DNA of 64,000 nt from a virus, in IMG/VR virus record IMGVR_UViG_3300017706_001340, positions 1 to 64,000 of that record; one strand, 5' to 3'. Shown here in pieces: positions 1-64,000 of this stretch. A program made the translations under genes and the position numbers. Numbering within the stretch: position 1 is the first letter of the stretch; every line of letters begins with the position of its first letter. The notes under the pieces were generated by a model. It saw only the letters and a list, made by a program, of their open reading frames with translations, was not told where the DNA came from and did not search any database.

Positions 1-200
1 GGAACATCCACATCAAATATATTGGCATCAGCATCGTTGTTATTCCCGTGTATGTAAAACTTGCCATCTGTTGTGTCGACTGTCAACTTGTCCAGTTCTG
101 TCGGAACATCCACATCAAATATATTGGATGTAGCATCATTATTACCTCCACTGACAAGAAATTTACCATCTGTTGTGTCAATTGTTACTTGATCTAGAAA
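1..200. repeat. ~102-bp coding tandem repeat (34 aa)
   Basis: GGAACATCCACATCAAATATATTGG occurs at 1-25 and 103-127, and CCATCTGTTGTGTC recurs at about 64 and 166. Confidence 0.85.
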
Positions 201-899
201 TGTATGATCATTAACATGCAACCCACCTTCGATATAAATTGATCCACTTTTACCGGCATCTTTTTGATCTGATTGATCTGCAACTTCATAAGGATCTGGC
301 ACGACACTAACACTACCGACAAGAGTCATGCGTTGATTTGGCTGATCAATATCTTCCAAATTGCCTAAATTCACTCCGATCCATCCACCTAAATCGTTTT
401 GATTGTCTGCAGACCCTGTAATTAAGAAGGTTGAGGCACCGTCATTTTTAAAATGTACAATATCATTCGTACCATATTGATCAACGGTAAATGCTGCGGT
501 CATACCGTTTGTGTTGTCTGCTAAAACCTCAATTTCTGTAGCACTTTTGGCATGTACTTGAGTGTGCAGATATGTCAATTCACCGAGTGCAGTTAGATTT
601 CCAGTGATTGTAACATCCCCATCCACTAGCATGCTGTCCCTAAAAATATTCCAACCTATAGGGTTGAGAACCTCATAAGGTAAGTCCATTGTGTCTCTAC
701 TATTACTCTTTCCGAGGTTGCCGTTGTTAAAAGGATGTGTGTTGTTAGCACTAACAACGCCATTCAACACGAAATCACCAATGAATGGAAAGTCGTGACT
801 AGCTAGTGGGTCCAATCCACTATCTACAATGTGGGGACTTGGTAGTGTGTGATGATTAGCAGAGTGGAATTTATTGTGAAATTTTCTATTACCGGCCAT
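1..899 (-). CDS. Tail fibre/virion structural protein with 34-aa repeats (partial, runs off window start; not in ORF track)
   Basis: ATG at 899 gives MAGNRKFHNKFHSANHHTLPS... and stays open to position 1. It contains fibre-like 'VDGDVTITGNLTALG' and 'GSIYIEGGLHV' segments and repeated 'TxDTTDGKFxxxGxNNDAxxNIFDVDVP'. TATAAATA lies 6 nt upstream. Confidence 0.7.
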   Translation of the reverse strand, partial: MAGNRKFHNKFHSANHHTLPSPHIVDSGLDPLASHDFPFIGDFVLNGVVSANNTHPFNNGNLGKSNSRDTMDLPYEVLNPIGWNIFRDSMLVDGDVTITGNLTALGELTYLHTQVHAKSATEIEVLADNTNGMTAAFTVDQYGTNDIVHFKNDGASTFLITGSADNQNDLGGWIGVNLGNLEDIDQPNQRMTLVGSVSVVPDPYEVADQSDQKDAGKSGSIYIEGGLHVNDHTFLDQVTIDTTDGKFLVSGGNNDATSNIFDVDVPTELDKLTVDTTDGKFYIHGNNNDADANIFDVDV

Positions 900-905
900 A
901 TACAA

Positions 906-913
906 TATTTATA
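906..913 (-). promoter_or_regulatory. T4-type late promoter TATAAATA
   Basis: Exact T4 gp55 consensus 6 nt upstream of ATG 899; gp55 is encoded in the window. Confidence 0.75.
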
Positions 914-955
914 CTAGAGACGGTGCTTGAAGTACTTAATATGTCAAAACTATGT

Positions 956-977
956 CACATATTTGCGTAAATATGTG
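956..977. terminator. Possible intergenic hairpin
   Basis: CACATATTT-GCGT-AAATATGTG inverted repeat just downstream of the 588-aa gene. The stem is AT-rich and the U-tract is weak. Confidence 0.35.
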
Positions 978-1001
978 GAGCACAAGAGATAATATTTTAT
1001 A

Positions 1002-2768
1002 TTAACTTAATAACACCGTTTTAGATGGATCTGGAAAGACATTTATACTCTTTTCTTGCATGTTTTCTGCAATGAGTAGTTGTAACTCATATAATCTCCT
1101 CAAACATCTATTAACTGTTGCTGAAAGAATGATTTCATTGTTTGAAATGTAATTATCGAGCTTAACATCATAATTTAACGACTCTAGATCATCAACGTTC
1201 AAATATCTGAAACCGAGATATTGAGAAATACCCTTATCGTCAAAGAAAGTCGCAAACTTTCGAGAGATGTTTTCGAGCAACATCATGTTATTGTACAATA
1301 CCTTGTACAACATCTTATTATATGTGATAACATCTACATTATCATCCGGATCAATACGCAACTGATCGAATAACAAAATGCTTTGATCGATCTCACTTTC
1401 CAGGCTATTCTGAAACCCGCTATCCTCAACAAATCTATATAATGTGTTGTTAAATTCCTCGAATAACAAAATTTCATCCATAATTGACCCGTCATCTTGA
1501 ATTTTAGTGTGTATTGTTATATCTTGTAGTGATCGATCAGATATACTTGATCCTATCTCCCTATCCTCAAATCTAAATCTACCTATAAAGCTGGTGGGTC
1601 GTGACAAATATTTTTTGTAAATATTTTTATTAGTGACAATATACATTATATTTTCATTTTCCAGACTAAAATATAGCTTTCTGTATACCTCGGTCGCTAT
1701 CTCACCGTCATGCCTTCGAAAATTCATAAGATCATCTGTTGATATCATGTTGAGTTTTGCATCGAATGATGCTATTGTTGGTGCAACATCAGTTAGTGAT
1801 TCATCGTTACTTATAATGTGGAAACTATTGAATCTATAATTATATTCAATATCAATCGCTGGTTGTGTATCGAACATACCTAGGTTGAAGTTACTCTTCC
1901 AGTTTAAATGTGAATCAAAGTGTTTTAAAACACACTCTCTGGACGAGGGATCTTGATCCAATACATATATATCATTATTAACAACCGTAAAGCACACTGG
2001 AGATAAAAATCTTATTTTATCATACAACACACCTGATCCACCCACCATCCTGGTAAGCAATCTACCCGGGGTGTCATTCTTCAGGATAGCTTCATCTAGT
2101 GATGTGATACCTGAAATATCAAACTTAAACACCGTTTTATGAAAACCGTCTAAAACAAACAGCTCTTTATCTTTATTCACGTCCATATCGATGATGTCTT
2201 GGAAATTTATACCGTTGGATGGATGTGTTATGCTCGAATCGGATCTAACGATAGAGTCTAATATCGGTTCACCGCTACTGTCCAGTCTCAGCGTGTCTGG
2301 ATTGGTTATTACGTCTATATTAACTGTGTCTGTGCCACTCAACAACATTACATTCGTTTGAGTGGCTGTTATGAGGTTAAAATTATTTGGATCTATTATG
2401 TTTTGTATCTTGACCACATGCTTGGTTCCAGCTAGCTCACTGTCTGGTTCTCTGATATCTTGTGACAAAAATCCCCACTCAACACCATCACCCTTGTCGG
2501 TAACAATCCGGTCACCTCGAAGCACATCTGGTATGTCATTAGTAGGTATCACTGAATACGAGAGTAGATACAACCAATTTTTGTACAAATGTTCAATAGA
2601 GTTGTTGATACTATCAACCAATACAAAATCATTTGGTTTGATCTTGATGGACTCCCAATCTACCGGTAATACAACTTGATCACCTGGTAATCTATCTTGC
2701 AAGAGACCGTAATCTCGTATTTCATTAACTATAATTGATTCAAAGCTTGATGTGTTCATGTTATCCAA
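1002..2768 (-). CDS. Virion/baseplate-associated protein with beta-propeller (NHL-like) region
   Basis: 588 aa with blade-like motifs (DIIDMDVNKDKELFVLDG, FLSPVCFTVVNNDIYVLD) in a structural gene context. Confidence 0.5.
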   Translation of the reverse strand: MDNMNTSSFESIIVNEIRDYGLLQDRLPGDQVVLPVDWESIKIKPNDFVLVDSINNSIEHLYKNWLYLLSYSVIPTNDIPDVLRGDRIVTDKGDGVEWGFLSQDIREPDSELAGTKHVVKIQNIIDPNNFNLITATQTNVMLLSGTDTVNIDVITNPDTLRLDSSGEPILDSIVRSDSSITHPSNGINFQDIIDMDVNKDKELFVLDGFHKTVFKFDISGITSLDEAILKNDTPGRLLTRMVGGSGVLYDKIRFLSPVCFTVVNNDIYVLDQDPSSRECVLKHFDSHLNWKSNFNLGMFDTQPAIDIEYNYRFNSFHIISNDESLTDVAPTIASFDAKLNMISTDDLMNFRRHDGEIATEVYRKLYFSLENENIMYIVTNKNIYKKYLSRPTSFIGRFRFEDREIGSSISDRSLQDITIHTKIQDDGSIMDEILLFEEFNNTLYRFVEDSGFQNSLESEIDQSILLFDQLRIDPDDNVDVITYNKMLYKVLYNNMMLLENISRKFATFFDDKGISQYLGFRYLNVDDLESLNYDVKLDNYISNNEIILSATVNRCLRRLYELQLLIAENMQEKSINVFPDPSKTVLLS

Positions 2769-5700
2769 TTGATATTATTTATAGATGTATTGGCTGGTAG
2801 AGACTCATCAACAATCTCCTTCAGTTGTTGTTGTATATATTGCTGTAATTCAGTTGTACCAGCTGTGTTTGTAGTTATATCTATATCGATCGCGTTCGAT
2901 TTCTGTCCAGGTTCACGATGTTTATAAAATTTTGTGGCATGATCTATATGATTACGTTTACCGCATGGTAATGTGAGGTTGATAGACCTCACCTCTTGCT
3001 GTTCTCTGCTCAACATCTTTATTTTCTGAAAATTTAGATACTCATTATACACGCGGTACTTACGTATCTTGTAATCACCACTGAATCCATAATAATCAAT
3101 ACCTACACGTTCACTAAATGTTATGTTGTTAAAAAATGGTTCAGATCCGACCAATAGTGGATCGTGTATCGATCTACTATACTTGAACGCGGCACCACTA
3201 GCTTCATCATCACTAGATTGAGCATCTGTTAACACTCCATCAACAAACAAACTGAGATTACTATTGGCACTATTAAAAGAGAATGCGAAATGATGATAAC
3301 CGGAGGAGAAATCATCGATATTGACCACTAGCTTCATTATTTTGAACTTATCTGTATCAAAATAGCTCTGATATTTGAATTGAAAGATTAAATCGTTGGT
3401 TTGTATGTGTTTCCTACATAATTGTCGATACAACTCAAAACATGTCACATCAACTTGGTTTGACAAATTAACATCACTCAAATCAATTTCATTTTTCTCT
3501 CTAATCGTGAAGTCATCATCAACATTGAGTTTGATGTAATGTGTAACACCTTGATCATCTTTCAACAACACAATGCAGTATGTGTTGTAACCAAAGTCTT
3601 TACTCACTTCAGTTATCATATCAAAATATACTTCAGTGTAAGCCTTTTCACTTAAACTGGTGTCTAGAGACTTCAGATCCACCTGGAATAATATATTTCT
3701 CAGGTTATCCATCTTAACCACCTTTGTATCATCGTATAACACTATAATATTATTATCATAATCACATTTTATACCATTGATATTAAATTCTGCAGATAAT
3801 GCTTGGGTTGTTGAGCTTGAACCTCTATCCACTCCTCCATCTAACTTGATATAATCATCAACTGTCAACACAACACTTGAATTACCGCGAATCAGATTGA
3901 CTTTATTGTCTCTATTAACATTATTCCACTCAGTTATTAATGTGAATATCGTTTTGACACCATCTCCCTGTAACTCTATATCATTACCATCTGAACCTTT
4001 AAAATTTTCTTCCGCAATCAACTGTACCTCACTCTGTCCTGTGTCGCTACTTCCTGCACCTACAATACCTTGCCAGGTGGCATTAACACCCAGGCGATTG
4101 CTGAGAGAGTATCTGAATACCCTGTTTCCCTTGGAAAACCACACACTATTGTAATTGTCAATTGTAAAATGATCACAATTTATTCTGAACTGTAGATCCC
4201 CATCATCCACAGGTCGTATATATGTGTTATCCGATTGTTCCCAAGTGATATCACTTATTGAAGCAGCATGTTCAATTGAACCTATCACCGTATCATAAGG
4301 ATATGCTCTGTTCAACTGGTCCTTCACCTCGGTCTGAATATTATACCTGTGTATATTGTTTTGATCGTCTAGTATATAGTAAAAATTATCGTCCACTGTC
4401 GCATCAACAATAGCACTCACGTCAAACATCGTGGATTCAACCAACATGCCCTTCATGTCATATGAAGTCGCAGAAACGCTATCAAACATCATCAAATCCT
4501 CATTACCTGTCAATTTGGTGAAGCTGTTTGTTGACGATACAGGCAGTGAATAGAGTTCGGTCATCGATGTGTTGTAAACACGCACATCATGATCTGTTCT
4601 GAGTATTATATAAGGTGTTATGTTTTGTTTGTTGAACACCCCGACTCCTTGATTTGTGTAATTACCTAACATTTGACCTGCAAACGGCGTCGACCAGTCG
4701 TCTCTATGCATCTGGAACGATATTGTGAAATCACTGTTGGTGATATTTGCAGGTGTTGTTGTCTCGATGTATTGATCATGATCAAACAACACTTCATCGT
4801 TTATATTTGTCATTGAATTGCGATCTTGATCGTAAGCAGGTATGATACCATCATGAATCATACTTTCATTGTTACTGTTTATTATTGTGTCAATTTGACT
4901 CTCTCCAATTCTATAATACGCATACAAACAACCTGGTTCAAAAGTTAGGTCACTAGTTTTATCAAATATATACTGGTCTTGAGCTCCTAGTAAATCAACA
5001 ACAGTCTCAAACTTCGTCACATAACTAGAGTATTGACCTTCAATCTCGAGAGCTTTTTGAGAACTAAACTTTTCTGGATTGTAATATCTATCAACCCACA
5101 CTGGAGGTGGACTATCAATCTCCTCCCACTCATCAGGATTGATATTTGGTTTCAATCCCGTGTTTTCTATAACACACTTATAGACGGTGTTGTCATAATT
5201 GACAATAACATTGACTCTGAACAATGTCTTGTCATTCCAATCAACACCTATATTGGACTTCAACCATGAGCACAACCATACACCGGTGTCCTCATCTGAC
5301 GGTGCACCATTAGGAGTGTTGTACTTGTAACTTGCTGCTTTCTTGAATATTTTATCTGAGTTGATAGGGGTGTCTCCACCAATGGCTCCACTTTGAATCA
5401 ATCCACTGTCATTTATGTTTATTCTATCATAAGGAAACATGTGTTGTGGTGAATTGAAGTATGTGACTCTATCAGGCTCGAGTATTATTTCAGTTTCATA
5501 TGAGTTGTAATTTAAGTTCAATCCCGTCCCGGCATCGATATGATCAGATGTGAGTATTTGATCATACTCTCTATGATCAACATCACGTAAGTTTGGAAAA
5601 GGGTTGTTTCTGTTCGATCTGTTGTTTATGTTGAGCTGATTTTTCAATTGTATCACATCTGATCTTAGTAGATTGTCCTGTATGTTTTTGTGTTGTGATA

Positions 5701-6622
5701 CTATCAAATAATTATTGGTGACCGAATCATACGATTTGGTCGGGTTGATGTTCAGGTTGTTGGTGTCTCCAGTTGTCTGGTAGCTGGCCCAGCTGTTTTG
5801 AAGAGTTGTAACTGTGGTGTTTCTACTGTAAGGTATATATTTAAACACACTCTCTGGTGGATATCGTAGTGGGTTCAAGTATTCTACGGATCGTGCGAGA
5901 AGCACACCAGCGTTGTCGGTCACAGGTGTCACGTAGTATGTAGTGTTGTTTATCTTCTTATAAAATATAATATATCCATAATCTTTGTTGATGTAATAGT
6001 TGAAAAACTGCTCATCACCCGGAGTTTCATTAGATGGTTGCTCGAATACAATCAAGACAGTTTGACCATCTTGTTGCATCTTTGCCGTCATGTACACATT
6101 GTTAGTGTTATCATTATGATTGACACTCGCTAGCTGTTCATCATGTAGTGTTACAGTGTAGTATATAGCGTTATCCACCGTGTCTTGCGCCCATCTATAT
6201 GTCTGCTTAGATGTACTCGGATAAACATGTTCTCCCATGGTTAAATCACTGGTACGTACCCCCACCAGATGGTCACGTTGACTGTCTTGTTCGTCCTTTT
6301 CGAATATATACAAGTATGCGGAATTGTTGGTCACAGATGGATATGCATTTGCTAACAAACTTGTGGTGAATTGTTCCGGATATTGCTGCCCAGGTAGATT
6401 TATATCGATGATATCGTTTATCTGCACTTGATTCGTCAGTATCATAGATGAATGTTCATCTGTAACTGTATCAACACAGTGCTGTTGAGCAAAAGAGCTC
6501 TTCAACTTGATACCATCCACTGGATCGATGGTGCGTTGATCAAATGACAACGAGTCATCATGCAATTCACTTATATCAAGCGATGTCCATGATTCATTTT
6601 TACTAATCTCAACGTTTTTCAT
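2756..6622 (-). CDS. Large virion protein with CBM5/12-like module, beta-propeller and LamG/ConA-like domain
   Basis: 1288 aa. Contains 'WNDKTLFRVNVIVNYDNTVYKC...P..WEEI' (CBM5/12-like) and LamG motifs 'DFTISF', 'YHHFAFSF...LSLFVDG', 'PLLVG', 'FSG..IRKYRVYN'. TAAATA at 6636-6641. Confidence 0.6.
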   Translation of the reverse strand: MKNVEISKNESWTSLDISELHDDSLSFDQRTIDPVDGIKLKSSFAQQHCVDTVTDEHSSMILTNQVQINDIIDINLPGQQYPEQFTTSLLANAYPSVTNNSAYLYIFEKDEQDSQRDHLVGVRTSDLTMGEHVYPSTSKQTYRWAQDTVDNAIYYTVTLHDEQLASVNHNDNTNNVYMTAKMQQDGQTVLIVFEQPSNETPGDEQFFNYYINKDYGYIIFYKKINNTTYYVTPVTDNAGVLLARSVEYLNPLRYPPESVFKYIPYSRNTTVTTLQNSWASYQTTGDTNNLNINPTKSYDSVTNNYLIVSQHKNIQDNLLRSDVIQLKNQLNINNRSNRNNPFPNLRDVDHREYDQILTSDHIDAGTGLNLNYNSYETEIILEPDRVTYFNSPQHMFPYDRININDSGLIQSGAIGGDTPINSDKIFKKAASYKYNTPNGAPSDEDTGVWLCSWLKSNIGVDWNDKTLFRVNVIVNYDNTVYKCVIENTGLKPNINPDEWEEIDSPPPVWVDRYYNPEKFSSQKALEIEGQYSSYVTKFETVVDLLGAQDQYIFDKTSDLTFEPGCLYAYYRIGESQIDTIINSNNESMIHDGIIPAYDQDRNSMTNINDEVLFDHDQYIETTTPANITNSDFTISFQMHRDDWSTPFAGQMLGNYTNQGVGVFNKQNITPYIILRTDHDVRVYNTSMTELYSLPVSSTNSFTKLTGNEDLMMFDSVSATSYDMKGMLVESTMFDVSAIVDATVDDNFYYILDDQNNIHRYNIQTEVKDQLNRAYPYDTVIGSIEHAASISDITWEQSDNTYIRPVDDGDLQFRINCDHFTIDNYNSVWFSKGNRVFRYSLSNRLGVNATWQGIVGAGSSDTGQSEVQLIAEENFKGSDGNDIELQGDGVKTIFTLITEWNNVNRDNKVNLIRGNSSVVLTVDDYIKLDGGVDRGSSSTTQALSAEFNINGIKCDYDNNIIVLYDDTKVVKMDNLRNILFQVDLKSLDTSLSEKAYTEVYFDMITEVSKDFGYNTYCIVLLKDDQGVTHYIKLNVDDDFTIREKNEIDLSDVNLSNQVDVTCFELYRQLCRKHIQTNDLIFQFKYQSYFDTDKFKIMKLVVNIDDFSSGYHHFAFSFNSANSNLSLFVDGVLTDAQSSDDEASGAAFKYSRSIHDPLLVGSEPFFNNITFSERVGIDYYGFSGDYKIRKYRVYNEYLNFQKIKMLSREQQEVRSINLTLPCGKRNHIDHATKFYKHREPGQKSNAIDIDITTNTAGTTELQQYIQQQLKEIVDESLPANTSINNINWIT

Positions 6623-6647
6623 GTTTGTACACGGTTATTTATCGTCG

Positions 6648-6666
6648 AGATGGTATTGTACCATCT
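6648..6666. terminator. Possible hairpin separating early operon from late genes
   Basis: AGATGGTA-TTG-TACCATCT perfect 8-bp stem in the intergenic gap downstream of the 8791-6707 operon. Confidence 0.4.
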
Positions 6667-6706
6667 AATGGTGGTGTTATATTAATTTATATTGATTATT
6701 TTACTA

Positions 6707-7075
6707 TTATGTGTCTATAATCGTTATGGTGAGTCTCGTGTCATGAAATTTATTCACCACTTCAGGTATATTCTGTTCCACCATGTCAATCTTTCTTTGA
6801 TTTTTTTTGCAAAGATCAGCTATTGTGTATGAGAATTTAACAAATGAATCACCATGTAGTACTCTGAATGGATATGGTATTTCGTAATTTTTATTCAGAC
6901 TCTTACTTGTTTGTAAAATGAACTTAACGTAATACTCATCATGTGTGAACAACATCAATTTACCTCTACGTACTGTCTTCTCACCAAGAGTGAATATAAC
7001 CTGCTTGAGAAGCAAGTTCTTCATACATTTGAGTGTGTCTAGTGGTTTATACATCGAAGAAGGATTGTTTCTCAC
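6707..7075 (-). CDS. Hypothetical protein
   Basis: ORF coupled to the upstream gene; true start may be 7054 or 7024. Confidence 0.6.
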   Translation of the reverse strand: MRNNPSSMYKPLDTLKCMKNLLLKQVIFTLGEKTVRRGKLMLFTHDEYYVKFILQTSKSLNKNYEIPYPFRVLHGDSFVKFSYTIADLCKKNQRKIDMVEQNIPEVVNKFHDTRLTITIIDT

Positions 7076-7433
7076 CTGGAGTCATGGGGTGTATTGAATT
7101 GCTGAAGTATTCCCAGAAATCACTACCGTCACCACTCACGGGCATCTGGCTTATGAGCGTGCAATTGTCGACACTTATTGCTCTGTAATCTTGCTTAAAT
7201 ATATCCCATGCAATCACGAGATTTTTACTCGCTGGACTGTATTTTGGTGTGCCAGTTGCTTGCCTATAATGTAGTGTCTCTCTACCTGGTTCACCTTTTA
7301 ATATTACAGGTGAGTTCGTGCATAGCATGCGTCTGGTCGCTGGTGCTCCTGCCTTGGGTCTACGTCGCTTGAACTTTATTTCTAAAACATTATTTTCAAG
7401 CAACACTCGTAGTGTGCTTGCCCCTATCTTCAT
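7047..7433 (-). CDS. DUF2693/WYL_2-like Sm/SH3-fold protein
   Basis: Pattern 'L..NVLEIKFKR....RRMLCT...NLVIAWDI.KQDYRAISVD' typical of T4-like DUF2693 proteins. Confidence 0.7.
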   Translation of the reverse strand: MKIGASTLRVLLENNVLEIKFKRRRPKAGAPATRRMLCTNSPVILKGEPGRETLHYRQATGTPKYSPASKNLVIAWDIFKQDYRAISVDNCTLISQMPVSGDGSDFWEYFSNSIHPMTPGEKQSFFDV

Positions 7434-7864
7434 TAGTCACTCTTAGGTTGACAAACACCGAAAATTCTATCCTCATTGAGAAAACAACTGTTCTTAACTT
7501 TACCTGATCCAGACACCTCTAGATTACCAACAGCAATTCCTTTGTCGTTAGGAAACGTAACACAATCCCCTTTCTTGACCAGCTTACAGTTTGGACCAGC
7601 TAGTAACACTTCACCAATTCTCCATGTGAATGTGCTGGTGTTGATAGGTACCCACACTCCGTTTTTAAGTATTTCAGTCCCTTGGTCATTACAATCTACA
7701 TACTTGACGAGTATAACGTCATCTAAGACGGTGGTCAACTCATAACCAAACAAATTAAAATTCTCGCTACCGGCATAATTGTCTAGTTGAATGGCACCCT
7801 TTACTTGGTCATCAAGATTGGCTTGAGCATGCTGAACTTGTGCTGTGTTTGCTGCTGTATTCAT
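7433..7864 (-). CDS. groES: GroES-like co-chaperonin
   Basis: 'LDDVILVK...GEVLLAGPNCKLVKKGDCVTFP...FLNEDRIFG' cpn10 signature; probable start MNTAANT at 7864. Confidence 0.8.
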   Translation of the reverse strand: MNTAANTAQVQHAQANLDDQVKGAIQLDNYAGSENFNLFGYELTTVLDDVILVKYVDCNDQGTEILKNGVWVPINTSTFTWRIGEVLLAGPNCKLVKKGDCVTFPNDKGIAVGNLEVSGSGKVKNSCFLNEDRIFGVCQPKSD

Positions 7865-8210
7865 AATAAGATTTAATCTCCCTTTCTGATAATTCAAGCC
7901 GCTTGGCCAATAGCTTCACATTTTCGAATTGTTTTATGTCTTCTGGTTTTTTCTTTTTGATATAATGGATTCGTTTGTTCTGTAGCCTAGGAAAAATACT
8001 CGTGACAAATCTGTAATATTGTTGTTTTGTTTCGAATGTACTGTACATCCAGTTGACAGTGTTGTTGACAAGTATGGCCATGCTTGGGCTGTACATGCTA
8101 CACCAACGATTGATCATGTATTGATTGAAACTGGTCTCGTCATCAACATTCTGTAACAACTTGCCACGTTTGGTGAACAGAATGTCGTTGAGACAATCGA
8201 ATATGGTCAC
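7812..8210 (-). CDS. Clamp loader small subunit (T4 gp62-like)
   Basis: 'MTIFDCLNDI..K...FNQYMINRWCSM...QYYRF...KR..YIKK...LAKRLELSERE' resembles the gp62 family. Confidence 0.65.
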   Translation of the reverse strand: MTIFDCLNDILFTKRGKLLQNVDDETSFNQYMINRWCSMYSPSMAILVNNTVNWMYSTFETKQQYYRFVTSIFPRLQNKRIHYIKKKKPEDIKQFENVKLLAKRLELSEREIKSYYEYSSKHSTSSACSSQS

Positions 8211-8791
8211 TTACTGATTATCTTGGTTGTGGCAATAAACATGTCATCATTCATAGCATAAAACATCTCAATGACAGTGTCTTGAAGGCTTTTGATCTGT
8301 TGCTCATCAAGATTAGTACTGTATGCAAATGCTGGTGCTTTGTCACCGGCATTGATGTTGATGCCAGTGTGACCCAGAGCAGCACCATCCTTTGTGTAAG
8401 TGATGCTCACGCTGCATTTGCCTTTGTGTTGCACGATTCCACCACGTGTGAACTCTTTGTGTACAATCAAATCATCTCCATCCACTTCGATTGGAGCTTT
8501 GATCAAATTTTGTAACACATTAGCAATACCAGTGTTGAACAATCGTTGCCAAGCCACAGCTCCGAAGCTGTCCATACCAGGTATCTCCCAGCAAAAATTT
8601 ATCGCGTCATCACTGTAGATGAAATCATTTTTGAGAACATCTTCATGATCGATCATACCATCAGCTTCAACCAACATGGGGCTTCTGAATGTCACAATAT
8701 TACCAATGGGTAATGTTCTGTTTTTGAAAAATGTATATGCGAATCGGCGATGAATCAAATCACCATCATAATTGTTAACGTTTACTATCAT
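8207..8791 (-). CDS. DUF366 family protein (lipoate/biotin ligase-like fold)
   Basis: Motifs YDG, 'IVTFRSP', 'DHEDV...IYSDD', 'QRL', 'GDDL', 'KCSVSI', 'HTGINI'. Confidence 0.7.
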   Translation of the reverse strand: MIVNVNNYDGDLIHRRFAYTFFKNRTLPIGNIVTFRSPMLVEADGMIDHEDVLKNDFIYSDDAINFCWEIPGMDSFGAVAWQRLFNTGIANVLQNLIKAPIEVDGDDLIVHKEFTRGGIVQHKGKCSVSITYTKDGAALGHTGININAGDKAPAFAYSTNLDEQQIKSLQDTVIEMFYAMNDDMFIATTKIISK

Positions 8792-8797
8792 GTGTTA

Positions 8798-8826
8798 ATT
8801 ATATGATACAAATAACTCTATTGCAA
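8798..8826 (-). promoter_or_regulatory. sigma70-type early promoter
   Basis: TTGCAA-N17-TATAAT, then 6 nt to ATG 8791. Confidence 0.8.
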
Positions 8827-8830
8827 CCTT

Positions 8831-9124
8831 TTACCAATCTATAGAGTTAATAGCTTTATCATCAATAAACAGGTCATAAAATGGTTTATTAAATTTAAGT
8901 TCATGATACTTGACTCCCCAATCATTCAATTGCTGTTCAGTCAACTCAGACCAATCCTTATTTGTCGTTGACCCTCTAGCAGTCCAATAAACAATCCTGT
9001 GACCTGCATCAAATAAACTATTAGCTTTTGCAATTTTATCTAGTAATGGCTTTGCTGTCGTATGGTCGTTCCATACTGTATTGTGACAGATTGTCTCATC
9101 GATATCAATATATATAATTTTCAT
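8831..9124 (-). CDS. Small HAD-superfamily phosphatase (capsule-biosynthesis type)
   Basis: DIDETI motif I, 'WTARG', 'KP.YDLFIDDKA'. Confidence 0.8.
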   Translation of the reverse strand: MKIIYIDIDETICHNTVWNDHTTAKPLLDKIAKANSLFDAGHRIVYWTARGSTTNKDWSELTEQQLNDWGVKYHELKFNKPFYDLFIDDKAINSIDW

Positions 9125-9128
9125 TAAA

Positions 9129-9818
9129 TTATTTTGAGTTGTAAATATGGGCCGCGAGATCTAAATCATCCATGTAATCGATATCAAATGAATCTTTACA
9201 TGATAAGTTATATAATTTAGGGTTTATACCGATCCTATCATCATGCTTAATATAATTAGCTCTAGATGTAATAAAACATGCACTGTTTATTTCATATAAT
9301 GATCTAATATTTTGCGTGAAAGGCCACTTAACTTCACTTCTATCATAGTTTATAGGTTTAGTATCGTCCCAAATAAATTTTTTAATTGTATTTACGGACA
9401 TCAATGAATCAAAATCTGATAGAGAAGAAAAATAATCAACAATCATTTTATCGTAAAGTGTACTATCAACAAAAGGTGATGTTACATGTGTCCATAATAT
9501 ATGCTCATCATTAACAACATTTGGTACTAACTTAATTAACTCATCTGTTGTTGTACTTGAAGTACATAACCCATAATCTCGATGATGTACGATAATTTTT
9601 TTGTCATCTATATAATCATTTAACTGTGAGATTATATCTGTATCATCAGTTGATATAACAATTGAGTTAATATAATTGCATTTAATTAATTGTTTAATTT
9701 TTATTTGAAATAAGCTCAAACCGTCATTCGAAAACACTCTAGTGTTTTTATTTGGTATACGCACACTACCAGCTCTACATGGTAAAAATATAGTTACCTT
9801 ATGTTTTTTGTTATTCAT
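9129..9818 (-). CDS. Acylneuraminate/ulosonate cytidylyltransferase (NeuA-like)
   Basis: 'PCRAGSVRIPNKN', 'ISTDD', 'HVTSPF', 'TQ', 'DIDYMDD'. Confidence 0.85.
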   Translation of the reverse strand: MNNKKHKVTIFLPCRAGSVRIPNKNTRVFSNDGLSLFQIKIKQLIKCNYINSIVISTDDTDIISQLNDYIDDKKIIVHHRDYGLCTSSTTTDELIKLVPNVVNDEHILWTHVTSPFVDSTLYDKMIVDYFSSLSDFDSLMSVNTIKKFIWDDTKPINYDRSEVKWPFTQNIRSLYEINSACFITSRANYIKHDDRIGINPKLYNLSCKDSFDIDYMDDLDLAAHIYNSK

Positions 9819-10821
9819 GTTCCTTTAAATATGTGTATATATAATCAACATCAAAAGTGTTACAATTATTATCTACCAAAAAATCAATTAATTCTAAACA
9901 TTTATGTGGATCCAAGGTCATGTTAGTGATTAACTGAATGTAGGAAGGATGTATATTGTTATTGGCTGCTATGTGGTAGAGATTTGAGTAACCCCACTTG
10001 TGATTGGACTGTAGTTCATCAAAAAAGCATTTGCCTAGATTTGAAAAATTTAACTGATCTAGTCTGTTTTGAAATTTATTAAAATGGAGACATAAAGTTT
10101 CTAAATCTGTATTACCTGCACCTCTACCCATTCCCAACACCGTACCGTCTATATATTCAAATCCAAGATCCACTGCTAACAGTGAATTTGAAAACGCACA
10201 GCCCATATTGTCGTGCCCATGGAATCCCAAGCTAGTGTCAGTATTATCAGCTATATTTGAAAAGATATCAATAATCTTACTAGACGTAAGAGAACCATAT
10301 GAATCTGCAAAATATATTACCTGTAGGTCATAACAATCTAGTTTCTCAGTCACCTTACGTGTATCATCACCTGTTAAGAGAGAACATTTCATTATATTAA
10401 TGCATACTCTATAACCCTTGTCTAATACTTTTTGTATTGTATCCTCTAAGTGGTGATCAGTATAGTCATTGAAGTCACACGCAATACGAACAGTACTTAT
10501 AACACTGTTACAAGATTCAACGGGTAGTAGCTCATCAATTATATCAATACCATCGCTCTTTATATCTGCAAAGTCAATCATAATTGCATATGATTGATTA
10601 TCAAAAAAGTTAAACTCACTCAGAATGTTTTCATCTGTAAAAAAATATTTACCCTTGTAAACACTAGATTTCTTCCGATAACCCAGTTCTACTATATCGA
10701 CAAGCTCGGGACTTAAATTATATATTAAATTTTTAACAAGATTGTTATCAAAATTCCAATTAGTGTAATAACCACCATCACGCAACGTACAGTCTAATAT
10801 TTTAATACTATCATCAATCAT
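9811..10821 (-). CDS. DRE-TIM (HMGL-like) pyruvate aldolase, 4-hydroxy-2-oxovalerate aldolase-like
   Basis: 'LDCTLRDGGY', 'YFADSYG', 'GFHGHDN', 'GMGRGAGN', 'IHPSY'. Confidence 0.85.
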   Translation of the reverse strand: MIDDSIKILDCTLRDGGYYTNWNFDNNLVKNLIYNLSPELVDIVELGYRKKSSVYKGKYFFTDENILSEFNFFDNQSYAIMIDFADIKSDGIDIIDELLPVESCNSVISTVRIACDFNDYTDHHLEDTIQKVLDKGYRVCINIMKCSLLTGDDTRKVTEKLDCYDLQVIYFADSYGSLTSSKIIDIFSNIADNTDTSLGFHGHDNMGCAFSNSLLAVDLGFEYIDGTVLGMGRGAGNTDLETLCLHFNKFQNRLDQLNFSNLGKCFFDELQSNHKWGYSNLYHIAANNNIHPSYIQLITNMTLDPHKCLELIDFLVDNNCNTFDVDYIYTYLKEHE

Positions 10822-11491
10822 TACCTATACTTTCTCTTAAAATTGTCCAATGTTTTCCATAATTAAAATTTAGATCAATCATTTTAACAGAAATACACTT
10901 CAAATAACTTCTAAAAAAATCTTCTATATCGAACATACTTGTAGCTGTATATATATCACAAACATTATTCATCGTTCTAGATGTACATATATTGATTATA
11001 TCAATCGCGCGTGTATCATTTGAACCATACAAGAAATGACCGTCCTGAATGTGAGGAATATGTTTATTTGTATATAGAGGAGAATATAACATAATATCTG
11101 GCCGTATCTTCAACACAATATCATAAACAAAATTATTTTTCAATTCATGTACAACTTTAAGCTGATTCGATTTATATAGAGATTCAAACATTCTCGTAGA
11201 ACCAAACATGCTAATGTTATTGGACCCGATCGAATCCTCATCTGATCTGTATATAGGTTGTGTCTCTATAATATAATCAACAGGATTATAAATTTTATTC
11301 AATAGACTGTGATCAGTGTGTATCACTTTAGTATTATGTTCATTATGCCATGATGGAGTTTGTGACTCACACACATCCCACGTGTGTATAAACACATCTG
11401 AACCTAATGGATTAATAAAATGTTCAAATAACGCTGAGGCACACTGCTCAAAAGTCCTCATATGACCATATAATATAACCGCCGCTTTCAT
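10814..11491 (-). CDS. Putative glycosyltransferase-like protein
   Basis: 'AVILYGHMRTF...DVFIHTWD...YDIVLKIRPD', common in viral sugar islands; start set at MKAAV. Confidence 0.55.
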   Translation of the reverse strand: MKAAVILYGHMRTFEQCASALFEHFINPLGSDVFIHTWDVCESQTPSWHNEHNTKVIHTDHSLLNKIYNPVDYIIETQPIYRSDEDSIGSNNISMFGSTRMFESLYKSNQLKVVHELKNNFVYDIVLKIRPDIMLYSPLYTNKHIPHIQDGHFLYGSNDTRAIDIINICTSRTMNNVCDIYTATSMFDIEDFFRSYLKCISVKMIDLNFNYGKHWTILRESIGND

Positions 11492-12243
11492 GAAAACCAG
11501 TTTTGCCAAAAAATATAATCTTCATAATCTTCTGGTGTTCCGAGATTACCGTAAGGACAGTAGTTCGCCTTTACATTGAGACCATCCTTGATCATCTCAC
11601 CGTATATTTGTGTAACATAGAATTCACTATTAATAGAATTGTTTGTTTTTAAGATTACATCACTGTAATGTTTATATACGCTAGCGTCTCGAAAATAATA
11701 CGATCCACTCGAACCGCTACAGCCCGGACAATTATCAAAATCTATTGCATCAAAATTAAATTTTTCAATAACTTCCGTACATATATTATTTTCATCATGC
11801 TTAACAAAACAGTAATATTTATTGTGTCTCCAATGAGGATGCTTTAGATCATGAACATTTAGACCACCATCACAATCTACAAATGCAGAAGCCATATCTC
11901 TTAGACTTGTTTTCTGTAGTGAGTCTATATATGTAATTATTAGCGGTTGATCATCAGATATCTCGTCAATCATATTAGAGATGGAGTATAGTGGTCCTGA
12001 GTGGTTGGGCTTTATACTATGAATAGTGCCTTGTGTTAAATTTTCGATCTCTTCTTTAATTCTTGTGTGCTTAATATCTTCATCTCTACAGATAAAGTGA
12101 GTTTCATATTGGTTAAAATCTGGTATTAGCTCAACAAATTCCTGAAAAGAACTCTTACCATTAATATCTAGTAAGGACTTGTGAGGATAATTTTTTTCTG
12201 TAAATCTCCTGCTATTACCTGATAGTGTGACTATATGTATCAT
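11488..12243 (-). CDS. Sugar nucleotidyltransferase (GlmU/RmlA-like)
   Basis: 'SGNSRRF....PHKSLLDING', 'EK', 'EFYV', 'LGTPED'. Confidence 0.75.
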   Translation of the reverse strand: MIHIVTLSGNSRRFTEKNYPHKSLLDINGKSSFQEFVELIPDFNQYETHFICRDEDIKHTRIKEEIENLTQGTIHSIKPNHSGPLYSISNMIDEISDDQPLIITYIDSLQKTSLRDMASAFVDCDGGLNVHDLKHPHWRHNKYYCFVKHDENNICTEVIEKFNFDAIDFDNCPGCSGSSGSYYFRDASVYKHYSDVILKTNNSINSEFYVTQIYGEMIKDGLNVKANYCPYGNLGTPEDYEDYIFWQNWFS

Positions 12244-12686
12244 TACACAATATATTTAACATAATCCGAGCAAATGCCATGAGCAGAATTATAATCCTTA
12301 TATTTAAGGGTATCCTCTCTACATATAAGCGGGATTACGGACATACTATTATAATTCACTATATCATGGCACCAGACTAATCCATTACTTATCAATACAT
12401 AACGCTCAACATCATGAAAGAAGTAAACTAGATTAGTGTCACCTAAAACATCCAAGGAGTTAAAATCCTTTGCATGTATCCATAAATTCTCAGACCTGTC
12501 TTGCAACCACTTGAGATTAATATTATATTCCGGTTCGTCATGCCCTAGAAACAGATCTCCACCGCAAACCCTCAAATCAATCTCAACATCATACCCTTGT
12601 GATATAGCAAAATCTATATACTCAGGCTTATTCTCGCTGCTCGCTATAGGTCCACATATGTTACCCCTATGAGATATTTTAATCAT
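12243..12686 (-). CDS. Short glycerophosphodiester phosphodiesterase-like protein
   Basis: 'ISHRGN...EN.P.YI..AI..GYDVEID...LGHD...WIHAK...GICSD'. Confidence 0.75.
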   Translation of the reverse strand: MIKISHRGNICGPIASSENKPEYIDFAISQGYDVEIDLRVCGGDLFLGHDEPEYNINLKWLQDRSENLWIHAKDFNSLDVLGDTNLVYFFHDVERYVLISNGLVWCHDIVNYNSMSVIPLICREDTLKYKDYNSAHGICSDYVKYIV

Positions 12687-13354
12687 ACTAACACTTGATG
12701 TAGATCTTGTTTCTTAAAGCAACTGAGTGTTGAGTTTTTACTACAGTTTATAATCTCAATATCGTGTTGTTTGGCTTTATGTGACAGTTCAATCCAATTC
12801 GGTGTGTGATGTACTTCCGCATTTGGTAGGTTTATTCGATCCCCGGGTAGATAATACTCTTCAAACCAATGATCGTTTTCTTGCATTTTATCCTTAATAG
12901 TTACTTCATGACCGGTCGTACTACCTATGATTTTATTTTCGTAATTACAATCAACACCTAATAATATAATCTTTTGATAACCTAAACAAATTGCCACCTG
13001 TACCGCATTAACTCCAGAGTTACCACCATCATTAAAGTTCTTAAAATCTTCCACGCTACAATTCCACTTATTATTATTAACAAGAGTGACATTCGTGACC
13101 CTATCACTATCACTGACATGTCTTATAAAGAAAAATTGCTTTATCGGGTTAATATCTGTTGTCAGTTTCTTGAAACTATGTAAGTTAGATTTAGTAACCG
13201 TATAATCAAAGCAACCAAAGTACATTGGCCACCAATCTAATTTATAGTACATACGATATGCATTATTTAAACCGAATGTATGGTAACCGGTTAGGTCATT
13301 TAGATTGACATCTTTTAAAGATGGTCCGTTACCCATAATTATTGCTGTTTTCAT
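12683..13354 (-). CDS. DUF115/Maf-like (GT42-related) ulosonic-acid transferase-like protein
   Basis: 'IIMGNGPSL', 'FGLNN', 'NSG..AVQVA..LGY.KIILLGVD', 'IINCS'. Confidence 0.65.
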   Translation of the reverse strand: MKTAIIMGNGPSLKDVNLNDLTGYHTFGLNNAYRMYYKLDWWPMYFGCFDYTVTKSNLHSFKKLTTDINPIKQFFFIRHVSDSDRVTNVTLVNNNKWNCSVEDFKNFNDGGNSGVNAVQVAICLGYQKIILLGVDCNYENKIIGSTTGHEVTIKDKMQENDHWFEEYYLPGDRINLPNAEVHHTPNWIELSHKAKQHDIEIINCSKNSTLSCFKKQDLHQVLV

Positions 13355-14037
13355 TATAAATTTCTAAACTGCTCCATTGAATTGTTGAAACATGCATTAA
13401 CACCCTCTCCATCACCCCAAGATCCATGTGTAGTGAACTCGGTGTTGTACCAGTAAGTTTTGAATCTATTTATACAAGTTGTACCAAGCCAGTGATCGAT
13501 CGGTTGGGTCACTGGTGATCGATCATCAAACTCTTGTATCAGTTTATCGCATGTATTATTATTAATGATATAGAAATCTGTACCCTTGTTGTTACCAGTC
13601 CACGGAAACACTTGAACATCGGTCATGTCATAAAACAATCTACCATCAATCATCTGCTTTGGTACTGGTACCGGCTTCTGTTTATAGAAAGGGAACACAC
13701 CACAATACATAATATCAGCATCCACCGGCATGTTTTCATTGATGATACACATATGTTCATCAAAATCATCGTGAAACACGCAATCATCTTCCATCACAAC
13801 ACCATAGGGCTCTCCGGATGATAAAATGGTGTTGTAGCAGTGAATGTGCTTGAGAAACAAGCTGATTTCTGCATCTGATATCTTCATGAACTTGTCGCGC
13901 TGTTGTTGAGTCAGTTCCTCACGATCATGATCATGTACAAAGTTCAAGGTAATATCACTCTGTAAATTGGTGGCTTGTTTGATGAACTGTATTTTACGTT
14001 CATCTAATGGTGTGTAGTGGCAGATGTTGAAAATCAT
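13354..14037 (-). CDS. GT25-family glycosyltransferase
   Basis: 'ER...F', 'EISLFLKH', 'VMEDD', 'YII', 'PIDHW'. Confidence 0.75.
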   Translation of the reverse strand: MIFNICHYTPLDERKIQFIKQATNLQSDITLNFVHDHDREELTQQQRDKFMKISDAEISLFLKHIHCYNTILSSGEPYGVVMEDDCVFHDDFDEHMCIINENMPVDADIMYCGVFPFYKQKPVPVPKQMIDGRLFYDMTDVQVFPWTGNNKGTDFYIINNNTCDKLIQEFDDRSPVTQPIDHWLGTTCINRFKTYWYNTEFTTHGSWGDGEGVNACFNNSMEQFRNL

Positions 14038-14780
14038 TTTTTGCGAATGTGTTCTGACTCGGTGTCAACAATTAATTGCGGACAAATATATAGTTTGCCG
14101 CCCTGATCGGTTATACTTTTATTGAACGATACATGCTCACATTGTTCTCCATATGCTTCATTCCATCCACAATAAGCTGGTTGTATATAGTTCATCTTGT
14201 ATATAGCAGCACCATTGAATGCAGAGTAAACCGGAATTAAATCGGTGGTTTCGATGCTTATTTGATTCGCTGTGACAACTTCATTCACATCCCGACCTTT
14301 GAATCTTGATTCATGCCAACAATCATAATCAACCTTTCCGAACTGGTCATTGTCACAACGTAACGCCCATATGTCATAATAAGGCTTACTAATTGCAAGC
14401 AATCCAGCCCAATCAACATCTCTATATGTGGAAATCGCATCAGAAACACCATCAATCACCAAAGAACTTGCTGGTCCATCAAAGTCAACCATCAACACAT
14501 AATCATAACAACTGTATTTGTCCATGATCTTTCTAGCCAGAGTGTTTCTCGCATGCGCAATAGCGACCGTCCTGGTGACTTTATTTTTGATATGTTCACT
14601 TATCAATTTGATGTCACGCGATTGTATCAACTCCACGGTGTTATCAACAGAGTCGTTCTCATAAATCAATATCTCTGTATCGAAATATTTTTCTAGTTTC
14701 TTTAGGTTCTGATAGGCTGACAAGATATATCTTGCACCATTCTTAACTGTACCACAAACCAATATTTTTTCTCTAATCAT
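14034..14780 (-). CDS. GT-A glycosyltransferase (CAP59/GT2-like)
   Basis: 'IYENDSVDNT', 'IAHARN', 'VDFD', 'YDIWALR', 'SAFNG', 'CEHV'. Confidence 0.75.
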   Translation of the reverse strand: MIREKILVCGTVKNGARYILSAYQNLKKLEKYFDTEILIYENDSVDNTVELIQSRDIKLISEHIKNKVTRTVAIAHARNTLARKIMDKYSCYDYVLMVDFDGPASSLVIDGVSDAISTYRDVDWAGLLAISKPYYDIWALRCDNDQFGKVDYDCWHESRFKGRDVNEVVTANQISIETTDLIPVYSAFNGAAIYKMNYIQPAYCGWNEAYGEQCEHVSFNKSITDQGGKLYICPQLIVDTESEHIRKK

Positions 14781-15589
14781 TTCGAATAGCCTGTAAAAAA
14801 TGTGGATTCATATCGATCTTCATCTTCTGGTATGTTCATGAACGCTCCGGCTGGAGTTCTCCGGAGCAACACACTCTTTAGATACTTGTCAAATATATTG
14901 AACGTTAGTCTATTCAGTGGTTTATTCGCGATCTTATGGTTGTAGACTCTCTCGGGCGCTTGTGTGTCCGTTTGCCATGTAGGTGCATGTTGAATATGAA
15001 AGCAATATGGTGGAAATTTGTTACCAATCTTATGTCCACCTGCAAATAGCTTCACTATCATCGCGTAGCATTGATCCCAACATGGTTGACCCACAAGAAA
15101 ATCGTCAAACAGGTCATTGTTCCGCAAATACCAGTCACGTTTGAACACAAACACATCAAATCCTGCAATCTCGTATCTCAACGCTGTCACCTTCTTGTCT
15201 ATCACCTGTTGAAATGACGTTACATCAGCAATATCGACCCGTGAGCAACAAAAACTGTCTGGATTGTTGTTCATGATGTATTTTATTATGTTTGGATTGA
15301 GTATCACATCACTGTTAACATAGATAAAGTAATCACATTCGATCTGTGACAAATGATTGAGTATGTCATTCACGAAAGGTAGCTGTTTGGTTGAACCTGA
15401 TATAACATCCTTGCTGCTTCTGGTCAACACGTCATGACATTTGACATCATACTTCGATATCATGTTGTTGAACTGAACATCAACAAAATCGACACAATCG
15501 AATTGCTTGGTAAGGTACACAAATGAATCGACACTTATATTCTGTCTGTTGTATCGACCAAAAGTATTTGTACCTATAACAATCTTCAC
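14777..15589 (-). CDS. Putative GT-A glycosyltransferase
   Basis: 'LPFVNDIL', 'YVNSDV' (DXD-like), 'GFDVFVF', 'GQPCWD', 'FHIQH'. Confidence 0.6.
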   Translation of the reverse strand: MKIVIGTNTFGRYNRQNISVDSFVYLTKQFDCVDFVDVQFNNMISKYDVKCHDVLTRSSKDVISGSTKQLPFVNDILNHLSQIECDYFIYVNSDVILNPNIIKYIMNNNPDSFCCSRVDIADVTSFQQVIDKKVTALRYEIAGFDVFVFKRDWYLRNNDLFDDFLVGQPCWDQCYAMIVKLFAGGHKIGNKFPPYCFHIQHAPTWQTDTQAPERVYNHKIANKPLNRLTFNIFDKYLKSVLLRRTPAGAFMNIPEDEDRYESTFFTGYSK

Positions 15590-16365
15590 GGTTTGATACT
15601 TTTTAGATACTCAACAACTTGTTCTTTTGTGTCGTTGATCTGCTCAGTACTACACACATTAACTCCGTAGCGCTCATGAAACAATTTGACACCATGTACA
15701 AAATTATCATGCCATTCCTCTTCATTTCTTATCTTGCTCTCCACCAATGATGGATCTTGATCACCAATCAACTTGTCACTCTCCGCAACATCAGCAAACC
15801 ATCTGAAGGGTGGGTGATGACCAGCGTTGATCACTCGCATGGTGTGATCCACATGCTCCATTGCATTTCTGTACTCATCATCCATCAAACCACACTCATC
15901 TATAACACTCTTGTGGTAATAACTCAGCGCACCGGTGACATTATGATACAACGCCATTTTGATATCCTTATAATCAATCACAAGCTTTGGAGCGGCTAGA
16001 TCAAGTCTCTTGTTAGCATCACCATGCAAACAAAAATTCAGATGCTTCACGCCACTAGCATCAGACAGCTTGATGTATTGATCAATCACATCATCAGTTA
16101 AAAACACTATATCATCTTCAACTAAAAACAAGTGTTCACATCCCAGATCAATCAATCGTCGTAGAGCTATGTTCTTGGATTCACCCACACCCACATTGGT
16201 TTCATTATGTATGGTGACATAATCACCACTCGGTACACTCTCCACGCCGTCATTCACGACAACGATGTGATCGATTTTATCTTTATGTGAATCGTGAATA
16301 GACTTGAAACATGACTCAAACATGGGCACCCTATCACACGTGATTATTGCAATTCCAATTGACAT
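15586..16365 (-). CDS. GT2-family glycosyltransferase
   Basis: Start MSIGIAIITCDR at 16365 (TATAAT 6 nt upstream); 'VVVNDG', 'N.GVG.SKN', 'LVEDD', 'EHVD'. Confidence 0.8.
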   Translation of the reverse strand: MSIGIAIITCDRVPMFESCFKSIHDSHKDKIDHIVVVNDGVESVPSGDYVTIHNETNVGVGESKNIALRRLIDLGCEHLFLVEDDIVFLTDDVIDQYIKLSDASGVKHLNFCLHGDANKRLDLAAPKLVIDYKDIKMALYHNVTGALSYYHKSVIDECGLMDDEYRNAMEHVDHTMRVINAGHHPPFRWFADVAESDKLIGDQDPSLVESKIRNEEEWHDNFVHGVKLFHERYGVNVCSTEQINDTKEQVVEYLKSIKP

Positions 16366-16371
16366 ACATAT

Positions 16372-16406
16372 ATTATAGTAAACAAACCCCATAAAATCCA
16401 TAAATA
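16372..16406. promoter_or_regulatory. Divergent promoters: sigma70 -10 (minus) and late TAAATA (plus)
   Basis: TATAAT (16372-16377, minus) is 6 nt from the GT2 ATG; TAAATA (16401-16406) is 6 nt from the phoH ATG. Confidence 0.65.
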
Positions 16407-16412
16407 TTACAA

Positions 16413-17171
16413 ATGACAAAACGTAGAGCTTCCTACAAGCGTTCCAATTCAAAAACTCGTAAGGATTCAGATATTGAAGACATACCCGAGATCGTAACAC
16501 GTAACACTATGGAGAGAAATTTCAAAATTGACTCCAAGTTTAAACTGACAGACACACACAAGAGTTTTGTTGAGTTATGTTTCAATAGTGAAACAAAGAT
16601 AGCATTCGTGGACGGACCGGCCGGTACAGCCAAAACATACTGTGCTGCTTATGCTGCGTTACATATGCTCAAATCACATAGGGTGGACGAGGTTGTGTAC
16701 ATTCGAAGCATTATAGAGAGTGCTAGCAAGAGCATGGGCGCCCTCCCGGGAGAAGTTGATGATAAATTTTTACCATGGACATTACCATTGCAAGAGAAAC
16801 TAAGTGAATTGATATCAAGCTCCACGATAAACACACTGTTCTCTACAAATACTGTCAAAGCAATACCAGTCAATTACGTACGTGGTTTGACGTTTAAAGA
16901 CAGTATGGTTATTGTTGACGAGGCTCAGAACTTAACCAAGAGTGAATTGATCACCATTCTCACACGCTTTGGTGAAGATAGTAAGATGCTAGTCATAGGA
17001 GACGCGTTGCAGAGTGACATAAATGGAAAATCTGGATTTGAAGAGATATACAACAAGTTCAATGATAGGGATAGTGAGGACAATGGCGTTTTTTGCTTCA
17101 AATTCACAGAAGATGACATACTTCGCAGTGAAATGCTCAAATTTATAGTAAAGAAGCTAGGACAGAAATAA
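16413..17171 (+). CDS. phoH: PhoH-like ATPase
   Basis: 'GPAGTAKT', 'G.LPG', 'YVRGLT', 'IVDEAQN', 'TRFG', 'GD..QSD'. Confidence 0.95.
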   Translation: MTKRRASYKRSNSKTRKDSDIEDIPEIVTRNTMERNFKIDSKFKLTDTHKSFVELCFNSETKIAFVDGPAGTAKTYCAAYAALHMLKSHRVDEVVYIRSIIESASKSMGALPGEVDDKFLPWTLPLQEKLSELISSSTINTLFSTNTVKAIPVNYVRGLTFKDSMVIVDEAQNLTKSELITILTRFGEDSKMLVIGDALQSDINGKSGFEEIYNKFNDRDSEDNGVFCFKFTEDDILRSEMLKFIVKKLGQK

Positions 17172-17179
17172 GTACATGT

Positions 17180-17464
17180 ATGATCAACCAATTTGATACA
17201 CTAGTCAACGAGATACTCAAGAAAGATCTAAATGTTGGTGATAAAGTCAAAAATATCAACCCTGATTGTGAGCATTATGGTTCTGAGGGTGTGGTGAAGA
17301 AGTTGACTAGAAGACCAGAAGAGAAGAGCGGTGATGTTAAGAATAAACACAATATACCAGGAAGTGATGCTGAATATGAGGTTACAAACGATACAGCCAA
17401 CGCTGACGCTGGGGATAAGCTTAAAAAAAGCTTGGATCAGCTCAAGATTAAATCAAAAACTTAA
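17180..17464 (+). CDS. Hypothetical late protein (KOW/SH3-like)
   Basis: 'LNVGDKVK......YGSEGVV'; TAAGTA 5 nt upstream; leader MINQFDTLVNE. Confidence 0.6.
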   Translation: MINQFDTLVNEILKKDLNVGDKVKNINPDCEHYGSEGVVKKLTRRPEEKSGDVKNKHNIPGSDAEYEVTNDTANADAGDKLKKSLDQLKIKSKT

Positions 17465-17702
17465 GAGCTTTTTGAAACTCCTTTAAAACCCGTCCAGGAT
17501 CCCTAGCTTCTCTACTTAAAACTTGCTGCCCGTCATCATCTTCAGTGTAAAGTGGATCGACTTGTGATTGAAACTCGCGCTTGAAGCTCTCAACAAACTC
17601 TTCACTCAACTCTAACTTTCTAGGAAAGCGTTCACGTACAACTGTTTTGTATAATCCGAAATTTTCGGATATACTCTCTAATGAATCATTAAATTTTTTC
17701 AT
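17448..17702 (-). CDS. Hypothetical late protein
   Basis: TATAAATA at 17713-17720; leader MKKFNDSLESISE. Confidence 0.65.
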   Translation of the reverse strand: MKKFNDSLESISENFGLYKTVVRERFPRKLELSEEFVESFKREFQSQVDPLYTEDDDGQQVLSREARDPGRVLKEFQKALKFLI

Positions 17703-17711
17703 ATAACAACA

Positions 17712-18416
17712 CTATTTATACATCTTCAACTCATCTTCCGAGTTATCCGCGTCACTAACAACTGGCATGCCGAATTGATCATACAGCGTGCTAGTGTCAA
17801 CGAGTGTTTCGTCTTCTCCGTACATACCACCTTTTTCATTGACGTAAAACTCAATCATCTTGATTCTTTCATCTGTTGAACCAAAGATCTCAATCAAAGC
17901 ACTTCGATCTTCCTTTGGAAAGAATCTTTCATCTTCCTTGCTCCAATTAGTGTACATCGCTTTGAAAAAATTGTCAATTTCAGATATGAATTCAGCATCT
18001 GTCTCTCTCTTGCCGTCATCCTCTATTTGCTCATCAGTCACATTCGTGATCGGGATGATAAAAATTATATCCAACAATTTCATCGATTCTCTAACAACCG
18101 GTATACACTTCTCTACAAACAATTCATCAATATCTCCGATGCCTTTGTGATATGCCCATAATGTGTACACGATATTATCCAACGGACACCTATCAAATAT
18201 CACATGATCACTTGCTGAATAATTCTCCATTTGATCAATCATGTGATTCAGGATATTCCATTGTGTCTCTTTGGTGGTCTTCATACTATGAGATTGCTCT
18301 GGAAGTTTGACACGATATGACTCCTCAGGAGTTTTATACATCTCCCAGTTGGTCAAGAAAGCATTCAATAATGTTGTTTTGCCTTGTGCAGCAGTACCGG
18401 AAATAGATAGTCTCAT
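17712..18416 (-). CDS. P-loop nucleotide kinase-like protein (AAA_28/dNMP kinase-like)
   Basis: 'ISGTAAQGKTT', 'FDRCPLD', 'DDGKR'. Confidence 0.75.
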   Translation of the reverse strand: MRLSISGTAAQGKTTLLNAFLTNWEMYKTPEESYRVKLPEQSHSMKTTKETQWNILNHMIDQMENYSASDHVIFDRCPLDNIVYTLWAYHKGIGDIDELFVEKCIPVVRESMKLLDIIFIIPITNVTDEQIEDDGKRETDAEFISEIDNFFKAMYTNWSKEDERFFPKEDRSALIEIFGSTDERIKMIEFYVNEKGGMYGEDETLVDTSTLYDQFGMPVVSDADNSEDELKMYK

Positions 18417-18449
18417 ACTATTATTTACATATTAATCAGCATGTATCAA

Positions 18450-19232
18450 CTACACACCTGTGAGCTTGTCCCAAGCACTGACATGTAACCTGGTCAAACC
18501 AATATAACCATATTTTTTCGCCATATCTAAACTGAATTTGGTTCTCTCGTGAAAATCTTTCTGACTATCCAGACCTGGCATCATCATCACTCGATCATGT
18601 GGAATGTTGAATTTGTTTACAAAATCACGCTCTATTTCCTCCAGACACTCCTCAGTACTGATCACAAACTTGAACCAATAGTTCTTATGACTCATCATTT
18701 TCTCAATTGCCGCCGGATTGATTCTGCGTTGTGCTTCCATTCCACTATTTGCTAGCTTGACACTACAGTTTATCTGATCAAGCATATCAAACAATTCATC
18801 TTGAATCACTATAGTACCGTTAGTTTCGATCTCATCAAATGTATTGAGTTCGATATCATGTTCATCTTTCACGTATTGCTCGAGATGCTTGCTGAACGCC
18901 GGGATCGCGCGTTGATGTTTAGGTATTGTAGGTTCTCCACCTGTCCAGATCAAGTGTATTCTACCCTCGTATATCCACTTGTCTATCTCTTCATGTTCCC
19001 ATTGTTGAATGAGTTTATAAAAAGGTTTCTCTAAACCTCGCTTCCATACAGCTTCAGTATCACACCACCAGGTTGCCTTTCCTTCCTTGACAAGAGAACC
19101 ATTAGCTCCTCCGCACATCAAGTTACACGCTTTGAGTCTTATAAAATATGCTGGATACCCGGTTGTGTGTCCTTCGCATTGCACAGAGTAGAAACTCTCT
19201 GAAATATCTAGTGTTGTTGGTTGTTTGTCCAT
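18450..19232 (-). CDS. queE: 7-carboxy-7-deazaguanine synthase (radical SAM)
   Basis: 'SE.FYSVQCEG..G.PA.FIRL..CNL.C...CDT', 'TGGEP', 'EIETNG', 'KFV', 'RLHV'. Confidence 0.9.
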   Translation of the reverse strand: MDKQPTTLDISESFYSVQCEGHTTGYPAYFIRLKACNLMCGGANGSLVKEGKATWWCDTEAVWKRGLEKPFYKLIQQWEHEEIDKWIYEGRIHLIWTGGEPTIPKHQRAIPAFSKHLEQYVKDEHDIELNTFDEIETNGTIVIQDELFDMLDQINCSVKLANSGMEAQRRINPAAIEKMMSHKNYWFKFVISTEECLEEIERDFVNKFNIPHDRVMMMPGLDSQKDFHERTKFSLDMAKKYGYIGLTRLHVSAWDKLTGV

Positions 19233-19840
19233 TATAGTCCCCATGTGTTGGTGGATTTAGGGTCCACCCATTTGTTTGTTAGTTTTGTTTTGTTTGTGTT
19301 CACTTGCACTCCATCATTTACTGGAGGATTTTCTTTGATAGCCTCATTGCCTTGGTCCCATTGTTGAGTGATTTTATCCGCAACATCCTTGAGATAATCA
19401 TGTTGTGGTTTCACCTCATAAATCGCTGAGTTGTTTTCATGTTCGAATACCTCCACTTTGGTGCAATTACACCTCCCATCAGTCAATTCATCAACATAAT
19501 TATCTGCAACCGTGTGACAATACTCAGCAAACTTCTCGATACCCACACCATTCATAATTCTCAAATCACACACTCCTTTCTCATTTAACTTCTTGAAAGA
19601 ATCCAACTCAGAGTCGGACTCAGAGATACATGTTGTGTGATCGAATTGCTTTTGCATCAACATCTTGAGACCTTTAAGACCACCGAAATCGACAACCCAA
19701 TTGTTATTATCTAGGCTTCGTGCAGTGAACCAAAACTTGGCAGTTAATCTATAACCATGAAGAAACTTACAATGTGAATCTGCTTGAGGTTGTCTGAACG
19801 CGCAGCTACCTAATTCTATTATCTTTGTACTGGTAAACAT
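19232..19840 (-). CDS. queD: 6-carboxy-5,6,7,8-tetrahydropterin synthase
   Basis: 'CAFRQ..ADSHCKFLHGY', 'WVVDFGGLK', 'FDHT', 'EHENNSA'. Confidence 0.9.
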   Translation of the reverse strand: MFTSTKIIELGSCAFRQPQADSHCKFLHGYRLTAKFWFTARSLDNNNWVVDFGGLKGLKMLMQKQFDHTTCISESDSELDSFKKLNEKGVCDLRIMNGVGIEKFAEYCHTVADNYVDELTDGRCNCTKVEVFEHENNSAIYEVKPQHDYLKDVADKITQQWDQGNEAIKENPPVNDGVQVNTNKTKLTNKWVDPKSTNTWGL

Positions 19841-19846
19841 AGATAT

Positions 19847-19876
19847 ATTATAAACTATATCTTGCTATTTATCCAA
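19847..19876 (-). promoter_or_regulatory. sigma70-type promoter of queD-queE
   Basis: TTGGAT-N18-TATAAT, 6 nt to ATG 19840. Confidence 0.65.
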
Positions 19877-20131
19877 CTTTATTTCTACACTTTGTAAAGT
19901 ATTGTTTATATTGTCAGTGAACCAACATGCCGCGGCACTGGCCAGTGGCAGCAACAAGCTACCTGAACTAAAAACACATATCAACACCCCGGACCAGAAA
20001 CCTAAACAAAGACTACACTTGAATAACTCTTCAAACAAGTGTATACGTGTTAATATGTTTCTTGGTTTGTTTAAAATTGTACCGTATTTGAATATCCAGT
20101 GCAAACCCACACATGCGATTATCTCTATCAC
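19865..20131 (-). CDS. Small membrane protein (DUF1360-like, CxxCxGFW)
   Basis: 'LFKCSLCLGFWSG' flanked by hydrophobic segments. Confidence 0.6.
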   Translation of the reverse strand: MIEIIACVGLHWIFKYGTILNKPRNILTRIHLFEELFKCSLCLGFWSGVLICVFSSGSLLLPLASAAACWFTDNINNTLQSVEIKLDK

Positions 20132-20328
20132 TCTTGTTTCTTATCGATAATCTCGATCGCATCTGGAATCATCCGAGCTTGATCCTTGGTTAGTGTGATG
20201 ATGAATCCATCATCATCACGTATTTGTATTTTATCCTTTGACTTATTATAAACCTCCGGACACCGTTTACTGCCACAGCATAATACAACGCTGTTGCTCT
20301 TTGAGTTGTGCTTTAGATCACGTTTCAT
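20128..20328 (-). CDS. Hypothetical protein (CCxxxxCP)
   Basis: 66 aa, ATGA-coupled to the downstream gene. Confidence 0.6.
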   Translation of the reverse strand: MKRDLKHNSKSNSVVLCCGSKRCPEVYNKSKDKIQIRDDDGFIITLTKDQARMIPDAIEIIDKKQE

Positions 20329-20756
20329 AATTCCTCGACCTGTATTATTGTCAATTCTCCAGTTGAACCATCAAACCTAGGAGAGATGTTTGTGACAAAA
20401 TCATTCTCAACATTACCCTGCTGGTCAATCATTTTGACTTGAGCGGATTTTTTGTTTGTCACTATGTTGAACGTTTTGTCATTCTCACTTCCTGTCAAGA
20501 TCGCTCCTCCGTCACCATCGTCACTATCAACTGATTTCAAATTTATCAGATGCGAAAGATCCGCTCCACGACCAGGCTTTTGTAAGAACACTTTGACATT
20601 TTTCAATCCGTTGAATGATGTACCACCTATTGTATCAGGTAGTGCCTCTCTTGTGGCACTTGGCAGCTCACGTTCCACTATCAATCCAGGACTAACCTTC
20701 GAGTAACACTCGAAAAGATTATTAAAATCATTATCATATCTACCAAATCTCTTCAT
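20325..20756 (-). CDS. Hypothetical late protein
   Basis: In the late operon starting at 21830; leader 'DNDFNNLFECY...LIVE'. Confidence 0.6.
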   Translation of the reverse strand: MKRFGRYDNDFNNLFECYSKVSPGLIVERELPSATREALPDTIGGTSFNGLKNVKVFLQKPGRGADLSHLINLKSVDSDDGDGGAILTGSENDKTFNIVTNKKSAQVKMIDQQGNVENDFVTNISPRFDGSTGELTIIQVEEL

Positions 20757-20758
20757 AT

Positions 20759-21415
20759 CTATTCACCGACATACAATCTAACGCTTGTCATCCTTGCATG
20801 TTCAGATTTATTTAGTGCATCAACAAGATCATATGTATCTTTGACTGGACTCGGACTGGATCGCTTGATGATTAGATCATCTGGACCCTTGCCTGTTAGA
20901 TTCATCAATAAAACACTGTACAATTGCCATATTCTCATTGTTTGATCTATGGTTATATGACCGTATCCAGAATTACCGATGTCATTGCTCTGCATGAGTA
21001 TTGAATATACTTCATCTTTGTCAACTCCATCGGGTATATTCTTAGCGATTGTGTTTTTATCTTTTATTGAAATTGCTGCTCTGAATGCTGTTGCACTAGT
21101 CATTCTCGCAACGCCAGCAGTTCGCACTCCGAGTAAATTATCAGAATACTTATCTGATTTTAGTATGTTTGAATATCTCGCGGAATCTGGGACCTCTTTG
21201 GTGTTACCCTTGTTTTGTGTTGATAGTGGTCTTGACTTATCTGACACAAAAATGTACACCTTCTCATTGTTTTTACATGCATCATATGCAGTTGCGTAAT
21301 GACCTATATGAGGAGGCTTGAACGCTCCGGGGAATATACCTACATTATAAACATTTTGATCCTGCTCAGTGATCAATTGTTTGTATACTCTATCGAAGTT
21401 TTTCATGTTTGACAT
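20759..21415 (-). CDS. HIGH-motif cytidyltransferase-like nucleotidyltransferase
   Basis: 'GIFPGAFKPPHIGHY' and 'TSATAFRAAI'; leader MKNFDRVYKQLITE (alternative start 21406). Confidence 0.75.
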   Translation of the reverse strand: MSNMKNFDRVYKQLITEQDQNVYNVGIFPGAFKPPHIGHYATAYDACKNNEKVYIFVSDKSRPLSTQNKGNTKEVPDSARYSNILKSDKYSDNLLGVRTAGVARMTSATAFRAAISIKDKNTIAKNIPDGVDKDEVYSILMQSNDIGNSGYGHITIDQTMRIWQLYSVLLMNLTGKGPDDLIIKRSSPSPVKDTYDLVDALNKSEHARMTSVRLYVGE

Positions 21416-21830
21416 AATCTCTATACATATTTAGTACACCAACTGGATCACATCCACAGCCTTTGAGAAGGTTTTCTAATTGCGTAACATCTGTAGCGTT
21501 GATAATATCATTCATATTATCTGAAATTTTATCATGATAACCTCTAACCATCAGATAATCTACGACATGCTTCTTGAAACCTGATAAAGGATCTTGCTGT
21601 GCTTGTTGACATGGACTCTCTGCTTCGTATTGATCTGGTCCTAAGGACATTGTGTCACCATCCACACCTGGCACGATAGCGATCACATTTCCTAATCCAT
21701 CTTCCTCGAGTACGTACCCGACATAATCATTCATTTCATCCAAACCATTGGCTGGATCATGTTTGATCCGGATCCTTGTGAGATTTGTTTTGTTGAGATT
21801 AGACTCTAATATTGTGTTGAATCTAGACAT
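21390..21830 (-). CDS. Hypothetical late protein
   Basis: TAAATA (21837-21842) 6 nt upstream; leader MSRFNTILE; 'YVGYVLEE'. Confidence 0.7.
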   Translation of the reverse strand: MSRFNTILESNLNKTNLTRIRIKHDPANGLDEMNDYVGYVLEEDGLGNVIAIVPGVDGDTMSLGPDQYEAESPCQQAQQDPLSGFKKHVVDYLMVRGYHDKISDNMNDIINATDVTQLENLLKGCGCDPVGVLNMYRDYVKHEKLR

Positions 21831-21836
21831 ATAAAA

Positions 21837-21881
21837 TATTTATTAAACTAAGTTGAATTACATGTGATATGCATGTATAAT
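21837..21881. promoter_or_regulatory. Back-to-back late (minus) and sigma70 (plus) promoters
   Basis: TAAATA on minus at 21837-21842; TTGAAT-N17-TATAAT on plus at 21853-21881, 7 nt to the folE2 ATG. Confidence 0.8.
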
Positions 21882-21888
21882 ATGACGT

Positions 21889-22929
21889 ATGACTGATGAA
21901 TCAAATAATTATGAGTGGTTAGGTGATGATGAACTAACTGGTGAAAAGGATAGCATAGCTAGAAGTATCATGGGTGAAGAGTATAGCAAGGGATATGCAT
22001 CACCAATACGAGTATATGACACTAAAGTCAATGCAGATAAAGAATATATATCATCTTTACCGGATTTACAGAACGGTCCATCTAGTTTGATACAGGGCGC
22101 TCCAGTACCCATTCAGCAAGTAGGTATACATAATTTTAAATTACCATTGACATATAAAAAGAGGAGTGGTAAAACAATCGAGCTTGAAACAAGTGTGACA
22201 GGCAGTGTGAGTTTAGAGGCACATAAGAAGGGCATCAACATGTCTCGCATCATGAGAAGCTTTTACAATCATAAAGATGAAGTGTTCAACATTGATAAGA
22301 TAAAGGATGTACTAGAGTCATATAAGAAAAATTTAATGTGTTTTGACTCGCGAATCATGCTGAAAATATCATATCCGATACGTCAGAAGAGTTTACGGAG
22401 CGGTCTTGAAGGTTTTCAGTATTATGACGTTGTGTTCGAGGGTGACTTGACCAAGGATGGAGAGTTTAAGAAGTATATACACTTTGATTTTGTATATTCT
22501 TCAGCATGCCCATGTAGTTTTGAACTAAGTGAACATGCAGAGAAATATCGAAATCGTGCGACTGTGCCACACAGTCAGCGTAGTGTTGCTCGTGTTAGTG
22601 TCAAGTTTGATGACATGCTCTGGATTGAGGATGTACAGGAATTGTGTCTTGCGGCATTACAGACCGAGACACAAGTGATGGTCAAGCGGGAAGACGAGCA
22701 AGCATTTGCAGAGTTGAATGGCTCATCATTGAAGTTTGTTGAGGATGCAGTCCGATTACTGTATGAGAAGTTGAACAACGAACCTAGGATCAAGGATTTT
22801 AAGATTGTTGCATCACACAATGAAAGTTTGCATAGTCATAACGCGATTTCTGTGATCGTCAAGGGCATACAAGGTGGTTTCTCCGGTGGAGTTGCGAGAG
22901 ATGTGTTCGAGACAACAGGATTGAGATGA
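21889..22929 (+). CDS. folE2: GTP cyclohydrolase IB
   Basis: 'LPDLQ', 'IQQVGI', 'KGINMSR', 'SACPCS', 'HSQRS', 'KREDE', 'FVED', 'ESLHSHNA'. Confidence 0.95.
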   Translation: MTDESNNYEWLGDDELTGEKDSIARSIMGEEYSKGYASPIRVYDTKVNADKEYISSLPDLQNGPSSLIQGAPVPIQQVGIHNFKLPLTYKKRSGKTIELETSVTGSVSLEAHKKGINMSRIMRSFYNHKDEVFNIDKIKDVLESYKKNLMCFDSRIMLKISYPIRQKSLRSGLEGFQYYDVVFEGDLTKDGEFKKYIHFDFVYSSACPCSFELSEHAEKYRNRATVPHSQRSVARVSVKFDDMLWIEDVQELCLAALQTETQVMVKREDEQAFAELNGSSLKFVEDAVRLLYEKLNNEPRIKDFKIVASHNESLHSHNAISVIVKGIQGGFSGGVARDVFETTGLR

Positions 22930-23060
22930 TTAGCTACGTAGAGTGTTTGTTCGGTGAGTGTACGCATGCGATACATACATTTAACGGTGTTAGCTTGACG
23001 GTAGTATTACTCTCCGCAGCAACTGTTATCTATATAGCGGCAAGAAGTCGTATGAACTAG
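22926..23060 (+). CDS. Small membrane peptide, 44 aa (not in ORF track)
   Basis: ATGA overlap with the folE2 stop. MISYVECLFGECTHAIHTFNGVSLTVVLLSAATVIYIAARSRMN has one hydrophobic helix and fills the gap exactly. Confidence 0.5.
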   Translation: MISYVECLFGECTHAIHTFNGVSLTVVLLSAATVIYIAARSRMN

Positions 23061-23521
23061 TCGGAGTCACCTCGAACCGCAGCTTTAACAGCTTCAGCAG
23101 CCTCGAGTTTCTTTTTTAGCATGTCAACATATACATGTAATTGACCTTGTTGAGCATATTGCTCTATTTTATCGACTGGTGGGTTTAGGATCAAGCTCTT
23201 GAGAGAATCAATTTCAGCATCAACCTCATCTGGCTCACGCTCCATGTCTGAGATTGTATCATCTATAGTATCAACCGGATCACTTATAGTGTCATCACCA
23301 ATTGAACCAATTGAATCTCCTTCTGCTGGTTTGTCATCACTCAGATCAGCAACAATATCATCTGATTCTGAGTTGATCTCTTTTTTCTTACAAACCTTAT
23401 CTTCAGAGCAGTAGTACTCATCATCCTTACAACTATTCTCTGGGGAATGTGTTGTTTCGGTCATTGAGGTGTAAGCCTCTGAAAGTAAATCCCGGTCTTT
23501 TCTCCACTCTTTATTCTGCAT
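23057..23521 (-). CDS. Acidic hypothetical late protein
   Basis: Start MQNKEW at 23521 with TAAATA 5 nt upstream; leader '..DRDLLSEAY'. Confidence 0.7.
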   Translation of the reverse strand: MQNKEWRKDRDLLSEAYTSMTETTHSPENSCKDDEYYCSEDKVCKKKEINSESDDIVADLSDDKPAEGDSIGSIGDDTISDPVDTIDDTISDMEREPDEVDAEIDSLKSLILNPPVDKIEQYAQQGQLHVYVDMLKKKLEAAEAVKAAVRGDSD

Positions 23522-23538
23522 AACAATATTTATGCATC

Positions 23539-23715
23539 TCAATCGTTATTCTTACTGTCTTGTATTTCTTTTCTTCGTTCCTTACAAGCTTTAGTGATCT
23601 CCATGAGTGCTTTTCTTGCGCGGGTACCAGCTGCTTTGTTACCTTTTTCGTTGAACTTGTCGTTCTCGCTGACATATTGCTCGAACAGAGCGATAATTGT
23701 ATCATGTGTGTTCAT
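23539..23715 (-). CDS. Histone H1-like Hc1-family DNA-binding protein, 58 aa (not in ORF track)
   Basis: MNTHDTIIALFEQYVSENDKFNEKGNKAAGTRARKALMEITKACKERRKEIQDSKNND contains the KGNKAAGTRARK signature; TATAAATA (23722-23729) lies 6 nt upstream. Confidence 0.85.
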   Translation of the reverse strand: MNTHDTIIALFEQYVSENDKFNEKGNKAAGTRARKALMEITKACKERRKEIQDSKNND

Positions 23716-23770
23716 ATAGTGTATTTATAGTAATAATTGGAAAATACAATACAAACACATAAATATAAAC

Positions 23771-24046
23771 ATGTCAAATACATCAAAAGATGAGAATCTC
23801 ATGCTAGAGCAGGCTTATATGAGAGTATATGAAGCTAGAATGTCTCAAATTGAGTCTGATGAGAGTGTGGAGGAATCTACTGACGAGGAGCCTGAGAATG
23901 ACAAGATGGCAGCAGCAGTAGCAGTACAGCAAACAGCTGATCAGGTTGAGGATGAAGGTGGAGAGATGACTCAGCAACTACAGAAGGCCAAGCAAGAGTC
24001 TGAAAAGTATGTAAGTAAGAAGATAAGTCAGTTCAAGAAGGACTAA
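23771..24046 (+). CDS. Acidic hypothetical late protein
   Basis: TAAATA 5 nt upstream; leader 'DENLMLEQAYMRVYE'. Confidence 0.7.
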   Translation: MSNTSKDENLMLEQAYMRVYEARMSQIESDESVEESTDEEPENDKMAAAVAVQQTADQVEDEGGEMTQQLQKAKQESEKYVSKKISQFKKD

Positions 24047-25371
24047 CGACTAAACTTCAGACTTCCTAGTATTTGATTCACTGGTGCAAATATCCCGGTG
24101 AACTTATAGATCTTAGGTTTAGATTCACCGTCAGGTGTGTATGTAAACGTCAAACCTTCACTTGGAACGATAGTGTCTAAACCACCTAACTTATTTATCA
24201 TCTTCAATTCATGTTGTAGTTTGTTCATCAACGTTAAATCACCAGTGGCTTCAATCTCTCTTGTGACTTCTTCAATGCCTTGTCTTATCTCTTGTACAGC
24301 CTGTGAGGGATTCAATGTGAGAAGATTTGATATGTTGTTGTTCAACTCAACACCAAGCTTGAGAAACAACGCTTTGAGCGGTTCGATCATGTTATTGTAG
24401 TGTGTTTTGAGTTCCCCACTACGTTCTGTTGCACTTATCCATTGTAAAAATTCTTTGTTATCAACAATGCCTTTAAGTTCCGGCAACCGGCTAAGTGCTA
24501 CGGAATTGTAATCGCTAGGCCTTTTACCGGGTGTCAACATCTTGAATGCCCACCTATATGCGATACGTCTCAACGTGTCTTGTTGAACATTGTAACCAAA
24601 TTCACGCGCTCCATTCTGTATAACATTACTCATGTAACTAATCCAGTAGTCTCCTACGTTGTTGCTAGGATTTAGTTTATGCTCACCCATCAAACCACTC
24701 AGTATACCCATATACTCACCTATAGTTGTCTCAAAATTCTTAACTTCCGGTAACTTCATCAGCGGCATGCTCGTGATTGTGAACTTATCTTGTACGTGTT
24801 GGTTGATTTGCTCGATCATACCCGCCATCATGCGACCATATTCATTGAAATCACCATCTAAAGTGTTGCCATCCTCGTCATATTCTCGGAAGTTGTGTAA
24901 AACGATCAATTCATGGTTATAAGGTATGACATTCACTGTGGCTGGCCAGATTATCTCAATGTTGATCCACCTCTTACCGTCCGCGAACAACAATTGCTTC
25001 TGTCGGTCGCTCAAAGCCATGATAGCCTTCTCTAGATCCTTGGCTGCAAACGTGAACGCTTCTTTCACGTTGTCATTTGGATGTTCTCTGAAGAATTCTG
25101 CAATACCTTTGGCTCCTTTTATAGCATTCTTACCAAAACCACGATAATGTCCTTTGTTACGAGCGAATATCACGCGATTGGCACGATGACTCACTGCTAA
25201 TGCTTGTCCATCGGTCTTTTCTTTGATCTCTCCTTTGATTCCACCGGTCAACGCTTGTTTGATGATGCGTTGCAGGTCTTCGAACTGTAAAGTGTAGTCT
25301 TCATGCACGTTCATCATATGGCCATATGCTCCACCTTCTTCTATCACTCTGTTGTATGTTTTAAAGTTCAT
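24043..25371 (-). CDS. ATP-dependent ligase-like nucleotidyltransferase (DUF6267-like)
   Basis: Motif I 'EKTDG', 'FARNKG', 'NIEII', motif IV 'EGLTF', motif V 'YKFTG'; leader MNFKTYNRVIEE. Confidence 0.6.
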   Translation of the reverse strand: MNFKTYNRVIEEGGAYGHMMNVHEDYTLQFEDLQRIIKQALTGGIKGEIKEKTDGQALAVSHRANRVIFARNKGHYRGFGKNAIKGAKGIAEFFREHPNDNVKEAFTFAAKDLEKAIMALSDRQKQLLFADGKRWINIEIIWPATVNVIPYNHELIVLHNFREYDEDGNTLDGDFNEYGRMMAGMIEQINQHVQDKFTITSMPLMKLPEVKNFETTIGEYMGILSGLMGEHKLNPSNNVGDYWISYMSNVIQNGAREFGYNVQQDTLRRIAYRWAFKMLTPGKRPSDYNSVALSRLPELKGIVDNKEFLQWISATERSGELKTHYNNMIEPLKALFLKLGVELNNNISNLLTLNPSQAVQEIRQGIEEVTREIEATGDLTLMNKLQHELKMINKLGGLDTIVPSEGLTFTYTPDGESKPKIYKFTGIFAPVNQILGSLKFSR

Positions 25372-25372
25372 A

Positions 25373-26896
25373 TTAATTGTTCAATTTAATTGTAAATCCA
25401 CCGCGACCAGGCTCTCCTGCTTTTGCACCAGTGCTAGCACCAATACTGGCATTAGACATCATGAGAACATTAAACGATTTGATTATATTATCACCATATT
25501 CACCGGTCATCATTATTGGATATGTATTAGTATAATTCTCACCGGGTACCTCACACATAGCCGCATAATACGCAAAACCCTCCCCGACAGCATAATCAGT
25601 GATCTGTATCGCACTTAATATACGTAGACCTATCTCTGTGATATGTGTTTGTTGTAATAAGTTATCATGAATAGCTGAACTCAGTATCTTCGATATTGCA
25701 CCCTTCGCGTGTTTTGGTTTACTTGCCATCTTAGAGAGATCAGTAGCGAACGCATCTTGCATCTTTATATCTGTTTTAAATTTTCCGAACCCATATTTTG
25801 ATAGATATGATGAGACGAAGCCAGCACCACCGGTCGGCTTTGATGTACGTGCTCTTAGTGTCTGTTTTATATGATTAAATTTTGTTATGATATCTTCTAG
25901 ATAACCAGCTTTATTATCTACTGTTATTGCATCTATAATCTTCTTGTTATACACTGCCTTGCCACTCAGTTGTTTAGTTATTTTGTTAGCCATCTCTAGA
26001 ATCTCATTATAGTCACAGCAATCAGATCGCTGTAATCGTTGATATATATCCTTCAGTGCTTTATGTACATCCGGTCTGCTTATATAATATGGGTATATGA
26101 CTGAAATATCTCGCATCACCGGTTCTTTTATCTCAAATATCTCATTCTGTCTTCTATTTTCATCAAAATCATCAAAGCGCTTCATGGCGTATTGTTCGAA
26201 CTTACTTGCTCTACCAACCACATCTCCCTTCCCGGGTCTGCCGGCAGCTCCCTTAAGCTCGATCTCTTCACCAGAAGGTAACATCAAGTCACCCTTCTTC
26301 GGGTTAACAGCTTCAGTAAATAAAGTTATTAACACTTCTCCATTACCTACACCGACATTACCTTCAGTGAAATCACTCAACGTGACTAGTGATTTTATAA
26401 ACTCTGCATTACCAATCATCGGCATTGTACTTCCAAACTGATTTACAAATTCATTTATAATATTGAATCTATCTCTCTTCACAAGTGATGTTAAAACCCT
26501 GAGATTCTTGCTCTCTTTTAACTCAATAAGCTCATTAACCTCACTGGTTATTCTATCCACGATACTTATATCGTTGAGATCATACATCGTATCTAACCTC
26601 TCAACTATTCCTGTAGGTATAGCCTTCCTTGCAGTAGCACTATCCCATCCACCAGACGCACACCACCTACCAAACAACTCCGGTAATCTCAACTTAGCTT
26701 CATGCGCACCTAATGATAATGCTAAGTCATCTGACATTTTAAATTTTTGATCTTTTAATTTAGAATCATCAAACTTTATTCCAATTGTAGCCTCGTTTAT
26801 CACCTTATTATATAGGTCCTGTTCACGCTCTGGGTGAGTGTAATGATCTCCTCTTCTAATACCTTTGTAGATATCACCTATCTCCCTGTTACTCAT
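25373..26896 (-). CDS. PD-(D/E)XK nuclease-fold protein
   Basis: 'GVGNGEV.......KKGDL.....EEIELKG..GR' restriction-like E..D..ExK active site. Confidence 0.55.
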   Translation of the reverse strand: MSNREIGDIYKGIRRGDHYTHPEREQDLYNKVINEATIGIKFDDSKLKDQKFKMSDDLALSLGAHEAKLRLPELFGRWCASGGWDSATARKAIPTGIVERLDTMYDLNDISIVDRITSEVNELIELKESKNLRVLTSLVKRDRFNIINEFVNQFGSTMPMIGNAEFIKSLVTLSDFTEGNVGVGNGEVLITLFTEAVNPKKGDLMLPSGEEIELKGAAGRPGKGDVVGRASKFEQYAMKRFDDFDENRRQNEIFEIKEPVMRDISVIYPYYISRPDVHKALKDIYQRLQRSDCCDYNEILEMANKITKQLSGKAVYNKKIIDAITVDNKAGYLEDIITKFNHIKQTLRARTSKPTGGAGFVSSYLSKYGFGKFKTDIKMQDAFATDLSKMASKPKHAKGAISKILSSAIHDNLLQQTHITEIGLRILSAIQITDYAVGEGFAYYAAMCEVPGENYTNTYPIMMTGEYGDNIIKSFNVLMMSNASIGASTGAKAGEPGRGGFTIKLNN

Positions 26897-27243
26897 TACA
26901 AATCAGTATGTGGGTAGTTGTTGCGCACGATGCGACTCACAAGTTCTTGCATCTCTTCTAAATTTTCTGTATCAACTAACTTGGTCAATCTAGCATAGTC
27001 AACATCATCGATGTGTTTGGGAGCCATGATCAAAGCTTTTCTGATCATCTCCACATAATCCACCTTGAGTTTAGCTGTATCATCATCACCAGTATCGTCA
27101 CTCGGTATGGCACTCTCTGGTGTCTCAGTATCTGGTGGTGGAGCAATTCCTTCCGCATCCGGTTCTGCAGGAGGTGGTGGTACTGCTTCTTCTTCGCTCA
27201 GTACACTCAATTTTTCTTCGATCATTGATAAAAATTTGTCCAT
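26896..27243 (-). CDS. Pro/acidic hypothetical late protein
   Basis: TAAATA 5 nt upstream; leader MDKFLSMIEEKLSVLSE. Confidence 0.7.
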   Translation of the reverse strand: MDKFLSMIEEKLSVLSEEEAVPPPPAEPDAEGIAPPPDTETPESAIPSDDTGDDDTAKLKVDYVEMIRKALIMAPKHIDDVDYARLTKLVDTENLEEMQELVSRIVRNNYPHTDL

Positions 27244-27251
27244 AATAGTAT

Positions 27252-27884
27252 TTATTGTGTGTTGTGTCTTTTAGCCCGAGACTTTTCTATGTCACCATAT
27301 TTATTCATGTCATTACCATACAATTGCTTGTCTGTATCATCCATTCGACTCCATTGTGAAGCCACCCATTGATCCCACTTGGCTTGATCACCAGTACCAG
27401 GTCTTCCTTGTTGTTGATTGACTGTCGTTTGTATTCCCATCTGACCTTTCTGGAAGCCTGGTTTGCTAGCTATCTGTTGTTCAGCGTGGTATCGTTGATA
27501 ACCTTTGAGACCTTTCCAGTGTCTATATTTTGGGTCACTGTTTGCTTGTTGTTCCAACTCTTGATTCACATCTGACCACTGTGCTTGTTGAGCTGATGTC
27601 ATCCGTTCCCATGAGCTCTTGATTCTCTTCTCAAGATCAATATCACCCTGATTTTTACCAACATCACCTAGATCTTGAACAACACCACCCACAGCACCAA
27701 TCATGTCTCCACTCTTGGCTTTGTCCTTAAACGCCTTGCCAGCAGCAGCGAATTGATTCATACCACGCCCGATATTACCCATTATACCCTCTAGTATTTG
27801 ATTGGTAGTGACTCGAGGAGCAGTTTCTTCTGGGAAATATTTTCCTTTCATCTCATGTAGTTTATTGATGAACTTGTCAGTCAT
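27252..27884 (-). CDS. Gln/Gly-rich hypothetical late protein
   Basis: TATAAATA (27890-27897) 5 nt upstream; leader MTDKFINKLHE. Confidence 0.7.
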   Translation of the reverse strand: MTDKFINKLHEMKGKYFPEETAPRVTTNQILEGIMGNIGRGMNQFAAAGKAFKDKAKSGDMIGAVGGVVQDLGDVGKNQGDIDLEKRIKSSWERMTSAQQAQWSDVNQELEQQANSDPKYRHWKGLKGYQRYHAEQQIASKPGFQKGQMGIQTTVNQQQGRPGTGDQAKWDQWVASQWSRMDDTDKQLYGNDMNKYGDIEKSRAKRHNTQ

Positions 27885-27888
27885 ACTG

Positions 27889-28476
27889 TTATTTATATAC
27901 CATACCCTTAATCTTCACACTATTAGTATAATGTTGATCAAGATATTTTAGTTTGTATTTTGACGTGAATTTTTTAAATTTCTCCATGTTACATGGATGT
28001 ATTCTTGTTTGTTTGATATCACATATCATCTCCGTATACTTGCCCTTGTTGTTATTATAATATTGTATGAATGTGTTGAATTTGACCGGAGCTACGAAAA
28101 CACGTAGAGGTAGTATATTTTTTATTTGCTTCAGATAACGACTCATGAATTGTATGAACTCTGGTCTTGTGTCTCTCGTGGTACCCTTCCTTGTGCGTTG
28201 ATTCTCACACTTCTTGAAGTCACACTTGATGTCCTTGTCGCTAAAATATGTCACAATCCTGTTGTCTGTGTTGATGGTAGACACTGTATCACATAATGTT
28301 TTAGTGATGTGATAGTAATATATCACCTTTGTGTCTTGAGACCTTATATTATAATCATTAAACTTGTCATATGTATACAAATCTTGTACGATTTGCTTGT
28401 ATGCATCATGAAACACATACTCAAAGTTTAGTAGATATAAATTATGATTGTTGAGCTCAACATGCCTTAGTTGCAT
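27889..28476 (-). CDS. Hypothetical protein
   Basis: 195-aa basic ORF in the minus-strand run. Confidence 0.65.
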   Translation of the reverse strand: MQLRHVELNNHNLYLLNFEYVFHDAYKQIVQDLYTYDKFNDYNIRSQDTKVIYYYHITKTLCDTVSTINTDNRIVTYFSDKDIKCDFKKCENQRTRKGTTRDTRPEFIQFMSRYLKQIKNILPLRVFVAPVKFNTFIQYYNNNKGKYTEMICDIKQTRIHPCNMEKFKKFTSKYKLKYLDQHYTNSVKIKGMVYK

Positions 28477-28492
28477 GACTAATTATCAACAA

Positions 28493-28990
28493 TTAACTAC
28501 AAATGCGCAACAATACATCCTTATACTTCTCAAAGAACCCATCAAGTGATGTGATGACATTTATCTCCTTGTACACAAGGTAGTTAGCTCCATCCAATCT
28601 ATTACAACTCTCAAACACACTTGTATTGAACGCCACGAATTTACCCTGGTTGTTGATTTTAAATATTAAAAACCAGACTTTTTCATCAGAGTAGGATTGC
28701 TCCAACCAACTGTCGAGCATCTTATTCTCAGTATAAAATTTACTGAAAGATATATCTTTATGTGCCTTGCATTCAATCTTCATCTCGTGCATCTCATCCG
28801 GTGGAATCAAGTCCCCTTCTAATAATAGTTTTTGTGAGTTTGACAACCGCGCTAACACATCAGCATTCATCCCACCGGTCATAGCACCACTGGTTGGCAC
28901 GCGAGTAAAATTTAATCCGAACACATCTGATAAGTGCTTTGCGGTGTCTCTTTCAAATGCATTTCCTTTGGCTTTTTGAGGTGATGGCAT
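28493..28990 (-). CDS. Holliday junction resolvase (Hjc-like PD-(D/E)XK)
   Basis: 'KAKGNAFER..AK.L', 'SGA', 'GDLI', 'IECK'; TAAATA 4 nt upstream. Confidence 0.75.
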   Translation of the reverse strand: MPSPQKAKGNAFERDTAKHLSDVFGLNFTRVPTSGAMTGGMNADVLARLSNSQKLLLEGDLIPPDEMHEMKIECKAHKDISFSKFYTENKMLDSWLEQSYSDEKVWFLIFKINNQGKFVAFNTSVFESCNRLDGANYLVYKEINVITSLDGFFEKYKDVLLRICS

Positions 28991-28997
28991 ACTGTAT

Positions 28998-29270
28998 TTA
29001 CATACTTGTATCGAAAGGTCTACGTTGTGTTGGTATCAAAACATCTAAACTACCATCCTTTTTCTTGGTTTTTTTAGATTTACGCTTGTCTTTCTTACCA
29101 CCTGTAGGTGTTCTCATGTCTCCAGGTGCATAAAAATCTGTGACTGGTGTGACAGCACCTCCATTACCCATGCTCCCTGCATCACCAAACACACCACCAG
29201 CACCTGCTGAATTGTCTTCTGATATATGCTTCATGAAGCATGTTTTATAATAATTTGTTTGCTTTTCCAT
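28998..29270 (-). CDS. Hypothetical late protein with basic C-terminus
   Basis: Probable start MEKQTNYY at 29270; 'DFYAPGDMRTP' and a Lys-rich tail. Confidence 0.55.
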   Translation of the reverse strand: MEKQTNYYKTCFMKHISEDNSAGAGGVFGDAGSMGNGGAVTPVTDFYAPGDMRTPTGGKKDKRKSKKTKKKDGSLDVLIPTQRRPFDTSM

Positions 29271-29303
29271 TGAATGTATACTATTATTTATGGAGTCACT
29301 TGC

Positions 29304-29699
29304 ATGAAACAATTAGAAGAATATATTAAAGAGATGGGTAAAGATGTCGATCTCGATGAATTCAATTTAAAAGAGTCACAACTGAAGCTACCTGCTATCA
29401 AGCATAAATGGGTTGGTAGGTTGATCAGGCATAAGAACGAATTGGAGAGATACAATACAAATAGAGATAACATGATCAAACAGATCGCTCAAGAAGTGAT
29501 CGATCAAGCAACATATCAAGTAACACTATTAACTGCTCAGAAGGCGGCTGAAAAACACCCAAGTATCAAGCAAATAAACGACTCAATACGTGAGCAAAAA
29601 TTGATAATAGAGTTCTTGGAGAAAGGTGAGAGAATTTTTGGTGGAATGGGATTCGATATTAAGAATATTATAGAAATAATGAAGCTCGAGACACTATGA
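29304..29699 (+). CDS. uvsY: Recombination mediator UvsY-like
   Basis: Helical protein 'D..LDE.NL.E...KLP.IKHKW...GFDIKNIIE' directly upstream of UvsW; GGAG SD before ATG 29304. Confidence 0.75.
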   Translation: MKQLEEYIKEMGKDVDLDEFNLKESQLKLPAIKHKWVGRLIRHKNELERYNTNRDNMIKQIAQEVIDQATYQVTLLTAQKAAEKHPSIKQINDSIREQKLIIEFLEKGERIFGGMGFDIKNIIEIMKLETL

Positions 29700-31153
29700 C
29701 GAAATCTACAGTAACATTTGATTATGATGCGAGAAAAAGATTGGCTCTCATGTCGGGAGATCACTTCGAGGAGATACGAGAACACTTTTCAGTTCATAAT
29801 GATGCTGCAAAGTTTGCTAGATACAAGAACAGGTTCATACCAAGCAGACGTTATGTTATAACACCTCAAGGTCGGTTCGAACCCGGACTCTATCACACCA
29901 TCAAGCAGTATATCCGGGACAACACCGAAGGGTGTAAGATACATATCACTGATAGCTTACGTGAGATAGTCAACCCGGGATATGACAGAGTGTATCATGA
30001 ATCCCGTGCCAAGCTGAGCCTGGACTTACGAGACTATCAACAGAGCATTGTGAGTGCTTGTTTGAAATATGGTCGTGGTGTGACTATACTGGCAACCGCT
30101 GGAGGAAAAACGCTAACAATTGCTAGCTTAATACAGAGTGTTTATCAGAGCTGCAAGCAATTGAAGTGTTTAATTTTGGTCCCGGATCTCGGTCTTGTGA
30201 ACCAAACTAGTAGTGACTTTCATGAGTATAGTACAACATTCCTTCACAGTAAGTGGACCGGTAGTGATAAATTAAACCTGGGTAGCAACGTAATAATTGC
30301 CAACATGGGAATTTTACAGAGTAGTAAATCTGAGACAGATTGGATCAAGGACATAGACATGCTGATAATTGACGAAGTGCACAAATTACGTAAAGATAAC
30401 AAGATAAACAAATTGATCAAGACTATTCGAACACCACATAAGTTTGGGTTTACTGGGACCATGCCTGAACAGCAGCTCGATCAATGGAATATAATAGGTA
30501 AGATAGGCAAAATACTATATGAACGTAACAGTTATCAATTACGTGAACAGCAGTATGTAGCGAAGGCACGAGTACAGGTTATAAAAATACTATACAATGA
30601 AAAACCACCGGTGTTCCCTGCTGATAGATTTGACCCTTCCGCACGATTTCGACGAGAGCAACAATTCATCGCGAAAAATACATTCCGGAACAGTGTCATA
30701 TCAAAACTGTCCGGGTCGTTTGATAACAATTGTTTGATAATGATAGATTATATTGAACATGGTGAAGAGTTGTACGGTATATTGCGTTCACAATGTCCTC
30801 AAAAGCAGGTGTTTTTCATCCGAGGTGACGTAGCAGTTGAAGAGCGAGACAAAGTTAAAAAATTAATGGAAAAAACAAGTGATGTGGTGTGTATTGCTAT
30901 ATCAAAAATATTTTCTACAGGAATTAACATCAAAAACCTCCATTATATTGTATTTGCAGGAGGTGGAAAGGCTAAGGTCAAAATAATACAGAGTATTGGT
31001 AGAGGTTTAAGGTTGCATAAGGATAAAAAAGGTGTTATAATTATAGACATAGCAGATATGTTACATTACGGATCACAACACTATACAAAGAGACTTAGTT
31101 TATATAAAGGAGAGAAAATTGATTATGGTATCAAAAAAATCGAACAAAAGTAA
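29696..31153 (+). CDS. uvsW: UvsW SF2 DNA helicase
   Basis: 'LRDYQ', 'ATAGGKT', 'DEVH', 'GFTGT', 'FSTGINI', 'QSIGRGLR'. Confidence 0.93.
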   Translation: MTKSTVTFDYDARKRLALMSGDHFEEIREHFSVHNDAAKFARYKNRFIPSRRYVITPQGRFEPGLYHTIKQYIRDNTEGCKIHITDSLREIVNPGYDRVYHESRAKLSLDLRDYQQSIVSACLKYGRGVTILATAGGKTLTIASLIQSVYQSCKQLKCLILVPDLGLVNQTSSDFHEYSTTFLHSKWTGSDKLNLGSNVIIANMGILQSSKSETDWIKDIDMLIIDEVHKLRKDNKINKLIKTIRTPHKFGFTGTMPEQQLDQWNIIGKIGKILYERNSYQLREQQYVAKARVQVIKILYNEKPPVFPADRFDPSARFRREQQFIAKNTFRNSVISKLSGSFDNNCLIMIDYIEHGEELYGILRSQCPQKQVFFIRGDVAVEERDKVKKLMEKTSDVVCIAISKIFSTGINIKNLHYIVFAGGGKAKVKIIQSIGRGLRLHKDKKGVIIIDIADMLHYGSQHYTKRLSLYKGEKIDYGIKKIEQK

Positions 31154-31577
31154 AAAACCGAAAAAGCCGCATTACGTCAACTCGAAAGAGTTCACTGAAG
31201 ATATAAAAGAGTACTACGGTAGTGGTGATGATGATATTGGTGAGAAACTTGGAGAAAGTATTTTTAAAATAGCAAAGGGTTTGAGTTATGCACCTAATTT
31301 CATCAACTATTCATACAAAGATGATATGGTTGGAGATGCAATTGTTAAGATGTTCTCAGCTCTACAGAGTAAGAAGTTCAATCTCGAGACCGGTAACAAT
31401 CCATTCTCTTACTTCACAACAATTGCTTTTCATGCTTTTATCAACAGAATCAAAAAAGAAAAGAAACAGAGACAGGTTGTGAGTGATTATCAAGAGATGG
31501 TATATGAGGAGCTTGCCAGTGAGTATCAAATAGGCAATCAGACTCAATCTAGTGATAGTATAGAGAATGGTTCTTAA
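31125..31577 (+). CDS. gp55: Late-transcription sigma factor (gp55)
   Basis: 'HYVNSKEF', 'IA.GLS..PNF.NYSYKDDM..D', 'NPFSYFTTIAFHAFINRIKKEKKQ'. Confidence 0.93.
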   Translation: MVSKKSNKSKKPKKPHYVNSKEFTEDIKEYYGSGDDDIGEKLGESIFKIAKGLSYAPNFINYSYKDDMVGDAIVKMFSALQSKKFNLETGNNPFSYFTTIAFHAFINRIKKEKKQRQVVSDYQEMVYEELASEYQIGNQTQSSDSIENGS

Positions 31578-32622
31578 TTTAAGGAACCGTAAGGTTTGTT
31601 GCGTTTCTGATATACATGTTGGTGTACATCAAAATTCAGCAATGTGGCATGATATCTCTATAGAATGGGCTCGGTGGTTACGGGATGAGCTGAAGGAAAA
31701 GGGTGTACAGGATATCATCATACCAGGAGATTTGTTTCATTACAGAGATGAGATAGCGGTTAACACAATCCATGTTGTCACGGAAATATTGAGAATATGG
31801 AAGCAGTTTAATATAGTGTTACTTGTAGGAAATCATGATGCATTTTACAAAGACAAATCAGATATAAACTCTCTAAGTATACTGAGTGGATGGGATAATA
31901 TAACAGTTGTTGAAACGCCAACATTATACGAGTATAAAACACGAAAGATAATGATTTGTCCATGGGGTACGACAGTCAAACAAATAGATCCATGTGACAT
32001 CATATTCGGTCATTTTGAGATACAATCATTCAAATTCAATCAACACAAGGTGTGTGAGGAAGGAATAAAAAGTGATACACTTTTAAAGCGCGCTCCATTA
32101 GTGATAACAGGGCATTTTCACTTGAGAGAAGAGCGTAAGTATAAGAATGGAACTATATTATATGTCGGTAATCCATACCAGATGGATTTTGGTGATGTGT
32201 ACAGTAGTAAAGGTTATTATATTTTAGATATGATGACTGGAGAGTATGATTTTCATGAGAATAACATATCACCAACACACCAAAAAATAAAACTATCTCA
32301 AATAGTTCAACATGAATCCTTATCATCTGAAGTGATTCAGATTTTCAATAATAATATTGTCAAGTTGATTGTGGATCTCCCGGTGGCTCCAGATGATATG
32401 GATGTACTTCTCAAAAAATTTATACAACTCAACGCGATGAGCATAACCGTCGATTATGATATCAACTTTAATAAATTTGGCCTGGAAGATAGTGATGATC
32501 ACGACTTGTCCGGAGTTGATATACCAATCGCGATTGAGGAATTCGTCAATTTGCTAGAAGATGTGCCTAATAAGCAGCAAATAATTGAATACACAGTGGA
32601 TTTATACAAAAGAAATAGATGA
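31567..32622 (+). CDS. gp47: Recombination endonuclease subunit (gp47, Mre11/SbcD-like)
   Basis: 'SDIHVG', 'GDLF', 'GNHD', 'GHFE', 'GHFH', 'YVGNP'. Confidence 0.93.
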   Translation: MVLNLRNRKVCCVSDIHVGVHQNSAMWHDISIEWARWLRDELKEKGVQDIIIPGDLFHYRDEIAVNTIHVVTEILRIWKQFNIVLLVGNHDAFYKDKSDINSLSILSGWDNITVVETPTLYEYKTRKIMICPWGTTVKQIDPCDIIFGHFEIQSFKFNQHKVCEEGIKSDTLLKRAPLVITGHFHLREERKYKNGTILYVGNPYQMDFGDVYSSKGYYILDMMTGEYDFHENNISPTHQKIKLSQIVQHESLSSEVIQIFNNNIVKLIVDLPVAPDDMDVLLKKFIQLNAMSITVDYDINFNKFGLEDSDDHDLSGVDIPIAIEEFVNLLEDVPNKQQIIEYTVDLYKRNR

Positions 32623-34433
32623 AATATGTTGATTTTAAGCGAGTTGAGATAAAAAACTTTTTGAGTGTTGGTGAGTCACCTGTTGTGATAGAGTTCAACA
32701 AGGGTTTGAACATCATAACAGGTAACAACAAAGATAAGCTCGACAGAAGAAATGGTGTTGGTAAGAGTACTGTTGCTGACAGTGTGTATTTTGCTATTTT
32801 CGGTAGCACACTTAGAGAGTTGAAGAAAGATCACATTGTCAATAACATAACTCAACGAAATTGTTCAATTGAGCTAGATTTCAATATAAACACAGATGGT
32901 GTTATTAGCGAATATAAGATATCACGCAGATTGAGCCCCACTAAGTGTAATTTGTATAAGGATGGTGAGGATATAACTCGTGACACCATACAGAATACCA
33001 CTCAATATGTACAGGAGTTGTTAAACACTACACCTGAAGTGTTTCAGAACTGTGTGATCATGACTATAAACAACACTGTACCGTTTATGGCCAAGAAAAA
33101 GCTTGAGAAACGGAAGTTTATCGAAGGTATCTTCAACTTACAGGTATTCAGCAACATGTTGACAGATGTAAGGGCAGAGTACAACAAGGTTAACAAGGAT
33201 TTAGATATTGAGTGTGCTAGATATGAAGAAATATCAAACACACTGAGCAATCAGCAGAAGCAACAGTCAGATGCCGAGCAAGACATCATTCGTAACAAAC
33301 AAAAACTGGTTCTCCGGAAAGCGAATTGTGAAAAGGATATAAAATCAATAGAATTGGAAATTGATGATGTATCGCCAATAAACACAGATGATATAACCGA
33401 GAAGATCAACAAGATAGACAGTATCATACCTAAAGCAGAAGCAAAGATGCAAGAATTGATAGGTACAGAGAGTAAACTATCTGCGATGGTTGAGGTTAAC
33501 AAAACCAAACGATCAAAAATAAGTGATGAACACACAACATGCCCGACATGCTTACATAAACTTGATACTGAACATAAACATTTAATAAGGGAGGAAAAAG
33601 AACGTATAACAGATCAAATAGCAACATATCAAGAAGCTAGAGAGAAGGTGGCCGCTGAACTTAAAGAATCAGTTGAGTTGAAGTCAAAGTTAACGACCGG
33701 GAGAAGAGAGTTAACAAGCAAATTACAACAAGCTCAGATCGAGAGACACAAACATAAGAATTTGAGAGATCAACTTAGCAATCTACAATCTCAGATGAGT
33801 GATATTGATGATGATATCAAGTCAGTTGATAAAAATAGCGTGAGCTATGATAAAATGTTGAGTGACACATCTGACCGGCTTGATAAGACACAAGTTGATA
33901 TAGATCGAATAAAAACAGAACTAGCAAAGCTAGAGATAATTAAGTTTATTGTCAGTGAGGAGGGTGTCAAGTCGTATATCGTCAAGAAAATACTACAACT
34001 GTTCAATTCCAAGTTGGCGTATTATCTCAAGAGGATGGACAGTAACTGTATTTGTGTGTTCAATGAATATTTTGAGGATGAAATTGTTGATGAAAAAGGC
34101 AAACCTTGCTCGTACTTCAACTTCAGTGGAGCTGAAAGAAAAAATATCGACCTGGCTTGCTTGTTCGCGTTTATGGACATAAGAAGATTGCAAGGTGATG
34201 TTGCGTTCAATTTCAGCATGTATGATGAGTTGTTTGATAGTAGTTTAGATGAACGAGGTGTAGAGCTCGTTATTGAGATTTTAAAGGAGCGAATAGATTC
34301 ATTCAATGAATGTATCATGGTGATAAGTCACCGTAAAGAAAGTACCAAGCTGGCCACCGGTGAGGTTATATTTCTTGAGAAGCAAAACGGTGTGACGACA
34401 CGAGTTGAAACACCAGAAAGTGAACTTAAATAA
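32619..34433 (+). CDS. gp46: Recombination ATPase subunit (gp46, Rad50/SbcC-like)
   Basis: 'KNFLSVG', 'NGVGKS', coiled coil with 'CPTC' hook, 'FSGAE', 'DE.FDSSLD', 'ISH'. Confidence 0.93.
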   Translation: MKYVDFKRVEIKNFLSVGESPVVIEFNKGLNIITGNNKDKLDRRNGVGKSTVADSVYFAIFGSTLRELKKDHIVNNITQRNCSIELDFNINTDGVISEYKISRRLSPTKCNLYKDGEDITRDTIQNTTQYVQELLNTTPEVFQNCVIMTINNTVPFMAKKKLEKRKFIEGIFNLQVFSNMLTDVRAEYNKVNKDLDIECARYEEISNTLSNQQKQQSDAEQDIIRNKQKLVLRKANCEKDIKSIELEIDDVSPINTDDITEKINKIDSIIPKAEAKMQELIGTESKLSAMVEVNKTKRSKISDEHTTCPTCLHKLDTEHKHLIREEKERITDQIATYQEAREKVAAELKESVELKSKLTTGRRELTSKLQQAQIERHKHKNLRDQLSNLQSQMSDIDDDIKSVDKNSVSYDKMLSDTSDRLDKTQVDIDRIKTELAKLEIIKFIVSEEGVKSYIVKKILQLFNSKLAYYLKRMDSNCICVFNEYFEDEIVDEKGKPCSYFNFSGAERKNIDLACLFAFMDIRRLQGDVAFNFSMYDELFDSSLDERGVELVIEILKERIDSFNECIMVISHRKESTKLATGEVIFLEKQNGVTTRVETPESELK

Positions 34434-34437
34434 AAAT

Positions 34438-35688
34438 ATGCGAACACAAATACCAAATGCATCTGTTATAGGTCTGAACACTGTGCAAGGTACAGTGATA
34501 GGATCCAAACAAAATCAACCAACCTCTCCGATAGGTAAAAGACCTCAGAGTAATCGTATAACACCCCAAACTAGACCGCGAGAAACTCAGATGCCTCGAG
34601 GTTTGAATTACTATGCTGATTTTAGTGGTTGTGGATTTTGGCGGATGTTGTGGCCAGAGCACACATTGAATGCATATCAGAAGGCGGTCATTCATGGTAG
34701 TACGGTGATGGTGACTGATGAGAAATATTATACTAACGTCAAGTGTGTACGTATACAGCGCCAAGCAACACCCAGTCAAATGAAGTTTGTCAAGTATCTC
34801 AAGCAGTTGGGTGACAAGATGAACTTCAATGTTGTGTACGAGATTGATGATATTGTGTTTCATGAAGACATTCCAGATTACAACAAATTCAAAGGTGCGT
34901 TTGTTGATGATGATATAAGAAAGGCCACCACTAGTATGATGCAGATGTGTGATGAGATCACTGTCACGTGTGATTATATGAAGCAGTATTATATCGACAA
35001 AACTGGTAACAAGAATGTTAGTATAATACCTAATTATCCACCTAGATATTGGTTGGATCAATATGATGAACAAATGACTGAGAAAAATTTCAGTAAAAGA
35101 AAGAAAAAACCTCGGGTATTGTATGCAGGTAGTGGCGCACACTTTGATGTTGACAATTTAGCTGGTCAACGTGATGATTTTTATCATGTGGTTGAAACAG
35201 TCAAAAAGACAATCAACAAATATCAATGGGTGTTCATTGGTGCATTCCCAGTTGGTTTGAGATCACTGGTACAGCAGGGCAAGATAGAGTTTTATCCATG
35301 GACGTCACTGTATGATTATCCGAGATTAGTTAAGAAGATTCGCCCTAATGTGATGGTAGCACCGTTAATCGATAATATATTCAATAGATCCAAGAGTGAT
35401 CTAAAGTTTGTTGAGGGTTGTGCGTTGGGTGTACCAGCAATTTGTCAGGATATGTGCACATATGAAAATGCACACTATAAATTCAATACAGGTGATGAGA
35501 TGGTTGATCAGATAGACAATCTGATGAAAGATAAATCGATGTACATGAAAGCAGTGCGTCGCGGTCGGATGGAAGCAGAACTCAGATGGTTAGAACATCC
35601 AGATAATCTACAAAAATATGTAGAGTTATACACATTACCGTATGGTCATAAGGACCGTGTGCAATTGAACAAGCTAAATGGTTGCTAG
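34438..35688 (+). CDS. GT-B (GT4-like) glycosyltransferase
   Basis: 'SGCGFWR', 'YEIDD', 'APL.DN.FNRSKSDLKFVE'; TAAATA 5 nt before ATG 34438. Confidence 0.75.
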   Translation: MRTQIPNASVIGLNTVQGTVIGSKQNQPTSPIGKRPQSNRITPQTRPRETQMPRGLNYYADFSGCGFWRMLWPEHTLNAYQKAVIHGSTVMVTDEKYYTNVKCVRIQRQATPSQMKFVKYLKQLGDKMNFNVVYEIDDIVFHEDIPDYNKFKGAFVDDDIRKATTSMMQMCDEITVTCDYMKQYYIDKTGNKNVSIIPNYPPRYWLDQYDEQMTEKNFSKRKKKPRVLYAGSGAHFDVDNLAGQRDDFYHVVETVKKTINKYQWVFIGAFPVGLRSLVQQGKIEFYPWTSLYDYPRLVKKIRPNVMVAPLIDNIFNRSKSDLKFVEGCALGVPAICQDMCTYENAHYKFNTGDEMVDQIDNLMKDKSMYMKAVRRGRMEAELRWLEHPDNLQKYVELYTLPYGHKDRVQLNKLNGC

Positions 35689-36036
35689 TATAGCAACTAT
35701 GTTAATTTTTGTACCTTTAGAGTGTTTAAGTTTTAAAAATTGTTTCTTGTTTACCCACTTGTAATTTTTATGTTCATTAGACAGATTCACCTTGAGTATC
35801 TTGGGTGTAGCTACAAACAACTCAAAATCATTTTGTCTTATTAATGTCTTGAGTTTTGCGATTTTGATACCAGTTTCTTCAAAAACCTCTCGCTTCGCAC
35901 CTTGTGTGAAATTTTCACCGACATTCAAGTGTCCACCCGGTAATTCCCAGCCATCACCGTTGATACGTTCGAGCATTAAGCACTTGTCTCTCCATAACAT
36001 AATAACTTTTGCAACTTTATTGGTATCTACACTCAT
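35674..36036 (-). CDS. NUDIX hydrolase
   Basis: 'WELPGGHLNVGENFTQGAKREVFEETGI' Nudix box, 'EH..YKW'. Confidence 0.93.
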   Translation of the reverse strand: MSVDTNKVAKVIMLWRDKCLMLERINGDGWELPGGHLNVGENFTQGAKREVFEETGIKIAKLKTLIRQNDFELFVATPKILKVNLSNEHKNYKWVNKKQFLKLKHSKGTKINIVAILATI

Positions 36037-36044
36037 ATGTCAAG

Positions 36045-36080
36045 TATTTAGTTGACTAAAATGACAATAACAAGTATAAT
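36045..36080. promoter_or_regulatory. Back-to-back late (minus) and sigma70 (plus) promoters
   Basis: TAAATA on minus at 36045-36050; TTGACT-N17-TATAAT at 36052-36080, 6 nt to the polymerase ATG. Confidence 0.85.
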
Positions 36081-36086
36081 ATAGCT

Positions 36087-38651
36087 ATGTACAGAAACGT
36101 TTGCTACAATCCTAGAGATGAAACAGTAACCCTATTTACTTGGGATGATAATGGAACACGTATCGCGGTCGATATGAGTTACAACCCGTACATCTATACA
36201 GAGACAACACTCAAAAGTGACGCTCAGAGTATATTCGAAACACCACTACGTAAGAAATTATTCAAAGATACGAGACATAGAAACAATTATATAAAGGAAT
36301 GTGGAACCAACAGAGTTTTTGAGAACATCCGACCAGAACAACAGTTTCTGATAGATACATTCTGGAAGAAAAATGAGGAATTAGAATTCACACAACATCC
36401 ACTCAAAATACATTATATAGATATTGAGGTTTATTGTCCGGATGTTTTTCCAACACCTGATGAAGCTGCACAACCGATAAACATCATAACTGTGTATGAT
36501 TCTATAGATAAGCGCTTCTACACTTGGGGTACCAGTCGATTGGAAAAGAATATTAAGGATTGTGATTATGTGTTTTGTCAAACGGAGCAACAACTGCTGG
36601 AGTGTTATCTGAATTATGTGTGTAGATCACAACCAGATATTATATCCGGATGGAACAGTGAGGGTTTTGATATACCTTATATTGTTAATCGATGTGTACG
36701 CATTTTAGGTGAGGATAGTATCAAGAAATTGAGTCCAGTGGAGAATATATACAGTAGAATGATGACTGGAGCCTTCGGTAAGGAACAGCAACGGTGGTAT
36801 ATAAGTGGTGTGTCGTGCGTTGATTACCTGGATATTTACAAGAAATTTAGTATTGGGTTGAGAGAAAGTTACAAGTTAGATGCAATAGCAGAACTAGAGT
36901 TAGGTTCCCGGAAGGTTGATTATGGTAACACAAATTTAAGCTCATTAGCTGATGAGGATTGGCAGACCTTTGTTGAGTATAACATACAGGATGTAAATCT
37001 ACTTGTTGAGCTGGAGGATAAATTACGCTACCTTGAATTGCTTCGCATGTTAGCATATACAGGTTTAACCACAATTGAAAGTGCCATGGGTACTTTGAGT
37101 GTGATAACCGGTGCCACTGTTATCAAGGCTCGGAGTAAGGACCTTGTTGTACCAACCTTCATAAAGGACAATTCCAATGCAGCTAAGTATGAAGGAGCAT
37201 ATGTGGGTGAACCTCAACGTGGTTTTCAACATGCAGTTATAAGTTTTGATGCGAACAGCTTGTATCCTAACACGATGATAAGTCTCAATTTAAGTCCAGA
37301 GACAAAAGTCGGTAGAATAACTCACAAGGATGACGAGTTTGTTTATCTTAAGCATGTCACCGGGAAGGATTTTAAATTAACACATCAAGGATTTATGGAT
37401 TTTGTGAGAAAGGAAGATATCGCCATATCCAAAGCTAAAATATTATTCACACAAAAGAAAAAAGGTATCATGCCTGAGATCGTCGATGGTATCTATCAAC
37501 AACGCGTTGAAGTGAAGAAGACACTCAAGAAACTGTTGATACAATTATCAAAAATGAGCTCAGAAGATCCGGATCGATCCGCCATACAGCGGCAGGCTGA
37601 TCAATTAGACATAAAACAGTTCACATTAAAGATCTTGATCAATACTGTTTACGGTTATTTTGGTAACAAACATGCTCCGATTGGTGATCCTGATATAGCA
37701 CGTAGTATCACGTTGACAGGTCAAGCTGTTATCAAAAAATCTAACGATATCTTACGGGATTACGTTAATATTCACGGTTCACCTGGAGCTGACCCAGTTA
37801 TATACAATGATACAGACAGTAGTTACATTTCTATTGATAGAATAATGGACAAGATAGGAGATGACTTTAGTACTGATGGTATTATTGCGAAATCTGCATA
37901 TGAACAAGCACAATCAGTTGAGGATCACTTAAATGAAGAGATAACCAAATGGAGTGCCACTGCTTTGAATAGTAAGGATAGTAGATTTGTGTTCAAGCGT
38001 GAATGTATGAGTGATGTCGGTGTGTTTCTACAGAAAAAACGCTACGTGCTACATGTTTTAGATGATGAGGGTATTCCTGTAAATAAATACAAGTATACAG
38101 GAGTAGAAGTTGTCAGGAGCACGATTCCTGCGCCTGTTAAACCGTATATCAAGAAGATAATCGAGACAATGATGTCAACAGAGAGTAGATCAGAGACCAA
38201 TGATGTATTTTTGAAAGCATATGACACATTCAAATCATTACCTATAGAGGATTATTCTTTTGTGATGGGTATATCAGATTATGATAAATATGCAACTCGA
38301 TGTAACGGGTTTGTTACTGCAAAGGGCATGCCAGCACATGTAAAGGCTGCATATCACTACAATATGTTACTAGAGAAGATAGGGTTATCAGGTTTATATG
38401 AAGCAATTGACACCGGTGATAAAGTTAGATACTTTTATGTAAATCAACCAAACAAGTACGGTATAAAAGCAGTCGCATACAAATATTATTATCCAGATGA
38501 ATTCAAGAAGATATTTGAACCGGACAAAGAAAAGATGTTTGAAAAAATCATATACAGTATCATCGAGAGGTTCTATGAATCAGTGAAATGGAAGCTAAAC
38601 AAACCGAGTGCACAGGTACAGACAGATTTATTCGATCTATTAGGCGTTTAA
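36087..38651 (+). CDS. gp43: Family B DNA polymerase (gp43)
   Basis: ExoI 'DIEV', ExoII 'GWNSEGFDIPY', ExoIII 'YNIQD', motif A 'SFDANSLYP', B 'KILINTVYG', C 'YNDTDS'. Confidence 0.96.
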   Translation: MYRNVCYNPRDETVTLFTWDDNGTRIAVDMSYNPYIYTETTLKSDAQSIFETPLRKKLFKDTRHRNNYIKECGTNRVFENIRPEQQFLIDTFWKKNEELEFTQHPLKIHYIDIEVYCPDVFPTPDEAAQPINIITVYDSIDKRFYTWGTSRLEKNIKDCDYVFCQTEQQLLECYLNYVCRSQPDIISGWNSEGFDIPYIVNRCVRILGEDSIKKLSPVENIYSRMMTGAFGKEQQRWYISGVSCVDYLDIYKKFSIGLRESYKLDAIAELELGSRKVDYGNTNLSSLADEDWQTFVEYNIQDVNLLVELEDKLRYLELLRMLAYTGLTTIESAMGTLSVITGATVIKARSKDLVVPTFIKDNSNAAKYEGAYVGEPQRGFQHAVISFDANSLYPNTMISLNLSPETKVGRITHKDDEFVYLKHVTGKDFKLTHQGFMDFVRKEDIAISKAKILFTQKKKGIMPEIVDGIYQQRVEVKKTLKKLLIQLSKMSSEDPDRSAIQRQADQLDIKQFTLKILINTVYGYFGNKHAPIGDPDIARSITLTGQAVIKKSNDILRDYVNIHGSPGADPVIYNDTDSSYISIDRIMDKIGDDFSTDGIIAKSAYEQAQSVEDHLNEEITKWSATALNSKDSRFVFKRECMSDVGVFLQKKRYVLHVLDDEGIPVNKYKYTGVEVVRSTIPAPVKPYIKKIIETMMSTESRSETNDVFLKAYDTFKSLPIEDYSFVMGISDYDKYATRCNGFVTAKGMPAHVKAAYHYNMLLEKIGLSGLYEAIDTGDKVRYFYVNQPNKYGIKAVAYKYYYPDEFKKIFEPDKEKMFEKIIYSIIERFYESVKWKLNKPSAQVQTDLFDLLGV

Positions 38652-38689
38652 CAGTAGATTTCAGTAACAAAATAGTATATCATAACAAT

Positions 38690-39070
38690 ATGGACAAAAT
38701 AATAACATTCGTAGATAATGTAGGTCGTGTAATCGTCGGTCAAAAAGTAAAGTCTAAGGACACTAGTATATGGAGTATCAAAGAACCTGCAGTAGTTAAC
38801 GTGCAAGTCAGTCAAGAGAACGGTCAAATTTCTGTTCAACTACTACCATTTGTATTCAGGGAGTTCATTTCAGCAGAAGCGCGAGAAGCGGGTGTTGTTT
38901 GGGACTTCAACAAGAATAACATAGTCACAAGTAATAACTTAGTACTTGATGATAACATTAAAACCCAATATGAAAACATATTCACAAAGCCAGTTGCTGT
39001 TGCACAGAAGCAACCAGCCCCGGCTCCGGTTGAACCAGAAGTTGTAAAGTTATTTGATGACGAAGATTGA
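38690..39070 (+). CDS. Hypothetical protein (DUF6173/Sm-like small beta protein)
   Basis: Probable start MDKIIT at 38690; sits between polymerase and uvsX. Confidence 0.6.
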   Translation: MDKIITFVDNVGRVIVGQKVKSKDTSIWSIKEPAVVNVQVSQENGQISVQLLPFVFREFISAEAREAGVVWDFNKNNIVTSNNLVLDDNIKTQYENIFTKPVAVAQKQPAPAPVEPEVVKLFDDED

Positions 39071-40142
39071 TAAAGATGTTCTCAAAGTTTTCGAAAAGCT
39101 CGAGAAACTAAATCCAGAAGCGAAATTTCTATCTGAAAGTGCACTAAGCACAGTAAGTGATTATGTTGACACAGGATGTATGGTGTTGAATGCTATCATT
39201 TCCGGTAGTTTGTATGGAGGTGTACCTATGGGTCGTATCACAGGTTTCAGTGGACCTAGTGCCGCGGGAAAAACATACATTATAAACAAGATACTAGCTA
39301 ATGGTCAGAAGAAGGGTATGATACCCGTGATATTTGATACTGAAGCTGCTGTTGATGCTAGTAGTACAGTAGGTGTGGGTTTAGATAACGAACAAGTCAA
39401 ATATGTGCCTGTTCAGACAGTAGAGGATTGTAGGAATCAAATATCTGCTTTCTTGGACGGTGTGATCGATACTAAGATGAGAGATAAATTCATCATCAGT
39501 ATTGACAGTCTCGGGAACCTTGCAAGTCAAAAAGAGATTGATGATGCCGAGAAAGGCAAAACAGCAATGGACATGGGAACAAGAGCCAAAGGTCTCAAGA
39601 GTATGATGAGATTACTAACATTCAAAGCAGCTCAAGCTGGTGTCACTATATTATTTAGTAATCATACATATGATGACCCAAGCGCCATGTTCCCTACGCT
39701 CGTCAAGGCACAGAGTGGCGGTAAAGGTCCAGTGTATCTCGCAAGTGTACTTGTACAACTCGCTAAGCGTGATGAAAAGCATGATGCTAACAGAGGTGAT
39801 TCGGATGAATTGCTACCAGAAGCCAATAAAGTTAGTGGAACAACATTACGTGCACTGACGGTCAAGAATCGATTTGTACCGCCATTCCTAGAATGTGAGG
39901 CGTATCTAAACTTCCGTAAAGGTCTTGATAAATACAGCGGACTTAAGGAGATGGCTGTAAATCATGGAGTGATAATTCAGACTGGTAGTACATTCACCAT
40001 GCCAGAATCAAAAGAAGGTGCACCTGGTAAAAAGTTAGGGTATTACAAGAACTGGAAGAGTGATGAATCACTATGGGAAGAGTATATACTTCCGGAGTTA
40101 GAAAAAAAGCTCAAGGCGCAATATAGCTATAGTGTGGATTAA
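39054..40142 (+). CDS. uvsX: RecA-like recombinase UvsX
   Basis: 'DTG...LNAIISG', 'GPSAAGKT', 'FDTE', 'IDSLGNL', 'NHTY', 'SGG', 'KNRF'. Confidence 0.93.
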   Translation: MMTKIDKDVLKVFEKLEKLNPEAKFLSESALSTVSDYVDTGCMVLNAIISGSLYGGVPMGRITGFSGPSAAGKTYIINKILANGQKKGMIPVIFDTEAAVDASSTVGVGLDNEQVKYVPVQTVEDCRNQISAFLDGVIDTKMRDKFIISIDSLGNLASQKEIDDAEKGKTAMDMGTRAKGLKSMMRLLTFKAAQAGVTILFSNHTYDDPSAMFPTLVKAQSGGKGPVYLASVLVQLAKRDEKHDANRGDSDELLPEANKVSGTTLRALTVKNRFVPPFLECEAYLNFRKGLDKYSGLKEMAVNHGVIIQTGSTFTMPESKEGAPGKKLGYYKNWKSDESLWEEYILPELEKKLKAQYSYSVD

Positions 40143-41671
40143 ATTGGTGTTTCAGCACTACTTAAATACCGTCTAAAAGCTTGTTCATAGCCACGACTAC
40201 CGGGTCTCATCTGCATTTTGTCGCGAGGTGATAAGGATTTCTCAAATTCATCTCTATGATACTCGTCCGCACCACTTCTCTGAAACATTGTCTCCTCTTG
40301 ATCTGGGTTGTATGGTAACTCTTGTTCGGGTGGTGTTGCAGTAACTGTATCATCCGGAGTTTCTGGAGCGACTTCCGGAGGAGCGGTCACTGGCGCGGTA
40401 GTTGCGTTTGAATCTTGTGGTGGTACGCTTTGTGGATCAACCTCAGGGTTAGTGACAGCAGCTTCACCGCCACCCATCATTGCCTCGGCACCTCCAGCTA
40501 ATGCCCCTGCTCCAGCGGCCATCGCACCGGTTTTACCAGCTTGGTTCAAGCCACCCATGACTCTGTCTCCGATTCCACCTTGTGTAGTTGCGGCACCCTT
40601 GACAAAACCAATCCCGGCACCGGCTATGCCAGTTTTTAATGCTGGTAATGCGATAGCTGCAGTTGCTGGGTTGGTCATCATCAAACCTAAGACACCAATA
40701 GCAACTGCGCCTGTTAAAATGCCTTTGTTATTTTTCAAAAAGCTCCATATTTTCCCTAATACACCTTGACCTCCTTGAATAGCGTTCGGGTCAATTGGTG
40801 TAACATCTGCATCCGGTGTAGCTTGTGGTGGTCCACTCGTTGTTGGAACATCCGATGCAGGTGCTTCTGGTGCAGGTGCTTCTGGTGCAGGTGCTTCTGG
40901 TGCAGGTGCTTCTGGTGCAGGTGCTTCTGGTGCAGGTGTGGCTTGTGATTGTGTGGCCTGTGATTGTGCTTTTACAAAATTCTGAAACCTTTTGTTTATC
41001 TTGTATAGTTGTGGAAACACTTCTCCCTTGCTACCACCTGGAGCACTTTTAGCAAGCTGATCTATTTGCTTTGCTATTGTTTTATTCTCATTGATGGAAT
41101 CTGACACTGGCATCCATGGACATTCGTCTGGCTGGTTCGCTTCACTAAAAAGTGTATTTATTGTGTTAGTATAGTATCTCTCTTGTATCACTTGTGAGTG
41201 TTGTGATGTAATCAAACCTGTATCAACAAGAGCTTCACAAATCATGTCATTCATTTGGAATTGATATGTATATGCCTCTGCCGCAGTTCCGGCTTCCGTA
41301 CCTGTTGGTGTTGATTGGATTTGTTGTTGTACACTCGGATCACCTTCAGTTTGAGCTAGTGCAGCAATCGCCTCTGGTCCCTGATCCACAGCACCTGCAA
41401 CTTTTTGTGCTGCAGCCGGATCCTTCGCAAGTGCACCAACCAACATATCGATCACTGGTTTGAGTAGTTTCTGAGCCGCGAAATTTTTAACTTTACCAAA
41501 TGCACCCTTGACACCATCCATCAATCCTTCGTTCATTAAAAATTGCTCTATATACTTGAGATCCGCTTCCAGTAAGTCCTCCATCTTATACTTGATTTTA
41601 TGATCAACTCTGTTTTGAAGGCTCTCCCAGATCAGATCATTATCACTTGTATTGTATTTTTTTCTGTACAT
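40139..41671 (-). CDS. Late Pro/Ala/Gly-rich membrane-associated protein (candidate ejection/internal protein)
   Basis: Start MYRKKY at 41671 with TAAATA 5 nt upstream; hydrophobic 'GILTGAVAIGVLGLMM...IALPALKTGIAGAGIGFV', glycine-zipper segments and (PEAPA)n. Confidence 0.7.
   Translation of the reverse strand: MYRKKYNTSDNDLIWESLQNRVDHKIKYKMEDLLEADLKYIEQFLMNEGLMDGVKGAFGKVKNFAAQKLLKPVIDMLVGALAKDPAAAQKVAGAVDQGPEAIAALAQTEGDPSVQQQIQSTPTGTEAGTAAEAYTYQFQMNDMICEALVDTGLITSQHSQVIQERYYTNTINTLFSEANQPDECPWMPVSDSINENKTIAKQIDQLAKSAPGGSKGEVFPQLYKINKRFQNFVKAQSQATQSQATPAPEAPAPEAPAPEAPAPEAPAPEAPASDVPTTSGPPQATPDADVTPIDPNAIQGGQGVLGKIWSFLKNNKGILTGAVAIGVLGLMMTNPATAAIALPALKTGIAGAGIGFVKGAATTQGGIGDRVMGGLNQAGKTGAMAAGAGALAGGAEAMMGGGEAAVTNPEVDPQSVPPQDSNATTAPVTAPPEVAPETPDDTVTATPPEQELPYNPDQEETMFQRSGADEYHRDEFEKSLSPRDKMQMRPGSRGYEQAFRRYLSSAETPI
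40856..40938. repeat. 15-bp tandem repeat (TGCAGGTGCTTCTGG) x5 encoding PEAPA
   Basis: Perfect repeats are directly visible. Confidence 0.95.
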
Positions 41672-41676
41672 ACATT

Positions 41677-41713
41677 TATTTATGTTGGACATTTCTATTT
41701 TATATAGTATAAT
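41677..41713. promoter_or_regulatory. Back-to-back late (minus) and sigma70 (plus) promoters
   Basis: TAAATA on minus at 41677-41682; TTGGAC-N17-TATAAT at 41685-41713 upstream of queC. Confidence 0.75.
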
Positions 41714-41722
41714 ATGTGTTAT

Positions 41723-42436
41723 ATGGAAAAGTGTATTGTACCGATCAGTGGAGGTTTAGACTCAACAACCATCTTATACATGGCCAAAGCAAGAAACATG
41801 CAAATACATGCAGTTAGTTTCAATTACGGTCAACGACACATGGACAGTGAATTAGCGTGTGCACAACATCATGTGAATAAAGTGGGTGTGGAGAGTTGGA
41901 AAGTTCTAGATATCACCTTCTTCAAGGAAATTGCAAACACGAGCTCATTGACAAATAGCGATATAGATGTTGCTGATGCACGTGATGTTGTGGGTGATCC
42001 TCAGACAGTTAATTATGTCCCAAACCGCAACATGATGATGTTGAGTATATGTGCTGCATATGCTGAAAGTCTTCAAGCTGAAACTGTGTTTCACGGAGCT
42101 GCTCTTGTTGATAGCCAGGCTGGTTTCTGGGATGGTAGTGTAGAGTTCTTAGAGTATATAAACAATCTACTGTCCTTGAATCGCCGAGATCGAGTCAAGG
42201 TGGAGTGTCCTTTGATTGAGCTATCTAAAGAGCAAATTATACACAAGGCTGTGTCACTTGGAGTTGATGTCTCTAAAACATGGACGTGTTACAGAGGTGG
42301 CGAACGACCATGTGGTTATTGTACGGCTTGTAGTTCTCGTATCGCTGGATTCATGTCTGCTGGCTATATAGATCCATTGGATTATCAGAGAACAGACATA
42401 CCATGGAGTGGTCAGCAACCAATATCAGCACTATAG
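41723..42436 (+). CDS. queC: 7-cyano-7-deazaguanine synthase
   Basis: 'SGGLDST', 'FNYGQRH', 'YVPNRN', 'TWTCY...CGYCTACSSR'; start 41723 (or 41714). Confidence 0.95.
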   Translation: MEKCIVPISGGLDSTTILYMAKARNMQIHAVSFNYGQRHMDSELACAQHHVNKVGVESWKVLDITFFKEIANTSSLTNSDIDVADARDVVGDPQTVNYVPNRNMMMLSICAAYAESLQAETVFHGAALVDSQAGFWDGSVEFLEYINNLLSLNRRDRVKVECPLIELSKEQIIHKAVSLGVDVSKTWTCYRGGERPCGYCTACSSRIAGFMSAGYIDPLDYQRTDIPWSGQQPISAL

Positions 42437-42439
42437 TAT

Positions 42440-43165
42440 ATGTGTGGTATATTTGGTAGTTTCAACTTCCGGCGGTTCGAACAGCTGTACGAAGCAAACC
42501 GGAAGCGTGGTGACTTTGCGGTTGGTACGATGTATATAACTAAAAATGCATCCCCAGGTATGGCGAAAAATACCTGGTTGAGAAAGAAGCAAGGTATAGT
42601 TGATCTCACTAGTCATTATTCTTTTAAGAATGATTACGATCAATACCTGGGTCACACACAAGCACCAACAAGTATTAACCGTGAATTTAGTCCGGAGACA
42701 ACACATCCATTTGATAGTATACATTATCAAGTAGCACATAACGGTGTACTGAGCAACCATAAGCAGCTTGGAGAGGATCTACTAGACGCGTGGTGGAGGG
42801 ACGATTGTGTTGATAGTGAGATCATACCAGGATTATTATCCGTCAATGTTGAGTTTGATGAAGATATCATATTGAGCTATCAAAATGATACCGGAAAAAC
42901 TGAGGATGTGTTGACAGTTGAGAAAACATGCAGCATGCTGAAGGGTACATTTGGTTTGTGGGTGTACAGTAAACTAACAGGTGATACATTTATCGTTCGC
43001 AACGGTTGCACGTTATTTGGAAACATTGAATCTGGTGATTTTAGTAGTGTGCCTATCGCTGGTATTTGTGAAGAACCTCTGAAGGAAGGTGTAGTGTACT
43101 GCGTGACATGTGAAGGGTTAACAGAGTGTGGAGAGTTCGAATCAAGTAGTCCATTTTTTTTATGA
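42440..43165 (+). CDS. Class II (Ntn) glutamine amidotransferase, Gat partner of QueC
   Basis: N-terminal 'MCGIFG', 'RG', 'GHTQAPT', 'HPF', 'AHNG', 'DSE'; starts 3 nt after the queC stop. Confidence 0.85.
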   Translation: MCGIFGSFNFRRFEQLYEANRKRGDFAVGTMYITKNASPGMAKNTWLRKKQGIVDLTSHYSFKNDYDQYLGHTQAPTSINREFSPETTHPFDSIHYQVAHNGVLSNHKQLGEDLLDAWWRDDCVDSEIIPGLLSVNVEFDEDIILSYQNDTGKTEDVLTVEKTCSMLKGTFGLWVYSKLTGDTFIVRNGCTLFGNIESGDFSSVPIAGICEEPLKEGVVYCVTCEGLTECGEFESSSPFFL

Positions 43166-43845
43166 ATAAGAACAAGAAAATTTTAATTGTAACATGCTCG
43201 AAAGATGACGGTAAAAAGTCACAGCTAGTCCAATCACTAGATGCAATACGAGATGACATATCATTAATAATAAACGCAAACAACAAGGCAGGATTGTCAG
43301 AAACTTACAACAGACAGCTAAAGCCGGAAAATCTCATAAAGCATGACATTGTGTTATTTGTACATGATGATGTGTTCATTGATGATGTCAAGCTAAGAGG
43401 TAAATTGTATGTAGCGATGGAGTCATTAAAGTATGATATTGTAGGTCTAGCTGGTGCTAGTAAGATGAAGATAGGAAACCCGGCGTTATGGCATCAAATG
43501 TCGCCCCGGGAATCATGGAGCGGTGCCGTGTCACACCCTGTAGGTGATAAGCAATTGAATATAACTAGTTTCGGACCATGGCCAGCAAGATGTTTAGTAT
43601 TGGACGGATTGTTTCTTGCAGTCAACTTGGCGAGAGTATTGGAGATTGGATGGAGATTTAACGAAGATTATAAATATCATCATTATGATATAGCTAGTTG
43701 TTTAGATGCGAACAAAGTTAAGCTCAAGATGGGAACATATCCAATCAATGTGACTCACAGCAGCCCCGGACTGAGAGACATCAACGACGAATCATTCCAA
43801 AGATCACAACAAACATTTATACGTAATTATTCAGATGTCAGTTAA
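43162..43845 (+). CDS. GT2-like glycosyltransferase
   Basis: 'GLS..YN', 'FVHDDV', 'GLAG', 'LDGLF', 'HHYD', 'H.SPG'. Confidence 0.75.
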   Translation: MNKNKKILIVTCSKDDGKKSQLVQSLDAIRDDISLIINANNKAGLSETYNRQLKPENLIKHDIVLFVHDDVFIDDVKLRGKLYVAMESLKYDIVGLAGASKMKIGNPALWHQMSPRESWSGAVSHPVGDKQLNITSFGPWPARCLVLDGLFLAVNLARVLEIGWRFNEDYKYHHYDIASCLDANKVKLKMGTYPINVTHSSPGLRDINDESFQRSQQTFIRNYSDVS

Positions 43846-45163
43846 TCAATTAGATAGTGAGTTCTATGAAACGATCATCGCATACAACATGTTGTTGGAT
43901 GAACCATATCTCGCGAGTATAATTGACCATCTTGATGAAAGATTCTTCGAGAATAAAAATATAGCTAATATTGTTAAGATAATAACAGAGTTTTATAATC
44001 GCAGAAGTGTTGCTCCGACACTGACTGAGATCAAGAGCTATCTTATCGATGATAAACTCAAGATGAGTTTCAAATCTGTTGTTAGTATGTTTGATGAGAT
44101 TGATAAGAACTTTAATAAGACTGAATTGTATGAAAACACAGAGAAATTTTTAAAAGAAAAGTCTGTGTACCATACACTATTAGAGGTCGCAGATCAAACA
44201 GGTGATGAGATGAACACTGGTGAGATACTACATAAATTTGAGAAAGCTTGTAGTGTGACATTAGCCGCTGATTTAGGTTTAGATTATATTGATGAGATAG
44301 ATAGACACATAAACGACTTGAAGACGATCGATAGTACAATCTCATGCGGATGGCCGTGGTTGGATAGAAAAATGGATGGTGGTTTCTTGGAACAAGGTCG
44401 AGCAATATATGTTTTCGCTGGTGAGACAAATATCGGTAAGAGTATATTTCTTGGTAACATCGCGAAAAATATTGCCGATCAAGGGAAAACAGTACTGTTG
44501 ATAAGCTTGGAGATGAGTGAGCTGGTTTACGCTAAAAGAATTACTACTAATTTGACACAGATACCAATAAGAGATTTACACTCCCGTACAGATGATATCG
44601 AGTCAGCGGTAAAACAATACAAACAACGTAACAGTAAATCCAAAGTCATCGTAAAGGAGTTTCCTCCGAGTACAGTAACATGCAAGCATCTCAAGGGATA
44701 TATAAAAAAATTAACTGACCGAGGTGTGAAGTTAGATGCTATTGTGGTAGATTACGTAAATTTACTTAAAAGTGACCTAGGTACAAACAGCTATGAGCGG
44801 ATAAAATATGCTACTGAAGAACTGCGAGCTTTAAGTTATGTGTTTGAGTGTCCCGTCATAACAGCAACACAATTGAATCGCTCTGGTTATAGTGAGGTCA
44901 ATCCAGGGTTGGATACCGTTGGAGAGAGTTATGGTTTAGCAGCAACAGCAGATGCAATCTTTAGTATATGGAGAGAGGAAGAAGATATTGAAGCTGGTGT
45001 ACTAAAATTAGGAGTCATGAAGAATAGATTTGGTGAGAATTACGGTAGTGTCATAATGGAGATTGATTACGATACATTGACACTAAAGGAAGCTAGTGAA
45101 CAGGTACAAAATATCGACATGACAGACACGATAAACAGCCTGGATCTACTCAATAACAGTTGA
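43835..45163 (+). CDS. gp41: Replicative DNA helicase (gp41, DnaB-like)
   Basis: 'GETNIGKS', 'SLEMSE', 'KEFP', 'VDYVN', 'TATQLNR', 'ESYGL', 'KNRFG'. Confidence 0.95.
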   Translation: MSVNQLDSEFYETIIAYNMLLDEPYLASIIDHLDERFFENKNIANIVKIITEFYNRRSVAPTLTEIKSYLIDDKLKMSFKSVVSMFDEIDKNFNKTELYENTEKFLKEKSVYHTLLEVADQTGDEMNTGEILHKFEKACSVTLAADLGLDYIDEIDRHINDLKTIDSTISCGWPWLDRKMDGGFLEQGRAIYVFAGETNIGKSIFLGNIAKNIADQGKTVLLISLEMSELVYAKRITTNLTQIPIRDLHSRTDDIESAVKQYKQRNSKSKVIVKEFPPSTVTCKHLKGYIKKLTDRGVKLDAIVVDYVNLLKSDLGTNSYERIKYATEELRALSYVFECPVITATQLNRSGYSEVNPGLDTVGESYGLAATADAIFSIWREEEDIEAGVLKLGVMKNRFGENYGSVIMEIDYDTLTLKEASEQVQNIDMTDTINSLDLLNNS

Positions 45164-45196
45164 TTGTTTTTTTACTGTTAATAAATAAATTAAATA

Positions 45197-46096
45197 GTGA
45201 AAAAGATAGCTGTATTTACTGATTGCGACCTGGATGGACTTAGCTGTATGTCTGTTTTCCGATGGTTTACAAACACAAAGATGGATCACCAGATATGTTC
45301 TCAATCCAACTTCAGAAAAACATTTACCCGATGGTGTCAGAGAAATCGACCAGAGACGTTTGATAAGATTTACATCTTTGATCTTGATGTGTCACAATCT
45401 AATATTGACCTTGTTGATCATCATAATTTCACTATAATAGATCACCATGACACACATGTGGCTAACAAGGATAAGTATAAAAATGCAAGTGTGATATTGA
45501 AGGACTATAGTAGTTGTTGTAAGCTGATATATCACCTCATGGTCAAGAAGTATCCAGATAAAGTTTTAGATGATACTCAACGATTATTAGTTCTACTAGC
45601 AGATGATTATGATAGTTATGAGTTGAAATTAAAAGACTCGTATAGTCTGAATGTGATTGTGTGGAATTATGTTGGAGATAGAGCAGAACAATTTCAACGA
45701 GATTTTGGTGACGGATTCAAGGGATTTAACGAATCACACTTGAACATGATACACTTGAACAACAAACAGGTCAATCGCATATTGTCGGAGCTTGAGATAT
45801 ACAGTGGAGAGATACCTATAAATGGTAGAATGTATAAAATATATGCCACGATGGCAGACAAGAGTCTGAACGAGGTAGCACACCATGTAATCAACAGCTA
45901 TGATTGTGAGATTTGTTTGGTGATGAATTTGAGAACAAAAAGGGTTAGCTTCAGAAAGAATAAAGAAAAAATTCCAGACCTGGATTTAGGTAAGCTGGCT
46001 CAAAACATTGCAGAAGGTGGAGGTCATGTACATTCATCCGGAGGGCAAATAACAGATAATATTTTAACAGTAACAAAAATGTTACAACCAGTATAA
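45197..46096 (+). CDS. DHH-family phosphoesterase
   Basis: 'D.DLDG', 'FDL', 'IIDHH', 'DDYD', 'GGGH'. Confidence 0.85.
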   Translation: MKKIAVFTDCDLDGLSCMSVFRWFTNTKMDHQICSQSNFRKTFTRWCQRNRPETFDKIYIFDLDVSQSNIDLVDHHNFTIIDHHDTHVANKDKYKNASVILKDYSSCCKLIYHLMVKKYPDKVLDDTQRLLVLLADDYDSYELKLKDSYSLNVIVWNYVGDRAEQFQRDFGDGFKGFNESHLNMIHLNNKQVNRILSELEIYSGEIPINGRMYKIYATMADKSLNEVAHHVINSYDCEICLVMNLRTKRVSFRKNKEKIPDLDLGKLAQNIAEGGGHVHSSGGQITDNILTVTKMLQPV

Positions 46097-46407
46097 TGGC
46101 ATCTTATATTAAAGGTTCAATCTCTCAAACAGATCCTGTTGAGGTAGCGTATGAAAATGAGTATGTACATTTGTTCTTAAGCTTTTGCTCGTATGTATGT
46201 ATTGTTAAAAATAAGAAGTTAAACCTACCTAACATATTTTTGTGTCTGTTGAGAGAACCGGAGTTGAGAGATATATTCAAGATGCTCGTCGATGTGGAGA
46301 CTGATTATGATGTGCTGAAGTGTTTTCTTGATCATGACCCGACCTTACATCGCTCAAAATATATTCGCAATTTCTTGATACAAAATCCGACTCTAAATGT
46401 TAAATGA
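46096..46407 (+). CDS. Hypothetical protein
   Basis: Coupled ORF in the replication cluster. Confidence 0.65.
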   Translation: MASYIKGSISQTDPVEVAYENEYVHLFLSFCSYVCIVKNKKLNLPNIFLCLLREPELRDIFKMLVDVETDYDVLKCFLDHDPTLHRSKYIRNFLIQNPTLNVK

Positions 46408-46745
46408 CAGAATTAGAGAAGAGAATATATAACTGTTGGTTAGCGACTACGAGATCAAAAACAAACAAACCATTTAAGCTGCGTAAAAAGTGGGATGGTT
46501 TTGAGGATAAGATTGAATACAATTATGTAAAAAAAGTTGCATCTATACTTAAGAGATACGATAATATTAATATTGATGATTGGTTCAACGCACCTTATGA
46601 CTTATACCCTGAACAACATGTTGCATACGACTTGCAATTTTACAGCACTATGAAAGCATTCGCATGCTACAGAATCAACAAACAAAAAACAGAAAAACTA
46701 ACACACGACGAATTCTATAAAACGATTAAAAAAACAAGTTGCTAA
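46404..46745 (+). CDS. Hypothetical protein (position of gp59-like loader)
   Basis: Basic, aromatic-rich ORF immediately upstream of gp32; the functional hint is from synteny only. Confidence 0.55.
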   Translation: MTELEKRIYNCWLATTRSKTNKPFKLRKKWDGFEDKIEYNYVKKVASILKRYDNINIDDWFNAPYDLYPEQHVAYDLQFYSTMKAFACYRINKQKTEKLTHDEFYKTIKKTSC

Positions 46746-46767
46746 AGAGACAAATATAATATAAAAT
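46739..46767 (+). promoter_or_regulatory. sigma70-type promoter of gp32
   Basis: TTGCTA-N17-TAAAAT, 8 nt to ATG 46776. Confidence 0.55.
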
Positions 46768-46775
46768 AAATTAAA

Positions 46776-47660
46776 ATGAGTACATTCACAAAATCCATGT
46801 TCGCGAGTATCAAAGATGCTCTAACAAAAGAAGGTAGTAGTAATAAGACTGCAGATATAATGAGAACCAAACCAGGTAATTCATATGAGGTAAGATTATT
46901 ACCTAACGTTGAAGATCCAAGTAAGACCTTTTATCATTACTTTAGTCATGGTTGGACTAGTTTCAGTACTGGTCAGTATGTCTCAGCATTGAGTCCTATG
47001 ACTTGGGGTGATAGAGATCCAATTTCTGAATACAGGCTCAAAGTTTATAGAGGTGGTTCTCCGGAAGAAAAGGCTAAGTCGGATTCAATCTTCCGGAGAG
47101 AGAATTGGCTAGTTAATGCGTATGTTGTGAATGATCCTGATGATCCTGAGAACAATGATACAGTGAAAATTTTGCGCTTTGGTAAACAATTACATAAGAT
47201 CATCATGGAGGGTATTACTGGTGAGGATTCAGATCAGTTCGGTGAGAAAATTTTTGATCTATCTAGCAGTGGTTGTACATTCAGAGTGAGGTGTGAGAAG
47301 CAGGGTGATTATCCTACATATGTATCAAGTAAATTCTTGATGCCTGCGGAAATACCTGGCATGACTGACTCGAGAATTAAAGATGTGTATGATAGCTGCC
47401 ACACGCTTGATGATACGTTCAGATCAAAAACATATGAAGAGTTGAAGCAGATGTTAGATGAACATTTTCATTGTAAGGATCCTAGTGCAGTGGAAGATTC
47501 TCCAACAGTCACAGTCCCGTCGAGTGTCAGAGAGGATACTGATACAGAGGAAGAGGTTCCTATGGATTTTGGTGATAAATCGTCAAAATCATCTAATGAT
47601 GATGACCCACTTGAAGACGATAAGGTCAAGGAGTTGTTAGCTGGTTTAGATGATGTCTAA
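46776..47660 (+). CDS. gp32: Single-stranded DNA-binding protein (gp32-like)
   Basis: 'VRLLP', 'HG', 'N.YVVNDP..PENN..VKI.RFGK', 'FD...G..F' and an acidic tail. Confidence 0.88.
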   Translation: MSTFTKSMFASIKDALTKEGSSNKTADIMRTKPGNSYEVRLLPNVEDPSKTFYHYFSHGWTSFSTGQYVSALSPMTWGDRDPISEYRLKVYRGGSPEEKAKSDSIFRRENWLVNAYVVNDPDDPENNDTVKILRFGKQLHKIIMEGITGEDSDQFGEKIFDLSSSGCTFRVRCEKQGDYPTYVSSKFLMPAEIPGMTDSRIKDVYDSCHTLDDTFRSKTYEELKQMLDEHFHCKDPSAVEDSPTVTVPSSVREDTDTEEEVPMDFGDKSSKSSNDDDPLEDDKVKELLAGLDDV

Positions 47661-48228
47661 TACTGAAGAACAGTCAAATCCATACAATTATAGGGATCAT
47701 GAGAATGAATCCCCGATGGGTAGAGATGATGTATTGGCGGTTGCTAGTTTGTTTGGTCAGGTCGCTGGTTCTCTGAGTGAGATTGATAAAAATAATGTTG
47801 GTAGTGAGAGTGTGAATATAAAGGCAAAAAAAATTGACCCAAAAACAGCACTAAAGAATTACACTAATAGTGCAGTCGGTCAAACAACACCTCTACCAGC
47901 ACATCAACCGATATCAATACCAACTGAACCACAACAGCATGTTCAACAGGCTCAACCAGTCCAACAACCCCTACCAGTCATAACACAACAACATGTTGAT
48001 ACTGAGAATAATCTAGAGCGACGAGTGATCGAACTAGAAAAAATTGTTGAGACGTATCGGAGCATCGTCAAATTTAAGCGTGGTATTAGCTACAACATAA
48101 CAACAAGTAAGATATCTGGTACGTTCAAGGACATGAGTACAATTCTGGACATAATAACAGCAGAACTTGCAAAGCAGACAAAAAGCATTACAATAAAGCT
48201 TAATGACAACACTAAAAATAAGCGATAG
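47650..48228 (+). CDS. Hypothetical protein
   Basis: 192 aa with a Q/P-rich linker. Confidence 0.65.
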   Translation: MMSNTEEQSNPYNYRDHENESPMGRDDVLAVASLFGQVAGSLSEIDKNNVGSESVNIKAKKIDPKTALKNYTNSAVGQTTPLPAHQPISIPTEPQQHVQQAQPVQQPLPVITQQHVDTENNLERRVIELEKIVETYRSIVKFKRGISYNITTSKISGTFKDMSTILDIITAELAKQTKSITIKLNDNTKNKR

Positions 48229-48940
48229 AGCAACATTTATAAATAACTTCCTCTCACCTATAGGTAAACTGACTGAGAATACAGTCGTGAAAGTGAGAGA
48301 ACAAGAACTAGCTGCCGTTAGCTCGAGTAGTGACGGTACATTGATTGTGAATTGCTCCTTACCACAGCAAAACAGTGTATCGGATACGTTATTCCTGAAC
48401 ATACCTGACATCAATAAGTTGATAAAGGTGTTAGGTTGTGTTGAATCAGAAGAGATTGAACTGTTGTACAACAATAACAACTTAGAGTACAAGTCAGCAA
48501 ATGTTGGTTTCAAATATCACCTACTTGAAGATGGTATAATCGATCTACCATCTGTTGATATTAATAAAATACAAGGTATTGATTTTCCATTTAAATTTGA
48601 TGTACAACCAGCAATAATAAATCAGCTGATCAAAGCGAGTACATTCGTGACAGATACTAACAAAATATATTTCCATGTCAATGGTGATTCAGTTGATGCT
48701 ACACTAACCGATAAACAGAGACATAACGTAGATAGTTACACTCAGCAGATATCCGATCAATTCACCGGTGCTCCACTCACAAAGAATCTCGCGATGAACT
48801 TCGAAACAATCCGGATAATCAGTACTTTGAGATTTGACAGTCTGAGCATCCATGTAAATCCGGATTTAAACGTGTTTCTATTTCGTATAAATGTCAAGGG
48901 TTGTAATATAATCATTGTTTCTTCTGGTTACGTGGGATAA
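48203..48940 (+). CDS. gp45: Sliding clamp (gp45/PCNA-like)
   Basis: 245 aa with a two-domain alternating alpha/beta pattern ('LNIPDINKLIKVL', 'INQLIKAS') in the replication cluster. Confidence 0.65.
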   Translation: MTTLKISDRATFINNFLSPIGKLTENTVVKVREQELAAVSSSSDGTLIVNCSLPQQNSVSDTLFLNIPDINKLIKVLGCVESEEIELLYNNNNLEYKSANVGFKYHLLEDGIIDLPSVDINKIQGIDFPFKFDVQPAIINQLIKASTFVTDTNKIYFHVNGDSVDATLTDKQRHNVDSYTQQISDQFTGAPLTKNLAMNFETIRIISTLRFDSLSIHVNPDLNVFLFRINVKGCNIIIVSSGYVG

Positions 48941-48949
48941 ATCATATTA

Positions 48950-49279
48950 ATGAAGAATAAAATTTACACATTATCATACTTTAAGAAAAGACTTAAGGAC
49001 TCAGGATACATTGTATGGGATATTATGAATAAGTATGCCATGGAGGATCCAAGGAAGTGGACTGTGCTTGTCAATCCTAGCATTGAGTCAGTATACATAA
49101 CATGTATAGTCAATAGAAATGAGCTAGGTCAACTTCCGGAATTTGAGATAAACGACGGTGGTATGCGGTTTCAGAAAAATTTGACTTTAATGACTAGTAG
49201 TATGGAGGTTATTATAAACTTACTGTCGAGAAAAGGTATTGTGGCGGATGATTCTTTATTGTATAAGAAAGATAAATAA
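48950..49279 (+). CDS. Hypothetical protein
   Basis: 109-aa ORF in the operon. Confidence 0.65.
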   Translation: MKNKIYTLSYFKKRLKDSGYIVWDIMNKYAMEDPRKWTVLVNPSIESVYITCIVNRNELGQLPEFEINDGGMRFQKNLTLMTSSMEVIINLLSRKGIVADDSLLYKKDK

Positions 49280-49285
49280 ATGTAC

Positions 49286-49657
49286 ATGACACAAGAAAAC
49301 GATAAGTCACCTAAAAAACGGCAACCTGGTTCAACCGGTCCACGTAAGAAGAAGACATCAAAATCAAAGACTAATCGTAAGGATGACGAGTACAAGAAAA
49401 AAATACATAATGCCATAAAAGTTAATCTTGACGAATATCTTAAGCAACGTAATATAAATCAAAAGCAGATCACTTCCATCAATGCGATTATTGAGGAACA
49501 CTTGAGTTGCTTTATTTTGGTCGGTTATACTGATGACGGTGAACCTGTCACACTTGTAAATGCTGCAACACAAAAAGATAGTGATTCATTAGGAACCATC
49601 TTACATAAGGTTATTAAAAAATATTCAGATCCTCCAAACAATCTACCACTACTTTAA
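49286..49657 (+). CDS. Hypothetical protein with basic N-terminus
   Basis: TAAATA at 49273-49278; start 49286 or 49280. Confidence 0.6.
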   Translation: MTQENDKSPKKRQPGSTGPRKKKTSKSKTNRKDDEYKKKIHNAIKVNLDEYLKQRNINQKQITSINAIIEEHLSCFILVGYTDDGEPVTLVNAATQKDSDSLGTILHKVIKKYSDPPNNLPLL

Positions 49658-49660
49658 GTA

Positions 49661-50560
49661 ATGAAAATATTGATATTAGGTAAAGGGTATGTAGGAACTG
49701 CCCTGGCAAAAAACTTATCTACATGTTACGAAATCGTACATGTATCACGTTCCGAACTAGACTATACTGATAGAGGTACACTCTTCAGATATTTAACCGG
49801 TAACGACATCGAGTATATTATAAATACATGCGGTTACACTGGGAGACCCAATGTAGACGCCTGTGAAGACAATACCAGTGATACCTGGCATTATAATGTT
49901 GTTGTACCTGTTAATATACAGAAGACGTGTAAGGATGCAGGTGTAAAAATGATACACATATCAAGTGGATGTATCTATGACGGATACGCAAAGGATTACA
50001 CTGAAGAGGATGAACCAAATTTTGGGTTACATAGTAATGACAGTAGCTGGTATAGTAAGACTAAGCATGCATGTGAGATGATGATGAAGGATAAAGATGT
50101 GTATATTTTCCGTATCCGCATGCCGTTTTGTGAGTCTTGGTCAGAGAGGAACGTACTAACAAAATTAATAAAATATGATAATGTTATTGATCATTTAAAC
50201 TCTGTCACAAATATAGAAGATCTCTGTGGATTTATAATGTATTTTATTGCTGATATAACCGAGGGTACAATAGTTCATGAGTATGGTATTTACAATGTTG
50301 TGAATCCTTGTCCTGTAACAACAAGTGCTATTTGTGACCTTTTAAATACAACAGAATTGGGTAATAAAAACTGGCAGCATATCGAGTTAGAGGAACTATA
50401 TAAGACAACCAAAGCGAAACGTTCGAATTGTATACTCAGTGACGATAAAATTAAAAATTTAAACTTGAGACTACCTGATACAATCGATAGCTTGAGACGA
50501 TGCATTAAAAAGATGAAACAAGAGTTAGATGCTCAAGAGAATAACAAAGCTACTGGCTAG
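49661..50560 (+). CDS. NDP-4-keto-6-deoxyglucose 3,5-epimerase/4-reductase (RmlD/NRS-ER-like SDR)
   Basis: 'GKGYVG', 'GYTGRPNVDACE', 'SSGCIY', 'EEDEPNF', 'YSKTK', 'RIRMP'. Confidence 0.85.
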   Translation: MKILILGKGYVGTALAKNLSTCYEIVHVSRSELDYTDRGTLFRYLTGNDIEYIINTCGYTGRPNVDACEDNTSDTWHYNVVVPVNIQKTCKDAGVKMIHISSGCIYDGYAKDYTEEDEPNFGLHSNDSSWYSKTKHACEMMMKDKDVYIFRIRMPFCESWSERNVLTKLIKYDNVIDHLNSVTNIEDLCGFIMYFIADITEGTIVHEYGIYNVVNPCPVTTSAICDLLNTTELGNKNWQHIELEELYKTTKAKRSNCILSDDKIKNLNLRLPDTIDSLRRCIKKMKQELDAQENNKATG

Positions 50561-50873
50561 TAATAGTCATAAACGGAAAATATTTGCTGTAAGAGAAGGT
50601 ACCTACAAGGGTAACTTCATTGTTTGTGTGAATGTATCAGACGAAAAGTATGATTTCTTGATGTTACCACATAATGAATCTATATCAATGTCTAGAGATG
50701 ACTTTGATACCGGTATAAAAAATAAAATAGTTGACGTTATTGAGAAATTACCTCATAATGTATTTGAAATCTGCTGTGCACAATATAATGAATCAAAAGC
50801 CAAAGACAATATTAATAGACTCAAGCAATCTGTTACACCGAGCGGTGTGGATCGCGGAGAACACGAGAAATAA
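50529..50873 (+). CDS. Hypothetical protein
   Basis: 114-aa overlapping ORF in the operon. Confidence 0.55.
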   Translation: MLKRITKLLASNSHKRKIFAVREGTYKGNFIVCVNVSDEKYDFLMLPHNESISMSRDDFDTGIKNKIVDVIEKLPHNVFEICCAQYNESKAKDNINRLKQSVTPSGVDRGEHEK

Positions 50874-51708
50874 CGTACATCCAGCATCCATCTTCCTGGG
50901 TAGTATAAGGAAGTATGCAACGATGTTCAGTTGTTGTAATATATATTCAATTTGGGACAAGAGGCTCATAAGAGGTGTCAAAAACTATCGTAGACTTGCT
51001 AAAAATGTTGAATATAAGGGTAACAGAGACGTAGTTAAGAATGAACATGTATTTAGTTACGAGGAATCAACAACAGAGTTATTGAACTGTTTGGGTATTA
51101 AAAATATGTACCCTGGAATACTTGAAGCAGATGATGTAATTGCTTGGTTATGCAAGCAAGGTGATGACCGTAAGGTGATTGTAAGTGTTGATCAAGACAT
51201 GCTACAATTGGTGAGTGAAAATGTTGATGTTTATAGTCCCATAAAGGATAAGCATATAAATCTAGACAACTTTGAGGAACATACAAATGTATCAATTGAT
51301 CAATTTTTGAGATACAAATCATTGATTGGTGACAAATCCGACAATTTACCTGGTCTAGATAAATGTGGACCTAAGACAGCTAAAAAATTAATTACAGAGT
51401 GTCCGAATGACAATTTATTAATTGAAAAGGTAGGAAACGAGAGGTTGAGAAATTACTTTGTGAATTTAGAGATGATTGATCTCAAGCAAGGAGAGTTGAA
51501 GCACCCAGAGGATACAAAACTGTATATCAAACAGTATGATGAATTACAAGAACATCAACCGGATTTTGATACCTTTAGATCGAAGTGTGAGTCACTTAAT
51601 ATGAATAGTATTGTTAATCGTATAGATGACTGGAAACAGATATTCACGAATAGTAATATAAATGATAAGCTTGAAAGCATTGTAAATAGTCTATCCTTGA
51701 ATAAATAG
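50788..51708 (+). CDS. rnh: 5'-3' exonuclease / T4 RNase H
   Basis: 'LIDSSNL', 'WD', 'YKGNR', 'EADD', 'SVDQD', 'GDKSDNLPG..KCGPKTA'; start 50788. Confidence 0.9.
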   Translation: MNQKPKTILIDSSNLLHRAVWIAENTRNNVHPASIFLGSIRKYATMFSCCNIYSIWDKRLIRGVKNYRRLAKNVEYKGNRDVVKNEHVFSYEESTTELLNCLGIKNMYPGILEADDVIAWLCKQGDDRKVIVSVDQDMLQLVSENVDVYSPIKDKHINLDNFEEHTNVSIDQFLRYKSLIGDKSDNLPGLDKCGPKTAKKLITECPNDNLLIEKVGNERLRNYFVNLEMIDLKQGELKHPEDTKLYIKQYDELQEHQPDFDTFRSKCESLNMNSIVNRIDDWKQIFTNSNINDKLESIVNSLSLNK

Positions 51709-51712
51709 TGTT

Positions 51713-51898
51713 ATGAACAACATACCATTTGTACAACCAATCATAATACAGTCACCATTTAGTGGTAGTCCAATGAAACCTCAGATTAGAACTAGAGAGA
51801 CAGAAGGTAACATCTATACCGAGGCACATTGGTATTGTCCTGATTCCGGTAGATTTGTGCGAAAAGGGGTCGTAAAGATTGACCCTGTGAAAAGATAG
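51713..51898 (+). CDS. Small hypothetical late protein
   Basis: TAAATA 5 nt upstream; 'SPFSG...WYCPDSG'. Confidence 0.65.
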   Translation: MNNIPFVQPIIIQSPFSGSPMKPQIRTRETEGNIYTEAHWYCPDSGRFVRKGVVKIDPVKR

Positions 51899-51927
51899 TT
51901 GTCAAACCTGATCTTATAGTTTATAAT
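51899..51927 (+). promoter_or_regulatory. sigma70-type promoter of primase
   Basis: TTGTCA-N17-TATAAT, 8 nt to ATG 51936. Confidence 0.8.
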
Positions 51928-51935
51928 AAACTGGT

Positions 51936-52949
51936 ATGATTATACCAGAAGAATTCATAATTCAAAAATTCTATCAACATGCCGGTTATCCCAAGCATGT
52001 ACGATCAACCAATACTTACATGGGAGGTTGTCCGATATGTAGAGAAGGTAAGAGTTGGGGAAGAAAGTCTAGATTATATTATATACCTAAAGATGGTGTG
52101 ATATGTTGTCATAATTGTGGTTGGTATGGTAAGCCATTGCAATGGATATTAGAGGTTGAAAAAATACCATATGATGAATTAATAAAACAGATAGATAAGT
52201 GTGATTATACATATGGAGTACCTGTTGAAGAGAAAGTGAAGCAACAGACAGCGGATTTACCGCTGGATAGTATAAATTTATTTGACAAGTCACAATTGTC
52301 ATATTATGTTAATGAGAGTATCGTCCGGCAAGCCGCAGAAACTATCGTTAAACGTCGGTTAAATACAGCAATTAACAAACCAAAATCAATATATGTCTCA
52401 CTAAATGACCCGGTGCATAAAAACAGACTGGTTATACCCTTCTATGATAAAACGAGGTCCATTCTGTTCTATCAGACGCGAACGATACTAGCGAGTGACG
52501 AGAGACCCAAATATTTATCTAAACAAAATAGTGAGAAGACACTGTTTAATTATGAGCAAATTGATTCTGGTACTGATAATGTATTTATAACTGAAGGACC
52601 GATAGATTCATTCTTCATCCGGAATTCTGTTGCAGTAGCTGGTATACAAGAGAAGAGTAAGAACACATTCACTACAACACAACAATCACAGATCGATCGA
52701 CTGTTTTTAATGCAAAAGGTATGGGTGCTGGATAGTCAGTGGTTAGACTCTGCTAGTAGAATGAAAAGCGAGATGTTACTAAAATCAGATAACTGTGTAT
52801 TTATATGGCCTAAAGATATAGGTATGAAGTTTAAGGATATTAATGACATGTGCATACACTTTAAAATAGATGAGATCTCTAGCAATTTCTTGCTGGAAAA
52901 CACTTACTGCGGACTTAAAGGTATTGTGAAACTTCGACAGGTCAGATAG
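51936..52949 (+). CDS. gp61: DNA primase (gp61)
   Basis: Zn ribbon 'CPICRE...CHNCG', 'RLVIPF', 'PKY', TOPRIM 'TEGPIDS', 'KDIND'. Confidence 0.93.
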   Translation: MIIPEEFIIQKFYQHAGYPKHVRSTNTYMGGCPICREGKSWGRKSRLYYIPKDGVICCHNCGWYGKPLQWILEVEKIPYDELIKQIDKCDYTYGVPVEEKVKQQTADLPLDSINLFDKSQLSYYVNESIVRQAAETIVKRRLNTAINKPKSIYVSLNDPVHKNRLVIPFYDKTRSILFYQTRTILASDERPKYLSKQNSEKTLFNYEQIDSGTDNVFITEGPIDSFFIRNSVAVAGIQEKSKNTFTTTQQSQIDRLFLMQKVWVLDSQWLDSASRMKSEMLLKSDNCVFIWPKDIGMKFKDINDMCIHFKIDEISSNFLLENTYCGLKGIVKLRQVR

Positions 52950-53391
52950 ATTCTGAACCAGACTCCTTACGTCTTGCTAATAGTAGATATTGTTTGAGAG
53001 ATTCACTCAACCCGGATAGATCTTGTGCTAACCTTGATATTTTTTTACTCTCACTACGTTGTATATCTGTGAGTATACTGTCACAATCTGCAGAATTAAT
53101 TGTAAAGTTTATTGATCCTTGATCTGTACCGTTGAGATAATCAATAAAATTTTCAACTTCACCTATCCATGTGTTTAATGTCTGTATGGTCCTAGCCGTC
53201 TGTTGTTGTTTCAATGCAATCTCCGGATTGTCCGGGATGGCCAGCTGATCAACGTTACCGGCATCCATTTGTGCACCTGCCGCGGCAACCTCTGCTTCTG
53301 GATCCTCCGGTAAAGGTGTTATTGGACCTGGCTGGAGATCTTCAGGAGCCTCCTCTATTATACTGAAAAATTTTCTTTGAAATACGTTCAT
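52942..53391 (-). CDS. Hypothetical late protein
   Basis: TAAATA at 53402-53407; leader MNVFQRKFFSIIEE. Confidence 0.7.
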   Translation of the reverse strand: MNVFQRKFFSIIEEAPEDLQPGPITPLPEDPEAEVAAAGAQMDAGNVDQLAIPDNPEIALKQQQTARTIQTLNTWIGEVENFIDYLNGTDQGSINFTINSADCDSILTDIQRSESKKISRLAQDLSGLSESLKQYLLLARRKESGSESI

Positions 53392-53434
53392 GATCTATGT
53401 TTATTTATGCTAGTTGTATAAGTATTTATTGAAC

Positions 53435-53869
53435 ATGTCACAAGAAAAAAACAAAAAAGAAACATTATTCGAAGATCTTCAAGCTGGATCAAATAACTTC
53501 ATGGGTGTAGGTAAGGGTCCTGGTCAATCAGCTATGCAATTGAAGCCGGCTAAGATAACGTTGATGGATCTAATAAGCCAGGCGAAAGATTGGGAGAATC
53601 AGATGGGTAAGGCACCCAACCGATTACCATACCCGTTGCAGGATGGTCTTGGTGATCAATTAGGGGATTTATATGTTAAATCAGTCGATATAAAGAATAA
53701 AGTTGCAGAAAGTGGAAAATTTAGTATAATTAAAGATAATGAAAAGGCATACAAAGCTGTACAGCGTATACATAAAAAATTATCTGCTATTGGCGCCGCG
53801 ATACAAGATGTTGTTGATGATATTGACAACCTTGGAGTTGGTACCAGTACTACTGAATACCATGCATGA
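53435..53869 (+). CDS. Hypothetical (probably late) protein
   Basis: Start MSQEKN at 53435; TAAGTA at 53419; leader ends '...TLFE'. Confidence 0.65.
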   Translation: MSQEKNKKETLFEDLQAGSNNFMGVGKGPGQSAMQLKPAKITLMDLISQAKDWENQMGKAPNRLPYPLQDGLGDQLGDLYVKSVDIKNKVAESGKFSIIKDNEKAYKAVQRIHKKLSAIGAAIQDVVDDIDNLGVGTSTTEYHA

Positions 53870-54303
53870 TTAGAAGTATAGTAACATCAATCGCGATAAC
53901 CAGTGTTGTTGCGGCAATAGGTGGATTACTATTCAATTATATTTTTGATTACCATCTAATCAAGTCAATTATATGCACATTCCTGGTACAAATTGTTATA
54001 TTCTATGTTTGGAACAGTATATCACAAATGATACTAACCATCCGAGTAGAGCAAGAGCAAACCCGCCAAGCTGAGATGTTGTCTCAACAGGGTATTGATG
54101 TCGTGTGTGCACACTGTAAGAGTGAGAACTTTGTACCTATAAGATTAGACGAATCAAACGAATTTGCATGTGATAAGTGCGGTAAAGAGAATTCTATATA
54201 CATTGATATATCAATTGCACAAAAGGCTCGTATACTTGATAGAGATCAACTATCTGTTAATTATATCAAAGATAAATTAGATGAATCAAAAAAAGTTAAG
54301 TAA
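53866..54303 (+). CDS. Membrane protein with Zn-ribbon
   Basis: Two N-terminal hydrophobic helices plus CAHC...CDKC. Confidence 0.7.
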   Translation: MIRSIVTSIAITSVVAAIGGLLFNYIFDYHLIKSIICTFLVQIVIFYVWNSISQMILTIRVEQEQTRQAEMLSQQGIDVVCAHCKSENFVPIRLDESNEFACDKCGKENSIYIDISIAQKARILDRDQLSVNYIKDKLDESKKVK

Positions 54304-54724
54304 AGATAGCGAGATACAAAACATGCCGGTGACAAAACCCGCCTCAACCGTAAGTGATAAACCACCAACTGAGCGTATGACGTTCGATCAACTGTGTGAG
54401 TGTATGAACAATTTCTTCAATGATAGAGATTTCGAGAGCAAACAGGCATTTAAAAAAGGATACACATGCACTGTTGGTGAGGATTATACAAATATTGATT
54501 TGTTGTGCAACATGAACGATCTAGTATATAATTACTGTAACAACAATGAGAATATATCCAAGACAGAAAAACGGAACCTCAAGACTTTATGTAGTGGTAT
54601 CAACTCTGTAACGATGAGCATGGAGCAATACAACATTACAACACAAATGGATAAAGTCCTGATCTCAACACTAATGGGATACATATTAAAAATAACAAGA
54701 AATTACTTTCATGATAGACATTGA
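54281..54724 (+). CDS. Hypothetical protein
   Basis: Overlapping ORF in the operon. Confidence 0.6.
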   Translation: MNQKKLSKDSEIQNMPVTKPASTVSDKPPTERMTFDQLCECMNNFFNDRDFESKQAFKKGYTCTVGEDYTNIDLLCNMNDLVYNYCNNNENISKTEKRNLKTLCSGINSVTMSMEQYNITTQMDKVLISTLMGYILKITRNYFHDRH

Positions 54725-54986
54725 TAAACACAAAAAAACAAAGGTCGAATTGACCACACCTAAAGGCGCCAAACATGTTATGTCAGAGTATGAAATCAGC
54801 AGATGGTTCTCCATGATAGAGGCGGTTGATATCATAGATCAGAAGGCAAATCAACTAGGAATAAAAGGCAAGGGTGTTAATTGGGTGAAACCAATCGCAA
54901 TACAAAAGTATATTGATGAACGAACAGAGAGTATGTTGTTCGAAGTCAAGGATGATCTAAGTAAAGAGAAGAGATGCACTACATAG
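54711..54986 (+). CDS. Hypothetical protein
   Basis: 'WVKPIAIQKYIDER'; overlapping ORF in the operon. Confidence 0.6.
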   Translation: MIDIDKHKKTKVELTTPKGAKHVMSEYEISRWFSMIEAVDIIDQKANQLGIKGKGVNWVKPIAIQKYIDERTESMLFEVKDDLSKEKRCTT

Positions 54987-55306
54987 TAGGTACACATTTA
55001 CAATTACCTGCATCTAAATCCGGGCAACAGATTCGCCCCGGGATGACCAGTCAACAAATTCGTGCGAATAGCCGGGGACCGGCCGGTTTTGCTGAGCAGC
55101 GACAGTTACTCACTCCAGGTACACAATACACACTTATACGGATATTAAAGGTGGATGATGGTGTGAATTATATCTTCTCATCCAGCGTTGGTGATCGAGT
55201 CACACTATCATTCAGTAGTGTATCAGAAGCAGAAAAGTTTATATCTAGTGTTATAGGTGAAGCGGTCCCGGATTATTCATCTGCATATATAGATCAAACG
55301 GATTAA
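54974..55306 (+). CDS. Hypothetical protein
   Basis: Last ORF of the operon; shares a TTAA stop with the convergent gene. Confidence 0.6.
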   Translation: MHYIVGTHLQLPASKSGQQIRPGMTSQQIRANSRGPAGFAEQRQLLTPGTQYTLIRILKVDDGVNYIFSSSVGDRVTLSFSSVSEAEKFISSVIGEAVPDYSSAYIDQTD

Positions 55307-56028
55307 TCATCATATCCACCGTATATATCGTCATAGTCCCCATATACACTATAATCAAAAATATTCCGGCCTTGCCGGTCAATATCATTGAAATATAGAC
55401 TATCATCTTCCATCTGCTCATCACCACTCAATCCACCGTGGTAAGTATCATCAGTTGGTTGCTGCAACCCAGGTTCTTTATCAATACCGAGCTCATAACT
55501 ATAGTCGAAACGCTTGCCTTTTATCAGCCAGACATAATGACCTAGTAATGGATTGAGTTGTTCAACATCTTGGTCCAATCTTTCAGTTATTTCGAACTTT
55601 TTAGCACCTCTCCCACCTGGTCTGGATGATCCGAATTCACTGAGCTCTATAACATCGCCAGCATTTGGTTCTGGATTAGGATTATCCTCAGAGCTCATAG
55701 CTAATGTGTAACTCTCGATGGGTATAAACCCAGTCAGTTCATCATCAGCCATAAGACCAAACTTTTGAAGTACAACTGAATTTTCATTCAATGTCATAGC
55801 AAATATCAATTTCTTTGGATCTTGAAACTGTTGAGCAGGTGACTCTCCGTATAGTGGATCAACATTCTGTAGTGTGGTGCCATTAACATAATAGTCTACT
55901 ATTGTACCATATTGATAGATCTGCTCGACCCACCACCCTTTGTAATTGTTTATCTCATTGCAATTAGCATGCTTGTCTAAAAATCGCAAACTATTACTAT
56001 GCTTGAATATATCATCAATCTCACTCAT
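55303..56028 (-). CDS. Neck/head-tail adaptor protein (gp14-like)
   Basis: 'EQI..YG..V.Y', 'D.LYGE', 'KFGL..DDE', 'P..GD.I', 'FEIT', 'YVW', 'F.YS.E'. Confidence 0.75.
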   Translation of the reverse strand: MSEIDDIFKHSNSLRFLDKHANCNEINNYKGWWVEQIYQYGTIVDYYVNGTTLQNVDPLYGESPAQQFQDPKKLIFAMTLNENSVVLQKFGLMADDELTGFIPIESYTLAMSSEDNPNPEPNAGDVIELSEFGSSRPGGRGAKKFEITERLDQDVEQLNPLLGHYVWLIKGKRFDYSYELGIDKEPGLQQPTDDTYHGGLSGDEQMEDDSLYFNDIDRQGRNIFDYSVYGDYDDIYGGYDD

Positions 56029-56407
56029 ATCTTTTGAGAATATAACAATCTTTGACAGGGTCCCAAATTATACCAACACCTGAGAATAATGTCTTCGGTT
56101 TATCTTTAGGTAGTTCCTTTATTTTATAATTCTTCATTATGTGCTTTATATCAACATCGGATAACATTTTCATTTTAGATGTACCATTACGGAGAGCCTC
56201 GATCTTGTGATTCAATTCTCCAGCGAATGCGAACTCACCCCCACCGGTATGTCGCCCCTGATACCTCTTGGCAACTTGATGTTGATTCATCGCTCCACCA
56301 CCTCTTGACACCTTACGATGCCATGGACTCTTCGCATTATCTCTCTTTCGTTGCTGATAATCCTGAAACTCAAGGATCACGTGAAATCTATCTCTATAAA
56401 CTGACAT
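56021..56407 (-). CDS. Basic hypothetical late protein
   Basis: TATAAATA (56414-56421) 6 nt before ATG 56407; leader MSVYRDRFHVILE. Confidence 0.65.
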   Translation of the reverse strand: MSVYRDRFHVILEFQDYQQRKRDNAKSPWHRKVSRGGGAMNQHQVAKRYQGRHTGGGEFAFAGELNHKIEALRNGTSKMKMLSDVDIKHIMKNYKIKELPKDKPKTLFSGVGIIWDPVKDCYILKRYE

Positions 56408-56420
56408 CAACAGTATTTAT

Positions 56421-56452
56421 AAAAAAAGCCGTTCAAATGAACGGCTCTTTTT
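56421..56452. terminator. Rho-independent terminator (bidirectional form)
   Basis: A7-flanked AGCCGTTCA-AA-TGAACGGCT stem with a T-run on the other side. Confidence 0.8.
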
Positions 56453-56477
56453 GTGATTTGGGGGGTTAAATTGAAAA

Positions 56478-57338
56478 TTAATCTCCGATCGCCTTACTTT
56501 TAGGGTTGTTGATCTTGTTGCTACCGGATCCAGTGTTACCTGCATCTGGATGTGTACGATCACCATGTCCACCTAAAGGTTTTGGATCTGGATCTTCTTT
56601 TACAGTACCACCGTCAGCAGTTCCACCGTCAGTACTACCTGTTTTTGAGCTCTTAACCTTATTACTCTTGTTACCTGCGTAAGGATGTTGACGATCACCG
56701 TGTCCACCTAGGGGCTTTGGATCTGGCTCACTAACAACACTATCACCTAACATCTCATCATCATTACCAAAAGGATTATCACTCTCACTATCCTCTAGTT
56801 CATCACCAAGCTCATCTTCACTATCTTCTAGTTGATCCATCAAAGCTTCATGAAGCTTTTCTGCTAGGTCACGAGGAAGACTAATTGTAATTTCATCACC
56901 GCCGATTTCAAGCTCGTCATCACCGAACTCTTCATCGCCTCCTGTGTCTTCATCACCCATTCCACCTATATCGGCAAAAGGATCATCACCTTCCATGATT
57001 GTTGAGTATAATTTGTCAAAGATATTTGTAGGTTCGTTGCTCATAATTGTAGAAGTATTTATTTGCTCCTTGGCAATTTTCCCGTGTTTTTCTTTGTTTT
57101 CTTTTAATCTATCACTTATTTTTTTCATGTAATAGTCACTATCCTCACCAGAATTCTCTGGAGTCACTACATCTTCGACACCATCTGGAGTGTTCTCCTC
57201 TGGTTTCAAATCACCTGCAAGCTCAGAATCTCCGAGTGCTGATGGACAATCTCCGGATTTCCAGACCTTGTTATCTTCATTTTCTGTTAACAAGTCGTAC
57301 GCTTGCTCAATGTTCTTGATATCTCTTGACTCATTCAC
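56478..57338 (-). CDS. Highly acidic late protein (scaffold/core-like)
   Basis: GTG start with TAAATA 5 nt upstream; D/E-rich with several [LI]xE sites; duplicated PDPKPLGGHGDRxHP motif. Confidence 0.7.
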   Translation of the reverse strand: MNESRDIKNIEQAYDLLTENEDNKVWKSGDCPSALGDSELAGDLKPEENTPDGVEDVVTPENSGEDSDYYMKKISDRLKENKEKHGKIAKEQINTSTIMSNEPTNIFDKLYSTIMEGDDPFADIGGMGDEDTGGDEEFGDDELEIGGDEITISLPRDLAEKLHEALMDQLEDSEDELGDELEDSESDNPFGNDDEMLGDSVVSEPDPKPLGGHGDRQHPYAGNKSNKVKSSKTGSTDGGTADGGTVKEDPDPKPLGGHGDRTHPDAGNTGSGSNKINNPKSKAIGD

Positions 57339-57339
57339 A

Positions 57340-57349
57340 TAAGTATTTA
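57340..57349. promoter_or_regulatory. Overlapping bidirectional late promoter TAAGTATTTA
   Basis: TAAGTA (plus, toward terminase) overlaps TAAATA (minus) in an 18-nt divergent gap. Confidence 0.55.
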
Positions 57350-57356
57350 TGTTAAC

Positions 57357-59096
57357 ATGTCAACAAAACAAACCACAACACCAAAAAAACCGAAAGTAGA
57401 TCCAAAACATGTATACATGGGTAATCAAAACCTACCCACGAGCAAGGCTGAGTTTGAGTGGACACCTACTATGGTCAGAGATCTTAAGAAGTGCCAGAAA
57501 AACTTACTATATTTCGCTGAAAATTTCTTTACAATCATAAATCTTGATCGCGGTAGGGAGAAGATAACACTATTTAAATGTCAGAAGAAGGTATTACGAG
57601 CACTACGAGACAACAGATTCAACATTGTGTTAGCCTCTCGACAGGTAGGTAAAACGACAATGATGACCATATACACTTTATGGGTAGCTTGTTTCCTCGA
57701 GGATCAACGTATACTTGTTGTAGCAAATAAAGAGCAGACAGCAATAAACATTTTCAAGCGAATCAGACTGGCGTACGAACAACTACCAAACTGGATTAAA
57801 CCTGGTGTAGTTGAGTACGGTAAGACAAGCATGACATTAACCAACGGTAGTAGTATCGGAATCAGCACTACCAGTAGTGATGCTGGTCGAGGTGATAGTT
57901 GTAATTGTTTGGTACTAGATGAGCTAGCATTTATTGACAATCATCTTGTTGAGAGTTTCTGGAAGTCAGTGTATCCGATAATATCATCTAGTAAGAAGAG
58001 TAAGATCTTCATCGCTAGTACACCAAATGGAACAGGTAACTTGTTTCACGATCTATATAGTAATGCAATCCGAGGAAAAAATAATTGGTGTGCGAGTCGC
58101 ATCGACTGGTGGGAAATTCCTGGTAGGGACGAGAAGTGGAAACAGGACACAGTACAGTCACTCGGAAGTACAGACATTTTTGATCAGGAGTTTGGATGTC
58201 AGTTCATAGAAACTGGTGAGAGTGTGTTGGATGAGGAGTTGATACGTAAGAGCTCACTGTCCATACAAGATCCGGAGCATCTATTCGATGATGGTAAATA
58301 TAAAGTATGGTCCTTGCCTGATGAAACACGATCTTATGCAATTGGCGTGGATATATCAGAAGGTGTAGGTGAGGCTGCTAGTGTCATACAGGTAATTGAC
58401 ATAACAGACTTGACAGAGATTGAACAGGTAGCAGTATATCACAGCAATACTATCAGTCCGTACAACTTCACAACAAAATTATTAGAGGTACTACAACAAT
58501 GGGGGTCTCCACCCGCGTTGATAGAGAGGAACAATTGCGGTGCACAAGTTGTAGATACATTAAAGAATGTATATGGTTACGAGAATATAGTCAATTATAC
58601 CCCAAGTAAAAATCAAGCAATTGAACGTCCTGGAGTAATAGCACATACAAACACCAAATATAAAGGTGTTGTCAACATGAAATATTGGTTGAGTGAAGTT
58701 TATTCGGTTGTGTTGCGAGACACTAACACATTAGAGGAGTTGAAAACATTCGTAAGATATCCTAATGGTACATGGAAAGCGATTAAAGGTACAAATGTGC
58801 ATGATGACAGAGTCATGAGTTTGATCTGGTCACTCATGATACTTGAAACATCAATAACCGAACAGTTTTTTGAGATTTTACAGGTGGATAAAAATAACAA
58901 GCCGGCAGAATTAGGTCGTTTGGACTTTGGTTATCGACAGTTCAGTGACACACTCTCACTTTATAGTAACGAGAAACAACAAAATAAATACAGTGCACTG
59001 CCCATATATATGGATAGTGAGAACTTCGATAATACAAGCGAAGCAAACAACCCGGAGCTTGAAGAAATGCAAGAACAAGGATGGACAACAGTATGA
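57357..59096 (+). CDS. gp17: Terminase large subunit (gp17)
   Basis: 'YMGNQNLP', 'SRQVGKTT', 'LDELAF', 'STPNG', 'QEFGC.F', 'GVDISEGVG', 'IERN', 'HDDRVMSL'. Confidence 0.95.
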   Translation: MSTKQTTTPKKPKVDPKHVYMGNQNLPTSKAEFEWTPTMVRDLKKCQKNLLYFAENFFTIINLDRGREKITLFKCQKKVLRALRDNRFNIVLASRQVGKTTMMTIYTLWVACFLEDQRILVVANKEQTAINIFKRIRLAYEQLPNWIKPGVVEYGKTSMTLTNGSSIGISTTSSDAGRGDSCNCLVLDELAFIDNHLVESFWKSVYPIISSSKKSKIFIASTPNGTGNLFHDLYSNAIRGKNNWCASRIDWWEIPGRDEKWKQDTVQSLGSTDIFDQEFGCQFIETGESVLDEELIRKSSLSIQDPEHLFDDGKYKVWSLPDETRSYAIGVDISEGVGEAASVIQVIDITDLTEIEQVAVYHSNTISPYNFTTKLLEVLQQWGSPPALIERNNCGAQVVDTLKNVYGYENIVNYTPSKNQAIERPGVIAHTNTKYKGVVNMKYWLSEVYSVVLRDTNTLEELKTFVRYPNGTWKAIKGTNVHDDRVMSLIWSLMILETSITEQFFEILQVDKNNKPAELGRLDFGYRQFSDTLSLYSNEKQQNKYSALPIYMDSENFDNTSEANNPELEEMQEQGWTTV

Positions 59097-59674
59097 ATGA
59101 CACTATACAGCAATCAATTTTAAACAAAAGCAAGAAGGATAAATTTGTATTCATCCTCACACTACCTGAGGCTATGAAGGAAATCGCATACACACAATCA
59201 GAGAACCGAGATGATGATCACGTGCTACCTGATACATTACAATTCAGCGTGTATGGCGCTCTGTTACCATCTGTGCGAGTAGATAGTGGGAACATACGAT
59301 ATGGCGGACAAGCTGTGAAGTTCAGTGCACATAGCCGTCCGGAATATGATAATGTTAGAGTAAACTTTACTGTTGACAATAGATTCAACAACTACTGGGT
59401 AATATGGAAGTGGCTAAACATCATGAATGATGATGAATCCGCTGTTTTTATGTCAACACGTGACATAACAACACAAGAATCCATATTTAAACAATATCAA
59501 GGCACAGCAACAATGTATGCACTAGATGAATATAACAAACAAGTGGCAAGATTCGACTATCAGGGGGTTGTCCCTGTTAGTTTAGGTGAGATAGACTACA
59601 ATTACAGGACTACAGACGAGATTGATACCACGTTTGAGTTCTCTTTTTCGAAGCTCACTCCAACTTTGTTATGA
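59081..59674 (+). CDS. Tail tube-fold protein (gp3-like tail terminator)
   Basis: 'LPSV', 'YDNV.V.FTVD..FNNY..IWKW', 'PVSLGEIDY', 'F.FS'. Confidence 0.65.
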   Translation: MDNSMNDTIQQSILNKSKKDKFVFILTLPEAMKEIAYTQSENRDDDHVLPDTLQFSVYGALLPSVRVDSGNIRYGGQAVKFSAHSRPEYDNVRVNFTVDNRFNNYWVIWKWLNIMNDDESAVFMSTRDITTQESIFKQYQGTATMYALDEYNKQVARFDYQGVVPVSLGEIDYNYRTTDEIDTTFEFSFSKLTPTLL

Positions 59675-59727
59675 AAATCTTCTAAAAGCTGGTCATGGAT
59701 CAATAAATAATTCCAGAGGTAACAATT

Positions 59728-62700
59728 ATGGCACGTACAATACAATCACCAGGAGTAGAGGTCAAGGAAGTCGATCTTTCTTTGCGCCCACAATTACCAA
59801 TTGGAACTACGGTATTTATACCAGGTTTCGCTAACCAAGGACCGACAGACGAGTTGCTGACACTCAGCAGTCTGAGCGAGTTTGAGCAGATCTACGGTTT
59901 GCCTCAAAACGCTGCAGAGAGGTACATGTACCACACCGTCAAAGCAGTGTTTCAAAGCCCTGCTAATGTTCTGGTATCCAGGTTACCATACGGTCAAGGA
60001 GCTGGTGCAACTGTTGCTGATAAATACAGTGTTCAAGTGTTCCCCGTTATACCACGTCCGATTATGATTGATCTCGGTGATTACGAAGGTGAGATTAACA
60101 CAATCGCGACAGACACACGAAAAATTGCATGGTATCCAACAGATAGCAGAACATTATCTGCTGAAGGGTCAGATTTCGTGCTACCAGTGGCAGCAACATT
60201 TACAGGAGAAGTAGGAGGAGCTACATATACTATAACAGCTGATGTATCCGGTGAGGAAGGTAACATCACTCTTGTGGGTAACAGTTTATCTTCAGTAGGA
60301 CAACTTATAACTGAATCCGGTGTCTCAGTATCTGTATTAACAGGTGATGATACATACACATTACCAACCGGTGAAAGCATAACCTTAGCAGGTGGTCAGT
60401 CAGGTTTCAGTACCAAAGTAGTACCAACAGATCAATGGATCTTTGGTACATCCGCACCAGCAGGTGATTATACATCAACAACACTTAAAGATGCCGTTGA
60501 TAGTGTGTTGGCATCATTGAGTAGTGTAGAACTTTACGGTCAACCATTAAGCTCATATGCACAAGGTGATACATTTTGGACGGAATCAATTGCAGATGAC
60601 ATATTAAGTGTACCTGCTTTAAAGGCGTATCAAATACCAGAGGTTGCAGAGCTTGTATCTCAGGCTGTTAATGCAGTTGGATGGGATCTAGGATCAAGTG
60701 ACAGGTATTACTTAGGTGAACCTAGCAACATTGAGTTGTCGAATGACGAGTTTCAGAAGACCATCAAAGGTGAGATTAAAATGAAAGAGTCTGAGGCTGG
60801 TAAGCTTGAGAACCAAAAATTCACATCATATAACGACTTGTTAACCAAAGGTGGTGCTGGTCTAATGATTGTCAATGATAAGAAGTTTGTTATTAACGAA
60901 AAATTTGAAGGTTACTACATCGGAGTGAGTGACAACACAAATCTCAATCCAGCAAGTGATTTTGATAGTGTTGGAAAGCTCAAGTCATTGAGTAAGAAGC
61001 TCGGTGGTACCACTGGTGGTTATGTTGATGTACCGGATCAGAGTGATGGTACACGTAGTCGATTGACATTCTCTTTGAGTGCCGGATTTTTGTTCGATCA
61101 ATTTGGAAACAAGCAACAGGTCGGATTAGATGGTAGCATGAGTGAAGTGCTTGAGAATTTGAGTGAGTTTGATTTGAATACTGAAGAGTTCAGCGATGTT
61201 CTAACATTGGCTGTATTCAAAGTGAGACAATCAACATTAGAGCCAGATGCTACCAAGCTAGATTACCTAGTTGCTGACAGCGTTATTGGTAGTGTTAATT
61301 ACTTCAGGGAACGCTTCTTATCAACAGGTGGTACAGCTGTATCATACTACATTGAGAGTGAGGCTGAAAATAGTAATAACTTGTACCTCAAGATGAACGA
61401 GGGTATCGCTAAAACAGCTGGTAACTGGCAAGATGAGAACGGATATCCTACAAGGAAGATACGTATTTTACCTGCTAAGGATACACGATACTACGATGAA
61501 TTGGATGGTGCTGAGCAAGCCGCTCTTCAGGGTGAGACTGTTGAAGAGAAAAAAGAAGTCAATGACTTCAAAGTGAGTCAGAGTTTCCTCAACGGAAAGG
61601 AAGAAGCTGAAGATAGATTGTACATCAAATCATGGCAAGATTTACAGAGAGCCGGTGCTGCTGCTATCAAACATGGTAACAACGTATATCCACACGGAGT
61701 GTATCGCAAGCAAATGGCTGAAGCCAAAGAAACTGGTAACATACCATCAAAGCTTGATCGTATATTTGAGCTTGCTGATAACTTTGACCTGTTTCCGATC
61801 GACATAACTGTTGAAGGTGGTCTAGGTACTGTGTATGTAGGATCAGAAGGTGGTACTAAGGGTCATTTCGATGATGAAGAGTTCTTCCCGATTGGTGAAC
61901 ATGTTGTTAGTAGTACAGGATTGAGTGGAAGTGGTCTGTATCAAACAAAAATAATTGATAATCGTAATGAAATCAAATTCTTAACCGATTATGACACAAT
62001 TTTTGATACATTCAAGAGTTTCAGTCAATTTGCACGTAAAGATAATATTTTTATCGCCGATCCATTACGTTACATATTTGTACAGGGCCGAAATAGTAAA
62101 ACATTGACAAGTAAGCAGCGTGAAGCAGGAGTAAACTTCTCTCAACACATATACTGGCCGTTGCGTCACATGATGACAGGTGGTACCAAGAACAGTAGTT
62201 ATTGTACAACATACGCCAATTGGGGATTCACAAACGATAAGGCCATGAACAGGCCAGTTTGGGTACCAATGAGTGGTTTTGCAGCAGCAGCCATGGCTAA
62301 TACGGACAGTAACTTCTATCCATGGATAGCCCCTGCTGGTTTCACAAGAGGGCTTGTGAGCGGTGTTCAAGATTTAGCGTTTTATCCTAAACAGAAAGAG
62401 CGTGACCAGTTGTACAAAATCGGATTGAATCCAATTGCTAATTTTCCTAATGAAGGATTTGCAATATTCGGTCAGAAAACAATGCAAGCAAAACCAAGTG
62501 CTTTTGATAGAATTAATGTGAGAAGATTGTTCTTGTATCTGCAAAAGGCAGTGATGAACACTATCAAGTACTTTGTATTTGAACCAAACACATTGTTCAC
62601 TCGTACACAAGTTATAAACGTTTTAAGACCTATATTTGAAGAGGTGAAGAACACGCAAGGATTATATGACTATCTATTAGTATGTGATGAGCGTAACAAT

Positions 62701-62832
62701 TCACCTGATGTTATTGACCGTAACGAGCTTGTAGTTGATATTTATATCAAACCTACACGTGCTGCGGAGTTCATCTTAGTGAACTTTTATGCTACCCGAA
62801 CTGGTCAAGACTTCAGCGAATTAGTGTCGTAA
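59728..62832 (+). CDS. gp18: Contractile tail sheath protein (gp18)
   Basis: 'SPGVEVKEVD', 'GP', 'W.APAG..RG', 'RD.LY..G.NPI', 'GQKT', 'FDRINVRRL', 'FEPN', 'IKPTR..EFI.VNF'. Confidence 0.95.
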   Translation: MARTIQSPGVEVKEVDLSLRPQLPIGTTVFIPGFANQGPTDELLTLSSLSEFEQIYGLPQNAAERYMYHTVKAVFQSPANVLVSRLPYGQGAGATVADKYSVQVFPVIPRPIMIDLGDYEGEINTIATDTRKIAWYPTDSRTLSAEGSDFVLPVAATFTGEVGGATYTITADVSGEEGNITLVGNSLSSVGQLITESGVSVSVLTGDDTYTLPTGESITLAGGQSGFSTKVVPTDQWIFGTSAPAGDYTSTTLKDAVDSVLASLSSVELYGQPLSSYAQGDTFWTESIADDILSVPALKAYQIPEVAELVSQAVNAVGWDLGSSDRYYLGEPSNIELSNDEFQKTIKGEIKMKESEAGKLENQKFTSYNDLLTKGGAGLMIVNDKKFVINEKFEGYYIGVSDNTNLNPASDFDSVGKLKSLSKKLGGTTGGYVDVPDQSDGTRSRLTFSLSAGFLFDQFGNKQQVGLDGSMSEVLENLSEFDLNTEEFSDVLTLAVFKVRQSTLEPDATKLDYLVADSVIGSVNYFRERFLSTGGTAVSYYIESEAENSNNLYLKMNEGIAKTAGNWQDENGYPTRKIRILPAKDTRYYDELDGAEQAALQGETVEEKKEVNDFKVSQSFLNGKEEAEDRLYIKSWQDLQRAGAAAIKHGNNVYPHGVYRKQMAEAKETGNIPSKLDRIFELADNFDLFPIDITVEGGLGTVYVGSEGGTKGHFDDEEFFPIGEHVVSSTGLSGSGLYQTKIIDNRNEIKFLTDYDTIFDTFKSFSQFARKDNIFIADPLRYIFVQGRNSKTLTSKQREAGVNFSQHIYWPLRHMMTGGTKNSSYCTTYANWGFTNDKAMNRPVWVPMSGFAAAAMANTDSNFYPWIAPAGFTRGLVSGVQDLAFYPKQKERDQLYKIGLNPIANFPNEGFAIFGQKTMQAKPSAFDRINVRRLFLYLQKAVMNTIKYFVFEPNTLFTRTQVINVLRPIFEEVKNTQGLYDYLLVCDERNNSPDVIDRNELVVDIYIKPTRAAEFILVNFYATRTGQDFSELVS

Positions 62833-62835
62833 GAC

Positions 62836-62850
62836 TAAATAATTAGGAGG
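62836..62850 (+). promoter_or_regulatory. Late promoter TAAATA plus strong SD AGGAGG of tail tube gene
   Basis: TAAATA at 62836-62841, AGGAGG at 62845-62850, ATG at 62859. Confidence 0.75.
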
Positions 62851-62858
62851 ACAAATTT

Positions 62859-63407
62859 ATGCCAGATGTAAGACAGACAATATCAGATTTCTATAGAGTA
62901 GCACAAGAACGGGATTTCAGCCGTGATTTCCAGTTCCGTGTTCTCAATATTCAAAACGGTGACAGTAGTGTTACCATAAATGAGGACGATCTAGTGTACG
63001 CCAAGGGTGGTAGTATACCGGGCCGGACGATCAATGTATCCGAGATACCATTTATGGGACTAAACTTCAGGGTACCTGGTGGAGCCACATATACAGGTGA
63101 GTATACACTCAGCTTTTATAGTGACCGAGTCGATAGCTTGAGAACATTGTTGTTAAACTGGACTAGAGACACATTCGATGATGCGACTAGTACCGGTAAT
63201 TACTTCATTGCAAAAGAAACATCGATTGTTGACTTAGTACAACTAGACACACAGTTGAATCGAGTGAGTCAATACACACTCGTTGGTGCATTTCCTACAA
63301 GTGTTGGTGATGTATCATACGATCCATCTGGTAGTGGTGCTCCTGTTGAGTTTGAAGTCACATTAGGTTATCAATACGTTCGTAACCAGAGCTTCCAGTC
63401 TTTGTAA
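62859..63407 (+). CDS. gp19: Tail tube protein (gp19)
   Basis: Follows the sheath gene; 'SIPGR', 'PFMG...PG', 'W', 'Y.L.GAFPTSVG...YD', 'EF.VT..YQY'. Confidence 0.88.
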   Translation: MPDVRQTISDFYRVAQERDFSRDFQFRVLNIQNGDSSVTINEDDLVYAKGGSIPGRTINVSEIPFMGLNFRVPGGATYTGEYTLSFYSDRVDSLRTLLLNWTRDTFDDATSTGNYFIAKETSIVDLVQLDTQLNRVSQYTLVGAFPTSVGDVSYDPSGSGAPVEFEVTLGYQYVRNQSFQSL

Positions 63408-63432
63408 TATTTTTAACATATTATACCATCAG

Positions 63433-63456
63433 AAAGCCGCTTTCGAGCGGCTTTTC
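63433..63456 (+). terminator. Rho-independent terminator
   Basis: AAAGCCGCT-TTCG-AGCGGCTTT stem-loop with a T-run after the tube gene. Confidence 0.9.
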
Positions 63457-63484
63457 TGTGTTTGGGTATTAAATATTATTGTAT

Positions 63485-64000
63485 ATGTTTGATGATATTA
63501 GAAGAGTTGGAGAAAAAGTCGATGATTTACTCGGTACAGATATATTCCCGTTTAATTATCCATTCAGTCACACTGAAAACTTCTTACAACATATGGACAA
63601 GTGGGAGTTCGCAATACCAAACAAGTTTTTATGGTTGATTAACATAGAAGAGGCTGTACATCCCAACAGGATGACAAGTAAAAACTTCTCATCACTACAC
63701 CCGATACCCAAATTTATACGCTCTTCTAACATGCACGCTTTGGAACCAGGTGATAATGGTCAACATTCAGGATCCATCAATGCACCCGGTTCACAAACAA
63801 AAGGATGGGACATAGATCAGGCTAGAGTTGAGATAACTCAGGATACATACATGAAGACCGGTGGTGGTAAGCATGGATGCTTGCTTGCTCAAGGTGTAGT
63901 CTTACCAGGTGAAAACTACGAAATACGAGATGTACCCATTCAAAACAACATGGGGTTTCTTCCTGGTAAAGTGGGAGGAAATCGTTCCGGCATGCAACCA
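63485..64000 (+). CDS. Tube-fold baseplate protein (gp54/gp48-like), partial
   Basis: Open from ATG 63485 (MFDDIRRVG...) to the window end; 'CLLAQGVVLPGE' tube-family motif; TAAATA at 63470-63475. Confidence 0.55.
   Translation, partial: MFDDIRRVGEKVDDLLGTDIFPFNYPFSHTENFLQHMDKWEFAIPNKFLWLINIEEAVHPNRMTSKNFSSLHPIPKFIRSSNMHALEPGDNGQHSGSINAPGSQTKGWDIDQARVEITQDTYMKTGGGKHGCLLAQGVVLPGENYEIRDVPIQNNMGFLPGKVGGNRSGMQP

Follow-up and report, generated by a model that had tools for sequence, protein, structure and literature searches.

Candidate T4-type capsid-targeting leaders on late proteins of a distant, uncultured T4-like phage

In phage T4, gp21 cleaves after L/I-x-E, and residues 4 and 7 of the leader determine targeting while residues 8 and 10 determine processing (PMC9026906). 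The T4 leaders (NC_000866) are MKTYQEFIAE in ipII/III, MKTFKEF...ITE in ipI, MELITELFDE in alt, MLKEQLIAE in gp22 and MAKINELLRE in gp24. In the pelagiphage HTVC008M, [ILV]-x-E is found near the N-termini of gp21 and of a neighbouring small head-module protein, indicating that this type of site persists in far-T4 phages.

The DNA analysed here (the window) spans the first 64 kb of a contig 87.8 kb long, with an estimated completeness of 41%. Its gene content marks the source as a distant T4-like phage, uncultured. The window encodes gp43, gp41, gp32, UvsX, gp46/47, the gp55 late sigma factor, TerL, gp18, gp19 and gp14, and among the T4-like genes identified are those for sheath, UvsW and a gp14-like protein; the DNA polymerase is 31% identical to cyanophage gp43. 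The gp55-like late sigma factor (31125..31577, plus strand; phrog_234, late sigma transcription factor, E 1.5e-32) would be the expected reader of TAAATA promoters. No gp20, gp21 or gp23 was found on the contig or on five related contigs. Since the head genes fall in the missing 59% of the genome, a protease of the gp21 type is presumed to occur in the lineage.

An initial annotation had assigned capsid-targeting leaders to ~17 late proteins. Although the quoted N-termini translate exactly at their coordinates and strands (17/17), that count is too high, and the supported core comprises 9-12 proteins. The chances are about even that these late proteins carry N-terminal T4-type capsid-targeting propeptides of 9-19 residues, which is the best explanation for the core set given the T4-like nature of the phage, the shared T4 determinants and the behaviour of the P1 Glu. 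The leader would form an amphipathic helix in which residue 4-5 is Phe (rarely Tyr) and further hydrophobic residues follow at intervals of one and two turns; through this helix the protein would dock on the scaffolding core while the prohead assembles. A gp21-type prohead protease would then cleave on the C-terminal side of the Glu in the terminal hydrophobic-x-Glu, and the mature protein would be retained in the head and exit with the DNA at infection. Core binding, cleavage, packaging and injection are steps that we infer, as is the protease itself. With about ten unrelated late proteins bearing leaders that closely resemble the T4 tag, delivery of an exceptionally large protein set into the host is probable, judging from sequence patterns.

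The candidates were said to lie behind late promoters, and TAAATA/TAAGTA elements were indeed found close upstream of 16 of their starts, ending 3-6 nt before the start codon in 12 candidates and 10-20 nt before it in four more. This geometry supports the shorter starts initially annotated at 41671, 23521 and 57338 (GTG). The late promoters at the carriers give leaderless mRNAs; nearly all carriers of the F-type leader defined below lie immediately downstream of a TAAATA that ends ~5 nt before the ATG. Such an arrangement would suit a translation constraint of leaderless late mRNAs, in which the 5' coding sequence is selected at the RNA level. This explanation, already disfavoured, is scarcely credible. 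Codons inside the leaders vary and synonymous choices are free (TTT/TTC, GAA/GAG, ATA/ATC), which, together with the position of TAAATA ~5 nt before the ATG, places the signal at the protein level. The pattern is also missing from at least seven further late genes with leaderless mRNAs, including PhoH, kinase, RusA, glycosyltransferase and Hint, which have known non-head functions, as well as 65545 and 74956. Furthermore, the pattern is present in operon-internal genes without a promoter of their own (25371, 20756).

The frequency of the motif was assessed over the 98 gene calls of the contig, with 678 genes from HTVC008M, Mel-JY01, T4 and T5 as controls. The bare motif, defined as [ILV]-x-E with its Glu at residues 6-16, was counted in 24/98 genes vs 12.9 expected when residues 2-20 are shuffled, and it is commoner at late promoters (13/32 genes) than elsewhere (11/66; p 0.011). 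An excess over shuffles is also seen in T4 (44/158 vs 28.3) and T5 (16/85 vs 10.5), and the rate here (24%) does not differ from that in the control genes (20%; Fisher p 0.19). Consequently, the bare motif is no more than generic and carries no statistical weight as a distinguishing mark. These results are in keeping with a reading that we consider rather unlikely, namely that each leader is an ordinary amphipathic N-terminal helix belonging to the protein's own fold or oligomer interface, that the likeness of the leaders to the T4 tag and to one another reflects partly chance and partly post hoc fitting, and that nothing is cleaved or packaged. Every phage tested carries N-terminal [ILV]-x-E in 17-28% of its genes, each time exceeding the shuffled expectation, and the regex is matched by the untagged T4 proteins lysozyme e, gp2 and Rnl1 (N-terminus MQELFNNLME), the last of which is not known to be cleaved. 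The second class of leaders in the initial annotation (D-x-x-L-x-E-A-Y) is likewise not enriched as a pattern. In contrast, the F-type leader (M.{1,3}F.{2,10}[ILV].E, a regex defined post hoc, after data inspection) occurs in 11/98 genes here vs 16/678 control genes, a roughly five-fold enrichment (p 1.7e-4), and falls mainly on orphan late genes. The proteins that bear it show no detectable similarity to one another, and BLAST detected no paralogy among the carriers. Two of the 11 matches are clear false positives, an amidotransferase at 42440 (MCGIFG...) and a sugar-island gene at 13354, in line with the background expectation (~2). The statement that early replication enzymes lack the pattern is true for the F-type leader and false for bare [ILV]-x-E.

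Conservation offers a second distinction from an ordinary helix. The proposed P1 Glu is retained in 73/77 orthologue N-termini (95%) vs 118/201 other nearby Glu (59%; p 3e-10, a value inflated by the phylogenetic relatedness of the orthologue sequences). The leader Phe, the P3 hydrophobic residue and the P1 Glu are conserved while the remaining leader residues drift; identity is 55% for the other leader residues and 67% for the 20 residues after the leader. The boundary directly after the Glu is sharp in the 57338 and 29270 proteins. The canonical site is lost in two G003 orthologues (MTFDKSISKHEK and HLMCE).

Among the F-type carriers, the 84-aa orphan at 17448..17702 (minus strand) has the leader MKKFNDSLESISE followed by NFGLYKTVVRER, with TAAATA 10 nt upstream of the start. 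Across four distinct orthologues F4, L8, [IV]11 and E13 are invariant, with variation at the other leader positions, and searches of PHROG and Pfam returned no family. The neighbouring 94-aa orphan (17180..17464, plus strand) begins MINQFDTLVNE then ILKKD, with TAAGTA ending 5 nt before the ATG. Its orthologues have the leaders MDQFDTLVNE, MSLFQERFNKHIQE and MKLPSFREFIAE, the last being a near copy of the T4 ipII/ipIII tag MKTYQEFIAE. A 146-aa acidic orphan (21390..21830, minus strand; TAAATA ending 6 nt before the ATG) begins MSRFNTILE then SNLNKTNL, and MS[RK]FN[TS][IL][LM]E is retained in six orthologues. The 115-aa proline-rich protein at 26896..27243 (minus strand; TAAATA ending 5 nt before the ATG) is very acidic (pI 4.2) and has the leader MDKFLSMIEEKLSVLSE then EE. 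Within its N-terminus MDKFLSMIEE, F4, M7, I8 and E10 are spaced as in T4 MKTYQEFIAE; the L015 orthologue begins MKTFLTMIEQ, and orthologues retain L15-x-E17 in 9/9 and E10 in 6/9. The adjacent 210-aa basic orphan (27252..27884, minus strand; pI 9.2, Gln/Gly-rich; TAAATA ending 5 nt before the ATG) begins MTDKFINKLHE then M and is a moderate case. Its leader Glu is present in 4/6 orthologues, YL[NH]E occurs at residues 17-18 in two others, and the G003 orthologue lacks a site.

The 90-aa basic protein at 28998..29270 (minus strand; pI 9.6) resembles a T4 internal protein and has a lysine-rich tail; its leader MEKQTNYYKTCFMKHISE is followed by DNSAGAGGVFGD. It was initially ranked as weak and is instead a strong case, as its family of 32 clusters keeps both the leader and the downstream block (MK[LIF]FExxFxxxLxE then [DN]NxAGAGGVFGD). 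The 149-aa acidic protein at 52942..53391 (minus strand; pI 4.3; TAAATA 10 nt upstream) has the leader MNVFQRKFFSIIEE then APEDLQPGP, and its G003 orthologue has MKLFESKFFNILEE then APEDL. The 128-aa basic orphan at 56021..56407 (minus strand; pI 9.9) has MSVYRDRFHVILE then FQDYQQRKR; in its G003 orthologue, MMLYEKLFTNHLMCE then FKDFQQQKR, the Glu is kept and Met is at P3. The 53391 gene adjoins neck and terminase genes, and the 56407 gene is flanked by a gp14-like neck gene and the gene of a 286-aa acidic protein described below.

Some carriers adjoin neck and terminase genes, not head genes, which raises the question of whether the leader, though a genuine signal common to these proteins, is something other than a cleaved capsid-targeting peptide, such as an uncleaved docking peptide (for a chaperone, the membrane or the neck/baseplate) or the site of another protease. 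A single partner bound by all of them would be enough to explain a shared conserved pattern across unrelated late proteins. This alternative is nevertheless improbable because an invariant C-terminal Glu together with the hydrophobic residue two places before it reproduces the gp21 cleavage logo exactly, and positions 4, 7/8 and P3/P1 agree with the mapped T4 determinants; the contig shows no evident alternative partner or protease. As in T4, the leaders have an aromatic residue at position 4, a hydrophobic residue at 7/8 and [IL]-x-E, which favours the capsid-targeting reading. Moreover, many carriers share with the T4 core/internal proteins a small size and a strongly acidic (pI 4.2-4.7) or basic (pI 9.2-9.9) character.

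The 286-aa protein at 56478..57338 (minus strand) is very acidic (pI 4.2, 25% Asp+Glu) and matched nothing in family searches. Its gene is divergent from TerL and has a GTG start preceded by TAAATA ending 5 nt upstream; the leader VNESRDIKNIEQAYDLLTE is followed by NEDNKVWKSGDCPSA. Compared with G003, the leader shows 58% identity, against 100% over the 15 residues that follow the Glu. Weakly paralogous to it (E 6e-4) is a 154-aa very acidic protein (23057..23521, minus strand; TAAATA ending 5 nt before the ATG) that reads MQNKEWRKDRDLLSE, AYTSMTE, TTH. The LLSE Glu, at residue 15, is retained in 9/9 orthologues, and so is the one in the next [IVM]-x-E, before TTH. The 91-aa acidic protein at 23771..24046 (plus strand; TAAATA ending 5 nt before the ATG), with MSNTSKDENLMLE then QAYMRVYE, is a weaker case: [ML]LE is present in 5/6 orthologues and the second Glu is not conserved.

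Three further candidates are weak cases. The 143-aa protein at 20325..20756 (minus strand) has MKRFGRYDNDFNNLFE then CY and lies downstream in an operon; its N-terminus is wholly conserved in six orthologues, making the motif inseparable from the fold. The 510-aa protein at 40139..41671 (minus strand; TAAATA ending 5 nt before the ATG) has MYRKKYNTSDNDLIWE then S, and its only orthologue (G003) has ...RDNDIIWE then A. The 144-aa protein at 53435..53869 (plus strand; TAAGTA upstream) has MSQEKNKKETLFE then DLQAGSNN, and its G003 orthologue MKQKNDKKQAIFE then DLQTGSNN. The 507-aa late-operon protein at 25373..26896 (minus strand), which has no family or PDB sequence match, was initially included for VINE at residue 35. 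This site is unsupported, as the region shows no conservation; at residue 11 relatives carry NLYE and the present protein DIYK.

Two enzymes bear on both the capsid-targeting and ordinary-helix readings. The 215-aa cytidylyltransferase-like nucleotidyltransferase (20759..21406, minus strand) has the leader MKNFDRVYKQLITE then QDQNVYNVGIFPGAFKPPHIGH, and PF01467 begins at residue 24. Across 55 homologues E14 never varies, and conservation of F4 is at least 90%. The 442-aa RNA-ligase-fold protein (24043..25371, minus strand; motif I KEKTDGQ), encoded by the third gene of the late operon starting at 27243, has MNFKTYNRVIEE then GGAYGHM, and Foldseek matches it to T4 Rnl1 (2c5u, E 1.8e-4, probability 0.97). 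In AF2 models of the two enzymes the leader is a separate low-confidence element, not confidently packed on the core: helix 2-14 of the nucleotidyltransferase has pLDDT ~60 and the core >90 from residue 21, while residues 1-17 of the RNA-ligase-fold protein have pLDDT <50. The helix is also absent in ~30 distant nucleotidyltransferase representatives, which begin directly at strand beta-1. These features argue against an ordinary helix. In its favour, the helix is internal in multidomain nucleotidyltransferase relatives, and the 943 members of the RNA-ligase-fold family always have [ILV][ILV]xE-GG ahead of the core, internal in 550-720-aa forms. In the T4-like phage Mel-JY01 homologues of both enzymes are fused in one protein; the position of its gene, in the block that directly precedes the terminase, portal, S77 protease and capsid genes, speaks for capsid targeting. 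Because the helix-Glu is ancestral and internal in fusions, it could be no more than a domain element in both enzymes, and the 25371 protein is equivocal as a carrier. The idea of a graftable promoter-leader cassette fails for this pair, in which the helix-Glu is an old, optional part of the family.

An additional case lies outside the window, at contig positions 76731-77306 (minus strand), where the encoded protein begins MTSRFDTIFE.

Nine to twelve late proteins of this phage may carry N-terminal leaders of the T4 type, which target a protein to the capsid and are cleaved by a protease; judged from sequence, the chance that they do is about even. The initial annotation had counted some 17 tagged proteins, and nine to twelve proteins are now retained as the likelier ones, with the rest weak or unsupported. 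Named by the positions of their start codons, the strongest cases are 17702, 17180, 21830, 27243, 29270, 53391, 57338, and 23521. The moderate cases are 27884, 56407, 21406, 25371, and 77306, the last being an additional protein outside the window (contig 76731–77306, minus strand) with the leader MTSRFDTIFE. The cases at 20756, 23771, 41671, and 53435 are weak, and the leader originally written for 26896 is not supported.

The phage is a T4-superfamily myovirus based on its replication, late-transcription, packaging, and tail core genes, as the contig encodes homologues of gp43, gp41, gp32, UvsX, UvsW, gp46/47, gp55, gp17 (TerL), gp18, gp19, and gp14. The DNA polymerase is 31% identical to cyanophage gp43, and a megablast search for relatives among cultured phages returned no match. 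The contig, an IMG/VR virus record of 87,769 bp whose initial 64 kb make up the window, is 41% complete by CheckV estimate, with a full genome of ~210 kb.

Every N-terminus quoted in the initial annotation is correct. The late promoter TAAATA (TAAGTA in three cases) ends 3–6 nt before the start codon in twelve candidates and 10–20 nt before it in four more, and its position agrees with the shorter starts that had been chosen at 41671, 23521, and 57338. Late expression was assigned by promoter consensus only, from TAAATA/TAAGTA 3–20 nt upstream or from position in a late operon, and the phage encodes a gp55-like sigma factor. Across the late genes of the window (for example at 27249, 27890, 23527, and 57344) a fixed ~5 nt separates the end of TAAATA from the start codon, and there is no Shine-Dalgarno sequence, which suggests that late mRNAs are leaderless or nearly so; the sheath (59728) and tube (62859) genes have GGAGG-type leaders instead. 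An RNA-level constraint as the source of the leader pattern is essentially excluded, since codons within the leaders vary synonymously and other leaderless late genes (PhoH, kinase, RusA, glycosyltransferase, and Hint protein) do not have the pattern. Consequently, the signal lies in the protein rather than in the RNA. Of two overlapping ORFs, one of 58 aa at 23539–23715 (minus strand) and one of 64 aa at 23511–23705, the former is probably the genuine gene. It starts MNTHDTIIALFEQYVSE, TAAATA stops 6 nt short of its ATG, and it has one hydrophobic-x-Glu site at residue 12 and another at residue 17.

The main rival explanation is that generic N-terminal helices have been assembled into a class by post hoc pattern fitting, which lies on the doubtful side of possible. 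Motif frequencies bear on it from both directions. One mechanical pipeline called the 98 genes of the contig and, run identically, 678 genes in four controls (100 kb of T4, 50 kb of T5, pelagiphage HTVC008M, and Microcystis phage Mel-JY01). The bare [ILV]-x-E motif ending at residue 6–16 is present in 24/98 contig genes (24%) and 136/678 control genes (20%; p 0.19). The proposed excess of this motif over shuffled sequences and other genes is present, as it exceeds residue shuffles (24 vs 12.9) and is commoner behind late promoters (13/32) than elsewhere (11/66; p 0.011), but T4 and T5 exceed their shuffles equally, and the general motif is therefore without statistical weight. Similarly, [ILV]-x-E ends the leader at residues 9–19 in 12 proteins, a property that alone is not discriminating given its presence in 20% of control genes. 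Results with narrower patterns are different. The pattern M.{1,4}[FY].{2,10}[ILV].E is matched by 15/98 contig genes and 41/678 control genes (p 0.002), and the F-type pattern M.{1,3}F.{2,10}[ILV].E by 11/98 and 16/678 (p 1.7e-4, a value that is optimistic because the motif was defined after the data were seen). Two of the 11 F-type matches, an amidotransferase and a sugar-island gene, are evident false positives; they equal the expected background and thus leave about nine in excess. The 'D-x-x-L-x-E-A-Y' sequences, initially set apart as a second leader class, are not enriched over the controls, and three of them are weak paralogues. Apart from these three 'x-E-A-Y' members the carriers (the candidate leader-bearing proteins) are unrelated to one another in an all-against-all BLAST, ruling out paralogy as the origin of the shared leaders. 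Almost nothing among the carriers matched PHROGs or Pfam, and PDB sequence searches with the 442-aa and 507-aa proteins gave no match. A home-made EM motif finder applied to the first 20 residues was overfitted and uninformative.

Sixteen candidates were also compared with their orthologues from fourteen related loci (~75–92% identity), which gave 77 distinct N-termini. The Glu at the proposed cut (P1) is kept in 73/77 (95%) and a hydrophobic residue (I, L, V, M, or F) two positions before it (P3) in 74/77 (96%). Other Glu residues of the same regions are kept in 118/201 (59%), a difference for which the Fisher value of 3e-10 is inflated by the kinship of the sequences. Other leader residues show 55% identity and the next 20 residues 67%. 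The conservation boundary past the Glu is often sharp; the 57338 protein and its orthologue from the related contig G003 agree at 58% of leader positions and at 100% of the 15 positions that follow. Ten carriers have a Phe or Tyr at residue 3–5 and a hydrophobic residue 3–4 positions later; orthologues show no variation at the leader Phe, and the nucleotidyltransferase family conserves it to at least 90%. Two further examples of a sharp boundary after the Glu are these: the consensus for 17702 is MK[KQN]FN[DE]xL[ED]x[IV]xE followed by a conserved N[FY]GLxKTVVRER, and that of the 29270 family (32 clusters, 52–93% identical) is MK[LIF]FExxFxxxLxE followed by [DN]NxAGAGGVFGD and a lysine-rich tail. 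A minor alternative, considered quite unlikely, is that the leader is an uncleaved docking peptide for another partner.

The closest known counterpart of the proposed leaders is the capsid-targeting sequence of T4 internal proteins. Leaders in the T4 record are MKTYQEFIAE (ipII and ipIII), MKTFKEF...ITE (ipI), MELITELFDE (alt), MLKEQLIAE (gp22), and MAKINELLRE (gp24). The gp21 protease cleaves behind L/I-x-E, the ten N-terminal residues of IPIII are enough for packaging, and mutagenesis of the IPIII tag indicates that residues 4 and 7 are the main targeting determinants while residues 8 and 10 determine processing (PMC9026906). The internal proteins of T-even phages are diverse, having only the tag in common (PMC3012670). 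As with T4 IPI, IPII, IPIII, and Alt, the candidates described here have an N-terminal tag of 10–19 residues on otherwise unrelated late proteins, with an aromatic residue at position 4, a hydrophobic residue at 7/8, and an [IL]-x-E end. The 27243 leader, MDKFLSMIEE, has F4, M7, I8, and E10, and together with the orthologue and homologue leaders MKLPSFREFIAE, MKTFLTMIEQ, and MITFKEFIEVIEE it nearly copies T4 MKTYQEFIAE and MKTFKEF. The cargo is also comparable, as T4 tags small acidic or basic proteins plus an enzyme, and many carriers, like T4 core and internal proteins, are short and have a strongly acidic (pI 4.2–4.7) or basic (pI 9.2–9.9) composition. In contrast to T4, which has four such proteins in 169 kb, there are 9–12 candidates in 88 kb here, and many of the putative leaders exceed the T4 tag by one helical turn (F4...L12-x-E14). 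Furthermore, the putative leaders evolve faster than the mature part, whereas the T-even tag is the conserved part (PMC3012670), and a nucleotidyltransferase and an RNA-ligase-fold protein are among the carriers.

The acidic carriers can also be compared with T4 gp22, gp67, and gp68, which are acidic, of low complexity, and expressed late, and which bear an [LI]-x-E site in the N-terminal region. The proteins at 26896–27243, 52942–53391, and 56478–57338 have pI 4.2–4.3 and similar N-termini. In contrast to the T4 proteins, however, these three do not adjoin portal, protease, or capsid genes, they show no sequence similarity, and they have no evident counterpart of the repeated internal sites at which gp22 is typically cleaved. 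The 286-aa protein at 56478–57338 (minus strand) could be a scaffold-like or core protein. It contains two copies of a ~24-residue repeat, EDPDPKPLGGHGDRxHPxAGN..., and its gene is a divergent neighbour of TerL. In the far-T4 pelagiphage HTVC008M, the protease starts MKLITEELTDVQLIAE and a neighbouring small head-module protein starts MEENKTIVSE followed by A, indicating that the site type persists across the superfamily.

Pfam searches for the portal, prohead protease, and major capsid protein (gp20, gp21, and gp23; PF03420, PF07068, and PF07230) found none on the 41%-complete contig or on five related contigs. As the same search recovers the S77 protease in T4, HTVC008M, and Mel-JY01, the head module is placed on the missing part of the genome. 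A metagenome scan for the head module yielded no contig above 102 kb; public assemblies include contigs of 160–238 kb that encode close homologues, 62–88% identical, of the RNA-ligase-fold protein and the nucleotidyltransferase. At the right end of the contig, beyond the window (85132–87769), an ORF of more than 879 aa with a TAAGTA promoter runs off the end, and a pattern search found no relatives of it among IMG/VR viral contigs.

For the two enzymes among the carriers, the evidence for leader function is equivocal. The 215-aa protein (20759–21406, minus strand) is a cytidylyltransferase-like nucleotidyltransferase with its Pfam domain starting at residue 24, and the AF2 model has a separate helix at residues 2–14 (pLDDT ~60) ahead of a core above 90. 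Glu14 is invariant in 55 homologues. An exhaustive profile search identified ~30 representatives that begin at strand β1 without the helix and ~70 that carry a 15–30-residue extension, nearly always ending [LI][LI]-x-E; in multidomain relatives the same helix is internal, ahead of the domain. The 442-aa protein (24043–25371, minus strand) has an RNA-ligase fold, with T4 Rnl1 as its best Foldseek match (E 1.8e-4), and its residues 1–17 have pLDDT below 50. In all of its family (943 members), including forms of 550–720 aa, [ILV][ILV]-x-E-GG precedes the core. Right after the proposed cleavage Glu, residues 13–19 contain GG-x-x-GH, in which G13, G14, G17, and H18 are invariant in 48 homologues and AF2 confidence is low; this may be a functional N-terminal element exposed only upon processing. 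The two genes are 2.6 kb apart. In Mel-JY01, which is T4-like with an S77 protease, both domains are in one 640-aa protein (PP395634 11243–13162) with NIIAE and then GGLGGHM at the junction, and the fused gene belongs to a block that immediately precedes the terminase, portal, protease, and capsid genes. This fusion, also found in metagenomic proteins of 550–720 aa, suggests that the two enzymes are a functional pair. It had been proposed that promoter and leader could be grafted as a cassette onto new genes. The unrelatedness of the carriers and the ~30 nucleotidyltransferase relatives without the helix fit a transferable add-on, but the helix is ancestral to both enzyme families and also turns up inside multidomain or fused homologues. 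For these two enzymes the cassette idea is therefore not sustained, and the helix-Glu element is old rather than freshly grafted. Its role may be that of a plain structural helix or of a site where packaged polyproteins are processed between domains.

Large sets of head proteins with Glu-ended sites are also known from the inner-body and ejection proteins of phiKZ, 201phi2-1, and SPN3US; 201phi2-1 and phiKZ each have ~19 head proteins in which a gp21-related protease cleaves behind Glu (PMC9026906). In contrast to the small P3 residue of those sites (S/A/G-x-E), 96% of the 77 orthologue N-termini here have I, L, V, M, or F at P3, and the core genes are of T4 rather than phiKZ type. Polyvalent proteins (Iyer et al. 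2017, PMC5512222) likewise deliver enzymatic domains with the DNA, and nucleotidyltransferase and RNA-ligase-like domains are found fused in multidomain proteins of other phages; here, however, the domains are separate genes with one putative leader each, and neither is fused to a MuF, portal, or metallopeptidase domain.

A broader proposal, which we consider unlikely, is that a far-T4 lineage generalised the T4 tag to load a dozen or more proteins. These would include the nucleotidyltransferase and RNA-ligase-fold pair, as RNA-repair or nucleotide-modifying enzymes pre-loaded for the first moment of infection, and the fused homologues would be head-packaged polyproteins cut by the prohead protease at hydrophobic-hydrophobic-x-Glu domain boundaries. 

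In T4 itself, the capsid-targeting tag is known to load just a few proteins into the head, and proteins co-injected with the DNA act ahead of any phage gene expression, making them prime counter-defence candidates. The mechanism is known from T4, and it is the scale and cargo in an uncultured far-T4 lineage that would be new. If the leaders of the nine to twelve proteins function as in T4, this phage would load some three times the variety of proteins that T4 does, enzymes included. Injected proteins could then be predicted by a rule read from sequence in uncultured T4-like phages, which are very abundant, and phage engineering, which uses the single T4 tag, would gain a broader natural set.

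Finally, genes for QueE-like, QueD-like, and QueC-like enzymes, an amidotransferase, and a glycosyltransferase are located at 17712–19840 and 41714–43845 of the window, which suggests a DNA modification of the 7-deazaguanine type. The leader-bearing genes are scattered among them.
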